IMG/VR virus record: IMGVR_UViG_3300027850_000003
Coordinates: 65,970-129,969 of that record
Direction: 5' to 3' (one strand)
Length of the DNA stretch: 64,000 bases
Source: a virus
Part shown: piece after piece, positions 1-64,000 of the stretch
How positions within the stretch are numbered: position 1 is the stretch's first letter
How the letters are laid out: every line of letters begins with the position of its first letter
Notes under the pieces: generated by a model
Database searches by the model: none
What the model saw: only the letters and a program-made list of their open reading frames with translations
What the model was told of the DNA's origin: nothing
Position numbers and translations under genes: made by a program

Positions 1-642
1 TCGAATAAATATTTTAAGGAATATCAGAATACTCCTCCTTATGAGCAATATATCTTAGCAGCAGATTTAGCTGAATCAGTACAAGATGATGCGTGCTTTA
101 CTGGATTAGTAGTTTTTGGTATTTATGCGGGTAAATATTATGTAGTAGATGTAGTAGAGAAAAGATTAGGTTTTGATGATCAAATATTAGAAGTTAAAAA
201 TCTCTTAGCTAAGTACCCTATCTCTTATAAGTTGATAGAAAAAAAGAGTATGGGAGCAGCACTTATCAATGTCTTGTCTAGAGAGATTCCTGGTATTATA
301 GCTCTTGAACCTAGAGACTATGGGAATGAGAAAGAAAACAGATTGAAAGCTACTCTTCCTGCATTTATGGCTGGAAAGATATATTTCCCTACTAAAGAGT
401 CCTGTGAAAAAATTGAAACTCTTAAAGACCAAATAGTTACTTACCCTCTTACTAGATATGATGATATTATGGATGCCTTCTGTTATGGAGTCTTATGGTT
501 AGAAAGAAATAATAAAGTAATTTTAACTGAAGAAACAGTGGTTATTGTACCTGAACATATAAAACAAAGGAGAAATATCTTTGATGATACTCCTCCTAAT
601 AGTGTGTTTGGTTCAGTTAATAGTAGTAGATTTAGGTTTTAA
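1..642 (+). CDS. terL: Terminase large subunit, C-terminal nuclease domain (5'-truncated)
   Basis: Frame is open from base 1 (SNKYFKEY..ILAADLA..IEKKSMG..YPLTRYDDIMDA). The acidic motifs match the terminase RNase H-like domain. The ORF track shows only 232..642. Confidence 0.85.
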   Translation, partial: SNKYFKEYQNTPPYEQYILAADLAESVQDDACFTGLVVFGIYAGKYYVVDVVEKRLGFDDQILEVKNLLAKYPISYKLIEKKSMGAALINVLSREIPGIIALEPRDYGNEKENRLKATLPAFMAGKIYFPTKESCEKIETLKDQIVTYPLTRYDDIMDAFCYGVLWLERNNKVILTEETVVIVPEHIKQRRNIFDDTPPNSVFGSVNSSRFRF

Positions 643-977
643 GACTCAGATAAGAATGAGTAACCTCTAGTAGCAAATCGTTTCTTTACAGCACTATTAA
701 GAGCTAGACGAGGACGATTATATCCTTTAACTGGAAGAGTAGTATTTCTACCAATATCTCTCCGTACTGTATCTGGAATAGTTTTAAACTCAATTACCCC
801 TAGAGGAGTTGTTACCTCTTTACCTTCCTCTAAAAATTTAATAATAGCTTCAAAGTTAATATCAAATAGTTTAGTAAGAAGAGCTTGAGATAAAAGAGTA
901 TCAGTTTCTTCTCTTAGTTGAGATTGAATTTCGAGAATTAAGTCTTTCTTAGTGACTTTAGGAAAATTAGCAGACAT
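639..977 (-). CDS. HU/IHF-like DNA-binding protein
   Basis: EGKEVTTPLGVIEF..RRDIGRNTTLPV..RPRL pattern of the HU/IHF arm; 112 aa. Confidence 0.8.
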   Translation of the reverse strand: MSANFPKVTKKDLILEIQSQLREETDTLLSQALLTKLFDINFEAIIKFLEEGKEVTTPLGVIEFKTIPDTVRRDIGRNTTLPVKGYNRPRLALNSAVKKRFATRGYSFLSES

Positions 978-1032
978 ATATTTATGTTATATTCATTACA
1001 GTATTGATTAATTATAGTATAAGAGTTTTAAT

Positions 1033-3816
1033 ATGACAACTAGATTGAAGAAAAAAAATAATAAAAGTAGTCTTAGTAGAGATTATGTTGAGAAGTTTGT
1101 CAGTAATGTAGAGAGTAAACTAAGTAACTTTAATACTCAATTTCTAACACCTTATAAAGAAAAACTAGATAAATTAGATTTATCCGTTATAAAAGATATC
1201 GAGAAAGATTTTAAATTACCTACATTACTTATTAAAAATGCTGTAGATGACTTATGGAATTACCATTGGGTGTTAGGTCAAAAAGATGTTCTAAGTAGTG
1301 AAAAAAATAAGGTTAGTAATTATAGTGGAAATTTAAACCTTACTACTTTTGCTCAGACTAAAGGAGAACTAATAGTTGAAAAAAAACAGTTACAAGAGTC
1401 TAATAAAAGAATTAAACGGATTCAAAGAGAGCTTAGAAAAGAGTTAAGTAGTGATAGTAGAAATCAAAATAATATTGATGGATTAGTAAGTAGATTAAAA
1501 AAGGAAAGTAGTTTACTAGAAAAAATATTAGGAAATATTAGAAGTAATGGTACAGAAAAACAGTTAGCATTTAATGAGGTACGAATTAGAGATTTACAAG
1601 AAACTATTAGAGTCTTAGAGTTAGAAGCTTATGAGGATAAAAATAATACTAATGTTACTACTGGTATTGATATCTTAAATTCTAGTGAGTTCGGTACTAT
1701 TTATATAAATAAAAGGACTCTACTCTTAAGTCAAAATTATTCTAGCTCATATAAGAATAAAGTAATTAAAAAAATACAAAACTACTTTGATACGACTACT
1801 GATGGAAAAAGGTATAAAAATAGAGAGCAAACGTTATTTGATTCACTAACTACTAAAGGTGATTCAGTTACAGATATTAATCGTGTTAAACAAATAGTAA
1901 ATACAGAGATATCACTAGCTTATAATTTAGGGAGATTAAAGAAGCTACAAGAGTTAGGGTATACAAGAGTAAAAGTCACTAATGAAAGAGAAAATACTAT
2001 TAATAGAGTAATAGCTCTTAGTCGATTTAATGGAAAATTATGGAAAGTATATAAGCAGCCTGATAAAGAAAAGTTGATGCCTTTATTATGTAATTTTTGT
2101 GCAGAGATGGATGGAAGAGAATTTAATATCAACACTATCTATGAAGGTAAAGTAAATACTCAATTTCATAATAGATATTCTAGAGTACCTCCTTTTCATG
2201 TATCTTGTTGGTGCTATTTTGTAGGAGTAGATGATCGTGATAAGAAAGATTCTATACTACCTGTACCTCAATCTCAGATTAATGATGCTCTTCTATTATC
2301 CAGTATAGGTTTAACATCGGTAGTTGGAGCTTATTTAGCTTTTAATAAATTTGGTGGTAATAAAGTAAAACTTTCAGAAGTTCTTAAAAAGACTAAAGAG
2401 GTAGTTAAAGAAACAGCGGAAAAAGCGTTAGTTAAAGTACAAAGTATTCCTAAAAAGACAAAAAGTGTAGTAGATAATCTATTAGATAGACCAAAAGCAA
2501 ATATTCCCTTAAGACAACTACAAGAAGTTAATAAGATTACTGATGAAGTATTTGATGCTGTAGGGCTAGATACTAAACAATTACTAATGATACCTTTAAA
2601 CCTTCCTAGCAAACAACCAGAGTTAGTAGAAGAAATGGTAGTAAATAACATAGATGAAGTAGTATCTAATACACCTTATAAGACTTTAAACGTAGCTCCT
2701 AAGACTTTTAATACTGTAATAGAAGAAATACCTAATTATGTTCAATCTCTTCAACCAATTATTAAAGCTAGGGAGGACTACTACAGGTTAAGAAATATTA
2801 TTTATGATACTTCCGTCGCACTAGAGACAAGACAATCTTTGTATAACACTTATATTACCTCCAGGACTAACTATGACTCTCTTATTACTAAGCATTTATC
2901 AGATACCCGTAATTTAAAAAATACAGTTAATAGTGTACAATCTCAAATATCAGTAGATGCTAATAGACAACTCTTAGCTAATAGAGGTAGCCTTCCTAAT
3001 AATTTAACTTTAAAAGATGCTCTTAATAGTATGAGAAGTAGAAAAGCTTTAACCTTTACTGATAATCAATTAAAAACTATAAGAGATAATTTAACCTTAG
3101 AACGTAGACAGTTAAGAGAAAAGATAGGAGTAGAAAGTAAAGTATTAGACTCTGTATTAGATGGGGTAGACACTCAACAAAAAGTAGTAGAGCTTAAAAA
3201 TGTCTCAAGTAATATTAGTGAAACTACTGCTTCTTATGTAGCTAAACCTAAGACTTTAGACAAAATAATAACTAATATAGATTCAATTAAAAAAGAACTA
3301 AATAATATTAATACTACTAAAGACACTATTCGTTCTCTTAGTACCTCTAGAATTAGAGGTGGAAATTCAATAGATAGACAATTACTAATAGATACTCAAG
3401 AAACTTATATTAAAAAGGTAATAGAGCAACAGAAAATATTAGCTAAAGAGTTAGAAAAACTTCCTGATGATATAGATAAAATAGATAATTTTGTTAACCT
3501 ATATAGGTCAGAGATAATAGATAAAGCTAAAACTAATTACCCTTATAGTAAAAATACTTGGAGTAATAATGAGCTTTCTAGTTTAGATAAACAGTATAAA
3601 AAGGCTAGTGATTTAATAACTACTCGTAATACTTACCAATCCTACTTAGATGAAACTGAAGATATGTTAGCTAAGTTAAGTAATTTTGAAACTACTATAG
3701 TAGATAATACAATCAAATTTTCTGATAATTATTCTAATGATATTATTATAAATAGAGATGTACTTAAAAAAATCTCTAAATTACCCAGTATAAAAGATAT
3801 AGTATTTAATACATAA
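1033..3816 (+). CDS. MuF/gpF-like minor head protein with hydrophobic helix and long coiled-coil extension
   Basis: IVNTEISLAYNLG, CNFCAEMDG and PPFHVSCWC MuF motifs, then ALLLSSIGLTSVVGAYLAF. Confidence 0.8.
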   Translation: MTTRLKKKNNKSSLSRDYVEKFVSNVESKLSNFNTQFLTPYKEKLDKLDLSVIKDIEKDFKLPTLLIKNAVDDLWNYHWVLGQKDVLSSEKNKVSNYSGNLNLTTFAQTKGELIVEKKQLQESNKRIKRIQRELRKELSSDSRNQNNIDGLVSRLKKESSLLEKILGNIRSNGTEKQLAFNEVRIRDLQETIRVLELEAYEDKNNTNVTTGIDILNSSEFGTIYINKRTLLLSQNYSSSYKNKVIKKIQNYFDTTTDGKRYKNREQTLFDSLTTKGDSVTDINRVKQIVNTEISLAYNLGRLKKLQELGYTRVKVTNERENTINRVIALSRFNGKLWKVYKQPDKEKLMPLLCNFCAEMDGREFNINTIYEGKVNTQFHNRYSRVPPFHVSCWCYFVGVDDRDKKDSILPVPQSQINDALLLSSIGLTSVVGAYLAFNKFGGNKVKLSEVLKKTKEVVKETAEKALVKVQSIPKKTKSVVDNLLDRPKANIPLRQLQEVNKITDEVFDAVGLDTKQLLMIPLNLPSKQPELVEEMVVNNIDEVVSNTPYKTLNVAPKTFNTVIEEIPNYVQSLQPIIKAREDYYRLRNIIYDTSVALETRQSLYNTYITSRTNYDSLITKHLSDTRNLKNTVNSVQSQISVDANRQLLANRGSLPNNLTLKDALNSMRSRKALTFTDNQLKTIRDNLTLERRQLREKIGVESKVLDSVLDGVDTQQKVVELKNVSSNISETTASYVAKPKTLDKIITNIDSIKKELNNINTTKDTIRSLSTSRIRGGNSIDRQLLIDTQETYIKKVIEQQKILAKELEKLPDDIDKIDNFVNLYRSEIIDKAKTNYPYSKNTWSNNELSSLDKQYKKASDLITTRNTYQSYLDETEDMLAKLSNFETTIVDNTIKFSDNYSNDIIINRDVLKKISKLPSIKDIVFNT

Positions 3817-3820
3817 ATAA

Positions 3821-4915
3821 ATGAAAGATTATAGGTTTATCACTTTTGCAGGGGAAGTTCAACCCTCTAAGAAAAGTAAGAAAGATGTTAAGGTTAAAGG
3901 TTATGTTAGAAACGGTAAATTTGTTCAATCTTTTCAACGTAAACAATTGCTAAATGATGAGAATAAAGAGTTAGCTAAAAAAGTAGCTATAGGTAGTTTA
4001 ATTACATTAGGAGGAGTCTTAGGGCTTGGCTTGGCTGGAGCTGCTGTAGTTAAGCTCAGATATAATCGTAATTTAATTAAATTTGGTCAACAGATAAAAG
4101 CAAACAAGCTTCCAATGGATATGAAAGCTCCTAAAAAAAATTATGTAGCACCTTATAATATAGGAGATAAGGATTCTATGGATTTTTTTATTGGCCCGCT
4201 AAGTGCTAAAGGGGATTCTGGTGGAGCAGCGTTAATGGTACTTACTAAAAAAGCCTTAAAAAAGACCAAATTAAAAGACCAACATGAGTTAATACCTTTA
4301 ATTCACAATTATCAAGTGTCAGGAAATGATGAGTTTCAGCTTTACACTTCTGCTATTGATGCTACTAGAAAAGCGGTAGCAGATGGATATAACATGGACT
4401 CAGTTTTGATGTCTAAAGAAATATTTAAATGGCATACTTTAAACCCTACTAAACCGATTAAATTAATTACTCATAGTGCCGGAGGTTTTCAAAGTAGAGA
4501 TGTTCCTCATATTTTAAAAGCTGCTGGAGTGCCACCTAAACTAATGAAGGTATTCTCTATGGGAAGTCCTGATTTTGGTTTAGTGGATGATATAGTTCCT
4601 GCAAGTCGTATTATGAATAGTGATGACCTATATACTAATAAACTTAAAACACTAACAAATAAATCTAAAGTATCTTTACCTTCACTAAATAGAAATACTA
4701 CTTATATAGGTAATGGGTATACTCCTGCTTTTGAAAAAATAAGGTATACTAAAGCTCTTAAAGAAGCTGACCAAACAGGATATTATGGAGATGTAGATTT
4801 ACCAAAAAATCAACAAAGAGCAGTAGCTCACTCTTTAGGAGCTTATATGAATGGAGAAACTGTTACGTCTAAAAAGAATTTAGATTTATTAAAAAATTTC
4901 TTAGCTATAGATTAA
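3821..4915 (+). CDS. Basic leader + TM helix + alpha/beta-hydrolase (lipase-like) domain
   Basis: LITHSAGG nucleophile elbow, downstream DD and AHSL; hydrophobic IGSLITLGGVLGLGLAGAAVV. Confidence 0.6.
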   Translation: MKDYRFITFAGEVQPSKKSKKDVKVKGYVRNGKFVQSFQRKQLLNDENKELAKKVAIGSLITLGGVLGLGLAGAAVVKLRYNRNLIKFGQQIKANKLPMDMKAPKKNYVAPYNIGDKDSMDFFIGPLSAKGDSGGAALMVLTKKALKKTKLKDQHELIPLIHNYQVSGNDEFQLYTSAIDATRKAVADGYNMDSVLMSKEIFKWHTLNPTKPIKLITHSAGGFQSRDVPHILKAAGVPPKLMKVFSMGSPDFGLVDDIVPASRIMNSDDLYTNKLKTLTNKSKVSLPSLNRNTTYIGNGYTPAFEKIRYTKALKEADQTGYYGDVDLPKNQQRAVAHSLGAYMNGETVTSKKNLDLLKNFLAID

Positions 4916-5111
4916 AATCTATTAAATTGAGTAGACTATTAATATAAGCAAATTTACTAATAGTAATATCTCTTTTCCCATTTTCTATTTTGGAGATTTC
5001 TGCTTGAGTATATGAAAGTAATTTACCTAGTGCAAATTGAGATATATTGTTTTTACATCTATACTCCTTTAATTTATTTCCAAATCTTTTGTTAATACTT
5101 AAATAATCCAT
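4905..5111 (-). CDS. XRE/Cro-family HTH regulator
   Basis: ISQFALGKLLSYTQAEISKIENG. Confidence 0.85.
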   Translation of the reverse strand: MDYLSINKRFGNKLKEYRCKNNISQFALGKLLSYTQAEISKIENGKRDITISKFAYINSLLNLIDFNL

Positions 5112-5178
5112 TATTCCCTATAGGAATTACTAAACTCTAAAAATATACTAACATAAAAATAGGTGATATAAATTAGAT

Positions 5179-6480
5179 ATGACGATTATACATTTTAATA
5201 CTCTTCCTACTCCATTACAAGAAGTAGAGAATAGTGACCCAAATTCGTTAACTAAAGAAGGTTTAATATTTTACTCAACACTAGAGAACAGTCCTCACGT
5301 TGATAGTAGAAAAGTGTCTCATGACTTCTCTCCTGATAAAATTTACAGGTTAGTTGCTAATACTAATAAACATTTTGATATATCAGAAGTAGGTATTCCA
5401 GTATTAACTGAACATAAAAAAGATGTTAATAATGTAGTAGGGTTTATTGAGTCCCCAGTAGAAGCTAGAATTATTGATGAAGTTTATACTAAAGGTAATC
5501 CTAAGTTAAAACATTTATTAGGAAGAGTCGGAGTATTCGTAAAAGATGTAGTTATCAAAACTCCTGAAATTATTGATAGAATGAAAAGAGGATTAGCTAA
5601 AACAGTAAGTGCTGGAATAGATTTAGATTCTTTCTCTATTAAAGAATTATCCTTAGTTGCTCTTCCTGCAATACCAAATGCTACTTTATTTAGCTATCAT
5701 GGAAACAAATCAATTCCTAATATGAAAAAAGTAAAAAATAAAAATTTATTAGTAGCTAAAGGATATAATGAAAGTAATTATGCTCTATCTATTGATGAAG
5801 CTCTAAATGCTGCTCAAACAACAGAGCAACAACGAGAAGAGGCTCAGAAAGTATTTGACGCTTTTCTTGAAGTGATTGAGGATGCTAATGAAATTGATGA
5901 AGAAGAGATGAGTTCAATGGGAATTCAAGATCCTTCTGAAATTATTCAATCTGCTATTGATGATTTGAGTAGTAGATTAGGAGATATGTTTTTAGGAGGT
6001 ATGGTTGACGATCAACAACAATATCCTCCTCAGCAACAGCCTCAATCTCAACCTCCAACTAGACCACCTGCTAGAGGTAAATTCAACTCTCCTAGTGATA
6101 TAGCAATGTTTTACACTGGACAAGGCTACACAGCAGAATTCGGTTATCGTCAAGCTATTACTGGGGCATTTAAACAGCTTCGTAATAGAAATCTAACTGG
6201 TCAATCTGTAGGTCAAATAGGAAGTAAGTTTGCTAGTAAAATAGGAAACGCTACTAGAGGTAAATTTGCAAGTATTGGTAGAGGGTTTACTAAAGCTAGT
6301 AGAGCTATTACTGGAGGGGCAAGAATAAAAGAATTAGCTCCTAAACTAACTAATAATCAAGTAAATAAACAAATGAATCAAGTTGATAAATTCGGTAGAG
6401 GAAGCACTAATCCAAAACCACTACCAAGACCTATGAATCCTGCACTTTCTAGACCTAACCGAAAACCTAAAGTAGTATAA
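5179..6480 (+). CDS. Prohead protease with acidic and basic C-terminal extension
   Basis: VLTEH, TVSAG and ELSLVALPA motifs of HK97/Mu-type proteases; position before scaffold and capsid. Confidence 0.75.
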   Translation: MTIIHFNTLPTPLQEVENSDPNSLTKEGLIFYSTLENSPHVDSRKVSHDFSPDKIYRLVANTNKHFDISEVGIPVLTEHKKDVNNVVGFIESPVEARIIDEVYTKGNPKLKHLLGRVGVFVKDVVIKTPEIIDRMKRGLAKTVSAGIDLDSFSIKELSLVALPAIPNATLFSYHGNKSIPNMKKVKNKNLLVAKGYNESNYALSIDEALNAAQTTEQQREEAQKVFDAFLEVIEDANEIDEEEMSSMGIQDPSEIIQSAIDDLSSRLGDMFLGGMVDDQQQYPPQQQPQSQPPTRPPARGKFNSPSDIAMFYTGQGYTAEFGYRQAITGAFKQLRNRNLTGQSVGQIGSKFASKIGNATRGKFASIGRGFTKASRAITGGARIKELAPKLTNNQVNKQMNQVDKFGRGSTNPKPLPRPMNPALSRPNRKPKVV

Positions 6481-6505
6481 AACTATAATATAAAAAATAA
6501 CAATT

Positions 6506-7114
6506 ATGAAATTCATGAATTCTAACTACGGCAATGACGGATACAATTACGCTAATTTTCAAAGAGTTTCCGCTGGGCAAGCTGCTAGAAAAGTTGTAAA
6601 GGAAAGAAAAACTGTAGAGAGGGGATTAGAGATGAAAAAATCTGGTCAGATTGCTACTCCTGGGTCATCCTTCAACTCTAAAAATCCTGCTATGGGTAGA
6701 GGAGATTTTGCTCCTAGTGCGTTCCCTAATGAAGTTGGCCCTCAACCTCTTTATGGCCCTCGCGCTCAAAGTAAAGCATTAAAAGGTACTTTATCTAGGC
6801 CTCAGATAAGAGAGCCGGGTGTAGGAAGAAATGTTAGGTCTACTGCTGCTGGAGCAAATCAAAGAGCTAGAGACACTTTTAAAACACAGGGGAAAGCTGG
6901 AAAAAAAGTTAAATCTGCAATTGCTGGAGCTAAACAATCTGGTAGAGATGCAGTTTATGCTGGTAAAAAAGGTCTTAAAGCAGCCGGACGTTTTGCTATG
7001 AGAAATAAGGTAGGAGTAGGTCTAGCTGCTGCTGGTGCTTTGGGAGCGGTTGGGTATGGTGTCTACCGTAAGACTCGCTCAGATAAAGGTAGAAAACGTG
7101 GAAGCAATGATTAA
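6506..7114 (+). CDS. Basic Gly/Ala-rich putative virion protein
   Basis: NYANF leader, C-terminal GVGLAAAGALGAVGYGVY, RSDKGRKR. Confidence 0.65.
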   Translation: MKFMNSNYGNDGYNYANFQRVSAGQAARKVVKERKTVERGLEMKKSGQIATPGSSFNSKNPAMGRGDFAPSAFPNEVGPQPLYGPRAQSKALKGTLSRPQIREPGVGRNVRSTAAGANQRARDTFKTQGKAGKKVKSAIAGAKQSGRDAVYAGKKGLKAAGRFAMRNKVGVGLAAAGALGAVGYGVYRKTRSDKGRKRGSND

Positions 7115-7334
7115 GCCAAAACTATTAAATTTAGCTCGTGGGGCTGCTGCTGGGTCTGCTTTAGGTTATGGTGCAAGCTATTTAGCTGGAGAACCGGATG
7201 TAAAAGTTCCTGTTCTTTCTAAAGGAAAATTAAAAAAGAATCCTAGTAAAAAAGGTATGACAGTACAAAGAGCAGCTATTTTAGCAGGACTTGGGGCTGG
7301 TGGAGCTTATGGACTACTTAAAAAGGTAAAGTAA
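7107..7334 (+). CDS. Small protein with two Gly-rich hydrophobic helices
   Basis: ATG at 7107 overlaps the previous stop; its stop overlaps the next ATG (TAATG). Confidence 0.6.
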   Translation: MIKPKLLNLARGAAAGSALGYGASYLAGEPDVKVPVLSKGKLKKNPSKKGMTVQRAAILAGLGAGGAYGLLKKVK

Positions 7335-8365
7335 TGACTACAATTAAACAACTTGAAAGAGAGTACACCGAACTTTACAGTGATACTGTTGAATCTTTAG
7401 AACAAGCTTATGAATCTCAAGAAATAGATGAAGAAGAATTTATTTCTCTTAAGACTCAAACTTTAGCTGAACTAGAAGAAGCATTAGCAGAACTTAGAGG
7501 ACTAACTCTAGAAGATTTAGAAAACTATAATGAAGATGATACAGAAGAATATTCTATGAATAATAACTACGCAAATTTTAGTACGGCAAGCACATATTTA
7601 GTTCCAGCAGTTATGGGTCTAATTGATAGTCATTATGAAGATCGAGATGAGGCTTTTTATGACATTATGGATTCTACTGGGATTGATGAAGAAGACTTAG
7701 AAGGGTTCTTGACTGGTCAACTTGAAGCTACTCCTGACTTCATTGATATCTTAAGTGGAATGTTTGAGGAAACCGCCACAGATATCGACTCTGCTCTTGG
7801 TCTTCAAATGATGGGAGCTTTGGATCGTGGGGATACTACAGAAGAAGAACTGGAAGAATCTGATTACGAAGATGACGAGGATGAGGATGATGAGTATTAT
7901 TATGAGGATGATGTTGAGGAAGAAAGTGATGAAGTAGACGCTGAAGCTGTTTACTCTTATATCGATCCTCGTGTTCAAGAGTTAGAGTCTAAGATGGCCG
8001 ACTTTGAACTAAGTAATGAACTTAAAGAACGTCTTTCTACTATCTCTGACTATGCTCGTCAAGGGATTGATGAACGTTGGTTATCTAAAGCTCAATACGA
8101 CTTACTGATTGGCTCCTTCAACCGAGATGAGGATAGAGTAGCTGCATTCTCTCAAACCGCAGAAGCTAATAACGTAGACCTTTCTACTCAACTTTATGCT
8201 ATTCAATTTGCTCTTAAAGCTGCTGAAAAATGTGGAGATCCTAGAATCAACTTTGGCTCTTATATTAATGAAGCTGAATTTTCAGTTAATAGTGAAGAAG
8301 AAGAATTAGCAAAGCTTCAAGTAGAAAAGATGATTGAAAATCGTTTGTTGTTCAAAAAATACTAA
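7334..8365 (+). CDS. Acidic scaffold-like protein
   Basis: Very D/E-rich and helical; lies between the protease and capsid genes. Confidence 0.6.
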   Translation: MTTIKQLEREYTELYSDTVESLEQAYESQEIDEEEFISLKTQTLAELEEALAELRGLTLEDLENYNEDDTEEYSMNNNYANFSTASTYLVPAVMGLIDSHYEDRDEAFYDIMDSTGIDEEDLEGFLTGQLEATPDFIDILSGMFEETATDIDSALGLQMMGALDRGDTTEEELEESDYEDDEDEDDEYYYEDDVEEESDEVDAEAVYSYIDPRVQELESKMADFELSNELKERLSTISDYARQGIDERWLSKAQYDLLIGSFNRDEDRVAAFSQTAEANNVDLSTQLYAIQFALKAAEKCGDPRINFGSYINEAEFSVNSEEEELAKLQVEKMIENRLLFKKY

Positions 8366-8375
8366 AGAATAAATT

Positions 8376-9212
8376 ATGTTTGCAAGATACGGGTCAACTA
8401 ACTCAGAAAAAGCTATTATTGCTTTCCCAAGAAATGTCAGAGTTCCTTACCATGTTGCAATGACTGGTAGCCATATTTCCCCCAATAAAGAAGGTAGAAA
8501 AGCTCTAGAAGAAGGTCACTTTGTTTCTAAGAAGAATGGAGTTCATCGGTTTCTCCCTCGTTCAAGAGTTACTACTGTTCCTAGTGGAAGTCGATTTAAA
8601 GTAAAGAATCCCTATGTCTTTGTTCAAGGGGATGTACTTCAAATTACTCAACCAGTAGCAGTTCTAGCAGTTACTGGGACAACAGCAGCAGGTATTACTA
8701 TCAATGAGACGAGAACATTTAACTATACTCCTGTAGGGGCAGCTAATGCAACTGAAGCAGCTACTATGATTGCTACATATTTTAACTCTCTACCTGATAT
8801 TAGTAGCACATTAGAACTTATTTCTATGGGGGCAAATATTTATTTTTATTCCCCAGTAAGTATGAGACCTGTAACTTTTACTCCTAGTGGAAGTCTTGGC
8901 ACTACTGTAACTACTACTGTTCTTACTACTACTCCTATTGGAACTCTTCAAGCTATTGATTTAGTAACTGAAGAACTTATCTTAGGAGCTGCTGTTGCTG
9001 GTACTCTTCCTGTTGGTTCAGTAGTAGGAGTTTCACAAGACGAAGTGTTAGGTATTTTCTCTCACTCAGTAGATTATACTTCTGGTGGGATTACTGGTAA
9101 CACTATTGGAGTAATTGATGAGGCTAAAGTTTATAAACTTCACCTACCTCACTGGGATAACTCTCTTACTTATGAATGTCCTAGACTTCATATTAGAGAA
9201 GTGTGGTCTTAA
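8376..9212 (+). CDS. Head decoration/cement protein (putative)
   Basis: T/V/G-rich, directly upstream of the major capsid gene. Confidence 0.55.
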   Translation: MFARYGSTNSEKAIIAFPRNVRVPYHVAMTGSHISPNKEGRKALEEGHFVSKKNGVHRFLPRSRVTTVPSGSRFKVKNPYVFVQGDVLQITQPVAVLAVTGTTAAGITINETRTFNYTPVGAANATEAATMIATYFNSLPDISSTLELISMGANIYFYSPVSMRPVTFTPSGSLGTTVTTTVLTTTPIGTLQAIDLVTEELILGAAVAGTLPVGSVVGVSQDEVLGIFSHSVDYTSGGITGNTIGVIDEAKVYKLHLPHWDNSLTYECPRLHIREVWS

Positions 9213-9246
9213 TAATAAATAATAAAAAGATAAATAATAAAAATAT

Positions 9247-10413
9247 ATGGCATACGTTGCAAGTTTTTTCTCTGAGAGGTTCGTCGCCAAGCAGGTAATG
9301 GCTATGGTTGATGAAACTGAACATCAGTTACTTAAAAGAGGTAAACTGATTGATAAATATTTTCCTACTCAAATGTTTGATGGAAGAGATTTTGTTGGTC
9401 TACTAACTAAGAGAGTCGCCCCTGCTGCATCTATTGTCGCTTATGGTGCTGAAATTCCATTGGTAAGCTTTGGTGGAGTTGAACGAATGGCTGCTACGTT
9501 ATTCAAGCTAGGTACTTCACGTCTATATGATGAAGAAACTCAGTGGAAAATGATGGAAGCACAGAACTTAGCTATCACTAAAGGTATTAAAGTTCAAAAA
9601 GTTTATAATCCTGATGGTACTGTTACTCCTGGTTCAAGTTCAGATTTAGCTACTATTCTATTTGGTCAAGTTAATGATCTTTTAAGAGGTATTACTGATA
9701 GAATGGATCACTTGAAATGGCAAGTGGCTCAAACTGGTGCAGTAGATATGACTGACCCAATTACAGGTATTCCTTTATCTCTTGATTTTAAGAAGGCTGG
9801 AGTTAACTATAATCATTTCCCTACCCCTCTTACTCTAACTGGTAATACTGTAACTCCTACTTTGAATAAGTGGAGTGATTATGTAAATGCTCAGGCTCTT
9901 CAAAATCTCTCTGATGCCTGTGATACTTACTACGATACTAATGGTTATATGCCAGACAAGATTGTAATGAGTCGTAAGTTATGGAAAGATTTCTTACAAC
10001 AAAGAAGCACTCGTGATGCAGCTAGGCAAATGTCTACTGTTGAACTAGGTCTAGTATCTCCTGATATGGGAAGAAAACTACTAGCTATGAGAGACTTACC
10101 AGACGTGGAAGTATTTGAAGAAAAGTATCAAGAACAATTAGCTGATGGTTCAATTGTAGATGTTAACTTCTTGAATAATAATCGTTTTGTATTCCTTAAA
10201 GAAGATATGGGGATTAGTGCAATCGGCCCTACTCTTGAATCTGTTCCTACTATTATTGGAGGTGGTGATGTTCCTATTGAGCCTAAGTCAGGTATTTATG
10301 TAACTACTTATGAGCAAAATAAACATCCTAAGCAAGACGTATCTATGGCAACTGCAACTTTTCTTCCTATCGTAATGAATCCTAAGCAATTATATTCTCA
10401 ACAGGTTAAGTAA
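9247..10413 (+). CDS. Major capsid protein (lambda gpE-like family)
   Basis: 388 aa; APAASIVAYGAEIP, KWSD, GYMPDKIVMS, ATFLPIV motifs; synteny. Confidence 0.85.
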   Translation: MAYVASFFSERFVAKQVMAMVDETEHQLLKRGKLIDKYFPTQMFDGRDFVGLLTKRVAPAASIVAYGAEIPLVSFGGVERMAATLFKLGTSRLYDEETQWKMMEAQNLAITKGIKVQKVYNPDGTVTPGSSSDLATILFGQVNDLLRGITDRMDHLKWQVAQTGAVDMTDPITGIPLSLDFKKAGVNYNHFPTPLTLTGNTVTPTLNKWSDYVNAQALQNLSDACDTYYDTNGYMPDKIVMSRKLWKDFLQQRSTRDAARQMSTVELGLVSPDMGRKLLAMRDLPDVEVFEEKYQEQLADGSIVDVNFLNNNRFVFLKEDMGISAIGPTLESVPTIIGGGDVPIEPKSGIYVTTYEQNKHPKQDVSMATATFLPIVMNPKQLYSQQVK

Positions 10414-10844
10414 TGAAAAAATATACCTTGCTGAAAAATATTGTTACTAAGGAGGGTAATATGATTTTTGCTCGTCAAGCTTTTTATATGGAAGGTGAAA
10501 TTCCTAAAGAGTTTATTAATCCTCTAAACGTAATAGTAGTAGAAGATACACAAGCAGTTATTCATACACAAACTAATACTCCAGATGAAACACATTATTT
10601 AACTGGGAAGGATGTCACTACTCTTACTCCTAAGTTTTACGATCCTAGTAAAGTAGAGGTTATTGATAAGCTAAACATTAATTCTATGTCTTTAGACCAA
10701 TTGAAAGTTCTTAAAGGAATTGGGGAGAAGATTGCTACTCAGCTAATTACTAATAGACCTTACACTGATTTAACTGACCTAACTACTAAAGTTAAACCCT
10801 CTCCTGGTAAAAACTGGGAAGAATTCAATTTCATGTTCTCTTAA
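10413..10844 (+). CDS. Helix-hairpin-helix (ComEA-like) domain protein
   Basis: LNINSMSLDQLKVLKGIGEKIATQLITNRPY. Confidence 0.8.
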   Translation: MKKYTLLKNIVTKEGNMIFARQAFYMEGEIPKEFINPLNVIVVEDTQAVIHTQTNTPDETHYLTGKDVTTLTPKFYDPSKVEVIDKLNINSMSLDQLKVLKGIGEKIATQLITNRPYTDLTDLTTKVKPSPGKNWEEFNFMFS

Positions 10845-10871
10845 AAATATCTCTAGTACAAAAGATAATAC

Positions 10872-10909
10872 TAGGTATAGTTTTACTAGAGAGCTATACC
10901 TATTTTTTT
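10872..10909 (+). terminator. Intrinsic terminator
   Basis: TAGGTATAG/CTATACCTA stem followed by a T tract. Confidence 0.7.
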
Positions 10910-11335
10910 ATGATAATACAACATAAAGTTACAACTCTCCAAGTAGTTAGAGATAGTTATAAAGAAAAACCCCAGATATATCTTAAGGAATCTAAACATT
11001 CTATAAGAGATACTATCCCAGTAATAGTAGATATAACTTCATCTACTCCTATCACTATTAATAATATTGGATTGACGTTTAGGATATATCACCAATTAAC
11101 AGGCTTAATACTTCAACAATATAATACTGATAGTTTTATATTTCCTATAGTAGAAGTCAATAAAATACAGGCTATCTTATACGTTAATGGAAGTGATATA
11201 CCTAACTTCTATGCCTCTAAGCTTTTAGAATTTCCAAATAAAACTCATAAGCTTAACTATGAAATGATTATATCCGCTAATACTACTCGAAATATTTCTA
11301 AATTTACTGATAACGGAGAATTCTATGTCTATTAA
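10910..11335 (+). CDS. Hypothetical, probably structural
   Basis: 141-aa ORF in operon. Confidence 0.55.
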   Translation: MIIQHKVTTLQVVRDSYKEKPQIYLKESKHSIRDTIPVIVDITSSTPITINNIGLTFRIYHQLTGLILQQYNTDSFIFPIVEVNKIQAILYVNGSDIPNFYASKLLEFPNKTHKLNYEMIISANTTRNISKFTDNGEFYVY

Positions 11336-11726
11336 AGTTAATACATATCGAGAATGGAAAGATAATAGACTATCAGGTTCTATTGTTCCTAGAAAAGATG
11401 ATTTACCTTTAGGGGTTAGTTTAGAGTCTATAGATAATCCCTCTCTCTTAGGAGTTGGAGTATCTGTTAATTTTATAGTATTTACTAACACTTCTACTAC
11501 TAATTTCTCAGTAGGGAATTACGGAACTCTTACTGGTTTATCTCCTATTGTTACTGAACCTTCTAAAATTATCTTTAAAGGCTTAGTAGAGAAAGAACAA
11601 TTACAAACTAGATTAGACCCAAATCTAGATTCTTCAGTATATTTCGTTACTAAAGCTGTATTTCCTGATACTGCTGAAGTTACTATTGATGAGGGCTATT
11701 TCACTTCTAAAGTTACTCTTATTTAA
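11325..11726 (+). CDS. Hypothetical, probably structural
   Basis: 133-aa ORF overlapping the previous gene. Confidence 0.55.
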   Translation: MSIKVNTYREWKDNRLSGSIVPRKDDLPLGVSLESIDNPSLLGVGVSVNFIVFTNTSTTNFSVGNYGTLTGLSPIVTEPSKIIFKGLVEKEQLQTRLDPNLDSSVYFVTKAVFPDTAEVTIDEGYFTSKVTLI

Positions 11727-11734
11727 TTAAAAAT

Positions 11735-12151
11735 ATGAGAGATATTACCTTTATGGGTTCTACTAATAATATTGAATTTAATAGAAAACGTGGCTCTAAG
11801 GATAAAAAGAAAAGAAAAAGAAAAGTCATTAATAACAGGCCAAGTGCAGATGGTCAAGCTCCTCTTAATGAAATCGGTCAACAAAGAACTGGGTATAAAT
11901 ATTATCGTAAACGTAGAGCTTTAAGGTTTATTGGGCAATTAGCAGTAGCGGGAGGAGTAGTAGGAGCAGCTTTATCTGTTCCATCAGCAGTAGTTCTTCA
12001 AAATCCTAAAGCTATGTTAGTGGGAGCAGGACTAGGGGCAGTAGGTTTAGGAGGTATTAGCTATTTAGAACACGCTAATAATAAATATAGTCCTTTCTAT
12101 AGAAAGAAATTACCAGTCATAGTAGACTCTAGTAAATATAAAGTAAAATAA
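11735..12151 (+). CDS. Basic protein with two Gly-rich hydrophobic helices
   Basis: NIEF leader then NRKRGSKDKKKRKRK; LAVAGGVVGAAL and LVGAGLGAVGLGG. Confidence 0.6.
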   Translation: MRDITFMGSTNNIEFNRKRGSKDKKKRKRKVINNRPSADGQAPLNEIGQQRTGYKYYRKRRALRFIGQLAVAGGVVGAALSVPSAVVLQNPKAMLVGAGLGAVGLGGISYLEHANNKYSPFYRKKLPVIVDSSKYKVK

Positions 12152-12152
12152 A

Positions 12153-12920
12153 ATGTCAAGATTAAAAATTATTAATAAAACTCCACTAAAGAGTAGAGCA
12201 ATTCCGTTTATTGAGCTAAATCCTAATTATTTCTATTGGTTAGATATTGGTACTGAAATAGTAGTAGATATCTTAAGAGAAAAAGATAAGCACTTAGAGG
12301 TTAAATTACTTACATCTAATCTTAAAAATTTACCAGTAGGAGTTAAAGTCTGGTATATTTACAAAGAACACGTCCAAGTAACCGAAGAACCAGGTAATAC
12401 TAAGACCAGTAAAAATACTCTTAAGACTGACTATTACTACCAGTTATATAACAAGTATCATCCTTATACTTCTTGTTTCCTTAGTTGTGTAGCAATGCTC
12501 CTATCTTTCCATAAGGTTAAAGTAACCCCTGATGAACTATATAACAAATGTTTAGATTTAGGTTACAATAGATTTTCTCATCAAGATATTTCTGCAATAT
12601 TAAGAAGTTACGGAGTTAAATATACTTCTAAAACTAATGGAACTTTTAAAGAGATAAAAGAGACTCTTAAGACTTCCCCTGTTATTCTTGGGACATATCT
12701 TACTGAAGGGACTCATATTGTACTATTAGTAGGATTTGATGATCAAGCTTATGATGGAAGAGGAGCTTTTATAGTTAATGACCCTTATGGAGAATTTACT
12801 CATAATGGTTATATTCATACTAATATAGCTGGTAACGAGACTCTTTACAGTTACTCTTTAATTAAACAAGTAGGCGCTCCAGAAGGTGAAGGAAATTACT
12901 GGATTCACGTTCCACAATAA
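12153..12920 (+). CDS. Peptidase C39-like cysteine hydrolase, putative endolysin
   Basis: YYYQ..SCFLSCVAMLL, HIVLLVGFD, IVNDPYG. Confidence 0.75.
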   Translation: MSRLKIINKTPLKSRAIPFIELNPNYFYWLDIGTEIVVDILREKDKHLEVKLLTSNLKNLPVGVKVWYIYKEHVQVTEEPGNTKTSKNTLKTDYYYQLYNKYHPYTSCFLSCVAMLLSFHKVKVTPDELYNKCLDLGYNRFSHQDISAILRSYGVKYTSKTNGTFKEIKETLKTSPVILGTYLTEGTHIVLLVGFDDQAYDGRGAFIVNDPYGEFTHNGYIHTNIAGNETLYSYSLIKQVGAPEGEGNYWIHVPQ

Positions 12921-12924
12921 AAAT

Positions 12925-13203
12925 ATGAAAAATAAAATGAAACGCTCACTATATTTCACCAAGACTTTTTTCTTTTCTCTACTACTCTATTTCTCAGTAG
13001 TCTATTCTCCTCTAGTTAATTATATATATGATAAAGAACTAACTAAGGAGGATTTCACTGCATTATTAATAGGTACTTTTAGTTTCTTAGGAGTAAGTCA
13101 AGGTCGTATGAGGGTCAACGATGATATTAGAAAGAGTGCAGAATCAGGAGTTGCTACCGGACTCTTAACCTCTAAAGTAATTCCTAGTAAACCTGAAAGG
13201 TAA
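12925..13203 (+). CDS. Holin-like membrane protein
   Basis: Two hydrophobic segments; follows the putative lysin; ATG at 12925 or 12937. Confidence 0.55.
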   Translation: MKNKMKRSLYFTKTFFFSLLLYFSVVYSPLVNYIYDKELTKEDFTALLIGTFSFLGVSQGRMRVNDDIRKSAESGVATGLLTSKVIPSKPER

Positions 13204-13209
13204 TATGAA

Positions 13210-14766
13210 ATGGTTGTATTTAGCTTATTATTAGAAAAATGTGGAGAGGATTACTATTACCGGTATATAAGTGACAAGATTACTTACTATATTCCGTCTT
13301 ATAAAATAGATAAACTTAATCAAGATGTAAAAGATACTGATAGCTTTAAGGAGTATCATTATTCAGTAAATGTTAGAGATTTTTTAAATAATGTATATAA
13401 GTTAGGTGAGTATACTCTTAATACTACTGTTACTGATATTCGTAATAAAAAAGATATAGAGTTAACTTTCTTTGGCTATAAGTACAATGAATTTATTGTA
13501 GTAGTTGGTACTCAAAAAGTAGATGACTTACTACAAGAGACATTATTTAAAGAGGATTATATATTTCTTGTTCGATGGTTTAGTAGTAAAGAAGATACTA
13601 TAGATGATATTTCAGATAATGTAACTTCTTTACTAGGTTATACAAAAGAGGAGTTATTATCTAAGCCTTATTTAGAGTTTATTCATCCTGAAGATAAAGA
13701 GACTTTCATTAAAGAGTTAACTAAATATGTAGTAGATAAGACTCCTTCTTTTTATCAAAAATATCGTTTAATAAGTAGCTTAGGAAAACCTATTAGTATT
13801 TTAGACCATTCTTGTGTAATTACTAATAGTGAAGGTAGTTCTATAGTTGGTTATTTAAGAGATATTACTTTAGAAATTGAAATGTCTAGTAAATTAAAAG
13901 AATTAACTAACTTGGATGAGGAAGGTTTTAATAGTGGAGCAGTTATAAATATTGAATGGAATAAATATTATAAGGTTACTCGTTGGAATAAGGAAGCTGC
14001 TAATATACTAGGTTGGACTAATGATTCAGTAATAGATAAACATATCTCAGAACTTAAATTATTTAACGATGAAGATGTTACTAAAATTGAAGGTCAAGTT
14101 GATAGGCTAATTAATCGAGAAGTTGAAAATATAATTAGTAGCTTTAAAATAACTAAAAAAGACGGCTCAATATTAAATACTAAATGGTCTAATAGGGCAA
14201 TAAATAGAAAGGGGGATACTAGAGTTCTTTCTACTGTAGTAGACCAAAGCCAAGAAGCTCTTTTAACTATGAGGTTAGATGAGGTACAGGAAAGGTCTGA
14301 TTTGTTACTTCAAACTTTATTTAATACTAATAATGTTTCTAATGAGGTATTTGGTAAATTAGTGCATAGTCCTCTTACTGCTAACCCTGAAAGTCTAATA
14401 AAAGCTGAAATTCTTATTCGTAAATTAGAAGAAGAAATTACTCGACTTAATAACACTGTTTTTTATAATAATGATAATAATTTACTTAATGATGTAGCTT
14501 TCCTTAAAAAAGAAGATTACTTATTCAATGAAAAATTAGTTAGACTAGAAGAGCAGAATAAAGAGTTATCTTTTAAATTAGAAAGTTTACTAAATATTAA
14601 TGTGCTTACTTTTTTAAAGAATTTAAGTAGTAAAAATCTACTAGCAGCTATGATTATTAGTTACATAGTATTTGGGCAATTGATACCTGCTATTTATCCT
14701 TCAATTATTAAACCTACTATTACTAATATAAATAAAGAAGTTAGACAATTAACAGGACAAGACTAA
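13210..14766 (+). CDS. Tandem PAS-domain protein with coiled coil and C-terminal TM helix
   Basis: LLGYTKEELLSKPYLEFIHPED and VTRWNKEAANILGW PAS signatures; no kinase boxes seen. Confidence 0.8.
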   Translation: MVVFSLLLEKCGEDYYYRYISDKITYYIPSYKIDKLNQDVKDTDSFKEYHYSVNVRDFLNNVYKLGEYTLNTTVTDIRNKKDIELTFFGYKYNEFIVVVGTQKVDDLLQETLFKEDYIFLVRWFSSKEDTIDDISDNVTSLLGYTKEELLSKPYLEFIHPEDKETFIKELTKYVVDKTPSFYQKYRLISSLGKPISILDHSCVITNSEGSSIVGYLRDITLEIEMSSKLKELTNLDEEGFNSGAVINIEWNKYYKVTRWNKEAANILGWTNDSVIDKHISELKLFNDEDVTKIEGQVDRLINREVENIISSFKITKKDGSILNTKWSNRAINRKGDTRVLSTVVDQSQEALLTMRLDEVQERSDLLLQTLFNTNNVSNEVFGKLVHSPLTANPESLIKAEILIRKLEEEITRLNNTVFYNNDNNLLNDVAFLKKEDYLFNEKLVRLEEQNKELSFKLESLLNINVLTFLKNLSSKNLLAAMIISYIVFGQLIPAIYPSIIKPTITNINKEVRQLTGQD

Positions 14767-14767
14767 T

Positions 14768-14974
14768 ATGAAATTAAAACTAGCAGAGTTCAGTAAGACT
14801 AATGCTCAGGGGCGAAAAAGGTACAAAAGAAAACTTAAGCTTAAACCTAAAATTACTAATGACCCTTTAGCTACTAAAGATAGTAGAGATAAAGTTAAAA
14901 CAAGTGTTCAAGTAGTACGAGAAGGTCGTAAATGGATTAATACAGGAGTAAGTATTGGGAGATTCCTTAAATAA
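14768..14974 (+). CDS. Small basic protein
   Basis: LAEF leader then K/R-rich. Confidence 0.55.
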   Translation: MKLKLAEFSKTNAQGRKRYKRKLKLKPKITNDPLATKDSRDKVKTSVQVVREGRKWINTGVSIGRFLK

Positions 14975-15561
14975 TGTATAAATATATAACAGTAGAAAAG
15001 ATTCAAAGGAGACTAGGTAGAAGAGCTAATGTATTTACTAACTCACTTATTCCTAGTGATAATGTCTCGGTAATATCTAGTAATTTAGATACAGAACTAA
15101 TACATGATTTAATTATTAGAAATGAGGCTTTGATAGATACATATTTCGGGATGCTTTATGCTCTTCCAATTGACTTAAGAGATGTTCCACTAATTGAGCC
15201 AATATTAGAGGGATTCGTTATTAATGATTTAATGATGTCTCTTTATGACCAAGGAATGATTGCTTCACTTGGAGGAGATGGTGGGTTTGGTTCTACTATT
15301 TATCAGAAAGCTAAAGAGTTATTGAAAGGATATTTTATAGGTTCTGGTATTTATATTCCAGGTATCTTTGCCCCAGAAGATAATGCAATGAAAGAAGCCT
15401 ACCCATTACTATTACCTTATACTCCTAGATTAACAGAGAGGAGAGATAATATTACTAGGAGCTATACTCTTATAGGTAATTATCAGAAAAATAGAAGTAA
15501 CATGGAATTTGATTTTACAAATAATAAAAAAGTATTTGGGGTAGAAGACAGATTATGGTAA
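14974..15561 (+). CDS. Head-tail adaptor (Mu gp36-like, putative)
   Basis: MYKYITVE..EALIDTYFGMLYALPI..YQKAKELL pattern. Confidence 0.55.
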   Translation: MYKYITVEKIQRRLGRRANVFTNSLIPSDNVSVISSNLDTELIHDLIIRNEALIDTYFGMLYALPIDLRDVPLIEPILEGFVINDLMMSLYDQGMIASLGGDGGFGSTIYQKAKELLKGYFIGSGIYIPGIFAPEDNAMKEAYPLLLPYTPRLTERRDNITRSYTLIGNYQKNRSNMEFDFTNNKKVFGVEDRLW

Positions 15562-15692
15562 TTTATTTTATTGGTACTGGACTAACTGGGGCAACTTTAT
15601 TAACCGCTAAAAAACTAGATGATGCTAATGAATCTGGCAAACTTAGAGACTGGGGAAGTAAATCAGGATTAAACAAATATAAGAAGAAATAA
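15555..15692 (+). CDS. 45-aa peptide (not in ORF track)
   Basis: MVIYFIGTGLTGATLLTAKK...KYKKK fills the gap between neighbouring genes. Confidence 0.45.
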   Translation: MVIYFIGTGLTGATLLTAKKLDDANESGKLRDWGSKSGLNKYKKK

Positions 15693-15696
15693 AATT

Positions 15697-16044
15697 ATGA
15701 TTCAATTTACATATATGGGTGAGTTTTCTACTGCTAACTTTGGTAAAGATAGTAATCAAAAGAAATGGGATGATGATGATTATGTAACTATGGATTTCAA
15801 AGGTAAAGGTGGAGTAGGAAAAAAGAGATTAAAAGTAGTACCTAATATAAAGACAGATATGGTATTAACTGGTGGTTTATTTGGAGGTCTTGGCGCACTA
15901 ACACAAGCTAATAAAGGATGGAAACGTAAACTAGCAGGAGGTCTTATCGGTACTGTAGCAGGTGCAGGTGGAGCCTATTTAGGTAGAAAAAGAATGAGAG
16001 ATATAGATGGGCGTTCTGATAAAGGTAAAAAGAGAATGAAATAA
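15697..16044 (+). CDS. Basic protein with Gly-zipper helices
   Basis: TANF leader, GGLFGGLGAL, GGLIGTVAGAGGAYLG, C-terminal RSDKGKKR. Confidence 0.6.
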   Translation: MIQFTYMGEFSTANFGKDSNQKKWDDDDYVTMDFKGKGGVGKKRLKVVPNIKTDMVLTGGLFGGLGALTQANKGWKRKLAGGLIGTVAGAGGAYLGRKRMRDIDGRSDKGKKRMK

Positions 16045-16045
16045 T

Positions 16046-16570
16046 ATGGAAACTGAATCTTATAAAAACAATTCAAAGAAAGTAGATAAAATATTTAATT
16101 GGCAAACTGACCATCAAGGAACTATAAGGAATAATACTTGCCACTTAGAGATATATTCTCCTCTATATGATTTTGATGTTACCTCTCAACGAATAAAGGA
16201 AAAACGAAGATATCTTAATAGTAAAGAATATGAATTAGTTATTTGCAATGACTTTAATGATCATGTATCAGGTTCAATATCTACTGAACTCTATCCCTTA
16301 GTATCAAAAGTAGTTGCTGATAATATCTTATTAATTCCTCATACTATTTGGATTAACAGATATGAGGAACATCATGAAGGTCTATTTACATTTGAATACT
16401 CTATCTCTCTAGTAGATATTGATAATAACTATATAGGAAATCAAAGTTTTACTTATTACTCTATATGGCAAAATGAGTTAGATTATTTAATTACTGGGAA
16501 TCCTGTAGAGCTTAGACAAGTATGTTCCTCTGGTTGGAATAAGCTATACGAGAGATGGAAAAATAAATGA
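16046..16570 (+). CDS. Hypothetical protein
   Basis: 174-aa ORF. Confidence 0.5.
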   Translation: METESYKNNSKKVDKIFNWQTDHQGTIRNNTCHLEIYSPLYDFDVTSQRIKEKRRYLNSKEYELVICNDFNDHVSGSISTELYPLVSKVVADNILLIPHTIWINRYEEHHEGLFTFEYSISLVDIDNNYIGNQSFTYYSIWQNELDYLITGNPVELRQVCSSGWNKLYERWKNK

Positions 16571-16657
16571 TTCCTAAAGTGAATAATACTAAATATCTAG
16601 TCTTATTTAATTTAGTATAAAGATAAAGTATAAAAATAATAATATCAATTTTCAATT

Positions 16658-17488
16658 ATGGCAGATAATAAAAGTCCGTTACAAGCTACTAATCTTCTCA
16701 GGTTTTTTACTGGGGAATTAGTTACATCTCCTCTAAATAATAATCTATTTATTGGTCTATCTACTACTCTTCCTACTGCTGCTGGTGGTAACTTTACTGA
16801 GCCTGCACCATCTACTGGTTATGCAAAAGTACAGTATCCAACTGGGGTATCTTATTTCTCTGAGCCAGTTAATCGTACTTGTTTTAACCAACAACTTATT
16901 CGATTTAATGACGCTTTAACTCAGTATCCTACTATTGTTGCTATTGGTCTATTTGATCAATCCTCAGATACTGTACCTATTTACTTTGGACATATCGATC
17001 AAGGAATGAGTATTGAAATAGGAGATGCGCTATATTTCCCCCCTGGTAAAGTTATCGTTAAAGAAACTCAGTCTACCTTTGTTAAGTCAGATTTTCTAGC
17101 TCACTCTCAGTTGAAGTTATTGAGAAATGAAACATTTGAGACTCCTGCTGAAGTATTTTTAGCTCTAGGTACTAAGACTCCTACTAATAATGGAGATATT
17201 GGTGAACTTGTAGCATCTAACTCACCTGGTTATATTCGAGTTCCTATTCCTTGTAATTCTACTAACTGGCAGATTATAGGTAGACAAGCTAGAAATTTAA
17301 TGGAAATTATTTATCCTGCTGCTAACAACGCACCTTGGGAACCTATTAAATCTTTTGCATTACATAGAAGTGCTACTGGTGTTGGTAATATGCTTTACTG
17401 TGGAGCATTCGGCCCTAACAATACTAAAGTAATTAACTCTTTAGATATTGCTAGAGTTCCTATTAGTGCAATTACTGTCACTGAGTAA
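16658..17488 (+). CDS. Virion structural protein with internally duplicated domain
   Basis: FIGLSTTLP..GYAKV..F repeated as FLALGTKTP..GYIRV; type common in phage tail regions. Confidence 0.65.
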   Translation: MADNKSPLQATNLLRFFTGELVTSPLNNNLFIGLSTTLPTAAGGNFTEPAPSTGYAKVQYPTGVSYFSEPVNRTCFNQQLIRFNDALTQYPTIVAIGLFDQSSDTVPIYFGHIDQGMSIEIGDALYFPPGKVIVKETQSTFVKSDFLAHSQLKLLRNETFETPAEVFLALGTKTPTNNGDIGELVASNSPGYIRVPIPCNSTNWQIIGRQARNLMEIIYPAANNAPWEPIKSFALHRSATGVGNMLYCGAFGPNNTKVINSLDIARVPISAITVTE

Positions 17489-17500
17489 AGGAGTAATTAA

Positions 17501-18409
17501 ATGACTGATTACGCATTACAAGCTACTATTTATACTGATAATTCTAAAATGGAGATATCAGATATGAGTTATGACAGAGCAGGAGTAGCGACTATAGAGA
17601 CAGATAGTAGTGAAATGAGTATTAGTGATGTAAAATATACTAGAGCAATGACTGCTAATATCTATACTGATAAGAGTAAAATTGAAGCTATTCTTACTAA
17701 GCTTACTGCTTATATCTCTACTATTTATACCGACAAGAGTTCTATCACTCTAAGACTACAAAAGGATACTGCTTCATCTGCTAGCATTAATATCCCTGAA
17801 GCTAAAACTAATATTTTTTTAACTGCTTTACGATATACTCAAGCTACTATTTCTTCTGGTTTTGATACTGGAATGAAAATAATTATGAAGGTTGATAGAG
17901 CATTAAGTAGTGTAATGGAAGTTGATAGCTCTTCTTTTAATATTAGTACCTTAGAAAGAGATATTCTTACTGAAGCTCCTACTGGTCAAACTTACGTGAT
18001 TATTAAAGGAGTAGATGTATCTCTTAATGGTTACTCGTTAGCTAGAAACTCAGTTCATGCTATCAATATTCTAATTTATGGGAATAGATTAACTAGAGAA
18101 GGAACTCATTTAGAATTTATAGTTAAACGAAATATTTCTGACCCTGATGATAGTGCAGTAATTTATAACACTACTATCAATGGACAAGGGATTAAGTTTA
18201 TCCAAGTGATAAATATTCCTGAAACTACTCTTAAAGAATACAAAGCTCAAATTCAATTGAAAGAGTCTGATTTCTATCTAATCAGTCAACAAAGACCTAT
18301 TAAACTATACTATGAAGTCCGAGTAATTGATTCATTAGATGGTCGTTATCCTCCAGTAGAAGCAGGTTATTTTAATCTCACTACTACCCTAATTGAAAAT
18401 AGATTCTAG
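17501..18409 (+). CDS. Putative structural protein with ~22-aa N-terminal repeats
   Basis: ATIYTDNSKMEIS / ATIETDSSEMSIS / ANIYTDKSKIEA / STIYTDKSSIT. Confidence 0.55.
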   Translation: MTDYALQATIYTDNSKMEISDMSYDRAGVATIETDSSEMSISDVKYTRAMTANIYTDKSKIEAILTKLTAYISTIYTDKSSITLRLQKDTASSASINIPEAKTNIFLTALRYTQATISSGFDTGMKIIMKVDRALSSVMEVDSSSFNISTLERDILTEAPTGQTYVIIKGVDVSLNGYSLARNSVHAINILIYGNRLTREGTHLEFIVKRNISDPDDSAVIYNTTINGQGIKFIQVINIPETTLKEYKAQIQLKESDFYLISQQRPIKLYYEVRVIDSLDGRYPPVEAGYFNLTTTLIENRF

Positions 18410-18435
18410 GATGAAAATATCTTAAGGTAATTATC

Positions 18436-19020
18436 ATGGTAACTCTTTCAGCAGATTTTTCTGGGATGGATGGATTAAGTAAAAAGTTCCAAAACGCATT
18501 GAAAAGAAGAAAAGACCTAACTCCTCTTGAATTAGGTATTAAAGAAGTCTTAGTAGAAGATGTTAAATTACGTTTCGCTACTGCTCCTCTAACTAACAAA
18601 GGGGGAATAGCTCATGGGAACGTTTATTGGAGTGCAATGTCTCCTAATTGGTTGGCTACTCATCCTGAAAGAATGGGAAAACCATTACTAACAGATACTA
18701 AGAAACTGCTTAACTCTTTAATTGTTGGGAACGACGACTCAATCTTCAGTATTAATAGAGAGGGGTTTGAATTTGGTACTAAAGTTAAATATGCTAAAGA
18801 TCATCAACCAGACTCTATTGGTACTTCTATCCCTTTATCTCTGCTACAAGATGAAAGAGTTTCTACCATGTTCAGAAACGAAGGGAAGCTACCTCCTAGA
18901 CCTTTTCTATTTATTCATGAGTCTCTTAATACTGAGTTAGTAGACGTTATCTCAGAGTTTATATTAACTGGGGAAACACATATTAGAACTAAATCTGATG
19001 TTAAGGAGATGAAAGAATAA
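18436..19020 (+). CDS. Virion morphogenesis/tail completion protein (Mu gpG-like)
   Basis: W..MS..W, LTDTKKLLNSL, FGTKVKYAKDHQ, LPPRPFL. Confidence 0.8.
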   Translation: MVTLSADFSGMDGLSKKFQNALKRRKDLTPLELGIKEVLVEDVKLRFATAPLTNKGGIAHGNVYWSAMSPNWLATHPERMGKPLLTDTKKLLNSLIVGNDDSIFSINREGFEFGTKVKYAKDHQPDSIGTSIPLSLLQDERVSTMFRNEGKLPPRPFLFIHESLNTELVDVISEFILTGETHIRTKSDVKEMKE

Positions 19021-19568
19021 TGGAAAACTCACTATCTCCTAGAGTAATTGAGAAGTTAATAGAGAAAGAGAATTTAGGTAGTACACAAAAATATTCTGCT
19101 AATTTAGTTATTACTCCTAACTTAGATGAATCAGTTGACTATATAGCTAGATATCTTTTTGAACATATCAATAAAGACTTCTTCTCTTATATAGAGGAAA
19201 ACCCAGGACTTAGAAGTAGCTTAGGAGAAATAGCTGTTAGGAGTTATAGGACTTATGACGCTTATCAAGTATCTACTCCAGAATACCCTCTACTTAAGGT
19301 TTACCGAGTATCTGATAATTGGAAACCTCAAAAGTTACTAAGAACTTCTTCTATATCTATCTCTTACTCGTTAGTTCTTCCTCAACAAGAAAGGCTAATG
19401 TCTCTACTTAACTGGATTAGTTATGAAATTAGAAAACATCTCTTAAGCCCTAGTTTCAAAGTAAAGATTCTAGAAGATGGAGTTAGAACTCAGTATAGAA
19501 CAATGATTAATGAGGTAGGACAAGCTATCCACTCCTTCTTAAGAGTAGATATAACTATCATAGACTAG
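19020..19568 (+). CDS. Tail terminator (putative)
   Basis: Size, YPLLKVY motif and position after the gpG-like gene. Confidence 0.45.
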   Translation: MENSLSPRVIEKLIEKENLGSTQKYSANLVITPNLDESVDYIARYLFEHINKDFFSYIEENPGLRSSLGEIAVRSYRTYDAYQVSTPEYPLLKVYRVSDNWKPQKLLRTSSISISYSLVLPQQERLMSLLNWISYEIRKHLLSPSFKVKILEDGVRTQYRTMINEVGQAIHSFLRVDITIID

Positions 19569-19618
19569 CTCAAAATCTAACCACTAAGACTAAATAATAA
19601 ATAAATAAATATAAAATA

Positions 19619-19981
19619 ATGGCAATTTCAATTAATTTTAATAGACCAAAGCTAGTAACCACATTACCAGAAGTAGTATCTCTTACTGCAACTCTAGCAG
19701 AAGATACAGCTAATAATCTTTATGCAATAGACGTAAAATACACTGTTACCAAAGACGATGCTACTACTGTTATCAAGGTTCTTAAAAGAATCAAAGTAAC
19801 TCCTGTATTAGTAGGAACTTCAATGAGACTAGATTTTGTTGAACTCACTTTTCCTCCTACTGCTATTGAAAATCCGCTTGACGCAGCAGCTATTTCTACC
19901 TCTCCTGTTACTAGAGGAGGTTCCCAAATTGATTTAGACACCTTCCTTACTGGAACTGGTGATCTAAGAAAGAATACCTAA
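19619..19981 (+). CDS. Hypothetical structural protein
   Basis: 120-aa ORF with A-rich leader. Confidence 0.55.
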   Translation: MAISINFNRPKLVTTLPEVVSLTATLAEDTANNLYAIDVKYTVTKDDATTVIKVLKRIKVTPVLVGTSMRLDFVELTFPPTAIENPLDAAAISTSPVTRGGSQIDLDTFLTGTGDLRKNT

Positions 19982-20016
19982 TAAATAAATAATAAATAAT
20001 AAAAGAGAAATAATAT

Positions 20017-20778
20017 ATGACAATCGAAAAATTTCAATCAACCTTTATTGGTGTTGGTGAATTAAAAATGAGGAGAGTAAAGGATAATCTTGTTTATCAC
20101 TTGCCTACTCCTATGAATATGGTAGTTGAACCTGGAAAGAATGAACGAATTCTTATGGGTAGAAATAAGTTAGGTAGACGAGTAGAGGTTGCCTCCTTCA
20201 TTGATGCAGAGAACCCTGTACTTAATATCTCTTATGGGGTAGTTCAACCTGAGTTACTACAATTTAGACTGGGAAATTACTTTGAAACTGTTACTAAGGA
20301 TCTCTATTTACCTACCTTCTTTGACTTAGCTAGTGGTGGGACTTTTCCTGCTGTTCAAGCTCCTTCATTAGGTCACTCAGTAATTAACGGAGCAGATGCT
20401 ATTGCGTCTATTAAACGTCCAGATGGAACCTCTCAGGCTTTAGTAGAAGGACCAGATTTTACTATTGGTGCTGGTGGACAAGTAACATTCTCTGCTGCTC
20501 TAGTAGCTGCTAAAGAGACGGTATCAATGCTTATTCCTTATAATGTCACTGGACTAGGAATTGGTTCGGAAATGATTGGTAGACATGAAGTAGTAGCCAC
20601 TATTATTGACTCAGAAGGTTATGTATGGTTCTTTCATGCACCTAATGCTAAGCCGTCCGCTGCTGGAGGTTCTATTGATTTTAGTGCTGAGTCTTTTGAT
20701 TTACAACTGAAACTATATAACTCTGGTGGATGTCAACCGTTTACTTTGATTAAGAGTTCTGATAAGGTTTCTTGTTAA
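20017..20778 (+). CDS. Major tail (tube) protein (putative)
   Basis: FIGVGELK N-terminus, beta-rich, synteny, A-rich leader like that of the capsid gene. Confidence 0.65.
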   Translation: MTIEKFQSTFIGVGELKMRRVKDNLVYHLPTPMNMVVEPGKNERILMGRNKLGRRVEVASFIDAENPVLNISYGVVQPELLQFRLGNYFETVTKDLYLPTFFDLASGGTFPAVQAPSLGHSVINGADAIASIKRPDGTSQALVEGPDFTIGAGGQVTFSAALVAAKETVSMLIPYNVTGLGIGSEMIGRHEVVATIIDSEGYVWFFHAPNAKPSAAGGSIDFSAESFDLQLKLYNSGGCQPFTLIKSSDKVSC

Positions 20779-20805
20779 ATTAGTTAAGAGATAAAGAGTT
20801 TATTA

Positions 20806-20859
20806 AGCTCCAACGTCTCTTATCTTACGAACGAGACTTTAAATATTTTGCTAGGTTCC
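20806..20859. repeat. Dispersed non-coding element, copy 1 (short form)
   Basis: Reverse complement matches 53220-53252 (31/33) and 53309-53324 (16/16). Confidence 0.85.
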
Positions 20860-20917
20860 TATTTTATTTAGTAGAATAGTGATAAGAGTATTACACGTTT
20901 AACTTTTGTACACTTAC

Positions 20918-20947
20918 TAGGGGTTCTGATAAAGAGCCTCTATTTTT
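20918..20947 (+). terminator. Intrinsic terminator after tail tube gene
   Basis: TAGGGGTTCT/AGAGCCTCTA stem plus T tract. Confidence 0.6.
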
Positions 20948-20990
20948 ATGTCTTTATTAGGAAGCATTCTTTTCTATTGACATAATTTCT

Positions 20991-21049
20991 CTGACATATT
21001 TTATAAAACTTGGAATTCAAATATAGCTATATATTTCAACTTTTATGTC
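20991..21049. repeat. 59-bp box left of helicase 1
   Basis: CTGACATA...TATGTC; 45/59 ungapped identity to 22936-22994. Confidence 0.85.
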
Positions 21050-21070
21050 AGATATATTTTTTTATCTACT

Positions 21071-21101
21071 TTGACATATTTATTGAAATTAGTGCTATAA
21101 T
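21071..21101 (+). promoter_or_regulatory. Sigma70-like promoter of helicase 1
   Basis: TTGACA-19 nt-TATAAT with extended TGn -10. Confidence 0.6.
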
Positions 21102-21128
21102 GAATATATTCTATAAAATGTGTCAACT

Positions 21129-22907
21129 ATGAAATGTCAAATCAACGCACCAATCGAAGCTTTATATGTTAGTAATTTCTTAGATGAGATTCCTAAAGGT
21201 ATAGTAAATAAAGGAGCTTGTGGAGTAGGAATGAGTTCTATTGCTCTTGAAGATAATTATCCTACTATAATAGCTGTTCCTACTATTGAAGTTATTAAAA
21301 ATAAAACTGCCCAATACCCAAATAACAGAAGGTTAGAATCTGTATTCGGTTATTACGCAGATATTAAAGAGAAAAATCTAATTCACTATGTTAAGTCTAC
21401 CACAGTTCCTAAAATCTTAGTTACTTATGACTCTTTCCATAGGGTAGCTAAATTAGTAGATAAGAATAAATATCGAGTAGTAGTGGATGAATTCTCTGAT
21501 TTGTTAGATGCTTATAGCTATAGAGAAAAAGCTATTGAACATTTACTTACCTCAGTTCAAGAGTTTGATTATGTTAGCTATATCTCAGCTACTCCACTTA
21601 AAGAAGAGTATTATCCTGAAGCTCTTAAAAACCTTAATGAGTATGAGATAGTTTGGCAAGGTACAGTCAAAATTAAAGTTGAAAGAAAGAAAACTAATAA
21701 ACCTTATAAAGCTGCTTGTAATATTATCGACAGTTATCGAGCTGGAGGGGGAGAAGGATTATTGATGCCTAATGGTCACTATTCAAAAGCTGCTTATTTT
21801 TTTGTTAATTCAGTAAATTCAATTGCTAATATTCTAGAAGCTTCTGATTTAAATCCAACTGATGCAAGAGTTATTTGTGCTAATAACGAAGTGAATCAAA
21901 AAAAGCTAGAAAATTATCCAATAGAAACTGCTTTAGCTCCTGAGAAGAAGTTCAATTTTATTACTAGCACTGCTTTCAAAGGATGTGACTTTTACTCTGA
22001 GACTGGAGTTACTTATATTATTAGTAACACTTCTAACAGTAATACATTAATCTCGATTGATACGGATGTTAAACAAATAGCGGGTAGAATTCGTAACGCT
22101 AATAATCCTTTCAACAATCACATTTATCACATTTACAATACTGATAATTCATTACTATCTGCTGAGAATTTTGAGAAATTAGTACAAAAGAAAATAAAAG
22201 CTACTAACTCTATTATTTCAATGTTTTATAAAGGGAACGAAGATGAACGAGCTATTTGGTTAGAGAATTATTATTTGAAAGCTAAATGTAGATTTAGAGA
22301 TGACGACTATACTTATCTAACTGAAGAAGGAGATATTATTTTCAATGATTATGCGGTTCTAAATGATAAAAGAAGATGGGAAGTTTCTAGTAATGTTTAT
22401 CGAGATGGAGTGTCTATTAGACAAGCTTATATTGATGCTGGATGTTTTGATATTTCTACTTTCCAAGACTTTGAGAAGATTGAAGATGATGGGTTTCTTA
22501 GCAAACTTACTAATGGTAGTTTTAAAGAATATTGTCAGAGGTATATCAATAACTCAGATGAAAGACTTTATATTGGGGATAGATTCCCTGTTATTAAAGA
22601 AGCTTTTACTAAATTAGGTGAAGCTAGGATGAAAGCTCTTAGCTATAATGCCCAAAGATTTTTAGCTGAAATGCAAGCTACTTCGGATACTACAAAGAAC
22701 TACATAATTAAAGAATTAAAAGCGAATCTTAAAGTAGGGGAGGAATATGTCTTATCTGATATTAAGGGTTTACTCAATAGTCTTTACTATAAAGTAGGAA
22801 TCAAAAAGAAAGCTAAAGCTACTGAAATTGATAATTACCTTGAAGTTGAGAAACGACAGAGACGAGTAAATGGAGTTCTTAAAAACATGATCGTAATCAT
22901 TAAGTAA
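21129..22907 (+). CDS. SF2 helicase-like protein, paralog 1 (origin-binding-like architecture)
   Basis: NKGACGVGMS, VVVDEFS, SATP, QIAGRIR; ATG at 21129 preferred over GTG at 21120. Confidence 0.8.
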   Translation: MKCQINAPIEALYVSNFLDEIPKGIVNKGACGVGMSSIALEDNYPTIIAVPTIEVIKNKTAQYPNNRRLESVFGYYADIKEKNLIHYVKSTTVPKILVTYDSFHRVAKLVDKNKYRVVVDEFSDLLDAYSYREKAIEHLLTSVQEFDYVSYISATPLKEEYYPEALKNLNEYEIVWQGTVKIKVERKKTNKPYKAACNIIDSYRAGGGEGLLMPNGHYSKAAYFFVNSVNSIANILEASDLNPTDARVICANNEVNQKKLENYPIETALAPEKKFNFITSTAFKGCDFYSETGVTYIISNTSNSNTLISIDTDVKQIAGRIRNANNPFNNHIYHIYNTDNSLLSAENFEKLVQKKIKATNSIISMFYKGNEDERAIWLENYYLKAKCRFRDDDYTYLTEEGDIIFNDYAVLNDKRRWEVSSNVYRDGVSIRQAYIDAGCFDISTFQDFEKIEDDGFLSKLTNGSFKEYCQRYINNSDERLYIGDRFPVIKEAFTKLGEARMKALSYNAQRFLAEMQATSDTTKNYIIKELKANLKVGEEYVLSDIKGLLNSLYYKVGIKKKAKATEIDNYLEVEKRQRRVNGVLKNMIVIIK

Positions 22908-22935
22908 ATTAGTAGAGGAGCCTTAAAACTCCTCA

Positions 22936-22994
22936 CTGACATATTTTATTAAATCTCTATATCATATTAAGGTAAATATTTCATTTTTTATGTC
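22936..22994. repeat. 59-bp box right of helicase 1
   Basis: Direct repeat of 20991-21049. Confidence 0.85.
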
Positions 22995-22999
22995 TTTGA

Positions 23000-23200
23000 G
23001 ATAGTGAAGTTAAAAAATTATTTAGTGGGAAATCTGGTTTTTACTTATCTAAGGATATAAAAATTATACTGAGTTATCTTTATAAAAATTTAGGAGTGGA
23101 TAAGAAAGCTAAAGCTAATGATATAGAACCTGTTTTAAACGTTAAAGCTACTGCAAAAAAGATAAATAAAAAGACTGTAGTAGGTTACGAGTTGATATAG
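23000..23200 (+). pseudogene. Start-less remnant of the helicase C-terminal domain
   Basis: FYLSKDIKIILSYLYKNLGVDKKAKANDI..KINKKTVVGYELI* aligns with the C-terminus of 53441..55123; in-frame TGA at 22997. Confidence 0.8.
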
Positions 23201-23386
23201 AAGTAACCTCTATTTTATATCTATCTTTAATTTATAGAATGACTTATTCCCTTTTATTTTAAAAGCTATCCTATTCTTAGGAAAGTTAGAAGAAAAAAGG
23301 GGATTAATGTCAATAGTACCAAAACATAATGTTGATAAAATGTTTCAATCATGAGGTAATTGAGTTATTCTTCAATTAAATTAAAA

Positions 23387-23460
23387 TGACCCTGGTAGAA
23401 GTCGAATCTACAACATCCAAATTAGAAGTTTGGTACTCTGTCCAGTTGAGTTACAGGATC
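23387..23460 (-). tRNA. tRNA-Arg (anticodon UCU), no encoded CCA
   Basis: Cloverleaf: GATCCTG/CAGGGTC acceptor, ACTC/GAGT D-stem, CCAAA-CTTCTAA-TTTGG, GTAGA-TTCGACT-TCTAC. Confidence 0.92.
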
Positions 23461-23525
23461 GTTATTAAATACTAACATATTATTGAGGTAACTAGATTAT
23501 TCTAATTACCTCTTTTTATTATCTC

Positions 23526-23636
23526 TTACTTATTAGTATCTTTTTTAGGTTTTTCAGGAATATAAACTTTTATACTTACTTTTTTTCCTTTGTCATCTTC
23601 AGTAATCCACTCAGCATCTGGCTTTTGATCATTCAT
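23526..23636 (-). CDS. Possible 36-aa peptide
   Basis: MNDQKPDAEWITEDDKGKK...; short, not in ORF track. Confidence 0.3.
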   Translation of the reverse strand: MNDQKPDAEWITEDDKGKKVSIKVYIPEKPKKDTNK

Positions 23637-23686
23637 AGTTTTTGTCTCTTTATTATACTTTTATTATACTTCTTCTAAACGAGTTC

Positions 23687-24172
23687 TTACGAGTTAAATT
23701 TTCCGCCGTTAATATCCTCCATAATAGAAAGATAACTACTTAAATTATCTTTAGGAGTAATAGTAGTAGTACCAGTAAACTCTTTTCCATTGAACCAGAA
23801 ATAAGGAATTCTTAACTTCTCAACAAACTCCATTTCTTTTTTAGTTGAGTAACCAATATAATTAGTCTCATCTGTCACTATTACTGCTGCGTTAGACTGA
23901 TATATTTTATAGTAGTGAAGCATTTTTACTTGATCATAGTCTCTTGTTAAAGTATCAGTACCATATAAATCAAAGGAATGACCCCAACTCCCACACATAG
24001 TTATTATCCAATTTTTAAAAGTAAGTAGCTTGTTAACTCTCATAGCTTGGAAGAAGTATTTAGTAGAACCACACAATACTACGTTCCCTGAGCCTTGAGT
24101 AAAGAATTCATCGGAGGTATAGTTAGTCATATTCTTCAGTCCTATTGAGTACAAAACGAGGTTAAATAACAT
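23687..24172 (-). CDS. Hypothetical Rossmann-like protein (nucleoside deoxyribosyltransferase-like fold, tentative)
   Basis: VVLCGSTKY..LHYYKI..YIGYSTKKEM. Confidence 0.45.
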   Translation of the reverse strand: MLFNLVLYSIGLKNMTNYTSDEFFTQGSGNVVLCGSTKYFFQAMRVNKLLTFKNWIITMCGSWGHSFDLYGTDTLTRDYDQVKMLHYYKIYQSNAAVIVTDETNYIGYSTKKEMEFVEKLRIPYFWFNGKEFTGTTTITPKDNLSSYLSIMEDINGGKFNS

Positions 24173-24221
24173 TCTAACATGATAGAGTATAATTAAGTAG
24201 TAAAAGTAAACGATAAATAGT

Positions 24222-24305
24222 ATGCATCAAAGAATATGTAGTTGGAGTAATAGTGCTGGATTTGCTAGAAAACTAAGAAGTGATAAAGGAAGAAAAAGAA
24301 AATGA
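24222..24305 (+). CDS. 27-aa leader peptide, or frameshifted N-terminus of the next gene
   Basis: MHQRICSWSNSAGFARKLRSDKGRKRK*, ATGA overlap with 24302. Confidence 0.5.
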   Translation: MHQRICSWSNSAGFARKLRSDKGRKRK

Positions 24306-24694
24306 ATAGACGTGACTTTCTAAAATTAGGCTCATCAACAATTAGAAAACAAGCTACTTCCATTCCCTCTGAAATAGCTAAAGTTTCTAAAAATACTGTT
24401 GGTAATCTAATGGAATATGACAAAACAGTAAAAGCAATTAAGACTGACGGTAACAAAGTTATTAATAGAGGTTCTTTTTTAAGTAAAGCTAAGAAAAAAA
24501 TAAGTTCATTATTAATACGAAACCCTAAAGAGACTACTTATTTAGCTAAAAAAGGAGCAGGAACTATGTTAAACGCTACTAAAACTGCCTCTAACCCAGT
24601 AGGTGCAGCCCTTAAATTAGATGGTAGAAAGTTAGGTAAAATTGGTAAGTTCCTTAGTAAATTTAGAGCTAATAATAACTTGACGAGGTTTTAA
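24302..24694 (+). CDS. Basic protein beginning NRRDFLK
   Basis: 130 aa, K-rich. Confidence 0.6.
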   Translation: MNRRDFLKLGSSTIRKQATSIPSEIAKVSKNTVGNLMEYDKTVKAIKTDGNKVINRGSFLSKAKKKISSLLIRNPKETTYLAKKGAGTMLNATKTASNPVGAALKLDGRKLGKIGKFLSKFRANNNLTRF

Positions 24695-24803
24695 TATTCT
24701 TAGGGTCTAAAAGCTTTTACTATAACACTTAAGAGAACCAAAAAGAATTAGACTTAATACTTGGAATCAGTTTAAACAGTTCAGTTAAAATATGCGACAA
24801 ATT

Positions 24804-25244
24804 TCATATCCCTAACTTCTGAGCTGATAAATAAGATAGTAAACCGCAAGACCAAGAGAACATAGCAAAATCCATTATTTCTCTTAAGTCTAAATTTAAA
24901 TCATTAGGGTTAAGAATGAATAATAGATATACTAAATATCCACTCCAACATCCTTTACAAAATGGACAAGCTAATAGTTTCTCTAATGTCTTATATAATC
25001 CGAACCAATAAATATTAGGTTTCTCATTAGTAGTATAGACTATGAGATTAGTATTATTACTTTGGGTTTTCTTAGTAGATAGTTCAAATTGTTCTTTTGT
25101 CCATAAGAGTAATTTTTGCCATAGTAGTCCAGTTATCTTATAATCAAATAGTAGAAATCGAGAAGATATAGCATAAAGAAATAATAATGCTATATTATGA
25201 GAAGGTAAGTTAAAAGAATAATAATCCATAATGAAAAATTTCAA
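24804..25244 (-). CDS. Membrane protein with CPFC motif (DUF1360-like, tentative)
   Basis: LLACPFCKGCWSG plus hydrophobic segments. Confidence 0.5.
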   Translation of the reverse strand: MKFFIMDYYSFNLPSHNIALLFLYAISSRFLLFDYKITGLLWQKLLLWTKEQFELSTKKTQSNNTNLIVYTTNEKPNIYWFGLYKTLEKLLACPFCKGCWSGYLVYLLFILNPNDLNLDLREIMDFAMFSWSCGLLSYLSAQKLGI

Positions 25245-25698
25245 AGTTAAAGTACAAAGTTCAATTTACAATCCTGAGACTGATTCGACTTCTTTAGTTA
25301 CTAATAAAGTATATATTATTCAACGAGTAGTTAGGAGTGAGTTAGACACTATTATCCAATTACATAAAGAGGTTCTTATTAGGTTTTTAGATACTGATGC
25401 TAATATGGGAGAGTTTATCCGTAATAATGAGTCATGGGAATTACTTAAGACTTTAGCTAAAAATTTAAATATTTTAGGACAGAAAGAGAAAGGATTTGAT
25501 TTAGAAGAAATTGCAGATGACTTAGAGCAAATTTGCCAAATATTTATTTCTCAAAGTATGAGTGATGAGGGAGTGCTAGATTTAGAAGAAGGATGGAAAC
25601 CGTCTCTCTTAGCAGATTTACATAAACTAGATTTTCCTTTATATATGAGAGAAGCTATAAAAAAGTACCAGGAGAAGAGGGAAGAAAAGAAAGAGTAA
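25231..25698 (+). CDS. Tail assembly chaperone (gpG-like)
   Basis: Upstream of tape measure; slippery A-AAA-AAG at 25659-25665. Confidence 0.7.
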   Translation: MKNFKVKVQSSIYNPETDSTSLVTNKVYIIQRVVRSELDTIIQLHKEVLIRFLDTDANMGEFIRNNESWELLKTLAKNLNILGQKEKGFDLEEIADDLEQICQIFISQSMSDEGVLDLEEGWKPSLLADLHKLDFPLYMREAIKKYQEKREEKKE

Positions 25699-26012
25699 AA
25701 TTATCTGCTCCTCTACCTAGTTCTGGTGATAGTTCTATTGACCAATTAGCTTTTCTCTTAGAAGTTTATAAAGAATATCCAATTAATCCAGTTAGAGATT
25801 TATGGGAGAAATTAGATAGTATCTCTTTAGATTTACTAATTAATCAGACTCTTGAACATCATAGACCTCAAGAAGAAAGAAATAGAGAATTTGCAGTAGA
25901 GCTAGGAGAGAAGTTTAAGCAGGAGAAAGGAGATTCTTCTATCATTACTATAAATAATGGTAAACAAGTATCTGCCAACGATTTTATGAATTTTAAATTT
26001 GATAGTAATTAA
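25659..26012 (+). CDS. -1 frameshift extension of tail chaperone (gpT-like)
   Basis: -1 frame open from the slippery site to TAA at 26010, 2 nt before the tape measure ATG. Confidence 0.75.
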   Translation, partial: KKVPGEEGRKERVKLSAPLPSSGDSSIDQLAFLLEVYKEYPINPVRDLWEKLDSISLDLLINQTLEHHRPQEERNREFAVELGEKFKQEKGDSSIITINNGKQVSANDFMNFKFDSN

Positions 26013-26014
26013 TA

Positions 26015-29000
26015 ATGGATACCAGTAGCAATATTAAGTTTAACGTTGAGGGGGATGATAAGTTCTCTAAATTTCTAGAAAAAACTCAGAAGTCATTAAA
26101 AGAACTAAGTGAAAAGACTCTTAAAACTTTTAGTGCAGGGTTTAAATCATCTTCTGCTGAGATTACTAATAGTCAAAAAGCAGTAGAAAAGTTATTAGTT
26201 GAATATAATAAGCTCTCTAAGAATACTCTCACTTTAAATAAAGCAACTCAGACATTAACTAAAAGTTTTGGGTTAGCTTTTGCTGCTTTTGGTGCTTATA
26301 CTAATGTTATTCAGGCTAAGGCATATTTTGATGTAGTTTTAGGTGGGGTTTTAGAAATTCGAGAAGCTCTTGAAAAGACAGGTCGAGGGTTAAACTTAAT
26401 GGCTGCTAGCGGATACGATGCAGCTCCTCTAGTAAATACTTTTGGAGAAATAGCAGCAGTAATAACAGGTAATCAAGAAGCTATTGAGAACTTCACTACT
26501 AAATCTACTTTAGCTTTTAACTCGTTTGAACAAAAACTAAATGAAGTAAATATTGTATTTGGTTTATCAAAAGAAAGGTTATCGGAATATGGAGATGCAC
26601 TACAAAATGGATTAGAAAAGAATCTAAAGAATAGTGTATCTTCGCTTACAGCATTAAACGCTGCATATCAAGCTGCTTCTGGTGGGTTTACTGAGTTTCA
26701 ACAAAACCAAGATGTAGTGAATCTAGCAATTAAAGCTAATAAAGCTGCTCCTGGTAGTGACCTATACCAGCTTGGGGGTGCTATTAGTAAAGGTGCTGGA
26801 CTATTAGAAACTAAAGATGTTAAAGAATTAGAAGTTGTTACTGCTAAATGGTTAGCCACTGAACAGTTAGGTTTAACTACTGTAGGAGAAATGACTGAAT
26901 ATCTTACTGGTATGTATTCAGCTCTTAAAAATGCAGGTGTAGGTACTAATAAATTAGTAGATGAGACTCAAGGCTTAGTAGTAGCTTTTACTAAGTTAGG
27001 TGCTAAAGTTCCAGAGATTACTACTCAGATGGAAGCTTTTAGTAGAAATACTATTAGCAAAACTCCTGAAGCACAAAAAGCATTAGAAGGTTTAGTTGAT
27101 GCTCAAGGTAAAGCGATTACTCTTAACCAAGAATATTTTAAAGATAAAGGAATAGTTCAAGGTATATTAGATTTTGCAGAAGCAGTAGGATATAACACTG
27201 AGAAGATTAAAGAAGTCTATAACGAGACTAATGCTTTCAACTTTGCAATGAAAGTGTTAGCTCAGAATGGTAAATTAGCTAAAGACTCAATTGAGAGTAT
27301 TAGTAAAGTTACTTCTGAAAATTTAACTGAAGCTTTTGACTCTGCTACTTCTTCCTCTCAAGCTAAGATGGAACAAATCACTAACTCCTATGATGAGATT
27401 ATGATTTCTTTTGGTAAAGCTTTTAAACAAAGAAGTCAAGAAGGAATTGAATCTGTAGAGATTTATAAAAAATTATTAGTTACATTTAAAGACCCTCTTA
27501 TTAAAATAGCGGAGACATCTATTGCTGTTTTCGATAATATTAGTAAAGTTACAGGAGTGTTAGGAGCAGTAGCTAAGACAATTATTAGTATTGGAGGTAG
27601 TCTGCTTAGCTTCAAAGCTTTTGGTTTAATTCTTGGTGGATTAACTAATGGTTTCAAAGATTTAAGAAAAGAAAGCTCAGTAATTAAAGACCTTTACACT
27701 TCTAATCAAGGTTTAGTAGCTATTGGTAAACAGGTATTAGGAATAGACCAACAAAAACTACTAAGTCAAGACAGAATTAATAAAGCAATTGCTAACTCAT
27801 CAACTTTAGAAAGAGAATTAACTAATTCAATAGGTAAGACTAATGAAGCAAGAGCATCGTCTATTACAGCAGTACAAAAAGAAATAGACGCAATAGTAGC
27901 TAGAGATAACTCAGTTATTAAAGGACAAGCTAATGTAGCTAAAATAGAGGAATCTCTTCAAAAGAAGCAAGATAAAAGTAGGGGGTTACAAGATCAAGTA
28001 GTAGAGACAGAAGGTACAGTATCAACTACTGAAAATCTTAAAAAAACTATTGATACTAAATTAGCTGACGATATTGGAAATGTTCAAAGATTTAAAAAAT
28101 TAGAAGAACTAAATGCTAAAGAATCTCTTATCAGACAAGGGGAAATTGGGGATAGAGAAAAAGCTCAACTAAAGCAAATCAACTCTGAAAAACTTAGATT
28201 AAATAACACTTATTCTAATACTACTTTAAATGAGTTAAAAGACTTAGAAAAGCAAAAAGATGTAATAAGAGCTAAAAGTAATAAGAGAGAAAAAGATTTT
28301 GTAGACTTAGCAAAACTTAGAACTAAAGAGTTAGAGGTATTAGCTAATGAAAAAGAGAAACAAAAAACTCGTACTCCACTAACAGATAAAGAAAAATCTA
28401 ATTTATCTAAAGCTAGCGCTGACCTAACAAATAAGATTAATCAGGAAGAATTAGTATTACTAAGTCAACGTCAGAAACTACAAGAAGCTAATAACTTAGT
28501 AGATAAGGAATCTGAAAAATTAAATAAAGCTAGAGTAAAAGAAACTGAAAATCTTAATAGAGTTACTAAAGCTACTACTGAGCTAGCAGTGCTACAACAA
28601 GATTTAAATACTAAAAAAACTACAAGTGATAGAGTCAATATTGCTACTGAAATTCAAAACCAGAAGCTTTACTCACTACAAAAAGATTTAAGGAAAGAGC
28701 AAAATACTCTTGATAAAATTAGAAATAAAGATAGTCAGGAATATCAACAACAATTACAAAAAATATCTAAATTACAGGAGCAAGAAGCTGCTCAACAATC
28801 TACTGTTCAAAAAGCTAGAACTACTCAACAGCTAGCACAAAAAGAGTATAACAAAGCTGATGTAGAAGCTAGAACTAAATTAAGAGAACTTACTAAACAA
28901 CAAGGCTTAGCTGAAGGTTCTTTAATAAGTTTAAAAACTAAATCAGGGGAAATTACTTTTAAAAATACTGCTTTTAATAGAGGAATAATCTCTTCAGTAG

Positions 29001-32000
29001 AAGGCTATGGAAAAACAATTACTGCACTACAAACTCCTTTTGAAAGTTTTGGGAAGTTGCAAGATAAATTAAAAAATAAAGTAATAGATTTAAAAACACA
29101 AATTAGTCAAACTGGGGCCGAGGCAAAAGTTGAATTAGACGCTGCTGGTAACAAAATCTTAACTACTTCTCAGAAAATAAGTAATAGTTTTAAATCTATA
29201 GGGGAGTCTTTTAAAGGAGCATTAATATCTACTGGAATTGGATTAGTTATTGGGGCAGTGATAGGACTAGGAGTTAAGCTAGTTCAGATAGGTCAAGAAC
29301 AAGCTAAATTAGATAAAATATATAAAGAGTTTAATATTACTTTAGAAGAGTCCGCTACTAAATTTGATAGAGCAAATATATCTTTTGATACTGGTACTCA
29401 AGGACTTAGTAAGTTTGGAGATAGGATAGAAAATTCTAAAAAATTAATGTTAGAGACATCTAGTGTCTGGGATGCTTTAGGCTCTACTGTAATGAAAGTA
29501 GTAGATTTAATAGTTTTTAATTTTACTAAATTAAGTCCTGGGGGAATACTACTCTCTTCTATGTGGAATAGTTGGTCAGATGCAGCATTTACTAAAAGAG
29601 CTGCTAAGATGTCTCAAGTATCTGATTTTATTCAAGTTTATGAGCTATCTCTTAGAGGACAAAATAAAGAGTTAGAGAAAGGGAATTTATTAACTGAAAC
29701 TTCTAATCAAAAAATAAAAAATAAGATGATTCTTACTGGGGAAGACTTAGAGCGAGAAAAAGCTGCTAATTCTACTCGTATTGAGTCATTCCAATCTATG
29801 ACAGATGTTCAAAAAAAGCAGCTAGAACAACTAAAAAGTATTGGAGATAAATTAACTGATAGAGATAAAGCTCAAATTAGTATTCTTGAAGCTGAAATAT
29901 CTAGACGAGAAAAATTAGTTGAAGTTAGTAAAAAACAATTTGAGAACCAACTTAAATATCAAGAAGCTCGTAATCTACTAATAGATAGAGAGAATAAGTT
30001 TAGTAACGAACAAGTATCTCTTAATGAATTAAAAACTCTTCAAGGTGAAGTAGATAGCTCTCAAACTACTTTAAATGCAAATATTAGTTCTGGATTAGAC
30101 ATTTATTCTAGTTCGATCAAGGACTCCACTATTAAATCTAAACAATTTCTTTCTGACCTTAAAGATGGAAGCTTAAGTGTTAAAGCATCTATCAAATCTC
30201 TTGGTGGGGAAATTTATAAAGTAGGAGAAGATAGTAAAGTAGTAAGTCAATTACCCGCAGATGTTTTAAAATCTATTCAAGATGCTATTAAAGGTAAAGA
30301 AGTAGACGGTAAGAAATACTCCTTAGAGCAGGTATTAAATCTTAAAGAGACTAGAGATGCTCTTACTACTGCTGGGGTAGAAATACCTAAAGACTTAAAA
30401 GTTCTAGCAGATAAAATGAAAAAGAGCTATGAAGCTTCTGAAGGGGAACTTCAATTAATAAATCTTAAAGACTTAGAAAAAGATTTAGCGGGTTTTAGCG
30501 TATTAAGTGATAAATACCAAGAGAAGAAGAGACAGTTCCTATCTACTACTAAAGATGACATTGGTGCTACCACCTTCTCAACTTCGCTTAGAAAATCTCT
30601 TAGGTTAGCAGAGACAGATTTACAGAACTTTAATAATGCCTTAGATGCGTCTTCTAAAGGTGCTAATAAGTTTGTGACATCTTCCACTCAGAAATTTACT
30701 GAACAAGCCTTAAAAGGGACATTAGACCTTACTGAAGGATTAAAAGAGCTAGGTAAAGTAGAAAGTGAGATTGATCCTAAACAATTAGGAAAACTTAAAG
30801 ATGCAATTACTGGTAAAAATAAAGATGAGATATTAAGTGCATTAAAAGAAATTGGAGTTACTACTGAACAGACATTATCCGCCGATTCAATTGACTTTAA
30901 TAAGTTTGAAGCAGGTATTACTACTTTTGTTGAATCACTAAATGCAGTGGCAGAAAGTGGGGAGATTAGCAGTGAGGAAGTAGCTAAAAAGTTTGAATCT
31001 TTCTATGACCAAATGAAAGGTAAAGTTACCCCTGCTGCTTATAAAGATTTAACTGAGACTCTTATAGGTTATGAGAAAGCTGCTAGTACCCAACGTATTA
31101 ATCTTATTACAATGGAGACTAACGCATTAGAACAACAGAAAAAATATGGCTTAGTCTTAGAGGAAGATTATATTAAGGATGTTAACAACTTAAACATTAA
31201 GACTACTGAAGAAAATATTAATAATAAAAAAATTGAGCTGAAAAGATTGCTTAGTTTATATAAAGAATCTGCTCCTCAAATAGTTAAGGCTAAAGCTGAA
31301 TTAGAGTCTTTAGAGCTAGATTTAAATGCACAGAAATCTAATAATCCTATAGAGATAGCTAAATCACAAAGTAAGGCGAGATTTGATGTTTTAAAAAAAG
31401 ATTTGGAATTAGGTAATGTCACAAAAAGACAGTATATCGAAGAGGAACTTAGAGATTCTAAAAATCTATATTCTATTCAACTATCCGAAAAACAAAAGAC
31501 ATTATCCGAGCTAATGAAAGATGAGGTAAAAAATGCTAAGGCTATCAAAGCTTTGAGAAAATCTATGGAATTAGACGAAAAAGACTTTAATCTTAATCTA
31601 TTAGAAATCAATAGACGGAGGATTGAGGAGCAGTTTAAGATGCAAACTAACGCTTTAGGTAAAAGAGATTTAAAAGCTAGAGAAGCTGCTATAAACGGTA
31701 CTACTAAAGCTGAGTTAGAATCAAATCGCCAATTAGAAAGAGACAAGATTAGTCTTAATATTCAAAGTTTACAAGCTAGATTAGCTATTGAAAAAAAAGG
31801 TAGTGATAAGTTCCTTGAGATCGAGAGACAATTAGTAGAGGCTCAACTCTCTTTAAGGGAGACTCAAGTTAAACAAGGTAAGGATCGAGTTAACGAGTCT
31901 ATTGAAGCTAAAAGAACTGAACTGTCCACTATTGCTGCGTTAGAAGAAAGAAATAATTTAAAAGGTACTTCTGACGAAAGTTTAGAAAAGACTAGAAAGC

Positions 32001-35000
32001 TTAGAGAGAAAGAAGTTCAATTATCCATTGATGCGATTAACTCTCAGGTTTCTTTAACAGAGAAAGGTAGCACTCAAAGGTTAGCTCTTGAAACACAATT
32101 AATACAAGAAGTAAATAAGTTAGAAAAAACTCAACTAGATAATAGAAAAGAAAGACTAGAAGTAGCTCTTGAGAAAAAACGCAGACAATTAGAAACTGAA
32201 CAAATTACATTAGAAAAATCTACTATTAGAGGTACTACTGATAAAGATTTAGAAGCTGATAGACAACTAAAAGAAAAAGATATTAGAAACACTATTGATG
32301 CTTTAACTCAAAAGGCTAATATTTATCAAAAAGGTAAAAAAGAACGAATTGCTATTGAACAAGAAATAGCTAAAGAAACACTTAAACTAGATAAACAAGT
32401 CTTTGAAAATCAAAAGTCTAGATTACAAACTCAAATAGATAATCGTAAAAAAACTTTTGCGGATAGCCAATTACAGTTAGAAAAGTTGATGGTATTGGGA
32501 ACTTCTGTTGAAGATTCTAAGAAGGTTCGTGCGTCTAAAGAAGAAGAATTACAAATTAATATTGAAGCTATTAAAAAAGAGATTAACTTAACTAAAGAAG
32601 GCAGTAATCAGCGTAAAGACTTAGAACGTAATCTAAAAGGAGAATTATTAAAATTAGATAAGCAAAAAGTAGCTAACAAACGGGAGCTAATAGATGAAGA
32701 AATTAATCTTGAAAAAACTAAGATTAGTAAAATTCAAGCTCTTCTAGAACGTTCAACTATCAATGGTAGTTTTGAAAAAGACTTAGATAAGCTGAGAGTC
32801 CTAAAAGAAAAAGAAACTCAAATTAATATTAGTTCTATCCAAAAGCAATTAGCTACTTATAAATTAGGAGCAAAAGAACGCCTAACTTTAGAAGCTCAAC
32901 TAACCCAAGAAGTTACTAAATTACAGAAAATACAATTTGGAAATAAAAAAGAACGATTAGAATCTCAACTAGAAGACACAAGAAATAAATTAGACAAACA
33001 AGTAGCTATAAAAGAAGCTGCTCTAATTGATGGTGCAACAGAACAAGAACTCAAAGTAGTAGAAGAAACTAAGATTAAAGAAACTAAATTTACTATTGAT
33101 TCTGTTAAAAAGCAAATGGCTCTTTATAAGGAAGGTAGTAAGGAGAGGTTAGCATTAGAAGTTAATCTACAAAAAGAAATAAACAATCTTAGAAAGCAAA
33201 CATTGGATAAAGAAAGAAATTTAATCCAGAATAATTTAGACTTTAAGAAAACTAAAATTGATATATCCAATATTGAAGGAGAAAAGAAACTACTTCAAGG
33301 GGATATTGATAGAGAAACTTTTGAAGATAATATCTCTGCATCTAGTCAAAAAGTGAATCTACTCCAACAAGAAGCGTTTACTAAACAACTTAAACTATAT
33401 CAAAAAGGTAGTAAGGAATACCTAGAGATATTGAAGCAGGTATCTCAGTTACAAGTAGATTATCAAAAGTCTGTAGTAGATAAAGCTATTAGAGATATTG
33501 ATAGATTAACTAAGACTCAAAGTAATTCAATTGAAGCTCAAAAACAATCTATTAACAGACAAGTAAGTGCAAGTGACTCATTAACTAAAGAACTTCAAGA
33601 ACAAATTAAACTTGAGGATTCTAGAAGTTCAGTAATTAAAGCTACATCTGACTATCAAATTTCTATCCTAGAGCTAAGTAAAAGGTCTACTGGGGATATT
33701 GAAAAAAGAGCTAAGATTGATGTACAAATAGCTGAAATGAAACAGAAAGCTCTATTAGAAGGTCAAGAATTAGAACTAAACTCTATCAAAAATAATGAAC
33801 TAATTAATCGTTCTGCATTAGAAAGAGAGCGGATTCAGATTAGTCTTAATAGGTTAGAGTTAGATAGAACTAAACTACAGACTGAAGCAGAATTAAGAAA
33901 AGCTAAGTTGAATAAGTTAGATAAAGCTTCTATTGATGCACTTCAGCTACAGTTAGATTCAATTAATGATCAATACTCTGCATTAGGTAGAAGTGAAGAT
34001 TTAATCTCTACTCAAATATCTAATCAAGCTGAAATTAGTCAGAATCAGATCCAAGTAATTAAGCAGCAACAGGACTTAGCAAGACGTAACTCATCCCTTG
34101 ACGTTGAACAAGCTAAGCAAAACGTTATCATTGTAAGCTATGAAAAACAGCTTTCCCAACTGAAAATGAAAGGAACTCTGATAGAAGCTAATGCAAATAA
34201 AGAGAAAATGATAGGTGATATGCTAACTAAGGCTTATGACACTCAAATCTCTATTTTGAATAGTAGAAAAGAATTAATGGACTCAACATTGAGCTCTATT
34301 GATTCTCTTTATGGAATTGAACAGTCAATGGCTAAAAGTGACCTAACTAAGGACAAACTAGCTAAAGACCAGGCTAAAGATCGTTTAAATTTCTTAGAGT
34401 TCCAACAACGAATTGAGAGAGAAAGTTTTGATTTAGAAAAAGCTAAGAATAAAATTATTAGAGAAAGACAGAAAGTTGAGTTAGAGATGTTAGAGATTAA
34501 TTCTCGTCAAGCTCTTGCTACTGCTAAAGTTGAAGAAGCTCGTACTAATGCTCGTAAAGATGCTACTGATGAAGAGAAATTAGCAGCTAAACTTGCAGTA
34601 GAATCAGTAGAACAAGGAATATTAGCAGCAAAAACTAATAAGGAATTATCTCTTGAATTATCAAAAATAGAAGAACAATCTGAAAAAAATAAAGAAGTTA
34701 TTAATGCTCGTAATCAAAGAAATCAAAAGTTACAAGCTCAACAAGCTCTTGCTCAACTAACTTCTGATACTACAGATGACAGAGAAGTAGCAGGTAAAGC
34801 TAGACAATTCAGAGGGCAAGACCAAAATAGTTTAGCTAGTATTGCTACTGTATCCACTAAAGGTATTGATAAGATTATATCTGATTTTCAAAAAGCTATG
34901 GAAGCTAGAAAGCCAATTGATATAACTACTAATCCTGTAGATAAAATTAATGTTACATCCACTTCAAATATTCCTAGTGTTGGAGGGTTAAGTAAAAGCT

Positions 35001-35701
35001 CTAATATCTCTACTACTTCTACTTCTAAAAGTGAATCTCCTATAGATAAAGAGAATAAAAAAGAAGAGACTAAGAATAATAGTGAAAATGTAGCTATTTC
35101 TATTACTAATTTACAAAAATCATTAATAGATAAATTACAGTTGACTACTAACACTTTGGTTGAGACTCTTAAGGGTAATACTACTCAGCTACTAGATAGT
35201 AGTAAATCAGTATACAACCTAATTAATGTATCTGGTAAAAATATTAGCAAGCTCTTAAGTGACACTGCTAAAATAATTACTGGTGGAGTATCTAAACCTA
35301 AAAAAGGAACCATTATTAAAGACCAAGATGGTCAAGAAGATAGTATTGCAGTAGATGACCCTAATAGGAAAGGTGGAATTACTACTACTAAAGAACCCTT
35401 AATAGATTCACTTAAAACTGTTAGACAAAGTGTTGATTCTTTTAAATTATCTTTTGATAACTCTAATCAAATTAAAAAAAATGAAGCAGATAGAAGACAT
35501 AAGGAAGAGTTAGATAATACTACTACTCTTAATAGAAATATTGAAGAGCTAGTTAAAGTAGTAGAGGAATATATAGTTAAAGGTGGCAATGTGACTGTTA
35601 ACTCACCTATAACTATTCAAGGTGGAAATAAGGATACTGGATTAGATATTAATACTCACTTATATAATTTAGCAACTAAAATCGAAAGGAGACAAAAGTA
35701 A
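26015..35701 (+). CDS. Tail tape measure protein
   Basis: 3228 aa, helical/coiled coil, TMP core (AYQAASGG), hydrophobic segments, 89-aa repeats. Confidence 0.9.
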   Translation: MDTSSNIKFNVEGDDKFSKFLEKTQKSLKELSEKTLKTFSAGFKSSSAEITNSQKAVEKLLVEYNKLSKNTLTLNKATQTLTKSFGLAFAAFGAYTNVIQAKAYFDVVLGGVLEIREALEKTGRGLNLMAASGYDAAPLVNTFGEIAAVITGNQEAIENFTTKSTLAFNSFEQKLNEVNIVFGLSKERLSEYGDALQNGLEKNLKNSVSSLTALNAAYQAASGGFTEFQQNQDVVNLAIKANKAAPGSDLYQLGGAISKGAGLLETKDVKELEVVTAKWLATEQLGLTTVGEMTEYLTGMYSALKNAGVGTNKLVDETQGLVVAFTKLGAKVPEITTQMEAFSRNTISKTPEAQKALEGLVDAQGKAITLNQEYFKDKGIVQGILDFAEAVGYNTEKIKEVYNETNAFNFAMKVLAQNGKLAKDSIESISKVTSENLTEAFDSATSSSQAKMEQITNSYDEIMISFGKAFKQRSQEGIESVEIYKKLLVTFKDPLIKIAETSIAVFDNISKVTGVLGAVAKTIISIGGSLLSFKAFGLILGGLTNGFKDLRKESSVIKDLYTSNQGLVAIGKQVLGIDQQKLLSQDRINKAIANSSTLERELTNSIGKTNEARASSITAVQKEIDAIVARDNSVIKGQANVAKIEESLQKKQDKSRGLQDQVVETEGTVSTTENLKKTIDTKLADDIGNVQRFKKLEELNAKESLIRQGEIGDREKAQLKQINSEKLRLNNTYSNTTLNELKDLEKQKDVIRAKSNKREKDFVDLAKLRTKELEVLANEKEKQKTRTPLTDKEKSNLSKASADLTNKINQEELVLLSQRQKLQEANNLVDKESEKLNKARVKETENLNRVTKATTELAVLQQDLNTKKTTSDRVNIATEIQNQKLYSLQKDLRKEQNTLDKIRNKDSQEYQQQLQKISKLQEQEAAQQSTVQKARTTQQLAQKEYNKADVEARTKLRELTKQQGLAEGSLISLKTKSGEITFKNTAFNRGIISSVEGYGKTITALQTPFESFGKLQDKLKNKVIDLKTQISQTGAEAKVELDAAGNKILTTSQKISNSFKSIGESFKGALISTGIGLVIGAVIGLGVKLVQIGQEQAKLDKIYKEFNITLEESATKFDRANISFDTGTQGLSKFGDRIENSKKLMLETSSVWDALGSTVMKVVDLIVFNFTKLSPGGILLSSMWNSWSDAAFTKRAAKMSQVSDFIQVYELSLRGQNKELEKGNLLTETSNQKIKNKMILTGEDLEREKAANSTRIESFQSMTDVQKKQLEQLKSIGDKLTDRDKAQISILEAEISRREKLVEVSKKQFENQLKYQEARNLLIDRENKFSNEQVSLNELKTLQGEVDSSQTTLNANISSGLDIYSSSIKDSTIKSKQFLSDLKDGSLSVKASIKSLGGEIYKVGEDSKVVSQLPADVLKSIQDAIKGKEVDGKKYSLEQVLNLKETRDALTTAGVEIPKDLKVLADKMKKSYEASEGELQLINLKDLEKDLAGFSVLSDKYQEKKRQFLSTTKDDIGATTFSTSLRKSLRLAETDLQNFNNALDASSKGANKFVTSSTQKFTEQALKGTLDLTEGLKELGKVESEIDPKQLGKLKDAITGKNKDEILSALKEIGVTTEQTLSADSIDFNKFEAGITTFVESLNAVAESGEISSEEVAKKFESFYDQMKGKVTPAAYKDLTETLIGYEKAASTQRINLITMETNALEQQKKYGLVLEEDYIKDVNNLNIKTTEENINNKKIELKRLLSLYKESAPQIVKAKAELESLELDLNAQKSNNPIEIAKSQSKARFDVLKKDLELGNVTKRQYIEEELRDSKNLYSIQLSEKQKTLSELMKDEVKNAKAIKALRKSMELDEKDFNLNLLEINRRRIEEQFKMQTNALGKRDLKAREAAINGTTKAELESNRQLERDKISLNIQSLQARLAIEKKGSDKFLEIERQLVEAQLSLRETQVKQGKDRVNESIEAKRTELSTIAALEERNNLKGTSDESLEKTRKLREKEVQLSIDAINSQVSLTEKGSTQRLALETQLIQEVNKLEKTQLDNRKERLEVALEKKRRQLETEQITLEKSTIRGTTDKDLEADRQLKEKDIRNTIDALTQKANIYQKGKKERIAIEQEIAKETLKLDKQVFENQKSRLQTQIDNRKKTFADSQLQLEKLMVLGTSVEDSKKVRASKEEELQINIEAIKKEINLTKEGSNQRKDLERNLKGELLKLDKQKVANKRELIDEEINLEKTKISKIQALLERSTINGSFEKDLDKLRVLKEKETQINISSIQKQLATYKLGAKERLTLEAQLTQEVTKLQKIQFGNKKERLESQLEDTRNKLDKQVAIKEAALIDGATEQELKVVEETKIKETKFTIDSVKKQMALYKEGSKERLALEVNLQKEINNLRKQTLDKERNLIQNNLDFKKTKIDISNIEGEKKLLQGDIDRETFEDNISASSQKVNLLQQEAFTKQLKLYQKGSKEYLEILKQVSQLQVDYQKSVVDKAIRDIDRLTKTQSNSIEAQKQSINRQVSASDSLTKELQEQIKLEDSRSSVIKATSDYQISILELSKRSTGDIEKRAKIDVQIAEMKQKALLEGQELELNSIKNNELINRSALERERIQISLNRLELDRTKLQTEAELRKAKLNKLDKASIDALQLQLDSINDQYSALGRSEDLISTQISNQAEISQNQIQVIKQQQDLARRNSSLDVEQAKQNVIIVSYEKQLSQLKMKGTLIEANANKEKMIGDMLTKAYDTQISILNSRKELMDSTLSSIDSLYGIEQSMAKSDLTKDKLAKDQAKDRLNFLEFQQRIERESFDLEKAKNKIIRERQKVELEMLEINSRQALATAKVEEARTNARKDATDEEKLAAKLAVESVEQGILAAKTNKELSLELSKIEEQSEKNKEVINARNQRNQKLQAQQALAQLTSDTTDDREVAGKARQFRGQDQNSLASIATVSTKGIDKIISDFQKAMEARKPIDITTNPVDKINVTSTSNIPSVGGLSKSSNISTTSTSKSESPIDKENKKEETKNNSENVAISITNLQKSLIDKLQLTTNTLVETLKGNTTQLLDSSKSVYNLINVSGKNISKLLSDTAKIITGGVSKPKKGTIIKDQDGQEDSIAVDDPNRKGGITTTKEPLIDSLKTVRQSVDSFKLSFDNSNQIKKNEADRRHKEELDNTTTLNRNIEELVKVVEEYIVKGGNVTVNSPITIQGGNKDTGLDINTHLYNLATKIERRQK

Positions 35702-36306
35702 TGGCTACTCAATTTCAAGATATAGATGACCCAGTAATCTTAGGACATCATGGCAGAGAAGATGATTTAACTAAATGTTTTCCTCTTCATCGTAAGGTAT
35801 GCTTCTTAAATGAAAAAAATCTCTTAGCAGGAACTGAGATAGGAGATGAAGTATTATACGATATAAATGGGAAATCCTATATTTGCTTATTTGTGGAGTC
35901 TAACGCTTATCAAGTAACTAATGAAGGTGAAGCTACGAGAATGGCTTCTACTGGTTCTGGTTCTTATGTTAAATATTCTCTTATTCGTAAAGGATTCACT
36001 GCTCAATTTGATTATACTACTACTGATGTATTAGTTTCATTAGATAAAATTGCTAAGGATGCTATAAGAGAAAGGAAGTTCGTGGAAGTGATTGATTATG
36101 TTAGACCTGAGACTAAGGATTATGATAAAGGATTCACTATTCGTAAAGGGCTGATTTATTTACCTCTTATTTATTCAGGACTAATGAGCGGACAGAAGGA
36201 GGATACTTATAATGGAAGTAAGATTACTAAACCTACAACTAGACCTATTATTACTCCTGAAGGATTCTCTCTTACCTTTGCTGAAAACTCTTATAGGATA
36301 GGTTAA
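35701..36306 (+). CDS. Tail tip/distal tail protein (putative)
   Basis: Stop/start overlap with the tape measure gene. Confidence 0.5.
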   Translation: MATQFQDIDDPVILGHHGREDDLTKCFPLHRKVCFLNEKNLLAGTEIGDEVLYDINGKSYICLFVESNAYQVTNEGEATRMASTGSGSYVKYSLIRKGFTAQFDYTTTDVLVSLDKIAKDAIRERKFVEVIDYVRPETKDYDKGFTIRKGLIYLPLIYSGLMSGQKEDTYNGSKITKPTTRPIITPEGFSLTFAENSYRIG

Positions 36307-36476
36307 ATATAAAGAAATTAGACGATAGGTTCGTCAGTAGCTAGGTAGTTTTAGATAGATTAGAAGAAAATGAAAAGGGTGTCGGTTAAAATGATACCCT
36401 TGGAGGTAGACAAGAAACTGGTATTATCCACTATTTTAGAAAATTACCTTAAGAGTAAAACCAAATAATTTTGCTA

Positions 36477-36502
36477 AACTGATGACAAAGTATAATTGTT
36501 GT
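36477..36502. repeat. Left 26-bp inverted repeat of helicase 2
   Basis: AACTGATGACAAAGTATAATTGTTGT, perfect reverse complement of 38371-38396. Confidence 0.95.
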
Positions 36503-36510
36503 AGTATAAT
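36482..36510 (+). promoter_or_regulatory. Sigma70-like promoter overlapping the inverted repeat
   Basis: ATGACA-17 nt-TATAAT. Confidence 0.55.
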
Positions 36511-36550
36511 GTAGATAGACAAGAACAAAAGTTTATCGCCAAAACAAAAA

Positions 36551-38335
36551 ATGCAACATAACATTATCGAAGCACCAATTAAAGCCATCTACCTAAGTGA
36601 GTTTCTTACTGAGTTACCTCAAGGAATACTAAATAAAGGGGCAACTGGAGTAGGAGGGACAGAAATGGCTCTTAAATCATCAGAGTCTTATATAATAGCT
36701 GTTCCAACAATAGAAATAATAGTTAACAAAAAGAATCAGAACCCAGAGATAGTAGAAGTTTATGGAGATACTACATTTAAAGAGTTTTCAAAACAGATTA
36801 AAAGTAGAGTCAAGTATAAGATTTTCACTACTTATGATTCACTTCCTAAAACTATTAATTGGCTTACTTCTTTAAGTACCAACCCATATAAAACTAGATT
36901 ATTAGTTGATGAATACCACAAAATACTAAATGATTATAGCTATCGTGATAAGGCAATTGATAATCTACTAAAACAAGCGAGTAAATTTGAGTATGTAACT
37001 TATTTATCTGCAACTTCTATTAAGCCTAAGTTTACTCCTAGAATATTAGAATCTCTTGATTATACTGAGATTAAATGGTCTACTAAAGAGATTAAATTAC
37101 ATCGGAAGAAAACTCCTAATCCTTTTGCTGCAGTAGTTAAAATTATTACTAGATACAAAGCTAATAATTACCAGATGAAAATCAATGGTCATATTAGTAA
37201 TGAAGCATATTTCTTTGTGAATTCGGTTAAGTCAATTAAAGATATTATTAACAACGCTGGACTTACTCAAGATGAAGTGAAAATTATATGTTCTACTACT
37301 GATAGAAATCAACACATACTAGATGATTTTGAGATTGGAAATGTTCATGATCCTAATAAACCTTTTACGTTCGTTACTTCTAAATCATTCCTTGGAGTAG
37401 ATTTTTACTCGGATAGTGGAGTCATTTACGTTGTTAGTAATGTTAATAGAAAAAATACTCTACTAGATATTTCTACTGATATCACTCAAATAGCTGGCAG
37501 GATTCGTAATATCAATAACCCATTCAAAGATACTATCTTCCATATTTATAATACTGGGATACAAGAGCTAAGCCAACAACAGTTCAAAGATAATATTGAA
37601 AAGAAAATTGAAAACACTAATATTCAAATCAATGTCTTTAACAATAAGTTAGAACCAAAAGAAAAAGCTGCTTTCTTAGTTCGATATGAGTTAGATATCG
37701 AAAAAGATTACAGCTATTACAATCCGGAAACTAATGAATTAGAGTTTAATGAACTTAAAAAACTAAATGAGGAGTTTAACTACGAAGTTCTATTCACTAT
37801 TTATAATAATGGTATTAGTATTCGTCAAGGATATTTAGAAGCAGGATTTACTCTTGAAGGAAACCAAGAATATGAAAAAGTAGAAAAAGATTTCTTAGCA
37901 ACTGCTACTAGCATAAGTTATCAGTCAATGTTAAAGCAATATGTGGAATTAATATCTCAAAAAAATCTTAGTTCTGATGACCAATATACTTTAAATAGTA
38001 TTGATAAGTTAGATCCTACTATTAAGAAAGCAGTAGATATTTTAGGAACCTCTCGTATTAGAACTCTACGATATCATAAAAGTAAAATAACTAATGAACT
38101 TTATTATAACTCTAACCAAGTTAAAGAAGCTATTAAAAGTAGTTTAGCTAAGAAAATAGAAAATAATAAATTTTACAGTTTCAATGAGTGTAAAGCTTTA
38201 CTTAGTGACATTCATATCATTCTTAAAATAGATAAAAAATGTAAAGGTAAAGATGTTTTAAGTTATTTAGAAGGAAAAGTTATTAATAAACGAATAGAAG
38301 GAATCCTACTTCAAGGATGTATTTTTGAGGACTGA
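36551..38335 (+). CDS. SF2 helicase-like protein, paralog 2
   Basis: NKGATGVGGT, LLVDEYH, SATS, QIAGRIR. Confidence 0.8.
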   Translation: MQHNIIEAPIKAIYLSEFLTELPQGILNKGATGVGGTEMALKSSESYIIAVPTIEIIVNKKNQNPEIVEVYGDTTFKEFSKQIKSRVKYKIFTTYDSLPKTINWLTSLSTNPYKTRLLVDEYHKILNDYSYRDKAIDNLLKQASKFEYVTYLSATSIKPKFTPRILESLDYTEIKWSTKEIKLHRKKTPNPFAAVVKIITRYKANNYQMKINGHISNEAYFFVNSVKSIKDIINNAGLTQDEVKIICSTTDRNQHILDDFEIGNVHDPNKPFTFVTSKSFLGVDFYSDSGVIYVVSNVNRKNTLLDISTDITQIAGRIRNINNPFKDTIFHIYNTGIQELSQQQFKDNIEKKIENTNIQINVFNNKLEPKEKAAFLVRYELDIEKDYSYYNPETNELEFNELKKLNEEFNYEVLFTIYNNGISIRQGYLEAGFTLEGNQEYEKVEKDFLATATSISYQSMLKQYVELISQKNLSSDDQYTLNSIDKLDPTIKKAVDILGTSRIRTLRYHKSKITNELYYNSNQVKEAIKSSLAKKIENNKFYSFNECKALLSDIHIILKIDKKCKGKDVLSYLEGKVINKRIEGILLQGCIFED

Positions 38336-38370
38336 TGATAAATATAGTAGATACTAGGAGTCGTTTAACA

Positions 38371-38396
38371 ACAACAATTATACTTTGTCATCAGTT
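38371..38396. repeat. Right 26-bp inverted repeat of helicase 2
   Basis: ACAACAATTATACTTTGTCATCAGTT. Confidence 0.95.
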
Positions 38397-38411
38397 ATAA
38401 AAATTATAGTT

Positions 38412-38440
38412 AAGGAGGTAGAATATAAAACTACCTTTTT
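38412..38440. terminator. Terminator between convergent genes
   Basis: AGGTAG/CTACCT stem plus T tract. Confidence 0.6.
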
Positions 38441-38446
38441 CTCCCT

Positions 38447-38659
38447 TTAAAATAGCTCTAAGTCTTTTAAGAGATAATCTTTCGACTTTAATTTTTTTTC
38501 TTTATTTTGTCTAGCGTTATCCCTATAAAATAAGCTACACTGCTGTAAATAATCTACTACTTCTTTTTCTAATGATTCAGGATACTTTCTAATTAAATAT
38601 TCTAACAAGCTACGACATTCAATAGCAAGTATTATTTTATCAAACTCTTCAAAACCCAT
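38447..38659 (-). CDS. Hypothetical protein
   Basis: 70-aa ORF. Confidence 0.5.
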   Translation of the reverse strand: MGFEEFDKIILAIECRSLLEYLIRKYPESLEKEVVDYLQQCSLFYRDNARQNKEKKLKSKDYLLKDLELF

Positions 38660-38680
38660 TTTAATTACTCACCAGTACAA

Positions 38681-38950
38681 TTAATCATTTACCACATACT
38701 CTTTAGCTATTATTTCTTCTAACTTATAAGACTTTTTAAGCTTTTTTAGTTTACTCATGGTTGATAGACTTTCTTGGCTCATTACCTCCTGTCTTTTCTG
38801 TATAAGTGAAATATCAATAGTAATTATATCTATCATTATTTTAAATTCTTCATAAGCATCTAAGTCTAATATCTTCCTCTTGAGGTATTTAATATTATTC
38901 TCTAACTTTGCTAAATATTCTTGGAGTAATTGGTCTAACTCTTTATTCAT
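38681..38950 (-). CDS. Hypothetical protein
   Basis: 89-aa ORF. Confidence 0.5.
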   Translation of the reverse strand: MNKELDQLLQEYLAKLENNIKYLKRKILDLDAYEEFKIMIDIITIDISLIQKRQEVMSQESLSTMSKLKKLKKSYKLEEIIAKEYVVND

Positions 38951-38982
38951 GTTATTTTAATTGTATAGCTTTTTAATTACTT

Positions 38983-39345
38983 ATGTTCCAAATTATAACT
39001 AATAATACTACTCCAGATATTTATATCGAAGATAAACAATTAATCTCTATTCCTTGTTTCTATCTTACTAATGGAACTTCTATGACTAGCTTTGCTCCTA
39101 TGTTCAATATAGAAAGCACAGAAGAAGATTTATTAGACATAGAGGAATTTAGTTATGTATTATCTACTACTCCTTCTCAATATCAAATGTTCGAGATAAG
39201 TATAAATGACCTAGAACCCTTAGACGATATTTCTAGCCTATATATAAATGGAAGTAAATATCAGAATCTCTTAGAGGTAAAAGATTTAGTCTTAAATACT
39301 ACTCAACAAAATATTACTACAATAGAAGAAAGAGAATCTACCTAA
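38983..39345 (+). CDS. Hypothetical tail-region protein
   Basis: Coupled (TAATG) to the next gene. Confidence 0.5.
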   Translation: MFQIITNNTTPDIYIEDKQLISIPCFYLTNGTSMTSFAPMFNIESTEEDLLDIEEFSYVLSTTPSQYQMFEISINDLEPLDDISSLYINGSKYQNLLEVKDLVLNTTQQNITTIEEREST

Positions 39346-42029
39346 TGACTACTAAACAAATTCCCTTAAATAATATCCTCAACACTTTTAACGAATTACC
39401 CTTAGAACAAATAAATAAATTAGCTGCTTCTCCTGGTACTTTTCTTTATAACCCACTAACTAAAAAAATTCTATTATGCTGTAAAGTTAACACTAAAATT
39501 ACTAATGACCCTCAACCTCTTAAAATACTAGGTAACAAGGAGATATTTATTAGTAATCAAATAGAGCTTCCTAATTTTATAGTAGAACATAAATTAGTTG
39601 GAGGATTTACTCTTAGTAGAAGTTTTGAAAATCATCCTTCTATTGGATTTAATTTGATATGTAGTAGAGATGAGATATTAGCCTTAAGAGGTAAATTTAG
39701 AGATATTGAAAAGAAATATGTCTTCTACGATACCCCTTTTCGATTAACTAATTACTCAGAAGATATAGAGAATAGAAGTGAGCATCCTATAGGTTCTTAC
39801 TCTATTAGTTTATCTTTTGAGGGTTGGTATTCTAAGCTAATCAATACACCTTTCTTTGTTAAAAATAGAGGCAGTCTAACAAGTAGTCAAAACTTTGAAG
39901 CTCCTGAGTGTAAAATTGAGGGAAGCAATATTCCTAAATCTGGTCTGTCTAACTCACTTAATAAGCCTAATGAGTTAGTAATTCCTCTTAGTAGTTTTGC
40001 TAGTAGATTAGGGTTTAACTATTTAGGCTATAACTTTCTATGTAATTATCAGAAACCAGTTGCCCCAGATTTAACTACTACTTTTGCTAGTGAATTAGAT
40101 AGTAGAAAAAGAACTAAAGGACTTTATACTCTTTTTTCTTCTAATGAGGGGGTTAAGACTATTACTTGGGCTAAACCTTCTACTTTCAAAGTTAAGGAAA
40201 GTAAAATTATTAGTAACGTTTCTTACTCGGATAACTTAGCAGAATTAGGGTATAAACCTAGTGAGTTATCTTGGAATCAATCTGGAGAAGAACCTTTAGA
40301 TAATCAAGAAGAAGATACTTTTCAAAATACTCAACCTTCTTGGCTTCAATTAAATATAAAAATTAAAGAAAGTATTCTTGACCCAGATAACGCTACCTCT
40401 CCTCCTAATGACCAAGGATTGATTAAGACAATGGATCTTAACTATGATATGTCAGGAAAGACTAAGATTAAAACTTTTACTAGGAGAGAAGGAACAACTA
40501 TCTTATGGGAAAAAATAGAGACTTGGGGATTTATGTATCTATCCAAAGAAATAGTAATAACGAGAGACGGAGAAAAGATAATTGAAGCTTCTCCTAGTAA
40601 TTATTGGGGACTTACTGAATCTCAAGAGACTACTCATCTATACGATTCTGTTACTGGGTACTACTTAGGAAATAAGATTAGTGGTTGGAAAATGTGTCGC
40701 TTCAAACAAGAATCTTCTACTGAAACAGCTAAACTAGAAATAGAAAAAGAAGGGTTAGGAAACCCTCTTAGTAAAGCTTATGAGGAAGATGTAGTAGTTA
40801 GAGGAGAAAAAGTATTTGAATTAAATGAAGTGGTGGACTGTTATAGATTTAGAGCCGTCCCTATCATTGGTGGAACTCAATATATCTTAAGACAATTGAG
40901 AGATTATTATCAAGATTCTAACAATTCAACTCCTAGTATTCCTTATCAAGTATGTACTAAAGATGGAAAATTAATTACTAAATATGCAATTGACCCTACT
41001 TGGGTTGAGCCTATGTATATTGGAGAAGAATATAATTACTACTCTTGTTATTCTAGGATTGAAGACCCTGCTAATATTGCTTTAAGAAGAGAGTTTAGAG
41101 ACTCCCCACCAGAAACTCCTACTGATAACCCTATTTATAATCCCACATTATCTACTGGTAGAGAACAAGAAGTATATAAAAAAGTATTTATCCACAGGAG
41201 TAAAGGCACTATCCAAGAAGAAGGATTAGGTTTTTCCTCTTCTGGTAGTTCAGTTAAAGATAATTTTATTGGAGATGACAAAGATGGAGTAGAAGATAGA
41301 TATGAAACTCATGTAACTCAACGTTCTGCACAAGATAGTAATTTTAGAAATGCTACTACTACTATTACTGTTGAAGAATCTACTGGTAGACCAGGAGAAC
41401 CTGGAAGAAAACAATTACCTTTTGTACTTAAAACTGAAGAAAGTCTTAAAGAAAACTCAGATATCTATTTCCAAATGATAGAGACTAAGAGAGTGGATAA
41501 GACACAAGAGCCTAAAGATAGCTATAAATACCTCTTAGTTACTCAAGGATATAACGTTAATGACCCAGTACAAGGTTCCGTTTCTTATAATACTAGACAT
41601 AAATCGGAAGCATTTTTAGGAGCTATTACTGATTTAGAAATAGAAGATATGAATAGTAATTGTTCTATCTCTTTTACTACTTTATTTAGACCTAAAATTA
41701 TAGAAGGAAGTAAACTTAATTTTAGTTACTCTTGGGATTCATGGAAGACTAGAGTGATAAGTAATAGTTCCTCAGTTAATATAGTTGGTTATCTTGAATT
41801 AGAAGATGGAACCTTACTCACTGAAGTCACAGGCTCCACTAATTTAAGCTTAGGAATTGATAGTAGTTTGGGAAGCTTGACCTCACTTAAAAAAATTAAA
41901 TTACCAAAAGAACCTGCTCAACCAGAAGTATCTCCTAATAAAAACGATGCTTATATTTTTAATATGTATACTCGTGGTAAAGAACTAGGTAAAATATTCT
42001 ACGGATTTGGTTCTAGATATAGCGGTTAA
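39345..42029 (+). CDS. Large tail tip/baseplate-hub-like protein (putative)
   Basis: 894 aa, beta-rich, position after tape measure. Confidence 0.5.
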   Translation: MTTKQIPLNNILNTFNELPLEQINKLAASPGTFLYNPLTKKILLCCKVNTKITNDPQPLKILGNKEIFISNQIELPNFIVEHKLVGGFTLSRSFENHPSIGFNLICSRDEILALRGKFRDIEKKYVFYDTPFRLTNYSEDIENRSEHPIGSYSISLSFEGWYSKLINTPFFVKNRGSLTSSQNFEAPECKIEGSNIPKSGLSNSLNKPNELVIPLSSFASRLGFNYLGYNFLCNYQKPVAPDLTTTFASELDSRKRTKGLYTLFSSNEGVKTITWAKPSTFKVKESKIISNVSYSDNLAELGYKPSELSWNQSGEEPLDNQEEDTFQNTQPSWLQLNIKIKESILDPDNATSPPNDQGLIKTMDLNYDMSGKTKIKTFTRREGTTILWEKIETWGFMYLSKEIVITRDGEKIIEASPSNYWGLTESQETTHLYDSVTGYYLGNKISGWKMCRFKQESSTETAKLEIEKEGLGNPLSKAYEEDVVVRGEKVFELNEVVDCYRFRAVPIIGGTQYILRQLRDYYQDSNNSTPSIPYQVCTKDGKLITKYAIDPTWVEPMYIGEEYNYYSCYSRIEDPANIALRREFRDSPPETPTDNPIYNPTLSTGREQEVYKKVFIHRSKGTIQEEGLGFSSSGSSVKDNFIGDDKDGVEDRYETHVTQRSAQDSNFRNATTTITVEESTGRPGEPGRKQLPFVLKTEESLKENSDIYFQMIETKRVDKTQEPKDSYKYLLVTQGYNVNDPVQGSVSYNTRHKSEAFLGAITDLEIEDMNSNCSISFTTLFRPKIIEGSKLNFSYSWDSWKTRVISNSSSVNIVGYLELEDGTLLTEVTGSTNLSLGIDSSLGSLTSLKKIKLPKEPAQPEVSPNKNDAYIFNMYTRGKELGKIFYGFGSRYSG

Positions 42030-42041
42030 TAAAAGTAAAAT

Positions 42042-42341
42042 TCAAAGTAAATACATTGTTTTTTCAAAAATATTCCAGAAGTTGTTGATAGGTTGACGAT
42101 CTACTATAAATCTAGTTGCGAGATGGAAATTATCATATAAATGAGAAAAGTTATTATTATAAACACTTAAAAGACATCCATTTTTAAAGTATTTAATATC
42201 GCAAGGTTCTAGAATACTCCAGTAATTTGGATCTCCTATCTTACTACTAGGGATATAAAATTCTATAAGATTAAATAATTTATCTGGTAAGTCTAATATC
42301 GTATCTTTTGATAAAAGTATCTTCAAATTAACCTCCGCCAA
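42042..42341 (-). CDS. Hypothetical protein
   Basis: 99-aa ORF with TTG start. Confidence 0.4.
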   Translation of the reverse strand: MAEVNLKILLSKDTILDLPDKLFNLIEFYIPSSKIGDPNYWSILEPCDIKYFKNGCLLSVYNNNFSHLYDNFHLATRFIVDRQPINNFWNIFEKTMYLL

Positions 42342-42389
42342 AAAACATCAATATTGCTAACCATTACGATTGTGTAATACCTACTATTT

Positions 42390-44036
42390 TTACTTTCCAC
42401 TAATATGACTAATTAAACGAATAACAGTTCTCATTTTAGGATCTTTAATACCTGCTCTATCTAGTCCAGCTTCTAATTCTGGATTAGGTCTTAACATATC
42501 AAGAAGAGCTTTACCATCAGTTGCAAAGTCCTTAGCTTTTACAATAGTGTCGTCTATCTCAGGTTGCATTATTTTAGCAGTCCTTTTAGCTAACTCCCTT
42601 CTACTTACTTTCTTATAATCAATACCCTCTTTTTTATATAAATCACTTAAATTTTCTTGTATTCTTTGTAATCGTTGAGTATATCCTTTTGGATTAGTAG
42701 TTTGAAGATTACCAGATTTTATTTGACCCATGAGAGTTTTTATCACTTTAGGTTTAACTACTCTTGAATATACCAACGACTCAGTAGCACTAGATAGTCC
42801 ATTTTTAGTTCTACTCATCATCTCTCTTCTACCTGTAATAGTTGCTAACGCTTTTTGCCACTCATCATCTCTTACAGTAATATTTAACTCTTCTAGCTCA
42901 GAATTTTTAGCTAAGCTATTCATCTGTCTAATAATTTTACCCATAGGAGCTTTAGGTTCTACTACGTCCCCTAACATTGTCAGTGCTTTATCCTTATTTA
43001 CTTTAGGAATAACTTTCTTTAATAATGCTCTTTTAGAAGGTGAAGGAACAATATCATCTAGCTTGTTTTTTTTTAATAAATCATTTTGTCTAACTAATCT
43101 ATCATTTACTTTCCTACTCGCTTTAGTAATTACCTGTTCTACATCAGCTTTATTTCCAGTATCTAATATAGCTTTAAGACCTTTAGTATCTGGAGGTCTA
43201 CCTAACAAGCTTTCTCTAATAGGTCTAGTAAGAGCTTTCTCCATTTGAATAGTAGCTTTCATTGGAATATCAAGACTATCATAATCCCTCTGAGTATTTC
43301 TCATATTGATTACTGAGGAAGTTACTTTATCTTTTTTACTAGGAACTAATAGATTTTTTCTTGGTTTTACTTTAGCTGGTGACAATAGTTTTATTCCCTC
43401 TTTTTTTACTAATAGTTCAGTAGGTTCTTTTTTTAAATTACTTTTTAGAGGAGTTTCCCACGGGTCAGATACTTTACTAAATCCTGTCTTTTTACGAATA
43501 CCAGAAGCTCTTTTAGATACTTTTAAGACTCTATCTCCTTTTTCCAGCATTCTAGTTCCCGGAGTATTTTTAGTATTCCAAAAGTCTTTTAACTCTGGCA
43601 TATCGTTAATCCTAGAGTCTTTTACTTCAACTAACTTAGGTGTTTTAACTGGTATTACTGCATCCACTTCTTTAATTAATGTAGTAGTTTTATTTAGTTT
43701 TTTTTTACCAACCCCCCATTCATCATCCATTTGTTGAATAAACTCTTTACCAGACATAGATTTTTGTTTCGGAGGAGTCCCTATCGTCTCATTAATTACT
43801 TTTATTGGGTTCCCTGATTTACTGGATTTTGGAATAAGAAGTGAGGGTTTTTTCTTACTTAAGAGCAACGCAACTCCACCTACTCCTATAACCGCTGCTG
43901 TTCCTAAAGCAATATTTCTGTTACGATTACTATCTTCATCTTTTTTACGGAAGAAGTCTTTAACCCTTATTACTTTAAATCCACTCTTCCCTTTTGATAA
44001 CCTACTGTGACCTTTTACCTTATCTTTCCCAAACAT
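42390..44036 (-). CDS. Large basic protein with N-terminal KVKGHSR motif and TM helix
   Basis: IALGTAAVIGVGGVALLL; N-terminal layout as in 3821..4915. Confidence 0.65.
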   Translation of the reverse strand: MFGKDKVKGHSRLSKGKSGFKVIRVKDFFRKKDEDSNRNRNIALGTAAVIGVGGVALLLSKKKPSLLIPKSSKSGNPIKVINETIGTPPKQKSMSGKEFIQQMDDEWGVGKKKLNKTTTLIKEVDAVIPVKTPKLVEVKDSRINDMPELKDFWNTKNTPGTRMLEKGDRVLKVSKRASGIRKKTGFSKVSDPWETPLKSNLKKEPTELLVKKEGIKLLSPAKVKPRKNLLVPSKKDKVTSSVINMRNTQRDYDSLDIPMKATIQMEKALTRPIRESLLGRPPDTKGLKAILDTGNKADVEQVITKASRKVNDRLVRQNDLLKKNKLDDIVPSPSKRALLKKVIPKVNKDKALTMLGDVVEPKAPMGKIIRQMNSLAKNSELEELNITVRDDEWQKALATITGRREMMSRTKNGLSSATESLVYSRVVKPKVIKTLMGQIKSGNLQTTNPKGYTQRLQRIQENLSDLYKKEGIDYKKVSRRELAKRTAKIMQPEIDDTIVKAKDFATDGKALLDMLRPNPELEAGLDRAGIKDPKMRTVIRLISHISGK

Positions 44037-44081
44037 ACTGATTATTAATGTATTATTGATATATCCCTTACTATAACTTAA

Positions 44082-44240
44082 ATGAAAGAAGAGATATTAA
44101 TTAAAGAAATATTAGACATCTTAGGGAAAAATAGAATAAATATAAAAGGAAATATTCTTACTATTGGTAATCAAAAATTGATAATACCTAAGAGTAAGGG
44201 AAATAACACTACTTCTACTAGACCTATTCAAATTCGCTAA
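44082..44240 (+). CDS. 52-aa peptide (not in ORF track)
   Basis: MKEEILIKEILDILGK...; ends 8 nt before the next ATG. Confidence 0.45.
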   Translation: MKEEILIKEILDILGKNRINIKGNILTIGNQKLIIPKSKGNNTTSTRPIQIR

Positions 44241-44248
44241 TAAATAAA

Positions 44249-46717
44249 ATGGCTGTAACTTACGCAAATAGTAGAATTGTTTTACCTAATAGTTGTTGGA
44301 GCATCGCCTCTACTACAGGAGGTCAACTTTCTGCTAAACCTTTATACTTCTCACTTCAAACAGAAAATAGAGTAGGAAGAAATTTATTATTAATATCTTC
44401 TCTTATTAATATTTCTAACTTTGGGAAAATAACTATAACTATTAATTCTCAAGCTAAATTGCCTGCTGAAGAGATATTTAATTATATTATAGGAGCTAGT
44501 AGCTTTTCAAATCCTAATACTTTTTCTCAGATAGCTAAAATACCAATTAGTTCATCTACTACATTTCCTATTGTCTTAGAGATTACTAAAGATGTATTTT
44601 TAAGAACTGGTCATATTACTTCAGAAGATATTACTAATATTCTTAGTTCTGATTTACTTCATGGAATGTTGATTGGTTATACAGTGACAGGACTAATTTA
44701 TGAGTATGACAACTTCGATTCTACTTCTGTAATAGATAATCAATTAGTTCTTTCTACTACTACTAATAAACGATTTAAGGCTAGAGGAAGCTTCTCAACG
44801 TATATTTCCTCAGTTTACGATATAGATGGCTCTAGACTCGATTTAAGAGAGTCTAATGAAATTACTCCAATATTAAATAGTTATAATCCAGATGGAAGTG
44901 ACTCTTCTTCTATTAACCTATGGTTAGATAATCCTAGTGGAATAGTAGTAGCAGGAACTCGAATAACTCTAATAGTTAAGATAAATGAGCTAATAAAGAC
45001 TAACTTATTTGATAAAAAGATTCGCTATATATTTAATGGAGTAGTAAATCTTAATACTTGTGAGTTAAGGACTACTAAGAGAGATGGAATTACACCTTTT
45101 GAAAAACTAGGAATTCCCTTAACTTTTAATAGTAATACTCCTAATTTTAATATTGAGGAATATTTAGAGATAGGTGAAGCGTTATCTTTTAGTATTTACC
45201 TTAATTTCTTAGGAGCAGAGATAAATGATTTTTTACCTGAAAAAGCGGTTATATCTATCTATCCTTCTTTCGTTTCTAATATTGGTAGTTACGTTGCAGG
45301 TTCAGAAGTAATAGGGGATTGTATATTTCCTGATGGGGGAAGGAGAAGAGTGTTACCTTCAACTACTATTTCTGGACTAGAAGTATTGAGCGGTTCAGGA
45401 TTAATTAAGAACTACACTTTTCCTTTATTGCCTAAGACTACTATTTTAGGTCTTATACCAAATACAGATAATCAAAAAGTATTTATTAGCAACTTAGGAA
45501 ATTGTTTTGTAGCTCCTACTGATGTACCTAATAATTCTGCTATAAGAGCTTTTGTGTCTACTAAGAGTGGGCAAACATCTTCTAGTAGTTGGAGTAGTTA
45601 TATTTCTATCACTCAAAATAGTAATTTTACTTTAACTCTTACTCTTCCCACTTCTATTAGGAGTGATTATCCGGATGTTATTGCAACTACTACTTCTACT
45701 TTCTCTATAGGGAAATATATTGTATATGTGCAAAGGCAATCTAACTTAGAGATAAGAAAATTTGAGATTACTTATAATAGTAATACTCCTAATAATTTAT
45801 ACTCTGTAGTTTTACCAGATTGGAGTACAGGGATAGTAACCACTTCTATCCCTACTAATATAGATAATACTTTTAACCTTTACTCTTTACCGTATTTTGT
45901 AGTAGATAATGGATTAGGAAGTGGATTCTCTATTGGTAATTATAGATTCTGTGTCTCTTATAGTTATGATGGAAATCAAGTAACCTCTATAAGTCACGAT
46001 GTAGCTAGAGGATGTATTGTTGAGTTAGATATGCCTTTATCCCAAGCTCTTAACAATATGAAGTATTTAGGAGAACCTTTATTTATGGGACAATTATTAG
46101 CCTTAGACACTACATATATCCCTGATGGACAAAGGAGATATCTTAAGGGAACTGATAATAGTTACTTAGACTTAGTGTTTAATAAATATATGACTGGGGT
46201 AGCTAATAATATTAATATTTTTAGACCTAATAATATTGCTGCTACTTCACCTGGTATTTGGAAAGATAAAGAGTCCGGATTAGACTTAGATCAAGTAACT
46301 CAATATGTGTACTCTTCTATTTATCCTAACCTCTCTACTCTTAATGATTTAATTAGAACAGTCGATGATGGTATTATTCCTTTAATCTTAGCTTTAGGAG
46401 GTGGAGGTGGAAGTGGTGAGTCTCCTACAATTTACCCTTTAATAACTGTTAATGCTACTACTATTTCTCCTGATTTAGATATAAGTGATAAATATTTCTT
46501 TAATACTACTGGGACTCTTAGTAATATCAATAATCCACTAAATATAAATAATGGAGATAAATTTACTATTCAGACTAATAATACAGGAGTTTATAATTTT
46601 GGTAGCTCTTACCACTTACCAGAGAACTATACTTCTGTTATACTTGATGGGAAAGCTAATATAGAGGCAACTCGAAGAGGAACTTCTACTGATATAATTA
46701 TTTATAGTGTTTGGTAA
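44249..46717 (+). CDS. Tail structural protein (putative)
   Basis: 822 aa, S/T/N-rich beta protein. Confidence 0.55.
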   Translation: MAVTYANSRIVLPNSCWSIASTTGGQLSAKPLYFSLQTENRVGRNLLLISSLINISNFGKITITINSQAKLPAEEIFNYIIGASSFSNPNTFSQIAKIPISSSTTFPIVLEITKDVFLRTGHITSEDITNILSSDLLHGMLIGYTVTGLIYEYDNFDSTSVIDNQLVLSTTTNKRFKARGSFSTYISSVYDIDGSRLDLRESNEITPILNSYNPDGSDSSSINLWLDNPSGIVVAGTRITLIVKINELIKTNLFDKKIRYIFNGVVNLNTCELRTTKRDGITPFEKLGIPLTFNSNTPNFNIEEYLEIGEALSFSIYLNFLGAEINDFLPEKAVISIYPSFVSNIGSYVAGSEVIGDCIFPDGGRRRVLPSTTISGLEVLSGSGLIKNYTFPLLPKTTILGLIPNTDNQKVFISNLGNCFVAPTDVPNNSAIRAFVSTKSGQTSSSSWSSYISITQNSNFTLTLTLPTSIRSDYPDVIATTTSTFSIGKYIVYVQRQSNLEIRKFEITYNSNTPNNLYSVVLPDWSTGIVTTSIPTNIDNTFNLYSLPYFVVDNGLGSGFSIGNYRFCVSYSYDGNQVTSISHDVARGCIVELDMPLSQALNNMKYLGEPLFMGQLLALDTTYIPDGQRRYLKGTDNSYLDLVFNKYMTGVANNINIFRPNNIAATSPGIWKDKESGLDLDQVTQYVYSSIYPNLSTLNDLIRTVDDGIIPLILALGGGGGSGESPTIYPLITVNATTISPDLDISDKYFFNTTGTLSNINNPLNINNGDKFTIQTNNTGVYNFGSSYHLPENYTSVILDGKANIEATRRGTSTDIIIYSVW

Positions 46718-46724
46718 AAAAAAT

Positions 46725-47051
46725 ATGAAAAGATTAACGTTACAAGATGAGATAACAAAGCATCATTTAGATAATAAGTATAGTGTGAAAAAAGAAGATT
46801 TAACTAAACTACTAGAAGACTCTACTACAGAAGAAATAATTTTTCATAGTAAAGAGATGGTTATTTCTTTTAAACTTCCTTGTGGGTTTACTGTAGCAGG
46901 AAGAAGTGCAGTAGTTAATCCTAAGAAGTTTGACATGAATATTGGAAGACTTCTTTGTTACGAGGATGCTCTTGGACAATTATGGAAGCTAGAAGGTTAT
47001 CGAATGCAGTGGAAGATGTACCAAGAACAAGGAGAAAATAATGCAGATTGA
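46725..47051 (+). CDS. N4 gp49/Sf6 gp66-family phage protein
   Basis: GFTVAGRSAVVNPKKFDMNIG..A...LWKLEGY. Confidence 0.75.
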   Translation: MKRLTLQDEITKHHLDNKYSVKKEDLTKLLEDSTTEEIIFHSKEMVISFKLPCGFTVAGRSAVVNPKKFDMNIGRLLCYEDALGQLWKLEGYRMQWKMYQEQGENNAD

Positions 47052-47244
47052 ACCTAATGATTATTTACAAAAGCTAATAGAAATTTATCAAGCTCAATGT
47101 AACCAGTATCTTAATGAGAGAATTAGTTTACAAGCTCAACTAGATTTAGTATTGAAAGAGCTAGAGAAAACTGAGACTAAGTTAGCTGAACTAGAAAATA
47201 AAGAAGAGAAAGTGATAGATGTCAACACGAATACTGATACTTAA
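47041..47244 (+). CDS. Small coiled-coil protein
   Basis: 67-aa ORF. Confidence 0.5.
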   Translation: MQIEPNDYLQKLIEIYQAQCNQYLNERISLQAQLDLVLKELEKTETKLAELENKEEKVIDVNTNTDT

Positions 47245-48334
47245 AGATGGGGTTATTAAACCTGCTTCTTCCTCTGATGATTTAGGAATAGGAGGCTCAT
47301 CTCTTACTTTAGGAGTTACATCTATTACTGCATATCGTGGGGATTACGGGGACTTAGCTTATCTTCACTCTCAGATAACAAGTGGAAACCCTCATGGACT
47401 AACTTTAAATAGTCTAGTAGGAACTCAAACTAATAATAGAGTTCTTAGAAGCGACGGGACTAATGTAACATTGTCTCAAGTAAGTTTAACTACTGATGTT
47501 ATTAATACTCTTCCTGCTTCTTTAGGAGGTAGTGGACAATCTAATTACACTATAGGAGATATTTTATTCGCTTCTACTTCTACTGCTCTTTCTAAGTTAG
47601 TAAATGTAGCTACTGGAAATGTACTGCTATCTGGAGGAGTTGGAGCTGTACCTAGTTATGGGAAAGTTGGGCTAACTACTCATATAAGTGGAGTTTTACC
47701 TATTTCCAATGGGGGGACGGGTAGCGCTACTCAGAATTTTGTGGACTTAACTGCTGCTCAAACTGTTGGAGGGGCAAAAACTTTTACCTCACCAGTAGCT
47801 ATTACTAACACCACTCAATCAACGTCATCAACGACTGGAGCTTTAGTAGTAAACGGAGGAGCAGGAATCGGAGGAAATTGCAATGTAGCAGGTTACTTAA
47901 CTCAGGCGGATAGACAATTTAGATGTGCTGCTAGTACAAGTCAATCACTCACTCTGGGCGTGGCGACTAAGATTACGCTAGGGAATATTATAACAAATAC
48001 AGGTGGCCAATATGTTTCAGCTACTTCTAGATTAGTAGCTAGTGGAACCGAAGTATGGAGAATCACTGTTTACATTACATTTAATCTAAGTGTGGCAAAT
48101 AGGATATTACTTTATGTTTACAAAAACGGTGTTGAGGTATCTGGGCTTTCACGGATTTTAGACAATCCCACAAATGCAGGATTCTTTGCAACAACCATTA
48201 CTATCCCTGAATTTCCTTTAGTGAATAATGACTTTTTAGAGGTTTTCGCTCAACCTATAGGTTCTGGTACTGTTAGTGTATTCGGTGATGCAAACCTTAA
48301 TGCTTCTTTTTGGTATGGAAACAGAATAAGATAA
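47219..48334 (+). CDS. Tail fibre / receptor-binding protein with C1q-like C-terminus
   Basis: GVLPISNGGTG, QTVGGAKTFTS, STTGALVVNGGAGI fibre motifs; LYVYKNG..NDFLEVF. Confidence 0.75.
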   Translation: MSTRILILKDGVIKPASSSDDLGIGGSSLTLGVTSITAYRGDYGDLAYLHSQITSGNPHGLTLNSLVGTQTNNRVLRSDGTNVTLSQVSLTTDVINTLPASLGGSGQSNYTIGDILFASTSTALSKLVNVATGNVLLSGGVGAVPSYGKVGLTTHISGVLPISNGGTGSATQNFVDLTAAQTVGGAKTFTSPVAITNTTQSTSSTTGALVVNGGAGIGGNCNVAGYLTQADRQFRCAASTSQSLTLGVATKITLGNIITNTGGQYVSATSRLVASGTEVWRITVYITFNLSVANRILLYVYKNGVEVSGLSRILDNPTNAGFFATTITIPEFPLVNNDFLEVFAQPIGSGTVSVFGDANLNASFWYGNRIR

Positions 48335-48338
48335 TAAT

Positions 48339-48878
48339 ATGAAACTAGAAACCGAATTAAGCTTAACTAGAATCCAAATTGACGAAATCAGTCGATTAGA
48401 GTACGACAATGGAATTCTAACTGTTTACTTTTCTAAATCCCTAAAAATAGGAGATGAAGAAATGGAAGCGGTGTTTGATATTAGTAACCCTGTTAAACCA
48501 AATATCGCAGAAATTCAAGATGCTTTAGATACAATTTTTACTTCTGCATTCCAAGCGAGGACGACGCAATTATCTCCTAATCCATTAGATTCAACTCTAA
48601 TCCTTCCACCTAACTATAAAGCTTTTTATTCTGAACTACTAACTACTGAGTTATTTGGAATTGCTAGATATTCAGCAGGAGAAGATATTCAATCTTGTAT
48701 TGCTTATTCAGATTTTGCTTTAGCTCTTACTAATTCAATTGCAGGAAATGAGAACCCTATAGCTTTTCAAATATGTCTTAATAATATGATTGGAGTTTTA
48801 GGAGATAAAGTTAATTCTGATATATTAGAAGTATTAAGAGAATTAATAAACGAAAACAATTTACCACTAACTATCTAA
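48339..48878 (+). CDS. Tail-fibre-associated protein (putative)
   Basis: Directly follows the fibre gene. Confidence 0.45.
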   Translation: MKLETELSLTRIQIDEISRLEYDNGILTVYFSKSLKIGDEEMEAVFDISNPVKPNIAEIQDALDTIFTSAFQARTTQLSPNPLDSTLILPPNYKAFYSELLTTELFGIARYSAGEDIQSCIAYSDFALALTNSIAGNENPIAFQICLNNMIGVLGDKVNSDILEVLRELINENNLPLTI

Positions 48879-49261
48879 TGGCTACTCAGTATATAACAGA
48901 AACCCTTACTCTTAACGTTGCTCCTACTACTCTTTTTACTGCTACTGCTACTACCTCTTATATTTTAGCTAAATTTTTACTTAAGAATGAGAGAAGTGAG
49001 CCTGGTAAAATTACTATTAAGTTAAATGATAAAGAAGTAGTTAAAGATTTAGTTCTCCCTATATTTAATCAGAAGCCTATAGAACTAGACTCAATCTCTA
49101 AGCTTAAATTATCTAGTAATGATACTTTAGAAATTACTATTATCCCTGATAGTTTAGCTGGTGGAAGTGTCTTTGGTCTTATAGGCGGGTTTCCTTGGTA
49201 TACTCAAGTAGAAGCAAATGCAGCTACAATGATAATGTCCTACGTCATGATTACTACTTAA
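48878..49261 (+). CDS. Hypothetical structural protein
   Basis: 127-aa ORF. Confidence 0.5.
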   Translation: MATQYITETLTLNVAPTTLFTATATTSYILAKFLLKNERSEPGKITIKLNDKEVVKDLVLPIFNQKPIELDSISKLKLSSNDTLEITIIPDSLAGGSVFGLIGGFPWYTQVEANAATMIMSYVMITT

Positions 49262-49290
49262 CTTATCCTAATTAAAAATAACTAAAATAT

Positions 49291-49866
49291 ATGCCACAAG
49301 ATTTTTATTCTACTACTCCTGGGTCAGGTCTTAAAATTGCTGCTGAATCTTATACTGATAGCGGAAACACTCTTTATGTTCCTATCATTAGTAATAAAGT
49401 AGTCACCTCTATTGGTACTAATACTGGAGGAATTGGTACTACTTCTTATGCAGCTAATCAATTAATGGGAACTTCTCAATTTACTTTTTCTGACGTAGCT
49501 CTTAAAGCTGGTTTAGGTGGAGTAATTCAAAATGCTTCTTTATACTGTGAAGTTGTATCTACTGGTCAATATCTCCTAAGACTTTTCAGTAAACCTATTA
49601 CTACTGTATTTGCTGATAGAGCTAATTATGCCTCTTATGCTTTAACTGATGTAGAAGCTCGAACCTTTATTGGGGATATTGAATTCTCTTTCCCTTTAGC
49701 TTCTTCTCTTAACACTACTTACTCAGTTAACGGGATATCAATGGCTTTCTCAACTGATGATGCTGGTTCTCCTGCTATTTATGGATTACTCTTAGCTAGA
49801 AATGCTCACTCTCTCCCCTCTGTAACTGGTCAAGGGATTAGGATTAACTTAAATGTTTTACTATAA
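49291..49866 (+). CDS. Hypothetical structural protein
   Basis: 191-aa S/T/G-rich ORF. Confidence 0.5.
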   Translation: MPQDFYSTTPGSGLKIAAESYTDSGNTLYVPIISNKVVTSIGTNTGGIGTTSYAANQLMGTSQFTFSDVALKAGLGGVIQNASLYCEVVSTGQYLLRLFSKPITTVFADRANYASYALTDVEARTFIGDIEFSFPLASSLNTTYSVNGISMAFSTDDAGSPAIYGLLLARNAHSLPSVTGQGIRINLNVLL

Positions 49867-49871
49867 TAATT

Positions 49872-50384
49872 ATGAAAACACAAAATGTAGTAAAGATTAA
49901 TCCCATAGTAGAAATCACTTCTCCTATATTACTTCAATGTAAGTCAGGGGAGTGTGGGAGATGTCCTAATGGTACTGGGAAAATGTTATGGGTTCCTGGA
50001 GGTATTGTTAATTTAGATGGAACTATTGGTAGTGTCCTTCTTAATTTTCAATATAATTTCTTTGATAAAAGTACACAAAGTGCGTCTCCTATTACATTTA
50101 ATCTTGCAACAGGATTTAACTCTTTAACTAGCACTACTTTCTCTTATAGTAACCCACCTAATAAAGCTTGGGCAACAGCTAATAATGCTAATAATACTAT
50201 TAATCTATCTCCTAGTTTAATGGGAGGAAGTGATATTGTTAGAAATATTAGACTTACTGTTCTTCAATCTACTGGTGCTTGGCTATTCTTTCGTCAACCT
50301 AATCCTGCTATTTCTAACGTTCATGATGCTCTTTGCTTCGAGTATAACCATGAGAGACGATTGATTACTTTTAGATCCTTTTAA
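49872..50384 (+). CDS. Hypothetical structural protein
   Basis: 170-aa ORF. Confidence 0.5.
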   Translation: MKTQNVVKINPIVEITSPILLQCKSGECGRCPNGTGKMLWVPGGIVNLDGTIGSVLLNFQYNFFDKSTQSASPITFNLATGFNSLTSTTFSYSNPPNKAWATANNANNTINLSPSLMGGSDIVRNIRLTVLQSTGAWLFFRQPNPAISNVHDALCFEYNHERRLITFRSF

Positions 50385-50452
50385 TTAATTACTTACAACA
50401 CTATTGTAGTTCTGTGATATAATATAAAAGTAAGATTAAAGGAATTGAACTT

Positions 50453-51226
50453 ATGACGAATTTAACCTACTCTTCTACTGATTCTGGACTTGAAGTTGTT
50501 ATCGCTTTTAATGGTGAAGCTTATTGTACTCAGTCTAGTTATTCTCGATGGACTGGGATTGATAGAACTACGGCAGTAAAAAGGTGTCAAAGTCTTGAAA
50601 TAGAACAAATTGATACCCCCGTACATTCCTTCACACCGGGTAAGTTAATTCGTACTCCTATCAATACGGGACATCAGATTCAAGAAGTAGTTTTAATCCC
50701 AGCTAAAATTATGGCTCGTTGGTTAGCTAAAGATAATCCTGAACTATTTGACCAAGTAATCAGTGCTGGTGCTACTCAGTTCCTTTATTCAATGGCTGGG
50801 TATGAAGTTAAAGCTACTCTTACTACTACTCTTACTACTACTCTTACTACTACTCTTCCTCAGACTTATATTGAAGCTCTTAAGTCTTTAGTAGAAAGTG
50901 AAGAAGCTAAAGAGCAACTTAAACTAGAAAACTCTATTCTAGAAGCTCAAGTAGAAGATTTAATTGAGGACACTGAACGTCAATCTGAAATTATTGATGA
51001 GCTTTATGATTACTCTTCTATTATCCGAATTGCTAAATACAATGATGTAAGTGAAAAGAACTATAATTGGAGAAAACTAAAAGCTGCTTCAAAGGTCTTA
51101 GGGTTAGAAATTAAAGTAGCTCCTTGCCAAAGATTCGGTTACAAAAATATCTATTCTCACGATGCTTGGAAAGCTGCATATCCTAAAATTAATCTTCCTG
51201 AGTTATCAGCCATTGTTAATGTATAA
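50453..51226 (+). CDS. Antirepressor/KilA-like DNA-binding protein (putative)
   Basis: LPQTYIEALKSL coiled-coil linker typical of phage antirepressors; WLAKDNPEL. Confidence 0.65.
   Translation: MTNLTYSSTDSGLEVVIAFNGEAYCTQSSYSRWTGIDRTTAVKRCQSLEIEQIDTPVHSFTPGKLIRTPINTGHQIQEVVLIPAKIMARWLAKDNPELFDQVISAGATQFLYSMAGYEVKATLTTTLTTTLTTTLPQTYIEALKSLVESEEAKEQLKLENSILEAQVEDLIEDTERQSEIIDELYDYSSIIRIAKYNDVSEKNYNWRKLKAASKVLGLEIKVAPCQRFGYKNIYSHDAWKAAYPKINLPELSAIVNV
50814..50857 (+). repeat. 12-bp tandem repeat x3.7
   Basis: (CTACTCTTACTA)n encoding TLTT repeats. Confidence 0.9.
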
Positions 51227-51245
51227 TAATAAGTAGTCATGAGTT

Positions 51246-51276
51246 AAGGAGTAGATATAAAGTCCACTCCTTTTTT
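51246..51276. terminator. Terminator between convergent genes
   Basis: AAGGAGT/ACTCCTT stem plus T tract. Confidence 0.65.
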
Positions 51277-51291
51277 ATTATCTATTTACAC

Positions 51292-51669
51292 TTAATCATC
51301 ATCTTCGTCTATGTAACTAATAAGCTCTTTAGGTACTAATAATTTTACTCCAATAGACTGAACCATATTAACTAAATCTTGTAAGTCATTAGGATTAATA
51401 TCCATTGAATCCTCCTCATCTTCATTACAAAATATAAATCTTGCTAATTTTTTATAAGGGTCTCCTATATTTGTATACTGCAATTTAATAGGTAAAATTC
51501 TTTTAACCTCTTTTTCAGTAAATAAATATAATTTAGGTCTAGGAGGGTATTCAATAACAAATACTAATTTTCTTTCATTATATTTAAGAGCTGGATGGTC
51601 ACGAAAATCACTAATTGGTTTCATTTTATTTATTTTACGTTCGTGTTTTAGAGTTATACTATTAAACAT
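51292..51669 (-). CDS. Hypothetical protein
   Basis: 125-aa ORF. Confidence 0.5.
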   Translation of the reverse strand: MFNSITLKHERKINKMKPISDFRDHPALKYNERKLVFVIEYPPRPKLYLFTEKEVKRILPIKLQYTNIGDPYKKLARFIFCNEDEEDSMDINPNDLQDLVNMVQSIGVKLLVPKELISYIDEDDD

Positions 51670-51961
51670 CTTCTTTACTATCCCAGATATCTACTTTCCT
51701 TTGAAGTCTCATTAATAGCTCAGAACTAACACCTAGTTTAATACCTAATATACTACCTAGTCTACTTTCTAAATTTTTAGCCCAGTAATGAGTCATAGGT
51801 CTATCTCCTTCTAATATCTCATCTAACTCAATATTATAAAGGTACAAGTCTCCAATACTACTATCTCTTTCCTCTAGTAAATCTCTTATTATTTCTCCTG
51901 GGTGAATTGGTCTAATCTTACGGGATAAAATGGATGACACTGATACCGTATTTTCTTTCAT
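51662..51961 (-). CDS. HigA-family antitoxin-like HTH protein
   Basis: RPIHPGEII..LG..SELLMRLQRKVDIW. Confidence 0.75.
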   Translation of the reverse strand: MKENTVSVSSILSRKIRPIHPGEIIRDLLEERDSSIGDLYLYNIELDEILEGDRPMTHYWAKNLESRLGSILGIKLGVSSELLMRLQRKVDIWDSKEDV

Positions 51962-51968
51962 TGTATGC

Positions 51969-52505
51969 TTATTCTTCTAAATAATCTTTACTAGAAACCC
52001 ACTTAAAATGATCCAAAGATAAGACTTGACTAACACTACTAATTAATAAAGGATTATGCACTGCACAGATTATTTGCTTAGTAGTAGACTCATCTTTCAA
52101 AAACTTAGATAACTTTTTAATAGATTTAATAGATAACGCTAAATCTGGTTCATCTACTAAAACGGCTACATTATCTTCTAACTTAGATATTGTCCTTAAT
52201 ATTGAGTTATTTGATTCTCCATGACTATGAAAGATAGAAGCGATTTGAGAAAGAGTTTCTATTCTACCTTTAGTTCTAGGATTACCATGTTCTAAATCTA
52301 GATAGCAACAATCATTATATTCATCAGTTTCTACTGTTACATCTATCTTTTCTCCTGCTATTTTTTTCCCAAAGATTACTTCTAATAAAGAAGATTTTCC
52401 ACTACCATTGTCTCCTACTAATAGATTTAATCCTTTCTTAAAAGTAAATATCTGCCCCTTAGTAAACTTTCTAAAATTAGAGTTAAAGGTTATTGATTTT
52501 AGCAT
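51969..52505 (-). CDS. ABC/AAA-type ATPase
   Basis: GDNGSGKSS, SHGE, LVDEPDLALS, AVHNP. Confidence 0.85.
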   Translation of the reverse strand: MLKSITFNSNFRKFTKGQIFTFKKGLNLLVGDNGSGKSSLLEVIFGKKIAGEKIDVTVETDEYNDCCYLDLEHGNPRTKGRIETLSQIASIFHSHGESNNSILRTISKLEDNVAVLVDEPDLALSIKSIKKLSKFLKDESTTKQIICAVHNPLLISSVSQVLSLDHFKWVSSKDYLEE

Positions 52506-52906
52506 TATAAGACCTCTACTATATCTCCATCACAATCATTAGCTTCATAATACACTTTACCGTATTGCTTCATTCCCTCACAAATAGATAATACTATCTC
52601 CTCTGCTAACCCCCAATAACTAAGACTCCAAATAATTTCCTTATCTCCATACTCAGAATAATCACTATCGCAATCAAAGTGAACCATTAGGATTCTAGAT
52701 TCATTATTAACTTTAAAGTAGATATTGAAGAATTTACTACTTGGATTACATTCAATTCTAGGAAACTGACTTGTCTTATCTTTCCACACATAATCTCCAG
52801 AAGAATATTTCTTAATAATAGGGATTAGTACATTTTCTATTTTACTTAATACTGAGAAGATATCTTTATTCTCAGTCACTACGAACCCAACAGTTGAAAT
52901 TCCCAT
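52505..52906 (-). CDS. Hypothetical protein
   Basis: 133-aa ORF. Confidence 0.55.
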   Translation of the reverse strand: MGISTVGFVVTENKDIFSVLSKIENVLIPIIKKYSSGDYVWKDKTSQFPRIECNPSSKFFNIYFKVNNESRILMVHFDCDSDYSEYGDKEIIWSLSYWGLAEEIVLSICEGMKQYGKVYYEANDCDGDIVEVL

Positions 52907-53131
52907 TTATTTTATTTCCTTACTCTTAACTACTTTATCTACTAACTTTTTCCAATCATCTATCAAAGGCTTATAGTTTACATAATATTCCTCACTAAAC
53001 TGTACTTCACTTCTCTCTCCACTATAGGCTCTGAACCTTGTTTCACTATGATTTCCGAGTCTCGTTTCCCACTCCTCCTCATACTCTTCAATATAAAGTT
53101 CGTTATTATAATACTTAATAAAAATAATCAT
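52907..53131 (-). CDS. Hypothetical protein
   Basis: 74-aa ORF. Confidence 0.5.
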   Translation of the reverse strand: MIIFIKYYNNELYIEEYEEEWETRLGNHSETRFRAYSGERSEVQFSEEYYVNYKPLIDDWKKLVDKVVKSKEIK

Positions 53132-53219
53132 AGTTCACTGATACTAAAATAAAGAATATTAAATAAGTCTCATTCTTTCTCTCGCTTTGACTCGTTCTCT
53201 CATTCCTATACTATGACTT

Positions 53220-53324
53220 GGAACTTAGTAAAATATTTAAAGTCTCGTTCGTCTTTGAGTAGTTGCTTAGTATCTAGTGGTGACTAAGATATTAGAACAA
53301 AATCTTCCAAGAGACGTTGGAGCT
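53220..53324. repeat. Dispersed non-coding element, copy 2 (long form)
   Basis: Same two blocks as 20806-20859 in inverted orientation, separated by 56 nt instead of 5. Confidence 0.85.
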
Positions 53325-53440
53325 AATAGAAAATCTTAAGAAAAGATTAAGATAAGGAATTAATTATAATAGATACCACTTTTTTCTACCATATAAGGTT
53401 AAAATAGAGATATCCCAAACAGAAAAAGTGTTAAAAATAA

Positions 53441-55123
53441 ATGTATTACTCCGATAAATATTCAGAAATTCCAAATGGCATAGTTGACAAAGGAGCTTGT
53501 GGAATAGGTTTAACTAGCTATGCTCTTGAGAATAATGTTCCTACTGTAGTAGTTACTCCTACTGTAGCTATGATTAAAAACAAAGTATCTCAATACCCAA
53601 ATAATAGAAGGTCAGATTCAATTATAGGATTTTACCAAGGAGTATCACTAGCTACTATTAAAAATTATATTGAATATACTGCTATACCTAAAATAATGGT
53701 AACATTTGATAGTTTTTATAAAATAGTCCCTTTTATAGATGACACTTACCAAATCATAGTAGATGAGTTTAGTGAATTATTAGATGCCTATAACTACAGA
53801 AATAAAGCAATATCAAAATTACTTATTGAAGTTCAAAAGTTTAGTAAAGTTTCTTATGTATCAGCTACTCCTACTAAAGTCGAATATCTCCCTCTTCAAT
53901 TAAAAGATTTAGATTACACTACTTTAGAATGGGATGATTTAACTAAGATCAATATTGATTTACTTCATAAAAAAAGACCTATTCAAACTGTTAGAGCTTT
54001 AATAAATAAGTACCGTAGTGGTTTAGTAGAAATTAACGGAATTAAAAGTGATGCAGGATATTTCTTTGTTAACAGTGTTCGGATGATTAAAGAAATATGT
54101 GAAAAATCAGAACTCTTAAATTCTGAAGTTAGAATTATTTGCTCGGATACAGATAAGAATAAACGTACATTAGGTGATTATGATATTTCTACTTCACTTG
54201 ATCCCGAAACACTATTTACTTTTATTACTTCTTGTAGCTTTAAAGGTTCAGATTTCTATAGTGAAAGAGGTGTAGTATTTGTAGTATCCAATAATACTAA
54301 TACACATACATTAATAACTATTGACACAGACATTATTCAAATCGCAGGTAGGATAAGAAACCCTACTAATCCTTTCCGAAACTACTTATGTCACATCTTT
54401 AATGTTAATCCTCTTAGTTTAAGTAGAGAAGAATTTTTAAAAATAACTGAGGAGAAGATTAAACAAAGCAATACCTTATTACAAGGATATAGTAAACTTA
54501 CTGATGAAGAACGAGATTTATTTCTCTCAACTCAAAATTTAGAAAACTTTTATATCTCTATAACTGAAGAAGGAGTTCCTTACTATGACGAGATGTTGTA
54601 TTTATTAGATAAAAGAAGATATGAGGATATTGCTCAAGTATATAAAGATGGTCTTTCTATTAATAGTTATTATTCATCTTTAAATGAAGTAGATGTATTG
54701 TCTAGCACCAAATTAGATATTGACTATTTAGTTAATAATTCTTTTTATTCTCTTTGTAAAACTGCTGTTGAAGGTAAAGGGGATTTAGAAACTATTTATA
54801 AACAATTTCCATTAATTAAAGATGCTATTGAAAAATTAGGAAAAGAAAAAATTAAAGCTTTAGGTTTTCATATCACTAAAATTCAATACGAAATTGACGA
54901 CTTTGACAAAAAAGATAAAGTTAAAACAGTGGTGATAAAAGAAATAGACAAAGAAAAATTTTATAGTTGTAAAGATATGAAGATATTACTTGGATACATT
55001 TATGCCAGACTAGGTATTAGAGCAACCGCTAAAGCTTCAGATATTTTAGAATACTGTAACGCTAAGTTATGTTATAGAAAAATAAACGATAAAACAGTAA
55101 AAGGATATCAAATAGTAATTTAA
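53441..55123 (+). CDS. SF2 helicase-like protein, paralog 3
   Basis: DKGACGIGLT, IIVDEFS, SATP, QIAGRIR. Confidence 0.8.
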   Translation: MYYSDKYSEIPNGIVDKGACGIGLTSYALENNVPTVVVTPTVAMIKNKVSQYPNNRRSDSIIGFYQGVSLATIKNYIEYTAIPKIMVTFDSFYKIVPFIDDTYQIIVDEFSELLDAYNYRNKAISKLLIEVQKFSKVSYVSATPTKVEYLPLQLKDLDYTTLEWDDLTKINIDLLHKKRPIQTVRALINKYRSGLVEINGIKSDAGYFFVNSVRMIKEICEKSELLNSEVRIICSDTDKNKRTLGDYDISTSLDPETLFTFITSCSFKGSDFYSERGVVFVVSNNTNTHTLITIDTDIIQIAGRIRNPTNPFRNYLCHIFNVNPLSLSREEFLKITEEKIKQSNTLLQGYSKLTDEERDLFLSTQNLENFYISITEEGVPYYDEMLYLLDKRRYEDIAQVYKDGLSINSYYSSLNEVDVLSSTKLDIDYLVNNSFYSLCKTAVEGKGDLETIYKQFPLIKDAIEKLGKEKIKALGFHITKIQYEIDDFDKKDKVKTVVIKEIDKEKFYSCKDMKILLGYIYARLGIRATAKASDILEYCNAKLCYRKINDKTVKGYQIVI

Positions 55124-55858
55124 CACCTCTACTCCTTTAACAAGTTTACCTTTTAACCTAACAGTTTTATATTTAACTTCTGCGTAATTAGCTATATCAA
55201 TAGCTTTTCCTTTCTTTGCAATATCTAGTTTTTCATAAATATTATTGAGAGTATTTTTAACAAAAGCTAGAGAATAGAAAGTCTCTATATCTAAAAGTCG
55301 AATGAGTTCATCTTTAATACATTGCTGAATATCAGTGTTATTAAATTTAAGCTCATCTATTAATCTATTAACAAGATAACCTAAAGCTTTCATTCTCTTG
55401 GCTCCTAATTTAGTAAAAGCCTCTCTAATAATAGGAAATCTATCACCAATATAAAATCTTTCATCTGGGCTACTAATATACTTCTGACAATATTCTTTAA
55501 AACTACCATTAGTAGGAAACCCATCATCTTCAATCTCTTCTACCTCGTATTTTTCTGGTAATTCTACTTTAATTGTTACTCCACCTAAATAAACTTTTTC
55601 TTTATTAAATGTAGGATGCAGAGTATTAATTAAATAAGTCTCAATAATATCTGAGTCTGCTAGAGATTCACAAGGATAATACTCAATTACATCTATTAGT
55701 GATTTCCATTCCTGATACTCTGGATCATTAGGATTAAAATGATCATTTAGCCTACTTCTAAGATTTGAGCTTCTACCAACATAAGCTAGTTCATTTTTGA
55801 CATAAAGAAGATAAACCCCAATTTTTTCTTTTAACGGTTTTAAATGAAACTTAATCAT
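55067..55858 (-). CDS. GIY-YIG nuclease fused to the helicase C-terminal module
   Basis: GVYLL..YVGRSSNLRSRL..E..LINTLHPTFN; C-half highly similar to paralog 1 from IEDDGF onward. Confidence 0.85.
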   Translation of the reverse strand: MIKFHLKPLKEKIGVYLLYVKNELAYVGRSSNLRSRLNDHFNPNDPEYQEWKSLIDVIEYYPCESLADSDIIETYLINTLHPTFNKEKVYLGGVTIKVELPEKYEVEEIEDDGFPTNGSFKEYCQKYISSPDERFYIGDRFPIIREAFTKLGAKRMKALGYLVNRLIDELKFNNTDIQQCIKDELIRLLDIETFYSLAFVKNTLNNIYEKLDIAKKGKAIDIANYAEVKYKTVRLKGKLVKGVEVLNYYLISFYCFIVYFSIT

Positions 55859-56099
55859 AAACTATGTTCTTATATTTATAATGTAGAAATTTGAAAATAA
55901 TTCATAGAAAAATCAACATTAAAGAGGTACTAAAAATATCTCTTTCCCTATTGACAAATAATGGGTGAGAGTAGAATTGAACTACTGGTGCTTACGCTAC
56001 TGTTTTACAGACAGCTACCTTTACCAACAGGAGGACTCACCCGATACCTCAGATTATATCATAGAGATAGAAAAAGCTACTCAACTATCTCTTTTTTAT

Positions 56100-56510
56100 T
56101 TACCTGAGAAACTCCTCTTCCAGAATATCTGCTATTTGATTAAAATTTAATCCCCAAATATCATTTAATTGAGTTAAATCATCGTAATTAATTCTATCTT
56201 CTTCTTCATAGTTTTCTTCTAATATTTCTAGTAGTTTTGAATTTTTTGAGCTGATTTTAAAATCAGGTGTCCTATCTTCTAAGTTTAAGAGGTTTAAAAT
56301 ACTCTTAGGTAGCGCATCCTTTTCATTTAAAATAGTGGCGTAATAACTGTCCTCTCCTTCATCCCAGTCTTTCCTGTTAGTGATATCGCAGAGAACTCCT
56401 AGACAACAAAACCTATCATCTATACTCCTTAAACAACCTTGGCCCTGAGTATATTTACCACTTCTAAGGGCTTCGATCCATTCTTTAATTAGTTTTAAAT
56501 TAGTATTCAT
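56100..56510 (-). CDS. Conserved phage hypothetical, paralog A
   Basis: WIEALRSGKYTQG..CCLGVLCD..LND..F.QIAD. Confidence 0.7.
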   Translation of the reverse strand: MNTNLKLIKEWIEALRSGKYTQGQGCLRSIDDRFCCLGVLCDITNRKDWDEGEDSYYATILNEKDALPKSILNLLNLEDRTPDFKISSKNSKLLEILEENYEEEDRINYDDLTQLNDIWGLNFNQIADILEEEFLR

Positions 56511-56606
56511 TTAATTTTTTCCTATATTTATTTTAATTGAGTCAGATATTTCTTCTATGCTAGTATTTTTGTTAATATTAATAAAGTAAATAACCACTAA
56601 TCTACC

Positions 56607-59594
56607 ATGAATGACGACCAAGTAGTACAGCAAATATCTAAATTACTGAAGAATACCTCTTTTATTGGTTATGCCTTAAATGGTGGAATAGGAACTAAGA
56701 TAAACGTTCGCAATACTGAGACAGGTAAGACTATTCAAGCTCTTAGTATTAATGTTGATTCTACTGGAGAAGTCTTAGTAGTTAAAGACTCAGAAGATGG
56801 TCAATATAAAGCAGTTACATTTAAGACTGCTGAGAAGGTAAGTACAAAGATAATTCAGCTAAGAAAGACTAAACCTACTAATGACAAGAAAATAATTGAA
56901 TATACAGATTCTGATATTGAAGTATTCTACCTATTCGTTAAATTAATAGATACTGGTAGCCCTGTTGCTACTGATTTAAATTCTACTTGGATTAGGAGAG
57001 GAAGCTCTTGTACTCAGTTCGTAGGAGCTTATGAAAGATGTAATTACGCAGCTAGAGAGACTATTGGAGGGGTTAGTCATACTGGACTAGAGTATCAACC
57101 TTATAATACTCTTCAATCTTGTCTTAACGATGATTTGGGGAGAGATGCAAAGACTCCTCATGGTACTAAGGATGCACAAGGAGGAGGACTTGGCAATAAA
57201 ATCTACTCTACTAGGATGACCTCAGTAGAAGAGCAATATATGCTAGGAGCTTTAACTTCTCATGATAATGCTAATGGTACAAGTTTTAAGAAACTATTTG
57301 GTTATGGATCTATTTTAGAATGTTCAGGGGCTATGTTCATGGATGGTTGGGGGCCATCAACGAATCAAGCTGGGGAAGAGTATACTCGTTGCTATTTTCA
57401 ATATTTCCCAGGTTTTACTAATGCTTGTACTCCTGCTATGCAAGTTGCTGGTTATTGTACTAATCAAGGCTTTATCAATAGTAGATGTCCTCTTCCTGGT
57501 CAACCGTTACCTCCTGGTCAACCTAGTGTCGGAGATATTGATAATAGTTGGGGTCATATTTATGGATGGAAAGATTTACCTTACTCATTTTTTTATAGAA
57601 GAAGATTTTACCAAGGTTATGTAGGAGGGGTAAGTGTCCCTGGTTATTTTTTAATATTACAAGTGAATGAAGACCAAACTCCTACTATCCCAGAAGGTTT
57701 CTTTCCTTGGGTTCCTGGTTGCCCTTCTAATAATCAAGGAGGGCCGTATGATGGTAGTGGAGGTAATAGATTCCCTGATGGAGTTCCACCTGTTCAGAAG
57801 AGAGATATGAAGCTATCTACTCATAGAGCTGAAATTTGGTTAGGAAGTAGTAAGAAAGAAGAAGCTATTAAATTACATGAACTAGGTGCTAGTGATTTAT
57901 TTAGTGGAATGTATAACTCATTTATTACTAGAGCAGATGAAACAATAGTAGATACTGAAAACAGACTTCAAAGAGGGCCTAACTTTACTCCTACTAACGA
58001 AGAGGTTACTGTTCATAATAAAATATACGAAAATTGGAACAAAAATAGAATTGATTTAAATATTAATCCTAAAGTCTGGATTTATATTATTAATAATACG
58101 CCTAAAGCTGCAACCTCTACTACTGGTTATACTCTTGATAATCATGTTAATGATCCTACTAATGCTACTCTTCACAGAGCTATTAATAACTTATACAATA
58201 GAACTATTAATTTATCGGTAGTAGATAATAAAACCCAGATAATACATCTTAAATTAGGGTTAACTTCTAGAAGCACTCTTTCTAATAGCGATTGTAAAGG
58301 AATAGGAGGCTGGGATGGTTTTTTTAGAGATAGCACTCAGAAACTTAGTAATCAGAGTTGGGAATATCAAAAATACATAACTATTACTGTAAAAGATTGG
58401 AGTATATTATCCTCTACTAATACACTTGATACTACTAAATTAGAAACAGAAGATTTTTGGAATACAGATAATATTAAACGTAGATTTTTTACTTCTTTTG
58501 GAGGTCATAGGATTAACTTAAATCTTAAAGACACTTATGACCAAATACTACTTAGAAATAACGCTGAAATAGATACTGAAAAAATAATAAGTGACCTTCA
58601 TTTTGAACAACTTAACTACTCACTAAAATTTATAACTCCCACTACTAGCACTTTGGGTGGAGAATTATATTTTTCAGGATTAAACTTTCTCCCTTCTCCT
58701 TCTAACTTTTACAATCCTAGTAGGTATTACGCTTTAAGCTCTAGAAGTTGGTGGGAATTATGGGCTAAAGGGACTTATAGTAAAAAAAATAAAAGATTAA
58801 GTTCTATAGTTGGTTATGAAAAAAATCGTCATCAAGTAGTGAAAAGTTATGGGTTAGGTGCAAATTTAACATATAATAATGCTGCTACAGACCCATATTT
58901 ATATAATGAAAGTTATTTTGAATATTTAAGTAGTAGACCTAAAGTATTTATTCCCTCTTTAATTAAAAAATTAAGAGGAGATAAGCTGTTTTTTAATAGT
59001 AACCGCTATATAACTGATAAACAAGAAACTTTAGAAAAAATAGGATCTTTGTTTTTCTTTTCTAGCCCTACAAGTAATTGGACAAATGATTTCTTTTTCT
59101 CTAATGTCCCAGAGTACCAATATATCTCTCTTCCTAGTCTTTATTATGGTAATGATAACGGTATAGAAACTTTAACATCTAATAATAATTCTTTACAACC
59201 TGACTTTCTGGGTAATAACAATTTTTTAAAAATTATGAATACTCGTTCATGGTTTCAAAGACTTTGGGCGCAATTTATATATGATGAAAATATTAAAGTA
59301 GATGTGGATTCTTATAAAGATGTTAATTTTACACTTCCTACTAACATCCCTCAGTATAAAAAATTTAGTTTATTTAAAGAGGGGATTACTGCTGAATATC
59401 CTTTCTCTACTCGTATAAGTTTTAGTGATCCTGCTTTAGAGTTAAACACAGTTCTTTCTCCTGGTAAGCTAGAAATAGCTAATAAACAAGTAACTATTAA
59501 CAAACCCACTAATGTAACTTTAGACCCGAATACTAGCTTTCTAGTCTATTTATACCCCAATGTTACTGTGACTAAAAAAACCAAGGAAATTTGA
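56607..59594 (+). CDS. Large putative virion/tail protein
   Basis: 995 aa; Cys/Gly/Pro-rich middle; same strand as the structural genes. Confidence 0.5.
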   Translation: MNDDQVVQQISKLLKNTSFIGYALNGGIGTKINVRNTETGKTIQALSINVDSTGEVLVVKDSEDGQYKAVTFKTAEKVSTKIIQLRKTKPTNDKKIIEYTDSDIEVFYLFVKLIDTGSPVATDLNSTWIRRGSSCTQFVGAYERCNYAARETIGGVSHTGLEYQPYNTLQSCLNDDLGRDAKTPHGTKDAQGGGLGNKIYSTRMTSVEEQYMLGALTSHDNANGTSFKKLFGYGSILECSGAMFMDGWGPSTNQAGEEYTRCYFQYFPGFTNACTPAMQVAGYCTNQGFINSRCPLPGQPLPPGQPSVGDIDNSWGHIYGWKDLPYSFFYRRRFYQGYVGGVSVPGYFLILQVNEDQTPTIPEGFFPWVPGCPSNNQGGPYDGSGGNRFPDGVPPVQKRDMKLSTHRAEIWLGSSKKEEAIKLHELGASDLFSGMYNSFITRADETIVDTENRLQRGPNFTPTNEEVTVHNKIYENWNKNRIDLNINPKVWIYIINNTPKAATSTTGYTLDNHVNDPTNATLHRAINNLYNRTINLSVVDNKTQIIHLKLGLTSRSTLSNSDCKGIGGWDGFFRDSTQKLSNQSWEYQKYITITVKDWSILSSTNTLDTTKLETEDFWNTDNIKRRFFTSFGGHRINLNLKDTYDQILLRNNAEIDTEKIISDLHFEQLNYSLKFITPTTSTLGGELYFSGLNFLPSPSNFYNPSRYYALSSRSWWELWAKGTYSKKNKRLSSIVGYEKNRHQVVKSYGLGANLTYNNAATDPYLYNESYFEYLSSRPKVFIPSLIKKLRGDKLFFNSNRYITDKQETLEKIGSLFFFSSPTSNWTNDFFFSNVPEYQYISLPSLYYGNDNGIETLTSNNNSLQPDFLGNNNFLKIMNTRSWFQRLWAQFIYDENIKVDVDSYKDVNFTLPTNIPQYKKFSLFKEGITAEYPFSTRISFSDPALELNTVLSPGKLEIANKQVTINKPTNVTLDPNTSFLVYLYPNVTVTKKTKEI

Positions 59595-59645
59595 TTTATT
59601 AGGTAGTGAATCCAATAATATACTCACTACCTACTCCCAATAATA

Positions 59646-60041
59646 CTAGAAGAACTCTGCCTCTAAAATATCAGCTATCTGGTCAAAAGTTAAACCATAG
59701 TCGTCATTTAACTCAGCCAACTCAAAATATTCATAATCATCACAATCTACACCTTGAAGTATTTTTCTTAATTCAGTGTTTTCAGAATTAATATAAAAGT
59801 TCCCTCCTCTGCCCTCTACTTCTAAAATTTCTCTTATCTCTATAGGTAAGGTTTCTTTCTCATCATAAATAATATATTCTTCTCCCTCTCGCTGCTTCCA
59901 TTCTTTAGGTTTAACTTTATCGCAGAGAACTCCTAAGCAACAGTAGGTATCTTCGTTAATTTTTAAACTGTACTTCCCTTGTTGATACTCTCCACTTCTA
60001 AGGGCTTCGATCCATTCTTTAATAATAGTAAGATTAGTCAT
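59646..60041 (-). CDS. Conserved phage hypothetical, paralog B
   Basis: Same motifs as 56100..56510. Confidence 0.7.
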   Translation of the reverse strand: MTNLTIIKEWIEALRSGEYQQGKYSLKINEDTYCCLGVLCDKVKPKEWKQREGEEYIIYDEKETLPIEIREILEVEGRGGNFYINSENTELRKILQGVDCDDYEYFELAELNDDYGLTFDQIADILEAEFF

Positions 60042-60828
60042 TATTTTCTTCCCGGTACATTTGTTTAACTAAGTTATTGATAGCAGGAACTACTTTACCT
60101 ATATCCATTGAGTAGAGATTAGCGCAAGAAAAGGAGTTGAGTTCTATTACCCCTAGTTTGCCAGTGTCAGTATTAAATCCTATATCTACTGTAAAAGTTC
60201 TATCAGGAATAAGAAGACTACTATCCTTTAATATGTTCTCTAAATATAGTTGAGCTATTGAATTTCCCCCTTCTCCATAAGATAGATATCTAGTACCAGT
60301 AATCACTTCTTTATCTACTACTAAGAACCTATATTCATCTTCAATACATTTTTCACTAGCTTGAACAATTAACTGAGTGTAAGATAAATTTTCCCTTAAG
60401 AGTTGTTCACTACTATATATTCCACCATCAAATCTCTTATCTCCTTCGTTAGGTCTAAAGAAATAAGATTCATTATTACTATTTCTCTGAAGGATTGACT
60501 TCATAGTTACTGTCCAGTCGTCATTTAAGAGATATGGACTCCAAGATGGATAATAAGTAGTACAATCAAAGTTTTTAAGAGTACAAATAGCCCCTGGTGA
60601 TATAGGATATTTATTTATCTCTCTAGCTCCTCTAAGACTTCCAATAAATATAGTAGTTACCTCTGAGTCTACTAAACCTCCATATTTATCCTTATAGTTA
60701 AAACTAATAATATCTTGATAATTAGTTTCCTTATAATAAATTTCCTTGTCCTTAAGATATTTTAATAAGTTTTCTGTATAGTCTAAGACATCTGATTCGA
60801 TAATCCATCTAACATCTAAGTTTTCCAT
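60034..60828 (-). CDS. ATP-grasp (R2K/DUF4343-like) protein
   Basis: FFRP..KRFDG, EYRFLVVD, FTVDIG, VIELNSFSCA. Confidence 0.75.
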   Translation of the reverse strand: MENLDVRWIIESDVLDYTENLLKYLKDKEIYYKETNYQDIISFNYKDKYGGLVDSEVTTIFIGSLRGAREINKYPISPGAICTLKNFDCTTYYPSWSPYLLNDDWTVTMKSILQRNSNNESYFFRPNEGDKRFDGGIYSSEQLLRENLSYTQLIVQASEKCIEDEYRFLVVDKEVITGTRYLSYGEGGNSIAQLYLENILKDSSLLIPDRTFTVDIGFNTDTGKLGVIELNSFSCANLYSMDIGKVVPAINNLVKQMYREENND

Positions 60829-60829
60829 A

Positions 60830-61027
60830 TTAGTTTTTATCTATTACAAGGTAAACTTCTATTTTCTTTATTGTCACTATTCCCAAATTTAAGTCTAAGA
60901 GATAATTTTCTAACTCTCTAGGCAATTCTAAGATATCTTTAACATAAAATATTTCTACTCCACTATCGCTTATCTCTGTCCTAGTAGAATTCCAATAATT
61001 AAAGTCGATTCGTACTCTATATCTCAT
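60830..61027 (-). CDS. Hypothetical protein
   Basis: 65-aa ORF. Confidence 0.45.
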   Translation of the reverse strand: MRYRVRIDFNYWNSTRTEISDSGVEIFYVKDILELPRELENYLLDLNLGIVTIKKIEVYLVIDKN

Positions 61028-61039
61028 GTTTTACTAATT

Positions 61040-61522
61040 CTATATCCCTTTACTATGATTATTTTCTTCTTCTCTTATAGTAGAAAGAATTTTTATATCT
61101 AACTCATATAACTTATCCTTAGTAATAAGACTTAGAAATTTAACTATAAACAAGATAGCTGAATAGTATATATAAGCAATCTTTTCTCCATTACGAATAA
61201 AGATTAATAAATCTCTAGTAGAATAGCTAGAAGCACTTTTACCTCTAAAGATTAAGTAAAATAGTGGGTTTTTAGTAGATACTCTATCATTACTCTTTAC
61301 TGTCTTATTATTATACTCAACTGCTTCTACGAGATACTTAGTAGGAATAATCTCTTTCCTCTTATCTAGTAATGCAAATAACATCTTAGAGTGCTTCCTT
61401 TCATCTATTGCTAATTGAGAGAAGAAAGAAGAATACTCATCATCTCTTCTACTTATTTTTTCATAGAAGTTAGAAAGAGAGTATTCGTAATGAGCTAATT
61501 TATGATAAATATAATTTAACAA
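61040..61522 (-). CDS. Ferritin-like di-iron protein (putative)
   Basis: YE..FY, DERKH, GEKIAY, EEENNH motifs. Confidence 0.6.
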   Translation of the reverse strand: MLNYIYHKLAHYEYSLSNFYEKISRRDDEYSSFFSQLAIDERKHSKMLFALLDKRKEIIPTKYLVEAVEYNNKTVKSNDRVSTKNPLFYLIFRGKSASSYSTRDLLIFIRNGEKIAYIYYSAILFIVKFLSLITKDKLYELDIKILSTIREEENNHSKGI

Positions 61523-63221
61523 AAGACTTGCATTTATTTAGAACTATTTCTAGTATAAATCTAAAGTCTAAGTCTTTGATATTTTTATAAGTAAAATTTT
61601 TATAAGATAAATAGAAGAAGAATAATCTGGTAAGTAACCTTTTATACTTTTCCTCATTTTCAGAATATCTCATAAGTATATTCTTACCTTGGTCAAATTG
61701 ATTTTTAGTATTAGAGGATAGTGAATTTTCTACTTGCCTATAGGTTATTAAATATTCCTTAGTACATTTGAAGCTAACTACTTTAGATAATTGGATAAGA
61801 AAATCCCAGTCTTCACATCCACTATAAGACTCATCAAATCTTAAGTCTTTGTACTCCTCTAATATTTCAGCTTTTACAAATAGATTACTTCCACATTCTA
61901 AGAAGTTGTATTGAGTAGCATCATTATAAACTTTACCATTACAAATTTTACTCTTATCTTCTATTTTATCTTTTAATACTCTTGAGTAAACACAGTCAAC
62001 ATAAGGATATCTCTTAAAGGTTTTTACTGATTTTTCTACTAACTCTTTATCCCAAGTATCATCTGCATCACAAAAAGAGTAGATATCTGCATTACTACTA
62101 AGACCTACATTACGAGTATAGGAGACACCTTTATTAGTCTTATTTCTTATAATATGTACTTTTTTTCGTAAATTAAGCGGTAGTGAAATATAATACTCTT
62201 CTAATATCTTTAAGCTATTATCCGTAGAGCAATCATCTATGACTACTACTCTTATATTCTGATATGTTTGATTTAAGATAAAGGTTAGTGTTTCAACTAT
62301 ATGTTTCTCCTTATTATATAAAGGAACTACTATAGTTACTTGGGGATTATCTTTTACCTCTAAGACTTTATTATTAACTACTAAGTCATAAACACTCTCT
62401 TTAGTTTTAGGATGCTCAAAGTAGTTACTAATATAGTTAAAATCAATAGTAAATTTTTCTTTTACTCCTTTATTAACTTTAGCTACTATCTTAGTTAATC
62501 TTTCCTCTTCTACTTCTTTTGTAGATTTAAAGATATTACTGTGATGCTTTTCAGTTTCTACTATAGGTAAAACTTCTCGTATATTAATTATTCTATTATC
62601 TACTAAAGACTGTACATCAGCTTTTATTTTTAAACTATCAACTATATCTTCTATTACCTCATAAGGATTATCTACTAAATCTCTATAATTTACACATAAA
62701 GAGTAAGGAGTATACTGTATTCTAGTAACATAGTAGTCTCGAATAATCAGATTTCCAGAAGTATCTTCGCCTCTAAGCTCTGCATAACTTCTAAGTATGT
62801 TATCTTTATTACTCTTAAGAATTAGATTACTATAAATAGAAATAAGAGACTCTTCATACTTTTCACAAGCTCCTAGTAAATCCGTCTCTCCGAATAATTC
62901 AGGATTCTTTCTACTACAGGATAAGAGAGAAAGTACAGTAGGAATAGGAGGTCTTATTAGATAGATAACATGAATATCTCTTTTACATCTATCTCTTAGA
63001 GCTTCAATATTCTCTAAGTGTAAGCAGTGTTCAGCGGTTTTTTCTATTACTATTTCTTCCTCCATAGAGTCAAAGTAATTAGCAATAAAATCTAAGTCAC
63101 CATTATTTAAAATTCTAGTTTCATATAAGACCTTAGTATTAGGCACTCCACATAAATAGGATAGAAGTAATGTAGTACCACTTCTAGGACAACCAACAAT
63201 GAAAATTAATTTCTTATTCAT
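61500..63221 (-). CDS. Sulfotransferase-family domain fused to GT2 glycosyltransferase
   Basis: FIVGCPRSGTTLL, IEKT; VPLYNKE, IDDCSTD, RNVG, FCDADD, EDWD. Confidence 0.85.
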   Translation of the reverse strand: MNKKLIFIVGCPRSGTTLLLSYLCGVPNTKVLYETRILNNGDLDFIANYFDSMEEEIVIEKTAEHCLHLENIEALRDRCKRDIHVIYLIRPPIPTVLSLLSCSRKNPELFGETDLLGACEKYEESLISIYSNLILKSNKDNILRSYAELRGEDTSGNLIIRDYYVTRIQYTPYSLCVNYRDLVDNPYEVIEDIVDSLKIKADVQSLVDNRIINIREVLPIVETEKHHSNIFKSTKEVEEERLTKIVAKVNKGVKEKFTIDFNYISNYFEHPKTKESVYDLVVNNKVLEVKDNPQVTIVVPLYNKEKHIVETLTFILNQTYQNIRVVVIDDCSTDNSLKILEEYYISLPLNLRKKVHIIRNKTNKGVSYTRNVGLSSNADIYSFCDADDTWDKELVEKSVKTFKRYPYVDCVYSRVLKDKIEDKSKICNGKVYNDATQYNFLECGSNLFVKAEILEEYKDLRFDESYSGCEDWDFLIQLSKVVSFKCTKEYLITYRQVENSLSSNTKNQFDQGKNILMRYSENEEKYKRLLTRLFFFYLSYKNFTYKNIKDLDFRFILEIVLNKCKSFVKLYLS

Positions 63222-63414
63222 ATTTTTTATCTAATATTTGATATTGTGCTACAAGAGTAATTATTTTACCAGTTCCTAGAATTATTCCATCTCCAACTCC
63301 TAGTTTTTCTGAGTTATTGACTCTTTTCTTTAAACAACATAGCCTTTCCTCTAACTCTTCTATCTCTGACAATAAAGTCTCTTTAACGAGTAAAAATTCA
63401 TCAACTCTCTTCAT
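63214..63414 (-). CDS. Hypothetical protein
   Basis: 66-aa ORF. Confidence 0.45.
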   Translation of the reverse strand: MKRVDEFLLVKETLLSEIEELEERLCCLKKRVNNSEKLGVGDGIILGTGKIITLVAQYQILDKKYE

Positions 63415-63766
63415 AATAAGTAAAAATAAATTGGTTTTTAAGTGAACTAATAAACCAGTCTAAAGTAGTTTCTGCTCTTAGTATATCGTAGTCTTTTTTA
63501 CGATGAGAGTTATATAGTTGAATAATTTCTCTAGCATATTCTTTAGTTCTATCTTCTACTTCATCTAAGGTTTCTTCAATAGACATCTGCCTCAAAAAAT
63601 AAGATATTATTTCGTATTTACTAAAATATTCCCAAGTAACACTTCCTAAAGGTTTGCATTCATCTATACTTGCATTTTGATAGTTAGTTGCTACATCTCT
63701 TAATTTCCTCATAATAAGAAATACTTTAGATTGTTCTTCTGAACTAAGATTTGCTATATAACTCAT
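63401..63766 (-). CDS. Hypothetical protein
   Basis: 121-aa ORF. Confidence 0.5.
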   Translation of the reverse strand: MSYIANLSSEEQSKVFLIMRKLRDVATNYQNASIDECKPLGSVTWEYFSKYEIISYFLRQMSIEETLDEVEDRTKEYAREIIQLYNSHRKKDYDILRAETTLDWFISSLKNQFIFTYYEES

Positions 63767-63999
63767 TTATTCTTTCGGCTCCTTGCTGCTCTAGCAGGTC
63801 TTGAACGTCCAACCTCCCGATGGATAGGCTCTTGGAGAGCGTCTATTAGATCCGCTGGATTCGTAGTACAATTAAGTGCATCTTCAGACAAATAACCTAA
63901 TTGTGGCTTTTGAGGCGCATTACCAAAGCCAACAACCTGCTTAAATTCCTCGTATTTACCTGCGACGAGTAGGTCAAAAAATAGATGATCATTACTGCC
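63763..63999 (-). CDS. 3' end of a gene running off the window
   Basis: Open frame ...FFDLLVAGKYEEF...RAARSRKNK* with ATGA overlap to the next gene. Confidence 0.5.
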   Translation of the reverse strand, partial: GSNDHLFFDLLVAGKYEEFKQVVGFGNAPQKPQLGYLSEDALNCTTNPADLIDALQEPIHREVGRSRPARAARSRKNK

Positions 64000-64000
64000 T

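Follow-up and report, generated by a model that had tools for sequence, protein, structure and literature searches.

Repeat-flanked SF2 helicase-like genes of a freshwater phage as candidate portable initiator-plus-site cassettes

Why would a phage carry several diverged helicase-like genes, each beside its own inverted DNA boxes? The question arises from a 64,000-nt stretch (the window; positions 65,970 to 129,969 of record IMGVR_UViG_3300027850_000003), in which the initial annotation described three divergent paralogs of 560-595 aa. We confirmed these ORFs (595, 594 and 560 aa; H1, H2 and H3 in Table 1), which share 34.5-40.0% pairwise identity over 577-597 aa. The whole 130-kb freshwater phage contig encodes five full-length helicase-like paralogs, two of them outside the window, together with two GIY-YIG fusions carrying the same C-terminal module (the second, outside the window, with a Pfam GIY-YIG match at E 2.6e-7), one GIY-YIG-only ORF and one module remnant. 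The module had been counted five times, which held for the window (H1, H2, H3, the GIY-YIG fusion and the start-less remnant), and it occupies eight places across the contig. Across this phage and its relatives, copies number 2 to 5 in each genome. A tblastn search of 50,697 GenBank phage records gave matches in only 6, with neither SPbeta nor a named T4-like phage among them, and the proteins look like an undescribed, uncharacterised phage protein family. The original observation was confirmed and proved larger than first described, and its interpretation was partly supported.

Table 1. Positions of the helicase-like genes and associated features in the window
Feature	Position	Strand	Remarks
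H1 block: H1 cassette and remnant of an older cassette	20956-23375	+	replaced by other sequence in the dominant X2 strain
Left two-box site of H1 (TGACATA, ~45 nt, TATGTCA)	20989-21052	+	direct-repeat score 17 against 22934-22997
Promoter-like element of H1 (TTGACA, 19-nt spacer, TGcTATAAT, extended -10)	21071-21101	+	read from sequence
H1, SF2 helicase-like ATPase with putative C-terminal winged-helix module	21120-22907	+	595 aa from GTG; 592 aa from ATG 21129
Right two-box site of H1, direct copy of the left	22934-22997	+	sequence comparison
Module remnant, start-less	23030-23197	+	48.2% to H3 residues 504-559; 59.1% to Ha residues 496-559 over 66 aa
H2 cassette as population indel (left arm, promoter-like site, ORF, right arm, weak hairpin with U-run)	36471-38445	+	1975 bp
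Left arm, perfect 26-nt inverted repeat of H2, carrying a -35-like hexamer	36477-36502	+	
H2, helicase-like paralog	36551-38335	+	594 aa; weak Pfam ResIII match, E 0.0012
Right arm, 26-nt inverted repeat of H2	38371-38396	-	with half-site 38331-38338 forms the 65-bp box pair
Box pair upstream of H3 (CACTTTTT ... AAAAAGTG)	53377-53430	+	54 bp; as 8-mer not above chance
H3, helicase-like paralog	53441-55123	+	560 aa; weak Pfam DEAD match, E 0.0018
GIY2, GIY-YIG domain with helicase-family C-terminal module	55067-55858	-	Pfam GIY-YIG E 2.1e-9; convergent with H3, overlaps H3 3' end

Structure prediction of the N- and C-terminal parts returned an SF2 motor with a tail ending in a winged helix. The AF2 model of H1 (pLDDT 84.9) had eIF4A as its best structural match (Z 19.3, 318 residues aligned), its top Foldseek and VIA matches were all SF2 helicases, and the modelled fold is that of an SF2 motor. 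None of the 12 clade copies or of 9 more distant members departs from motifs II (DE), III (SAT) and VI (QxxGRxR). Across the family the canonical Walker lysine is missing from motif I; ATPase activity is therefore assumed from the other motifs and from an invariant lysine upstream of motif I. In all five ortholog pairs dN/dS was 0.04-0.15, and this purifying selection argues that the helicase-like proteins are functional. No transposase, recombinase, HUH or nuclease domain was found by Pfam in the three window proteins or by NCBIfam in five of the paralogs. [quoted passage not shown] Membership of the UL9 family did not stand: Pfam Herpes_ori_bp did not match the helicase-like proteins in sequence. 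In VIA-align, DEAD-box, DinG and RecQ proteins matched H1 as well as or better than HSV-1 OBP.

The C-terminal module was modelled at a pLDDT of 90.3. Its last ~75 residues matched winged-helix DNA binders, namely RFX-DBD (Z 6.2), the C-terminus of the phage NrS-1 primase-helicase (Z 5.4) and, at Z 4.5, the origin-binding domain of P4 (1ka8_A), all modest values that may reflect a common arrangement, with 5 of 48,161 chains reaching Z 5 and none Z 8. Foldseek with the module gave no match at E <= 0.001. From the model, the tail is probably a DNA-binding winged helix. The earlier idea that the module is swappable among helicases had to be narrowed: it is not freely so, being present in all nine distant members aligned (truncated in L058). 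By sequence comparison it is an ancestral part of the helicase-like family, diverging faster than the core in four of five ortholog pairs, and the swapping seen is capture of the module by GIY-YIG nucleases. GIY2 is 45.7% identical to residues 426-587 of H1, and its positions 55381-55536 share 83.3% nucleotide identity with H1 22477-22642 over 168 nt. Such fusions number two in this genome, one, N-terminally truncated, in G001 and one in G006, the last directly following a helicase gene. GIY-YIG genes adjoin helicase cassettes in four cases (after Hb, G2_a and the G006 copy, and convergent with H3). The start-less remnant is nearest to the Ha/H3 type rather than to H1.

We then considered the DNA around the genes. 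The box positions given in the initial annotation (TGACATA and the 65-bp and 54-bp spans) were all confirmed. TGACATA lies at 20992(+) and 21044(-) and is repeated from 22937, with 5 of its 16 genome-wide occurrences at the H1 flanks, where the two-box site measures ~59-62 bp. ACTGATGA at 38331(+) and 38388(-) forms the 65-bp span beside H2, and CACTTTTT at 53377(+) and 53423(-) the 54-bp span. As bare 8-mers in the window, ACTGATGA alone was above chance (8 vs 2.2 expected; 0 of 100 shuffles reach 8), TGACATAT occurring 4 times vs 2.06 expected (14 of 100 shuffles reach 4) and CACTTTTT 4 times vs 5.0 expected. By reading, a pair resembling that of H3 lies upstream of an 86% ortholog in G002. 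The promoter-like layout of H1 is kept in the G001 ortholog; a 19-nt spacer is atypical for sigma-70. The promoter-like ATGACA-17-TATAAT of H2 (36482-36510) agrees with the consensus at 11 of 12 positions, and inspection by eye showed -10-like elements ahead of the other copies, which supports the earlier description of stand-alone units. In folding, the hairpin after H2 did not outperform shuffled sequence (z -0.73).

Longer repeats, well in excess of chance, also bracket the genes. Perfect inverted repeats of 26, 31 and 39 nt (45 of 47) surround H2, Hb and Ha, with arms unique to each cassette. Homologs do carry flanking repeats: among 12 copies of the family in four related phages, inverted repeats with a score of at least 16 bracket 7, vs 0 of 518 control ORFs, and inverted or direct repeats at that score bracket 9, vs 7 of 518. 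A second site copy follows the stop codon in nine of the 12 copies. H3 (inverted-repeat score 11, no long flanking repeat), its ortholog G2_b, and G3_a had no significant bracket by inverted and direct repeat scoring. H1 and its 80% ortholog G1_b, which sits in another genomic context, have TGACATATTTTAT boxes in common, and their nucleotide homology begins and stops at these boxes. By reading, G2_c and G3_b share CTGCTACTTTTTTATTA and TTACCGCA, and Ha and G3_a share TTACTTTTT pairs. Comparison of sequences supports the view that the candidate sites follow protein lineage and that boxes travel with the gene, and we infer that each protein would recognise its own boxes.

An H2-less allele segregates in metagenomes, with the joint 36470->38446 in contigs of two runs from two studies, free of microhomology and of target-site duplication. 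Its depth was 230.3 in run X2 vs 6-21 inside the cassette and 16.7 in run X1 vs ~220, figures that come from one contig per run rather than raw reads, with 30 letters on the shorter side of the joint. The empty allele lacks both arms, and the arms therefore belong to the insert. One X2 contig also holds an opposite-strand (inversion-type) joint, 36478->38395 (depth 53.3, shorter side 145 letters). At H1, X2 contigs have loose ends behind 20955 and before 23376, and X2 depth was 93.5 inside H1 vs ~460-580 in the flanks. The H1 slot has no helicase-like gene in three relatives, G002 and G003 holding only a 60-aa ORF and G001 unrelated ORFs. Cassette-holding slots vary in all relatives and are elsewhere occupied by unrelated small genes, and 5 of 12 copies are oriented against both neighbours. 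Non-synteny held, the orthologs closest to H1 and H3 lying at other sites, but the pair G2_c/G3_b is syntenic and under strong constraint (dS 0.83, dN/dS 0.04), and its lineage resembles a core gene passed on vertically more than one that moved recently. Hopping behaviour is not shared by every copy.

The genomic context bears on function. Neighbours that had been labelled tail tube, chaperone and tail tip had no Pfam or PHROGs match, and only a weak tail-completion PHROG at 18436-19020 and the size of a 3228-aa ORF place the region in a tail module. Among distant relatives, L071, L076 and L077 encode a BT4734-like_N protein close to the helicase-like one, in L071 as its immediate neighbour, and in P0115 the domain is fused to the helicase-like gene; relatives with this primase domain context are single-copy. 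In phages Phab24 and D'Alembert the homolog is likewise single-copy and is the first gene of an operon, preceded by 0.9-1.35 kb of non-coding DNA.

Most copies have their own repeats, the places they occupy differ between relatives, and one is variably present in wild populations; the genes therefore look like mobile modules for starting replication. We give an even chance to the explanation that the units are portable initiator-plus-site cassettes, with a DNA-binding tail captured by GIY-YIG nucleases as in ICP1 Odn. Each unit would be a single-gene cassette in the order site, promoter, gene, site, encoding a site-directed SF2 motor; judging from the context of distant members, its ancestral role may have been to start DNA replication together with an archaeo-eukaryotic-type primase. 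The winged-helix tail would read the cassette's own two-box sites and the ATP-driven core would open the AT-rich spacer between the boxes, like UL9 at oriS or P4 alpha at ori/crr. Tail and core together would turn each cassette into a small module of origin plus initiator, which would probably also regulate itself, given that one site overlaps the cassette's promoter. Cassettes could spread, flip and replace one another through recombination in co-infection. The GIY-YIG-module proteins would be nucleases aimed at cassette sites, as ICP1 Odn is at the PLE origin, which would explain why their genes adjoin cassettes. Several observations count against this explanation: the winged-helix matches are modest, motif I lacks its lysine, the phage encodes its own DnaB-like (AAA_25) helicase, no BT4734-like primase was found in this phage, the perfect arms of 26-39 nt far exceed binding-site needs, H3, G2_b and G3_a lack a significant bracket, G2_c/G3_b looks core-like, and each population joint comes from one contig per run.

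The same data could instead describe self-regulated accessory genes (morons), promoter-to-terminator units shuffled by illegitimate recombination, whose boxes are operators for self-repression and whose protein does its real job elsewhere, for example excluding rival phages or satellites, or anti-defence. The H2 indel, running from a -35-like hexamer to a hairpin with U-run without target duplication, agrees with this, as do box pairs that enclose or overlap promoter-like elements, the variable slots and the copies opposing both neighbours. Autoregulation, however, does not require the second site after the stop codon; relatives are linked to a primase domain; PADLOC defence models gave no match at E <= 0.01 except a 14-bit Cas3d-like stretch in Ha; and 2-5 diverged paralogs with their own sites each would be unusual. 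We consider morons unlikely.

Mobility could also be driven from outside the helicase gene or from within it. If the GIY-YIG nucleases were the mobile agents and the cassettes homing units, with the helicase gene as cargo or target rather than driver, a tail-guided nuclease would cut cassette-less or rival alleles at or near the boxes, and break repair would copy the nuclease and the adjacent cassette. The four adjoining GIY-YIG genes, the classic architecture of nuclease plus DNA-binding domain and an empty-site joint of the kind that repair-mediated gain predicts speak for homing, and a LAGLIDADG intein in the ribonucleotide reductase of this genome indicates that homing elements are active in this lineage. 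Yet neither H1 nor H2 lies next to a nuclease gene, G003 holds two cassettes and no GIY-YIG homolog, and the module is missing from two cassette-adjacent GIY-YIG ORFs, which may be decayed. Homing also leaves unexplained why repeats specific to the cassette stand at both ends and why the helicase-like proteins are under strong constraint; we regard it as quite improbable. A transposon-like element would have the inverted repeats as termini, and the SF2-like protein, alone or with host factors, would excise, invert and insert it. The long perfect repeats, their loss from the empty allele, the opposite-strand joint at the outer ends of the arms and the single ORF per cassette suit such an element. 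However, the H2 indel extends 6 nt beyond the left arm and 49 nt beyond the right, which means that the arms are not termini; target-site duplication is absent, inverted arms are missing in H1, H3 and several orthologs, and neither the Pfam and NCBIfam searches nor the helicase-only structure matches of H1 point to a transposase, recombinase, HUH or nuclease domain. To our knowledge, no SF2 ATPase acts as a transposase, and we regard this origin as very unlikely.

Portable initiator-plus-site cassettes would resemble several known systems in part. Herpesvirus UL9 likewise devotes its N-terminal two-thirds to an SF2 motor, with a DNA-binding part at the C-terminus, and the candidate sites here, like oriS, consist of paired inverted boxes on either side of an AT-rich spacer; the phage family differs in lacking a Pfam Herpes_ori_bp match and the Walker lysine, in having sites on both sides of the protein's own gene, and in its 2-5 diverged copies per genome that come and go. 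Phage P4 alpha (ori, crr) similarly joins a helicase to a C-terminal winged-helix origin-binding domain, although the module's Z to 1ka8_A is low, and is a primase with an SF3 helicase encoded by a single-copy essential gene. The repeated binding sites of P4 alpha lie in two places several kb apart. GIY2 resembles the T4-like free-standing GIY-YIG homing endonucleases (Seg) in its N-terminal GIY-YIG domain, C-terminal DNA-binding part and intergenic position with neighbours varying between relatives; unlike them, its putative DNA-binding part is borrowed from the helicase-like family, and the helicase cassettes themselves have no nuclease domain.

Kazlauskas et al. 2018 predict, in the portion of their article available to us, a novel virus- and plasmid-specific family of remote SF2-like helicases linked, and in pVOG1685/9714 fused, to AEP primases, one group of which is most similar to UL9 (PMC5862659). 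Compared by description, the BT4734-like primase domain near or fused to distant members here is a likeness, whereas flanking sites, multiple copies and mobility are not part of that published description as far as it was available (PMC5862659). The PLE/Odn system differs in that its initiator is RepA_N, where the putative initiator here is an SF2-like ATPase; in addition, putative initiator and nuclease here share one phage genome, and several modules occur per genome, some inside the virion gene block. According to the accessible part of the PLE report, replicon modules are exchangeable, initiator and cognate origin varying together, and the DNA-binding domain of ICP1 Odn, which cuts the PLE origin at iterons, is 42% identical to PLE RepA_N (PMC8263062). 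Similarly, specificity domain and DNA site appear to vary here as one module, and a GIY-YIG-superfamily nuclease carries a copy of the putative initiator's DNA-binding domain, at 46-50% identity compared with 42% for Odn (PMC8263062).

All three helicase-like ORFs named in the initial annotation (H1, H2 and H3) were confirmed, with pairwise identities of 34.5-40.0% over 577-597 residues, and the C-terminal module was recovered at the five places claimed in the window, namely H1, H2, H3, the GIY-YIG fusion gene GIY2 and a start-less piece. The window covers bases 65970-129969 of an IMG/VR phage contig of 129,969 bp. Over the whole contig, similarity to the family was found at eight places, and two more full-length genes (Ha and Hb) lie outside the window. 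The start-less piece is nearest to the Ha/H3 type and not to H1, indicating that it is what is left of an earlier cassette (a gene with its flanking repeat sites) of another type in the same slot. A word-seeded search in which 8,000 candidates were scored returned at least 989 relatives of the helicase-like protein at E <= 0.001, and the named sources among them always read 'hypothetical protein'. Pfam gave only ResIII and DEAD matches, both sub-threshold. PHROGs, NCBIfam and PADLOC gave no match other than a Cas3d-like stretch of 14 bits in Ha (PADLOC) and left the family without a name in these three resources; a known defence component was rejected on the PADLOC result. Searching the PDB sequences with alignments A1 and A2 gave nothing below E 0.3, blastn of 20000-24000 against GenBank phages gave no match, and Rfam at gathering thresholds gave one tRNA and nothing else.

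Coordinates of the features discussed (window positions unless marked contig)
Feature	Coordinates	Strand	Remarks
H1	21120-22907	plus	helicase-like gene
H2	36551-38335	plus	helicase-like gene
H3	53441-55123	plus	helicase-like gene
Ha	contig 12475-14154	minus	full-length helicase-like gene
Hb	contig 60645-62477		full-length helicase-like gene
First GIY-YIG-plus-module gene	contig 45064-45879		Pfam GIY-YIG E 2.6e-7
GIY2	55067-55858	minus	Pfam GIY-YIG (PF01541) E 2.1e-9 (38 bits; cut-off 22.6); C-terminal 160 residues share 45.7% identity with the H1 C-terminus
GIY-YIG-only ORF, 110 aa			directly after Hb
Start-less module piece	23030-23197		59.1% to Ha over 66 aa
H2 inverted arms	36477-36502 and 38371-38396		26 nt, perfect
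H2 unit	36471-38445		1975 bp
GGAATGAGAGAACGAG element, upstream of H3	53160-53213		~54 nt
GGAATGAGAGAACGAG element, upstream of Hb	contig 60416-60469		inverted; 90.7% over 54 nt to the copy upstream of H3
Piece of GGAATGAGAGAACGAG element, upstream of H1	20831-20859		29 nt, 93%
tRNA-Arg(TCT)	23387-23460	minus	11 nt past the block replaced in X2
161-aa ORF	23687-24172	minus	downstream of H1
tRNA-Tyr(GTA)	55962-56042	minus	just upstream of GIY2
1150-aa ORF (locus L111)	contig 15730-19182		outside the window
573-aa ORF	61500-63221	minus	sulfotransferase and family-2 glycosyltransferase domains

We modelled H1 with AlphaFold2 from an alignment of 30 sequences (pLDDT 84.9). The structure prediction suggested in the initial annotation gave, for the N-terminal part, two tandem RecA-like domains of the SF2 type. 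With VIA-align, the SF2 alignment covered model residues 4-464, and the matches included eIF4A1 (Z 19.3, rmsd 4.2, 318 residues aligned), DbpA (Z 18.8) and DinG (Z 17.9). All 500 counted Foldseek matches to the model were at E <= 0.001, and those listed were SF2 proteins throughout. SF2 motifs II (DExx), III (SAT) and VI (QxxGRxxR) were kept in all 12 clade copies, from this phage and three relatives (G001-G003), as well as in nine more distant members. Residues D123, E124, A157, T158, Q319, G322, R323 and R325 were invariant in alignment A4 (10 sequences: H1 plus nine more distant members) and present in 12/12 clade copies. The Walker A GK(T/S) form of motif I was absent from all 12 clade copies and the nine distant members, in which M, G, L, C or A occupied the position of the Walker lysine. 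Motif I read (N/D)K-x3-G-x-G-x-(S/T) nearly everywhere, with C preceding the Lys in one distant member, and the invariant Lys (K31) lay seven residues upstream of the missing Walker lysine. A Walker A motif without the canonical lysine makes the family interesting to enzymologists studying SF2 ATPases.

The last 141 residues were modelled separately (pLDDT 90.3), and the final ~75 residues were predicted to form a winged helix. The best winged-helix matches were the RFX-DBD (Z 6.2) and the C-terminus of the phage NrS-1 primase-helicase (Z 5.4), both modest values, and the P4 origin-binding domain gave a Z of 4.5, also modest. For the isolated module, Foldseek returned no match at E <= 0.001 and the ESM Atlas no usable match. 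The module was found in the nine more distant members aligned, the L058 copy being truncated. We therefore regard the module as an ancestral part of the protein; the earlier proposal that it is swapped among the helicases was not borne out.

We scored the flanks of every full-length copy in this phage and G001-G003 (n = 12) by locally aligning the upstream flank with the reverse-complemented downstream flank and taking the best alignment. The scores were 41, 34, 27, 20, 17, 16, 16, 15, 13, 11, 11 and 9. The controls were the 518 remaining ORFs of 100 aa or longer in these genomes; their mean score was 9.9 and their highest 15. Thus, a score of at least 16 was reached by 7/12 copies versus 0/518 controls. 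When direct or inverted repeats were scored together, 9/12 copies reached 16 versus 7/518 controls; H3, its ortholog in G002 (G2_b) and one copy in G003 (G3_a) were the exceptions. Perfect inverted arms were present at H2, Hb (31 nt) and Ha (39 nt; 45 of 47), with a different sequence at each. H1 had no long inverted arms; its flanks were direct copies of a ~59-62 bp site, each site itself an inverted box pair. Inverted box pairs with AT-rich spacers were present at the cassettes, and TTACTTTTT pairs with the same spacing occurred at both ends of the Ha gene. Treated as bare 8-mers, the boxes by themselves were weak evidence and were not relied on. At the nucleotide level, homology of H1 with its G001 ortholog started at the upstream TATGTCA box and stopped just past the downstream TGACATATTTTAT box, indicating that the sites belong to the moving unit of H1. 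The copies in two larger phages, G005 and G007, had direct repeats of 60-80 nt, and in the smaller phage contigs L018-L081, whose homologs are single-copy, exact inverted repeats bracketing the gene measured 12 nt at most. The element containing GGAATGAGAGAACGAG, found upstream of H3 and Hb and in part upstream of H1, may mark variable slots.

Contigs (not raw reads) from four freshwater or aquatic metagenome runs, X1-X4, of which X1 may be the source sample, were aligned to 20000-39900. Position 36470 was joined directly to 38446 in a single contig per run in two runs from two studies, with a depth of 230.3 in X2 and 16.7 in X1 (main form ~220), and 0 letters at the joint fitted both sides. 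Depth in X2 was 6-21 inside H2 and 217-336 in its flanks. The H2 unit is thus carried by the majority of genomes in one sample and missing from the majority in another. One X2 contig, with a depth of 53.3 and a shorter side of 145 letters, carried an opposite-strand joint of 36478 to 38395, the junction expected from a cassette flipped between its arms. At H1, X2 contigs departed from the reference at 20955 and returned at 23376, with a depth of 93.5 inside versus 460-580 outside. In the island after H1, X2 had deletion-type joints 23464 to 24162, 23520 to 24806 and 24188 to 24806 (depths 153-186), indicating that several alleles of the post-H1 slot coexist. The two tRNA genes in the table border variable slots with cassettes. 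The 161-aa ORF downstream of H1 had no Pfam or PHROGs match; a homolog with 79% nucleotide identity lies at 10841-11275 of L014, an unrelated 57-kb contig, ~3 kb downstream of a helicase-like gene.

The ends of the H2 indel lay outside the arms by 6 nt and 49 nt. Because the H2-less allele contained neither arm, we rejected the idea that the cassette inserted into the centre of a pre-existing hairpin and took its arms from the target; that the arms had no counterpart in the relatives was a further ground against a palindromic target. A 23-mer of the H2 arm had 0 matches in IMG/VR, from which its own record was possibly left out. An RNA panhandle or RNase III stem joining the 5' and 3' UTRs is unlikely at H2, where the best promoter-like site starts the transcript after the left arm; at Hb such a stem may form. 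The long perfect arms are left unexplained by any binding model; that they match each other so exactly suggests either that one arm is often converted to the sequence of the other or that the mobility process creates them.

The number of copies per genome was five in this phage, at least two in G001 (an 81-kb fragment), three in G002 and two in G003, which has terminal repeats and is probably complete. Among other large phages, the full-length gene was single-copy in G004, G005, G007 and G008, and G006 had an extra module-only match. In the relatives, the slot occupied here by H1, after the putative tail-tube gene, lacked a helicase-like gene: G002 and G003 had just one ORF there, of 60 aa, and G001, in which a gene neighbouring this position was 94% identical, had unrelated ORFs. 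The genes were not fixed at syntenic positions. The closest relative of H1 (80% aa) lay among early-gene homologs in G001, and that of H3 (86%) beside a portal-like gene in G002, with flanking genes just 51-69% identical. Five of the 12 copies were opposed in direction to both neighbouring genes. The G003 slot corresponding to G2_b was rejected as an empty site, since other sequence occupies it. All four genomes had one member of the H1 lineage, a pattern that would agree with one resident copy being needed and the others optional. By the Nei-Gojobori method, dN/dS was 0.04-0.15 in 5/5 ortholog pairs, indicating that the copies are not decaying. The module was less conserved than the core in four of these pairs (core/module identity 85/66, 89/77, 73/60 and 73/53%). 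The exception was G2_c/G3_b, a syntenic pair with 95% identical proteins and a dS of 0.83, a value that ruled out recent horizontal transfer; this lineage is old and strongly constrained.

Two observations concern the genome itself. In G002, homologs of the contig's last (129183-129383) and first (1870-3165) genes neighbour each other, with small ORFs and a helicase cassette in between, so the contig is probably near-complete and permuted. The CheckV value of 42% for it looks too low; G003, 146.5 kb with terminal repeats, was rated only 48%. The 1150-aa ORF of L111 contains B12-dependent ribonucleotide reductase insertion, intein splicing and LAGLIDADG domains; it is an intein-bearing class II RNR, and this phage thus carries other selfish elements.

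It is well supported that the cassette is a self-contained unit with flanking repeats that has multiplied, relocated, and been gained and lost under purifying selection. We give about an even chance to its being a portable origin-plus-initiator module, in which the tail would bind the two-box sites and the motor would open the spacer. If origin-plus-initiator cassettes do multiply and move within phage genomes, they would be a third mobility route beside homing endonucleases and morons, and multi-origin replication in large phages would become testable. As in a replicon module, the sites adjoin the gene; binding by the tail is inferred from this adjacency, and the bound protein would, by a further step, start replication. 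An initiator role is suggested by the primase association in distant members and the modest winged-helix matches. A BT4734-like_N protein was encoded close to the gene in three distant loci, of which L071 has the two side by side; in P0115 this domain was fused to the N-terminus of the helicase-like protein; PMC5862659 describes BT4734-like proteins as a family of archaeo-eukaryotic primases. The present phage encodes a DnaB-like helicase, and a BT4734-like primase was not found in it. In phages Phab24 and D'Alembert, the homolog was first in its operon, after 0.9-1.35 kb of non-coding DNA, and in smaller temperate-looking phages the gene lay near regulators, a serine recombinase and terminase. 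The initial annotation had likened the design to that of herpesvirus UL9. The UL9 profile PF02399 had no match at E <= 1 in the three window proteins, and none at E <= 10 when the entire contig was searched in six frames. HSV-1 OBP (9hgi_A) ranked 19th in Foldseek (E 9.3e-9) with the highest TMq among the matches listed, 0.44, but with an rmsd of 22, and it was absent from the best 50 VIA-align matches listed.

An autoregulated moron with another function agrees with the observed presence and absence of the cassette and with the promoter-like site of H2 (11/12 positions matched); the hairpin after H2 was no better than shuffles (z -0.73), and the terminator scan called none on the plus strand. 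We regard this explanation as unlikely. Nuclease-driven homing is less likely still. The least probable explanation, a transposon with the ATPase as recombinase, would draw on the perfect arms of H2, Hb and Ha, but H1 and H3 have no such arms, Pfam, PHROGs and NCBIfam found no transposase, integrase, HUH or other recombinase domain in the cassette's one ORF, and H2 had no target-site duplication and no visible direct repeat at its ends.

Origin-dependent inverted-repeat amplification is one mechanism that would link an origin with flanking inverted repeats. It is doubtful, though conceivable, that the cassettes represent a new class of mobile element, a 'selfish origin' without transposase or integrase whose mobility enzyme is the helicase-like protein. 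The SF2-like protein would fire replication at its own sites, and the flanking inverted repeats would trigger template switching or fold-back, and additional cassette copies would in this way be released, inverted or inserted anew. The long perfect arms would be by-products of this mechanism, and the GIY-YIG-module nucleases would be a counter-weapon or hitch-hiker against the same sites.

The C-terminal part of GIY2 was homologous to the winged-helix-ended module, and GIY2 also matched the NCBIfam group I intron endonuclease model (E 1.4e-5, under that model's cut-off). Genes combining GIY-YIG and the module numbered two in this phage, one in G001 (N-terminally truncated) and one in G006, directly after a helicase gene. 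GIY-YIG-only ORFs lie directly after Hb and the G002 copy G2_a. H1 22477-22642 and GIY2 55381-55536 shared 83.3% DNA identity over 168 nt and were unrelated or far more diverged outside this stretch; such local identity indicates a fairly recent graft. Upstream of the first fusion gene, contig 45930-45964 matched the promoter-and-box region that precedes Ha (14180-14216) at 91.9% identity over 37 nt, and this gene appears to share a putative regulatory site of the cassette. The fusions have a precedent in Odn of phage ICP1, a GIY-YIG-superfamily nuclease described in PMC8263062, in which its DNA-binding part is reported as 42% identical to the RepA_N domain of the PLE initiator and Odn itself as cutting the PLE origin at the initiator's iterons. 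The fusions would be a second case of nuclease capture, and they suggest that nucleases repeatedly take over the DNA-reading domain of an initiator, a strategy shown to date for ICP1 Odn. They also supply naturally matched DNA-binding domains and sites with which specificity can be studied.

Follow-up and report, generated by a model that had tools for sequence, protein, structure and literature searches.

Shuffling of accessory genes in the hyperplastic regions of phage genomes is well known, and to our knowledge descriptions of the cis-elements that define such shuffled cassettes are limited to a few groups. Among viral proteins that recognise inverted sites, herpesvirus UL9 binds inverted boxes in its origin, the palindromic origins being OriS and OriL. 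In T4-type phages, accessory genes of hyperplastic regions are described as bounded by PeSLs (promoter-early stem-loops), which combine a sigma70-like promoter with a terminator stem-loop, and the genes bounded in this way are inserted, deleted and replaced as units between close relatives via recombination (PMC2839356). PeSLs are portrayed as one shared motif family with about 50 members per genome, in direct orientation, and their recombination as excising mini-circles (PMC2839356). UL9-like helicases occur in phages, including T5 D2 (PMC3632103). The ICP1 nuclease Odn, of the GIY-YIG superfamily, is described as fused to the origin-binding domain of a replication initiator and as cutting iterons, and it has been proposed to drive the swapping of replicon modules; in PLE, the initiator RepA and its cis-sites at ori are presented as a swappable module, with rapid diversification of both sites and binding domain (Barth, Nguyen and Seed 2021, PMC8263062). 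Ssn GIY-YIG single-strand nucleases are described with flanking hairpin repeats, which are short and occur many times in each genome (Chenal et al. 2025, PMC11893778).

The locus analysed here, from an uncultured freshwater phage, is centred on a gene for a helicase-like protein, P2, and resembles each of these systems in part. As in PeSL cassettes, the P2 indel unit spans promoter to terminator; unlike PeSLs, the repeats of these cassettes are inverted and private, reach 39 bp of perfect match and go with a single protein family. P2 resembles UL9 in its predicted arrangement of an SF2 helicase core followed by a C-terminal domain, but it lacks the Walker A lysine, and the compact UL9 origin contrasts with repeats that lie 1.9 kb apart with the gene itself between them, in two to five or more copies per genome. 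In a possible parallel to Odn and PLE, GIY-YIG nucleases here share a C-terminal module with the helicase, and repeated private motifs lie near the gene. The Odn/PLE case involves a phage and its satellite, a RepA_N-type initiator and tandem iterons, whereas the present one involves a single phage genome, an SF2 helicase and candidate sites inverted around the gene. The association of GIY-YIG genes with inverted-repeat elements around genes recalls Ssn, as compared here by Pfam and NCBIfam domain searches, although the repeats here are long-range, form a single pair and enclose the helicase instead of the nuclease. Our literature search returned these parallels and no description of a repeat-enclosed helicase cassette.

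The P2 cassette

The window (the whole stretch of DNA analysed, 64,000 nt of a 129,969-bp contig; positions are those of the window) contains the following features at this locus:

36463-36476, plus strand: imperfect outward extension of the left arm (ATAATTTT...), pairing with 38397-38410 in the gapped flank alignment
36471-38445, no strand: presence/absence unit of 1975 bp delimited by contig joints, comprising promoter, helicase gene, both arms and terminator hairpin
36477-36505, plus strand: left repeat arm, perfect over 26 nt (36477-36502) or 29 nt long with one mismatch
36482-36510, plus strand: sigma70-like promoter match ATGACA-17-TATAAT (11/12, by consensus), overlapping the left arm
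36551-38335, plus strand: paralog P2, a 594-aa SF2 helicase-like protein with a C-terminal module at about aa 446-594
38331-38342, plus strand: the 12 outer arm nucleotides in a third copy, ACTGATGATAAA, overlapping the TGA stop
38368-38396, minus strand: right arm of the inverted repeat, from the repeat search
38412-38445, plus strand: terminator-like hairpin, AAGGAGGTAG...CTACC and then a T-run, ending the unit (from folding and reading of the sequence)

An earlier note on this DNA had described perfect 26-bp inverted repeats around a unit holding only the helicase gene, and both statements hold: the perfect core lies at 36477-36502 and 38371-38396, the 29-nt arms match at 28 positions (97% complementary) with 1862 nt between them, and P2 is the sole ORF of at least 60 aa inside the unit. 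Gapped alignment of the P2 flanks gave inverted similarity over about 46 columns, from -86..-42 relative to the ATG to +30..+72 relative to the stop. With up to three mismatches allowed, the 26-nt core occurs twice in the 64-kb window as against 0 of 100 shuffles, and a chance origin of the repeat is ruled out by these shuffles together with the contig-wide ranking and the mismatched-flank and other-gene controls given below. Further copies of the repeat, which the note had recommended seeking, did not emerge, since the core is found only twice in the whole contig and the arm sequence has no copy in IMG/VR viral contigs. The conserved island at the left junction likewise has no other copy in IMG/VR, and the segment 35000-40000 showed no DNA similarity to GenBank phages.

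The note had also placed the -35 box of the gene in the left repeat, in agreement with the position of ATGACA in the promoter match, as judged by consensus. This is the best sigma70-like match in 36250-38750, where shuffles predict 13.8 such sites and 10 were counted in total. Upstream regions of genes in the contig are enriched in GTATAAT and TGnTATAAT, and not in the Bacteroidota-type promoter motif TAnnTTTG (0.81 vs 0.56 per kb). The right arm holds ATGACA and GTATAAT elements as well, both directed into the gene. As for the half-site that was said to overlap the stop codon and to pair with the right repeat, the overlap is confirmed and the pairing is predicted at the RNA level, where folding of 38320-38460 brings half-site and right arm together (dG -29.2, z -2.5), but as DNA the hairpin (a local cruciform) is no better than shuffles (z -0.86). 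The 12-mer ACTGATGATAAA occurs four times in the window with up to one mismatch (1.06 expected), a count reached in 1 of 100 shuffles. The terminator-like hairpin abuts the stop of a converging 70-aa ORF; it was not among the matches of a simple terminator scan.

The AF2 model of P2 (pLDDT 84.9) contains two RecA-like domains and matches SF2 helicases with E values of 1e-8 to 1e-11. Its best structural match is UL9 (PDB 9hgi), with a TM-score of 0.35 and a small margin over the Brr2 and RecQ helicases, and about 10 of the 50 matches listed in BFVD are annotated as replication origin-binding proteins. The model points, at this low TM-score, to a fold like that of UL9-type origin-binding helicases. 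A profile search against PDB sequences returned nothing relevant and detected no sequence homology to UL9, and neither PHROGs nor NCBIfam gave a match for P2 or for two small neighbouring ORFs. Motifs II (DExx), III (SAT) and VI (QxxGRxxR) are present, residues D120, E121, S153, A154, T155, Q313, G316, R317 and R319 do not vary among 29 sequences, and 10 of 29 family members match Pfam DEAD (best E 1.7e-6). In place of Walker A GxxxxGK[ST], all five paralogs of the contig have GxGxGx[ST], with G, M, L or C at the lysine position, and an invariant lysine (K29) lies four residues upstream of it. With the canonical lysine missing from each of them, ATPase/helicase activity is uncertain.

Recurrence in the helicase family

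Elsewhere in the window, four features belong to the same family or share its C-terminal module:

21120-22907, plus strand: paralog P1, 595 aa, without a long repeat, with five TGACATA sites no more than 200 nt from its ends
23030-23197 (contig 88999-89166), plus strand: 56 codons left over from a helicase C-terminal module, just 3' of P1
53441-55123, plus strand: paralog P3, 560 aa, without a flanking repeat
55067-55858, minus strand: 263-aa ORF with a GIY-YIG nuclease domain and a helicase-type C-terminal module, closest to that of P1

When the inverted repeats of the contig with arms within 6 kb were ranked, the longest three (39, 31 and 26 bp) each enclosed one of the five paralogs, and the next measured 17 bp. 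Among the full copies of the family in this record and in the related phage records G001-G003, flank alignment scores of 7 out of 12 lay above all 555 control values, which comprised 400 pairs of mismatched flanks (none above 36) and 155 other genes from these phages (none above 34). These seven copies are paralog A (84), paralog B (83), P2 (62), the third G002 copy (59), L008 (53), L012 (45) and L009 (41), and the feature was thus found in 7/12 copies of the helicase family vs 0/155 other genes of these phages. Arm quality is graded, from perfect in A, B and P2 to degenerate at L016 (47 nt at 72%) and L008 (69 nt at 71%), and the long flanking repeat is absent from P1, P3 and L063. No flanking repeat was detected by the alignment statistic in 49 distant homologues, nor in cellular homologues from Hymenobacter and Bacteroides (seven loci, flank scores 16-27). 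Leads towards a host point to Bacteroidota or Cyanobacteria. A scan for exact matches at 61 homologue loci, which yielded 9-15 nt where the null gave 8-14, had suggested that the repeat was unique to this contig, and this was overturned by the gapped alignment, in which relatives have degenerate repeats. A metagenome scan for close relatives of P2 gave one 2.4-kb contig, 48% identical and without a gene-spanning repeat; proteins 75-95% identical are known among close relatives.

Between paralogs, the arm sequences are unrelated. Orthologue pairs at 71-80% nucleotide identity can be aligned only over the ORF and 25-50 nt on either side, and A, L012 and L008 each have a repeat of their own although the flanks of orthologues are unalignable. 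P2 and B have a common layout with unrelated arm sequences. In the majority of relatives the arms directly adjoin the ORF and cover its ribosome-binding region; those of B, L012, L009 and the third G002 copy occupy about -70 to -5 on one side and +1 to +65 on the other, taking in the Shine-Dalgarno region and its complement. The arm pairs seem to evolve in concert, staying matched while their sequences change, and we read this pattern as evidence for the explanation preferred below.

Short motifs are similarly private. The 12-mer of P2 occurs three times in its own cassette and near no other homologue. Five of the 16 TGACATA sites of the contig are those at the ends of P1 (binomial 1.2e-9), and the same motif forms the arms of L008; P1 retains only a relic of a right arm of the L008 type. 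AAAAAGTAA is common to A and L012, at -66, -20, +5 and +50. AAAAAGTA is common to L007, L009 and the A type, whose modules are only 21-26% identical; since this motif does not follow module similarity, it may be a promoter element instead.

Presence, absence and relocation

The empty-site comparison that the earlier note had suggested was carried out on Logan contigs and on related genomes. In runs X1, the probable source of this DNA, and X2, position 36470 is joined to 38446 and 54 other letters replace the helicase gene. This empty form is the minor one in X1 (depth 16.7 vs about 220) and the dominant one in X2, which comes from another study (depth 230 vs 6), with one contig in each case. 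A third run, X3, joins 36470 to 38681, and the left breakpoint is thus common to three runs. In G002 and G003 the flanking genes are kept and the helicase is absent from the syntenic site; the P1 and P3 sites are empty in both genomes as well, and a P3 orthologue (86% identical) is found in G002 at another locus. Different phages carry paralogs at different loci, and P1 and P3, without long repeats, are equally variable in position. The helicase gene is therefore a discrete, variable cassette, as the earlier note had supposed for these genes in general.

The correspondence between the boundaries of the variable region and the repeats, which the note had proposed as a test, is partial. On the left, the indel (36471-38445) begins 6 nt beyond the arm; on the right it ends 49 nt beyond the arm, and in comparison with more distant relatives the variable region runs from 36307 to about 39040, much wider than the repeat. 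Because the indel takes in the terminator hairpin, it fits a promoter-to-terminator unit better than the repeat itself. The whole region is composed of alternative segments, among them replacements of 951 nt and 54 nt.

Origin and possible role of the arms

The likeness to a transposon without a transposase that the earlier note had drawn is not supported by these comparisons, and the cassettes are probably not transposons. It is improbable that the P2 repeats mark the true termini of a transposon-like element moved in trans or by the helicase-like protein itself, even though a single gene lies between perfect terminal repeats, presence of the cassette varies in populations, with a left breakpoint 6 nt from the arm in three runs, and copies occupy different loci in related phages. 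The note was correct that target-site duplication and DDE/HUH motifs are missing, given that no direct repeats were seen beside the arms of A, B and P2 or at the indel ends, and that Pfam gave only a sub-threshold ResIII match within the unit and no transposase. The 130-kb contig, an incomplete genome, has no match to serine or tyrosine recombinases (PF00239 Resolvase, PF00589 Phage_integrase). Also unlike the multi-copy termini of transposons, each pair of arms is used once and the paralogs have no terminal motif in common; the repeats stop short of the ends of the mobile unit, above all on the right; arms that abut the ORF and reach its ribosome-binding region are hardly expected of such an element; and paralogs without repeats relocate too. 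A gene-size segment between perfect inverted repeats is also the classical inversion substrate, and in one X2 contig (389 bp, depth 53) 38251-38395 (+) continues into 36478-36290 (-), the junction expected of a flipped form. A programmed on/off switch by recombination between the arms is nevertheless the least probable of the readings considered. That contig belongs to a divergent strain and may reflect an assembly path across the repeat, no inverted junction was seen in X1 (in assembled contigs, which cannot show minority forms), and the contig analysed here has neither invertase nor integrase. Moreover, the gene would be expressed in either orientation, since the -35 box lies in the arm and the -10 box moves with the segment. 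An inversion between the orthologues L007 and L009 was considered and rejected, the flanks being colinear and the cassette orientation the same.

Somewhat more credible, though still unlikely, is the possibility that the repeats have no function and are by-products of recombination or duplication in hyperplastic intergenic regions, perfect at first and then decaying, as would happen if an inverted copy of the 5' flank of a gene were left at its 3' end. The gradation from perfect arms (A, B, P2) through degenerate ones (L016, L008) to none (P1, P3, L063), the mere relic at P1 and the alternative segments of the region would all fit such decay, and so would the mismatches in degenerate arms, where 6 sense G-U, 7 antisense G-U and 48 other mismatches form no compensatory pattern. 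However, by-products should not single out one gene family against the 155 other genes, neutral relics are not expected to keep their layout through complete turnover of arm sequence as in P2/B and A/L012, and short motifs are conserved within flanks that are otherwise unalignable. The same mismatches, with no enrichment of G-U (13/61), also weigh against an action of the arms as RNA, either as a stem between 5' and 3' flanks in a read-through transcript (an RNase III site or a mask of the ribosome-binding site) or with the right arm as an antisense promoter copy, which we regard as a rather remote prospect. It would account for the Shine-Dalgarno region and its complement in the arms of B, L012, L009 and the third G002 copy, for the right arm preceding the terminator hairpin, where it would be transcribed, for the fold of half-site and right arm, and for the inward-pointing ATGACA and GTATAAT of the right arm. 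Transcription from the best promoter match would begin after the left arm, however, and B has no local hairpin equivalent to the P2 half-site (z +1.0).

The explanation that we prefer, tentatively and at somewhat less than an even chance, is that the C-terminal module of each cassette binds sites in the arms of that same cassette and that recombination exchanges the cassettes. P2 would then belong to a family of self-contained cassettes, each with its own promoter, a UL9-like SF2 helicase and its own terminator, and with the gene between two arms of a private inverted repeat. The arms would be arrays of candidate sites for the fast-evolving DNA-binding module, with ACTGATGAYAAA, present three times, as the core candidate site of P2. 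The protein could be loaded at both ends of its own gene or bridge them, giving an origin-like initiator site or an autoregulatory loop. Recombination, plausibly stimulated by neighbouring GIY-YIG nucleases with the same C-terminal module, would lead to gain, loss and relocation of cassettes in variable intergenic islands, and gene conversion within a cassette would maintain the identity of its arms and could also flip it. Several observations count against this explanation: a perfect match of 26-39 bp far exceeds what binding sites need, and the long repeat is missing from P1, P3, L063 and the 49 distant and 7 cellular homologues. The low TM-score to UL9, the absent Walker A lysine, the disagreement of AAAAAGTA with the modules and the comparison of the C-terminal module with winged-helix DNA-binding folds, whose matches are not significant (E 0.08-1.3, from the model), count against it as well.

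The C-terminal module diverges faster than the helicase core, with 73% identity in the core vs 52% in the module for P2/L016, 67 vs 35 for P1/L009 and 57 vs 32 for P2/B. Helicase-type modules are also fused to GIY-YIG nuclease domains in two ORFs of the contig and one of G001. The family combines private, matched inverted repeats, which appear to turn over together with a fast-evolving module, with neighbouring nucleases that seem to have borrowed that module. A more speculative and rather unlikely extension would make the repeat-enclosed helicase a portable replicator-initiator module, that is, an origin-like palindrome split by the gene of its own origin-binding helicase. Several specificities would coexist in each lytic phage genome, modules would be swapped between phages, and an arms race with "origin-directed" GIY-YIG nucleases, which would have captured the module, would diversify both sites and binding module. 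If the protein binds the arms as its own sites, these would offer a natural set of orthogonal protein/DNA-site pairs, and would provide a second, independent case after ICP1 Odn/PLE in which initiator-mimicking nucleases shape the modularity of replication-type genes. If they are relics of recombination, the locus would still show a gene family that is positionally mobile in lytic phages without a transposase.

A module remnant and nuclease genes also lie close to members of the family: the 56-codon remnant beside P1 has 28 nt identical to paralog A, and small stand-alone GIY-YIG ORFs lie 25 nt from the right arm of B and 114 nt after the third G002 copy.

The P2 unit and its protein

The window is the final 64 kb of the 129,969-bp viral contig G000, for which CheckV gave a completeness of 42%. 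An earlier note had described the helicase-like gene P2 as the only gene of a unit enclosed by perfect 26-bp inverted repeats, with the promoter -35 box carried by the left repeat, and the sequence bears this out, the last point as a consensus match: ATGACA-17-TATAAT (11/12), the top sigma70-like match of the region, is overlapped by the left arm.

Features of the P2 cassette (window positions)
36477-36505, left arm, 29 nt, one mismatch against the right arm, including a perfect run of 26 bases
36551-38335, P2 ORF, the sole ORF of at least 60 aa inside the unit
38368-38396, right arm, 29 nt, inverted partner of the left arm
about 38412-38445, terminator-like hairpin, 3' of the half-site and right arm

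With up to three mismatches allowed, the 26-mer was found at two places only in the window (0 of 100 shuffles); it occurs twice in the full contig and had no occurrence in IMG/VR. Upstream of its genes, the contig is enriched in GTATAAT-type -10 boxes and not in the Bacteroidota motif TAnnTTTG. The half-site, an extra copy of the outer 12 nt of the arm, does exist at 38331-38342; its proposed pairing with the right arm held in the RNA fold (z -2.5) and was unconvincing as DNA (z -0.86). This 12-mer has three copies in its own cassette and none near the other homologues fetched.

The P2 protein gave only sub-threshold Pfam matches, to ResIII and DEAD, and no match in PHROGs, NCBIfam or a PDB sequence-profile search. 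Motifs II, III and VI are invariant across 29 sequences, and the canonical Walker A lysine is missing in all five paralogs of the contig. About 10 among the 50 BFVD matches listed carry the annotation replication origin-binding protein and come from herpesviruses and giant viruses, and phage T5 D2 is described as a UL9-like helicase (PMC3632103). Atlas relatives occur in Bacteroidota, and a BT4734-like N-terminal domain is fused to some of these.

Inverted repeats and C-terminal modules in the helicase family

The contig encodes five full paralogs (P1, P2 and P3 in the window, A and B elsewhere; 32-50% identity) and three partial C-terminal matches. In a contig-wide list of all exact inverted repeats within 6 kb, the longest (39, 31 and 26 bp) were those enclosing A, B and P2, the next being 17 bp; the three arm sequences show no relation to one another, and none is shared between cassettes. 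Exact matching at 61 homologue loci gave nothing above a null of 8-14 nt. We also aligned, with gaps, the 300 nt upstream of each gene with the reverse complement of the 300 nt downstream (400-nt flanks for A), using as controls 400 pairs of mismatched flanks (maximum 36) and 155 genes other than helicases, of at least 200 aa, from the same phage and the related records G002 and G003 (maximum 34). Scores over all controls were obtained for A (84), B (83), P2 (62), the third G002 copy (59) and the homologue loci L008 (53), L012 (45) and L009 (41), indicating a gene-spanning inverted repeat in 7 of the 12 full copies of four related records. L016 (36) and L007 (35) were borderline, and P1, P3 and L063 scored 18-22. 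The 49 distant homologues (25-29% identity; scores 19-32) and seven cellular ones from Hymenobacter and Bacteroides (16-27) thus lack a gene-spanning repeat. Related phages carry two (G003), three (G002) and at least five (G000) helicase copies, and distant single-copy homologues are found in Acinetobacter, Edwardsiella and Psychrobacter phages.

The arms adjoin the ORF in B, L012, L009 and the third G002 copy (about -70 to -5 and +1 to +65); in L007 and L008 the right arm adjoins the stop codon and the left is found about 72-134 nt before the start. Orthologue pairs align only over the ORF plus 25-50 nt on either side (P1/L008, 79% nt; A/L012, 71%; P3/L063, 80.5%), and a repeat of its own is present in each of A, L012 and L008 although the flanks cannot be aligned between orthologues; similarly, P2 and B have a common layout with unrelated arms. 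Judged from these comparisons, the arms seem to be evolving in concert. TGACATA occurs 16 times in the contig, five of them within 200 nt of the ends of P1 (binomial 1.2e-9), and the L008 arms are built of it. AAAAAGTAA is common to A and L012 at -66, -20, +5 and +50, and because it is also present in L007 and L009, whose C-terminal modules share only 21-26% identity with the A type, its role may be that of a promoter element and not of a binding site.

Divergence is faster in the C-terminal module (about aa 446-594) than in the core: identities are 73% in the core vs 52% in the module for P2/L016, 67 vs 35 for P1/L009 and 57 vs 32 for P2/B. Two of the three partial matches are GIY-YIG nuclease ORFs fused to this module, and one further fusion is present in the related record G001.

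GIY-YIG nuclease fusions to the helicase C-terminal module
window 55067-55858, (-) strand, 263 aa
contig 45064-45879, (-) strand, 271 aa

In the fusion-protein model the GIY-YIG domain is UvrC-like (E 4e-4); the module is well predicted, and its matches, all non-significant (E 0.08-1.3), are mostly winged-helix DNA-binding domains. Small GIY-YIG ORFs also lie 25 nt past the right arm of B and 114 nt past the third G002 copy.

Cassette A (contig 12156-14277, locus L003), adjoined by a DUF932 gene, carries its promoter-like region a second time, in direct orientation, straight after the stop codon; an ORF-free stretch of about 250 nt then leads up to the right arm. Outside the cassettes, a 33-nt motif (94% identity) occurs upstream of both P1 and P3 in opposite orientations (20827-20859 and 53220-53252), and so does a 47-nt motif (94%) upstream of P3 and B (window 53164-53210 and contig 60419-60465).

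Presence, absence and relocation of cassettes

Population joints were read from assembled Logan contigs of four sequencing runs. In X1, the probable source, the main form has a depth of about 220, and in one minor 1130-bp contig of depth 16.7, position 36470 is linked to 38446 by 54 other letters. The same joint is dominant in X2, a run from another study (depth 230; helicase body, 6), and X3 joins 36470 to 38681. The 36470-38446 joints define an indel unit of 36471-38445, which begins 6 nt outside the left arm and stops 49 nt outside the right arm, just past the terminator hairpin. P2 is therefore a discrete unit, as the note had proposed; it is variably present, and its ends do not coincide with those of the repeats. 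Just upstream of the cassette, the minor X1 contig has 951 other letters instead of 36320-36422; this second alternative segment (951 letters for 103 nt, between 36319 and 36423) is also in the dominant X2 form, and both retain the 48-nt island 36423-36470.

G002 (150 kb) and G003 (146.5 kb, direct terminal repeats) retain the 3228-aa gene, o201, o120 and o894 at 39-81% aa identity, with no helicase between o201 and o120; DNA homology ends at the o201 stop codon (36306) and restarts at about 39043. According to whole-record synteny, both records have a gap of about 260 nt at the P1 site (o253|o146), G002 shows a 30-nt gap at the P3 site (o99|o995) and has the P3 orthologue (86% identical) at another locus, and where G000 has B, G003 carries an A-type copy and G002 a different type. 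The repeat-less paralogs are thus as mobile as the repeat-bearing ones.

The P1 and P3 variable islands, missing at the syntenic sites of G002 and G003, contain tRNA-Arg(TCT) (23387-23460, (-)) and tRNA-Tyr(GTA) (55962-56042, (-)), respectively. A 178-aa ORF of the P3 island (51969-52505, (-)), also missing from both records, has as its only match the N-terminal P-loop part of SMC/RecF/AbiEii-type ATPases.

Explanations for the arms, and other phage features

We tentatively favor a joint reading in which the arms would carry binding sites for the C-terminal module of their own cassette, cassettes would be exchanged by recombination in variable islands, possibly nuclease-stimulated, and gene conversion would keep the arms matched. 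The closest published logic is that of ICP1 Odn (PMC8263062), a GIY-YIG-superfamily nuclease with a captured origin-binding domain of the PLE initiator, which cuts the PLE iterons and is the proposed driver of replicon-module swapping. The closest published mobile cassettes bounded by promoter and terminator are the PeSL cassettes of T4-type phages, whose repeats, as described in PMC2839356, are common to many cassettes and direct, whereas those here are private and inverted.

It is rather unlikely that the repeats are functionless relics of recombination. That they are true transposon ends, the analogy drawn in the note, is improbable: a target duplication was looked for and, as the note had stated, not found, the unit codes only for the helicase, and repeat-less paralogs are equally mobile. 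A transposon or invertase system is not supported by these results, and neither Resolvase nor Phage_integrase had a match across the (incomplete) contig. Similarly doubtful is a role of the arms as an RNA panhandle or antisense promoter, since the mismatches in seven repeats (6 G-U on the sense strand, 7 G-U on the antisense strand, 48 other) give no sign of RNA-type compensation. A programmed inversion switch is very improbable; one 389-bp X2 contig joins 38251-38395 (+) to 36478-36290 (-), the junction expected of a flipped cassette, but this single contig belongs to a divergent strain and may reflect an assembly path across a repeat, L007 and L009, which are orthologues, share one orientation between colinear flanks, and the missing recombinase match counts here as well.

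The major capsid protein shares 30% identity with its counterparts in Pseudanabaena phages. The 3228-aa ORF (26015-35701, (+)) has 63-68% identity in G002 and G003, and secondary tblastn matches suggest internal repeats. A 573-aa ORF (61500-63221, (-)), an unusual phage auxiliary gene with 51% identity in both records, is a sulfotransferase and family-2 glycosyltransferase fusion. A direct repeat of 303 nt (80% identity) links window 56187-56486 to contig 4518-4820, and contig 125949-125994 also belongs to this set; with three ORFs of about 136 aa that are paralogs of one another (contig 4422-4841, 122069-122479 and 125615-126010), it makes up a second small multi-copy family. The G002 orthologues of the last and first genes of the contig (ends 1-1870 and 129190-129969) are neighbors, with a P3-type helicase between them, which makes it likely that the contig represents nearly all of a permuted genome of about 146-150 kb and not 42% of a jumbo phage.
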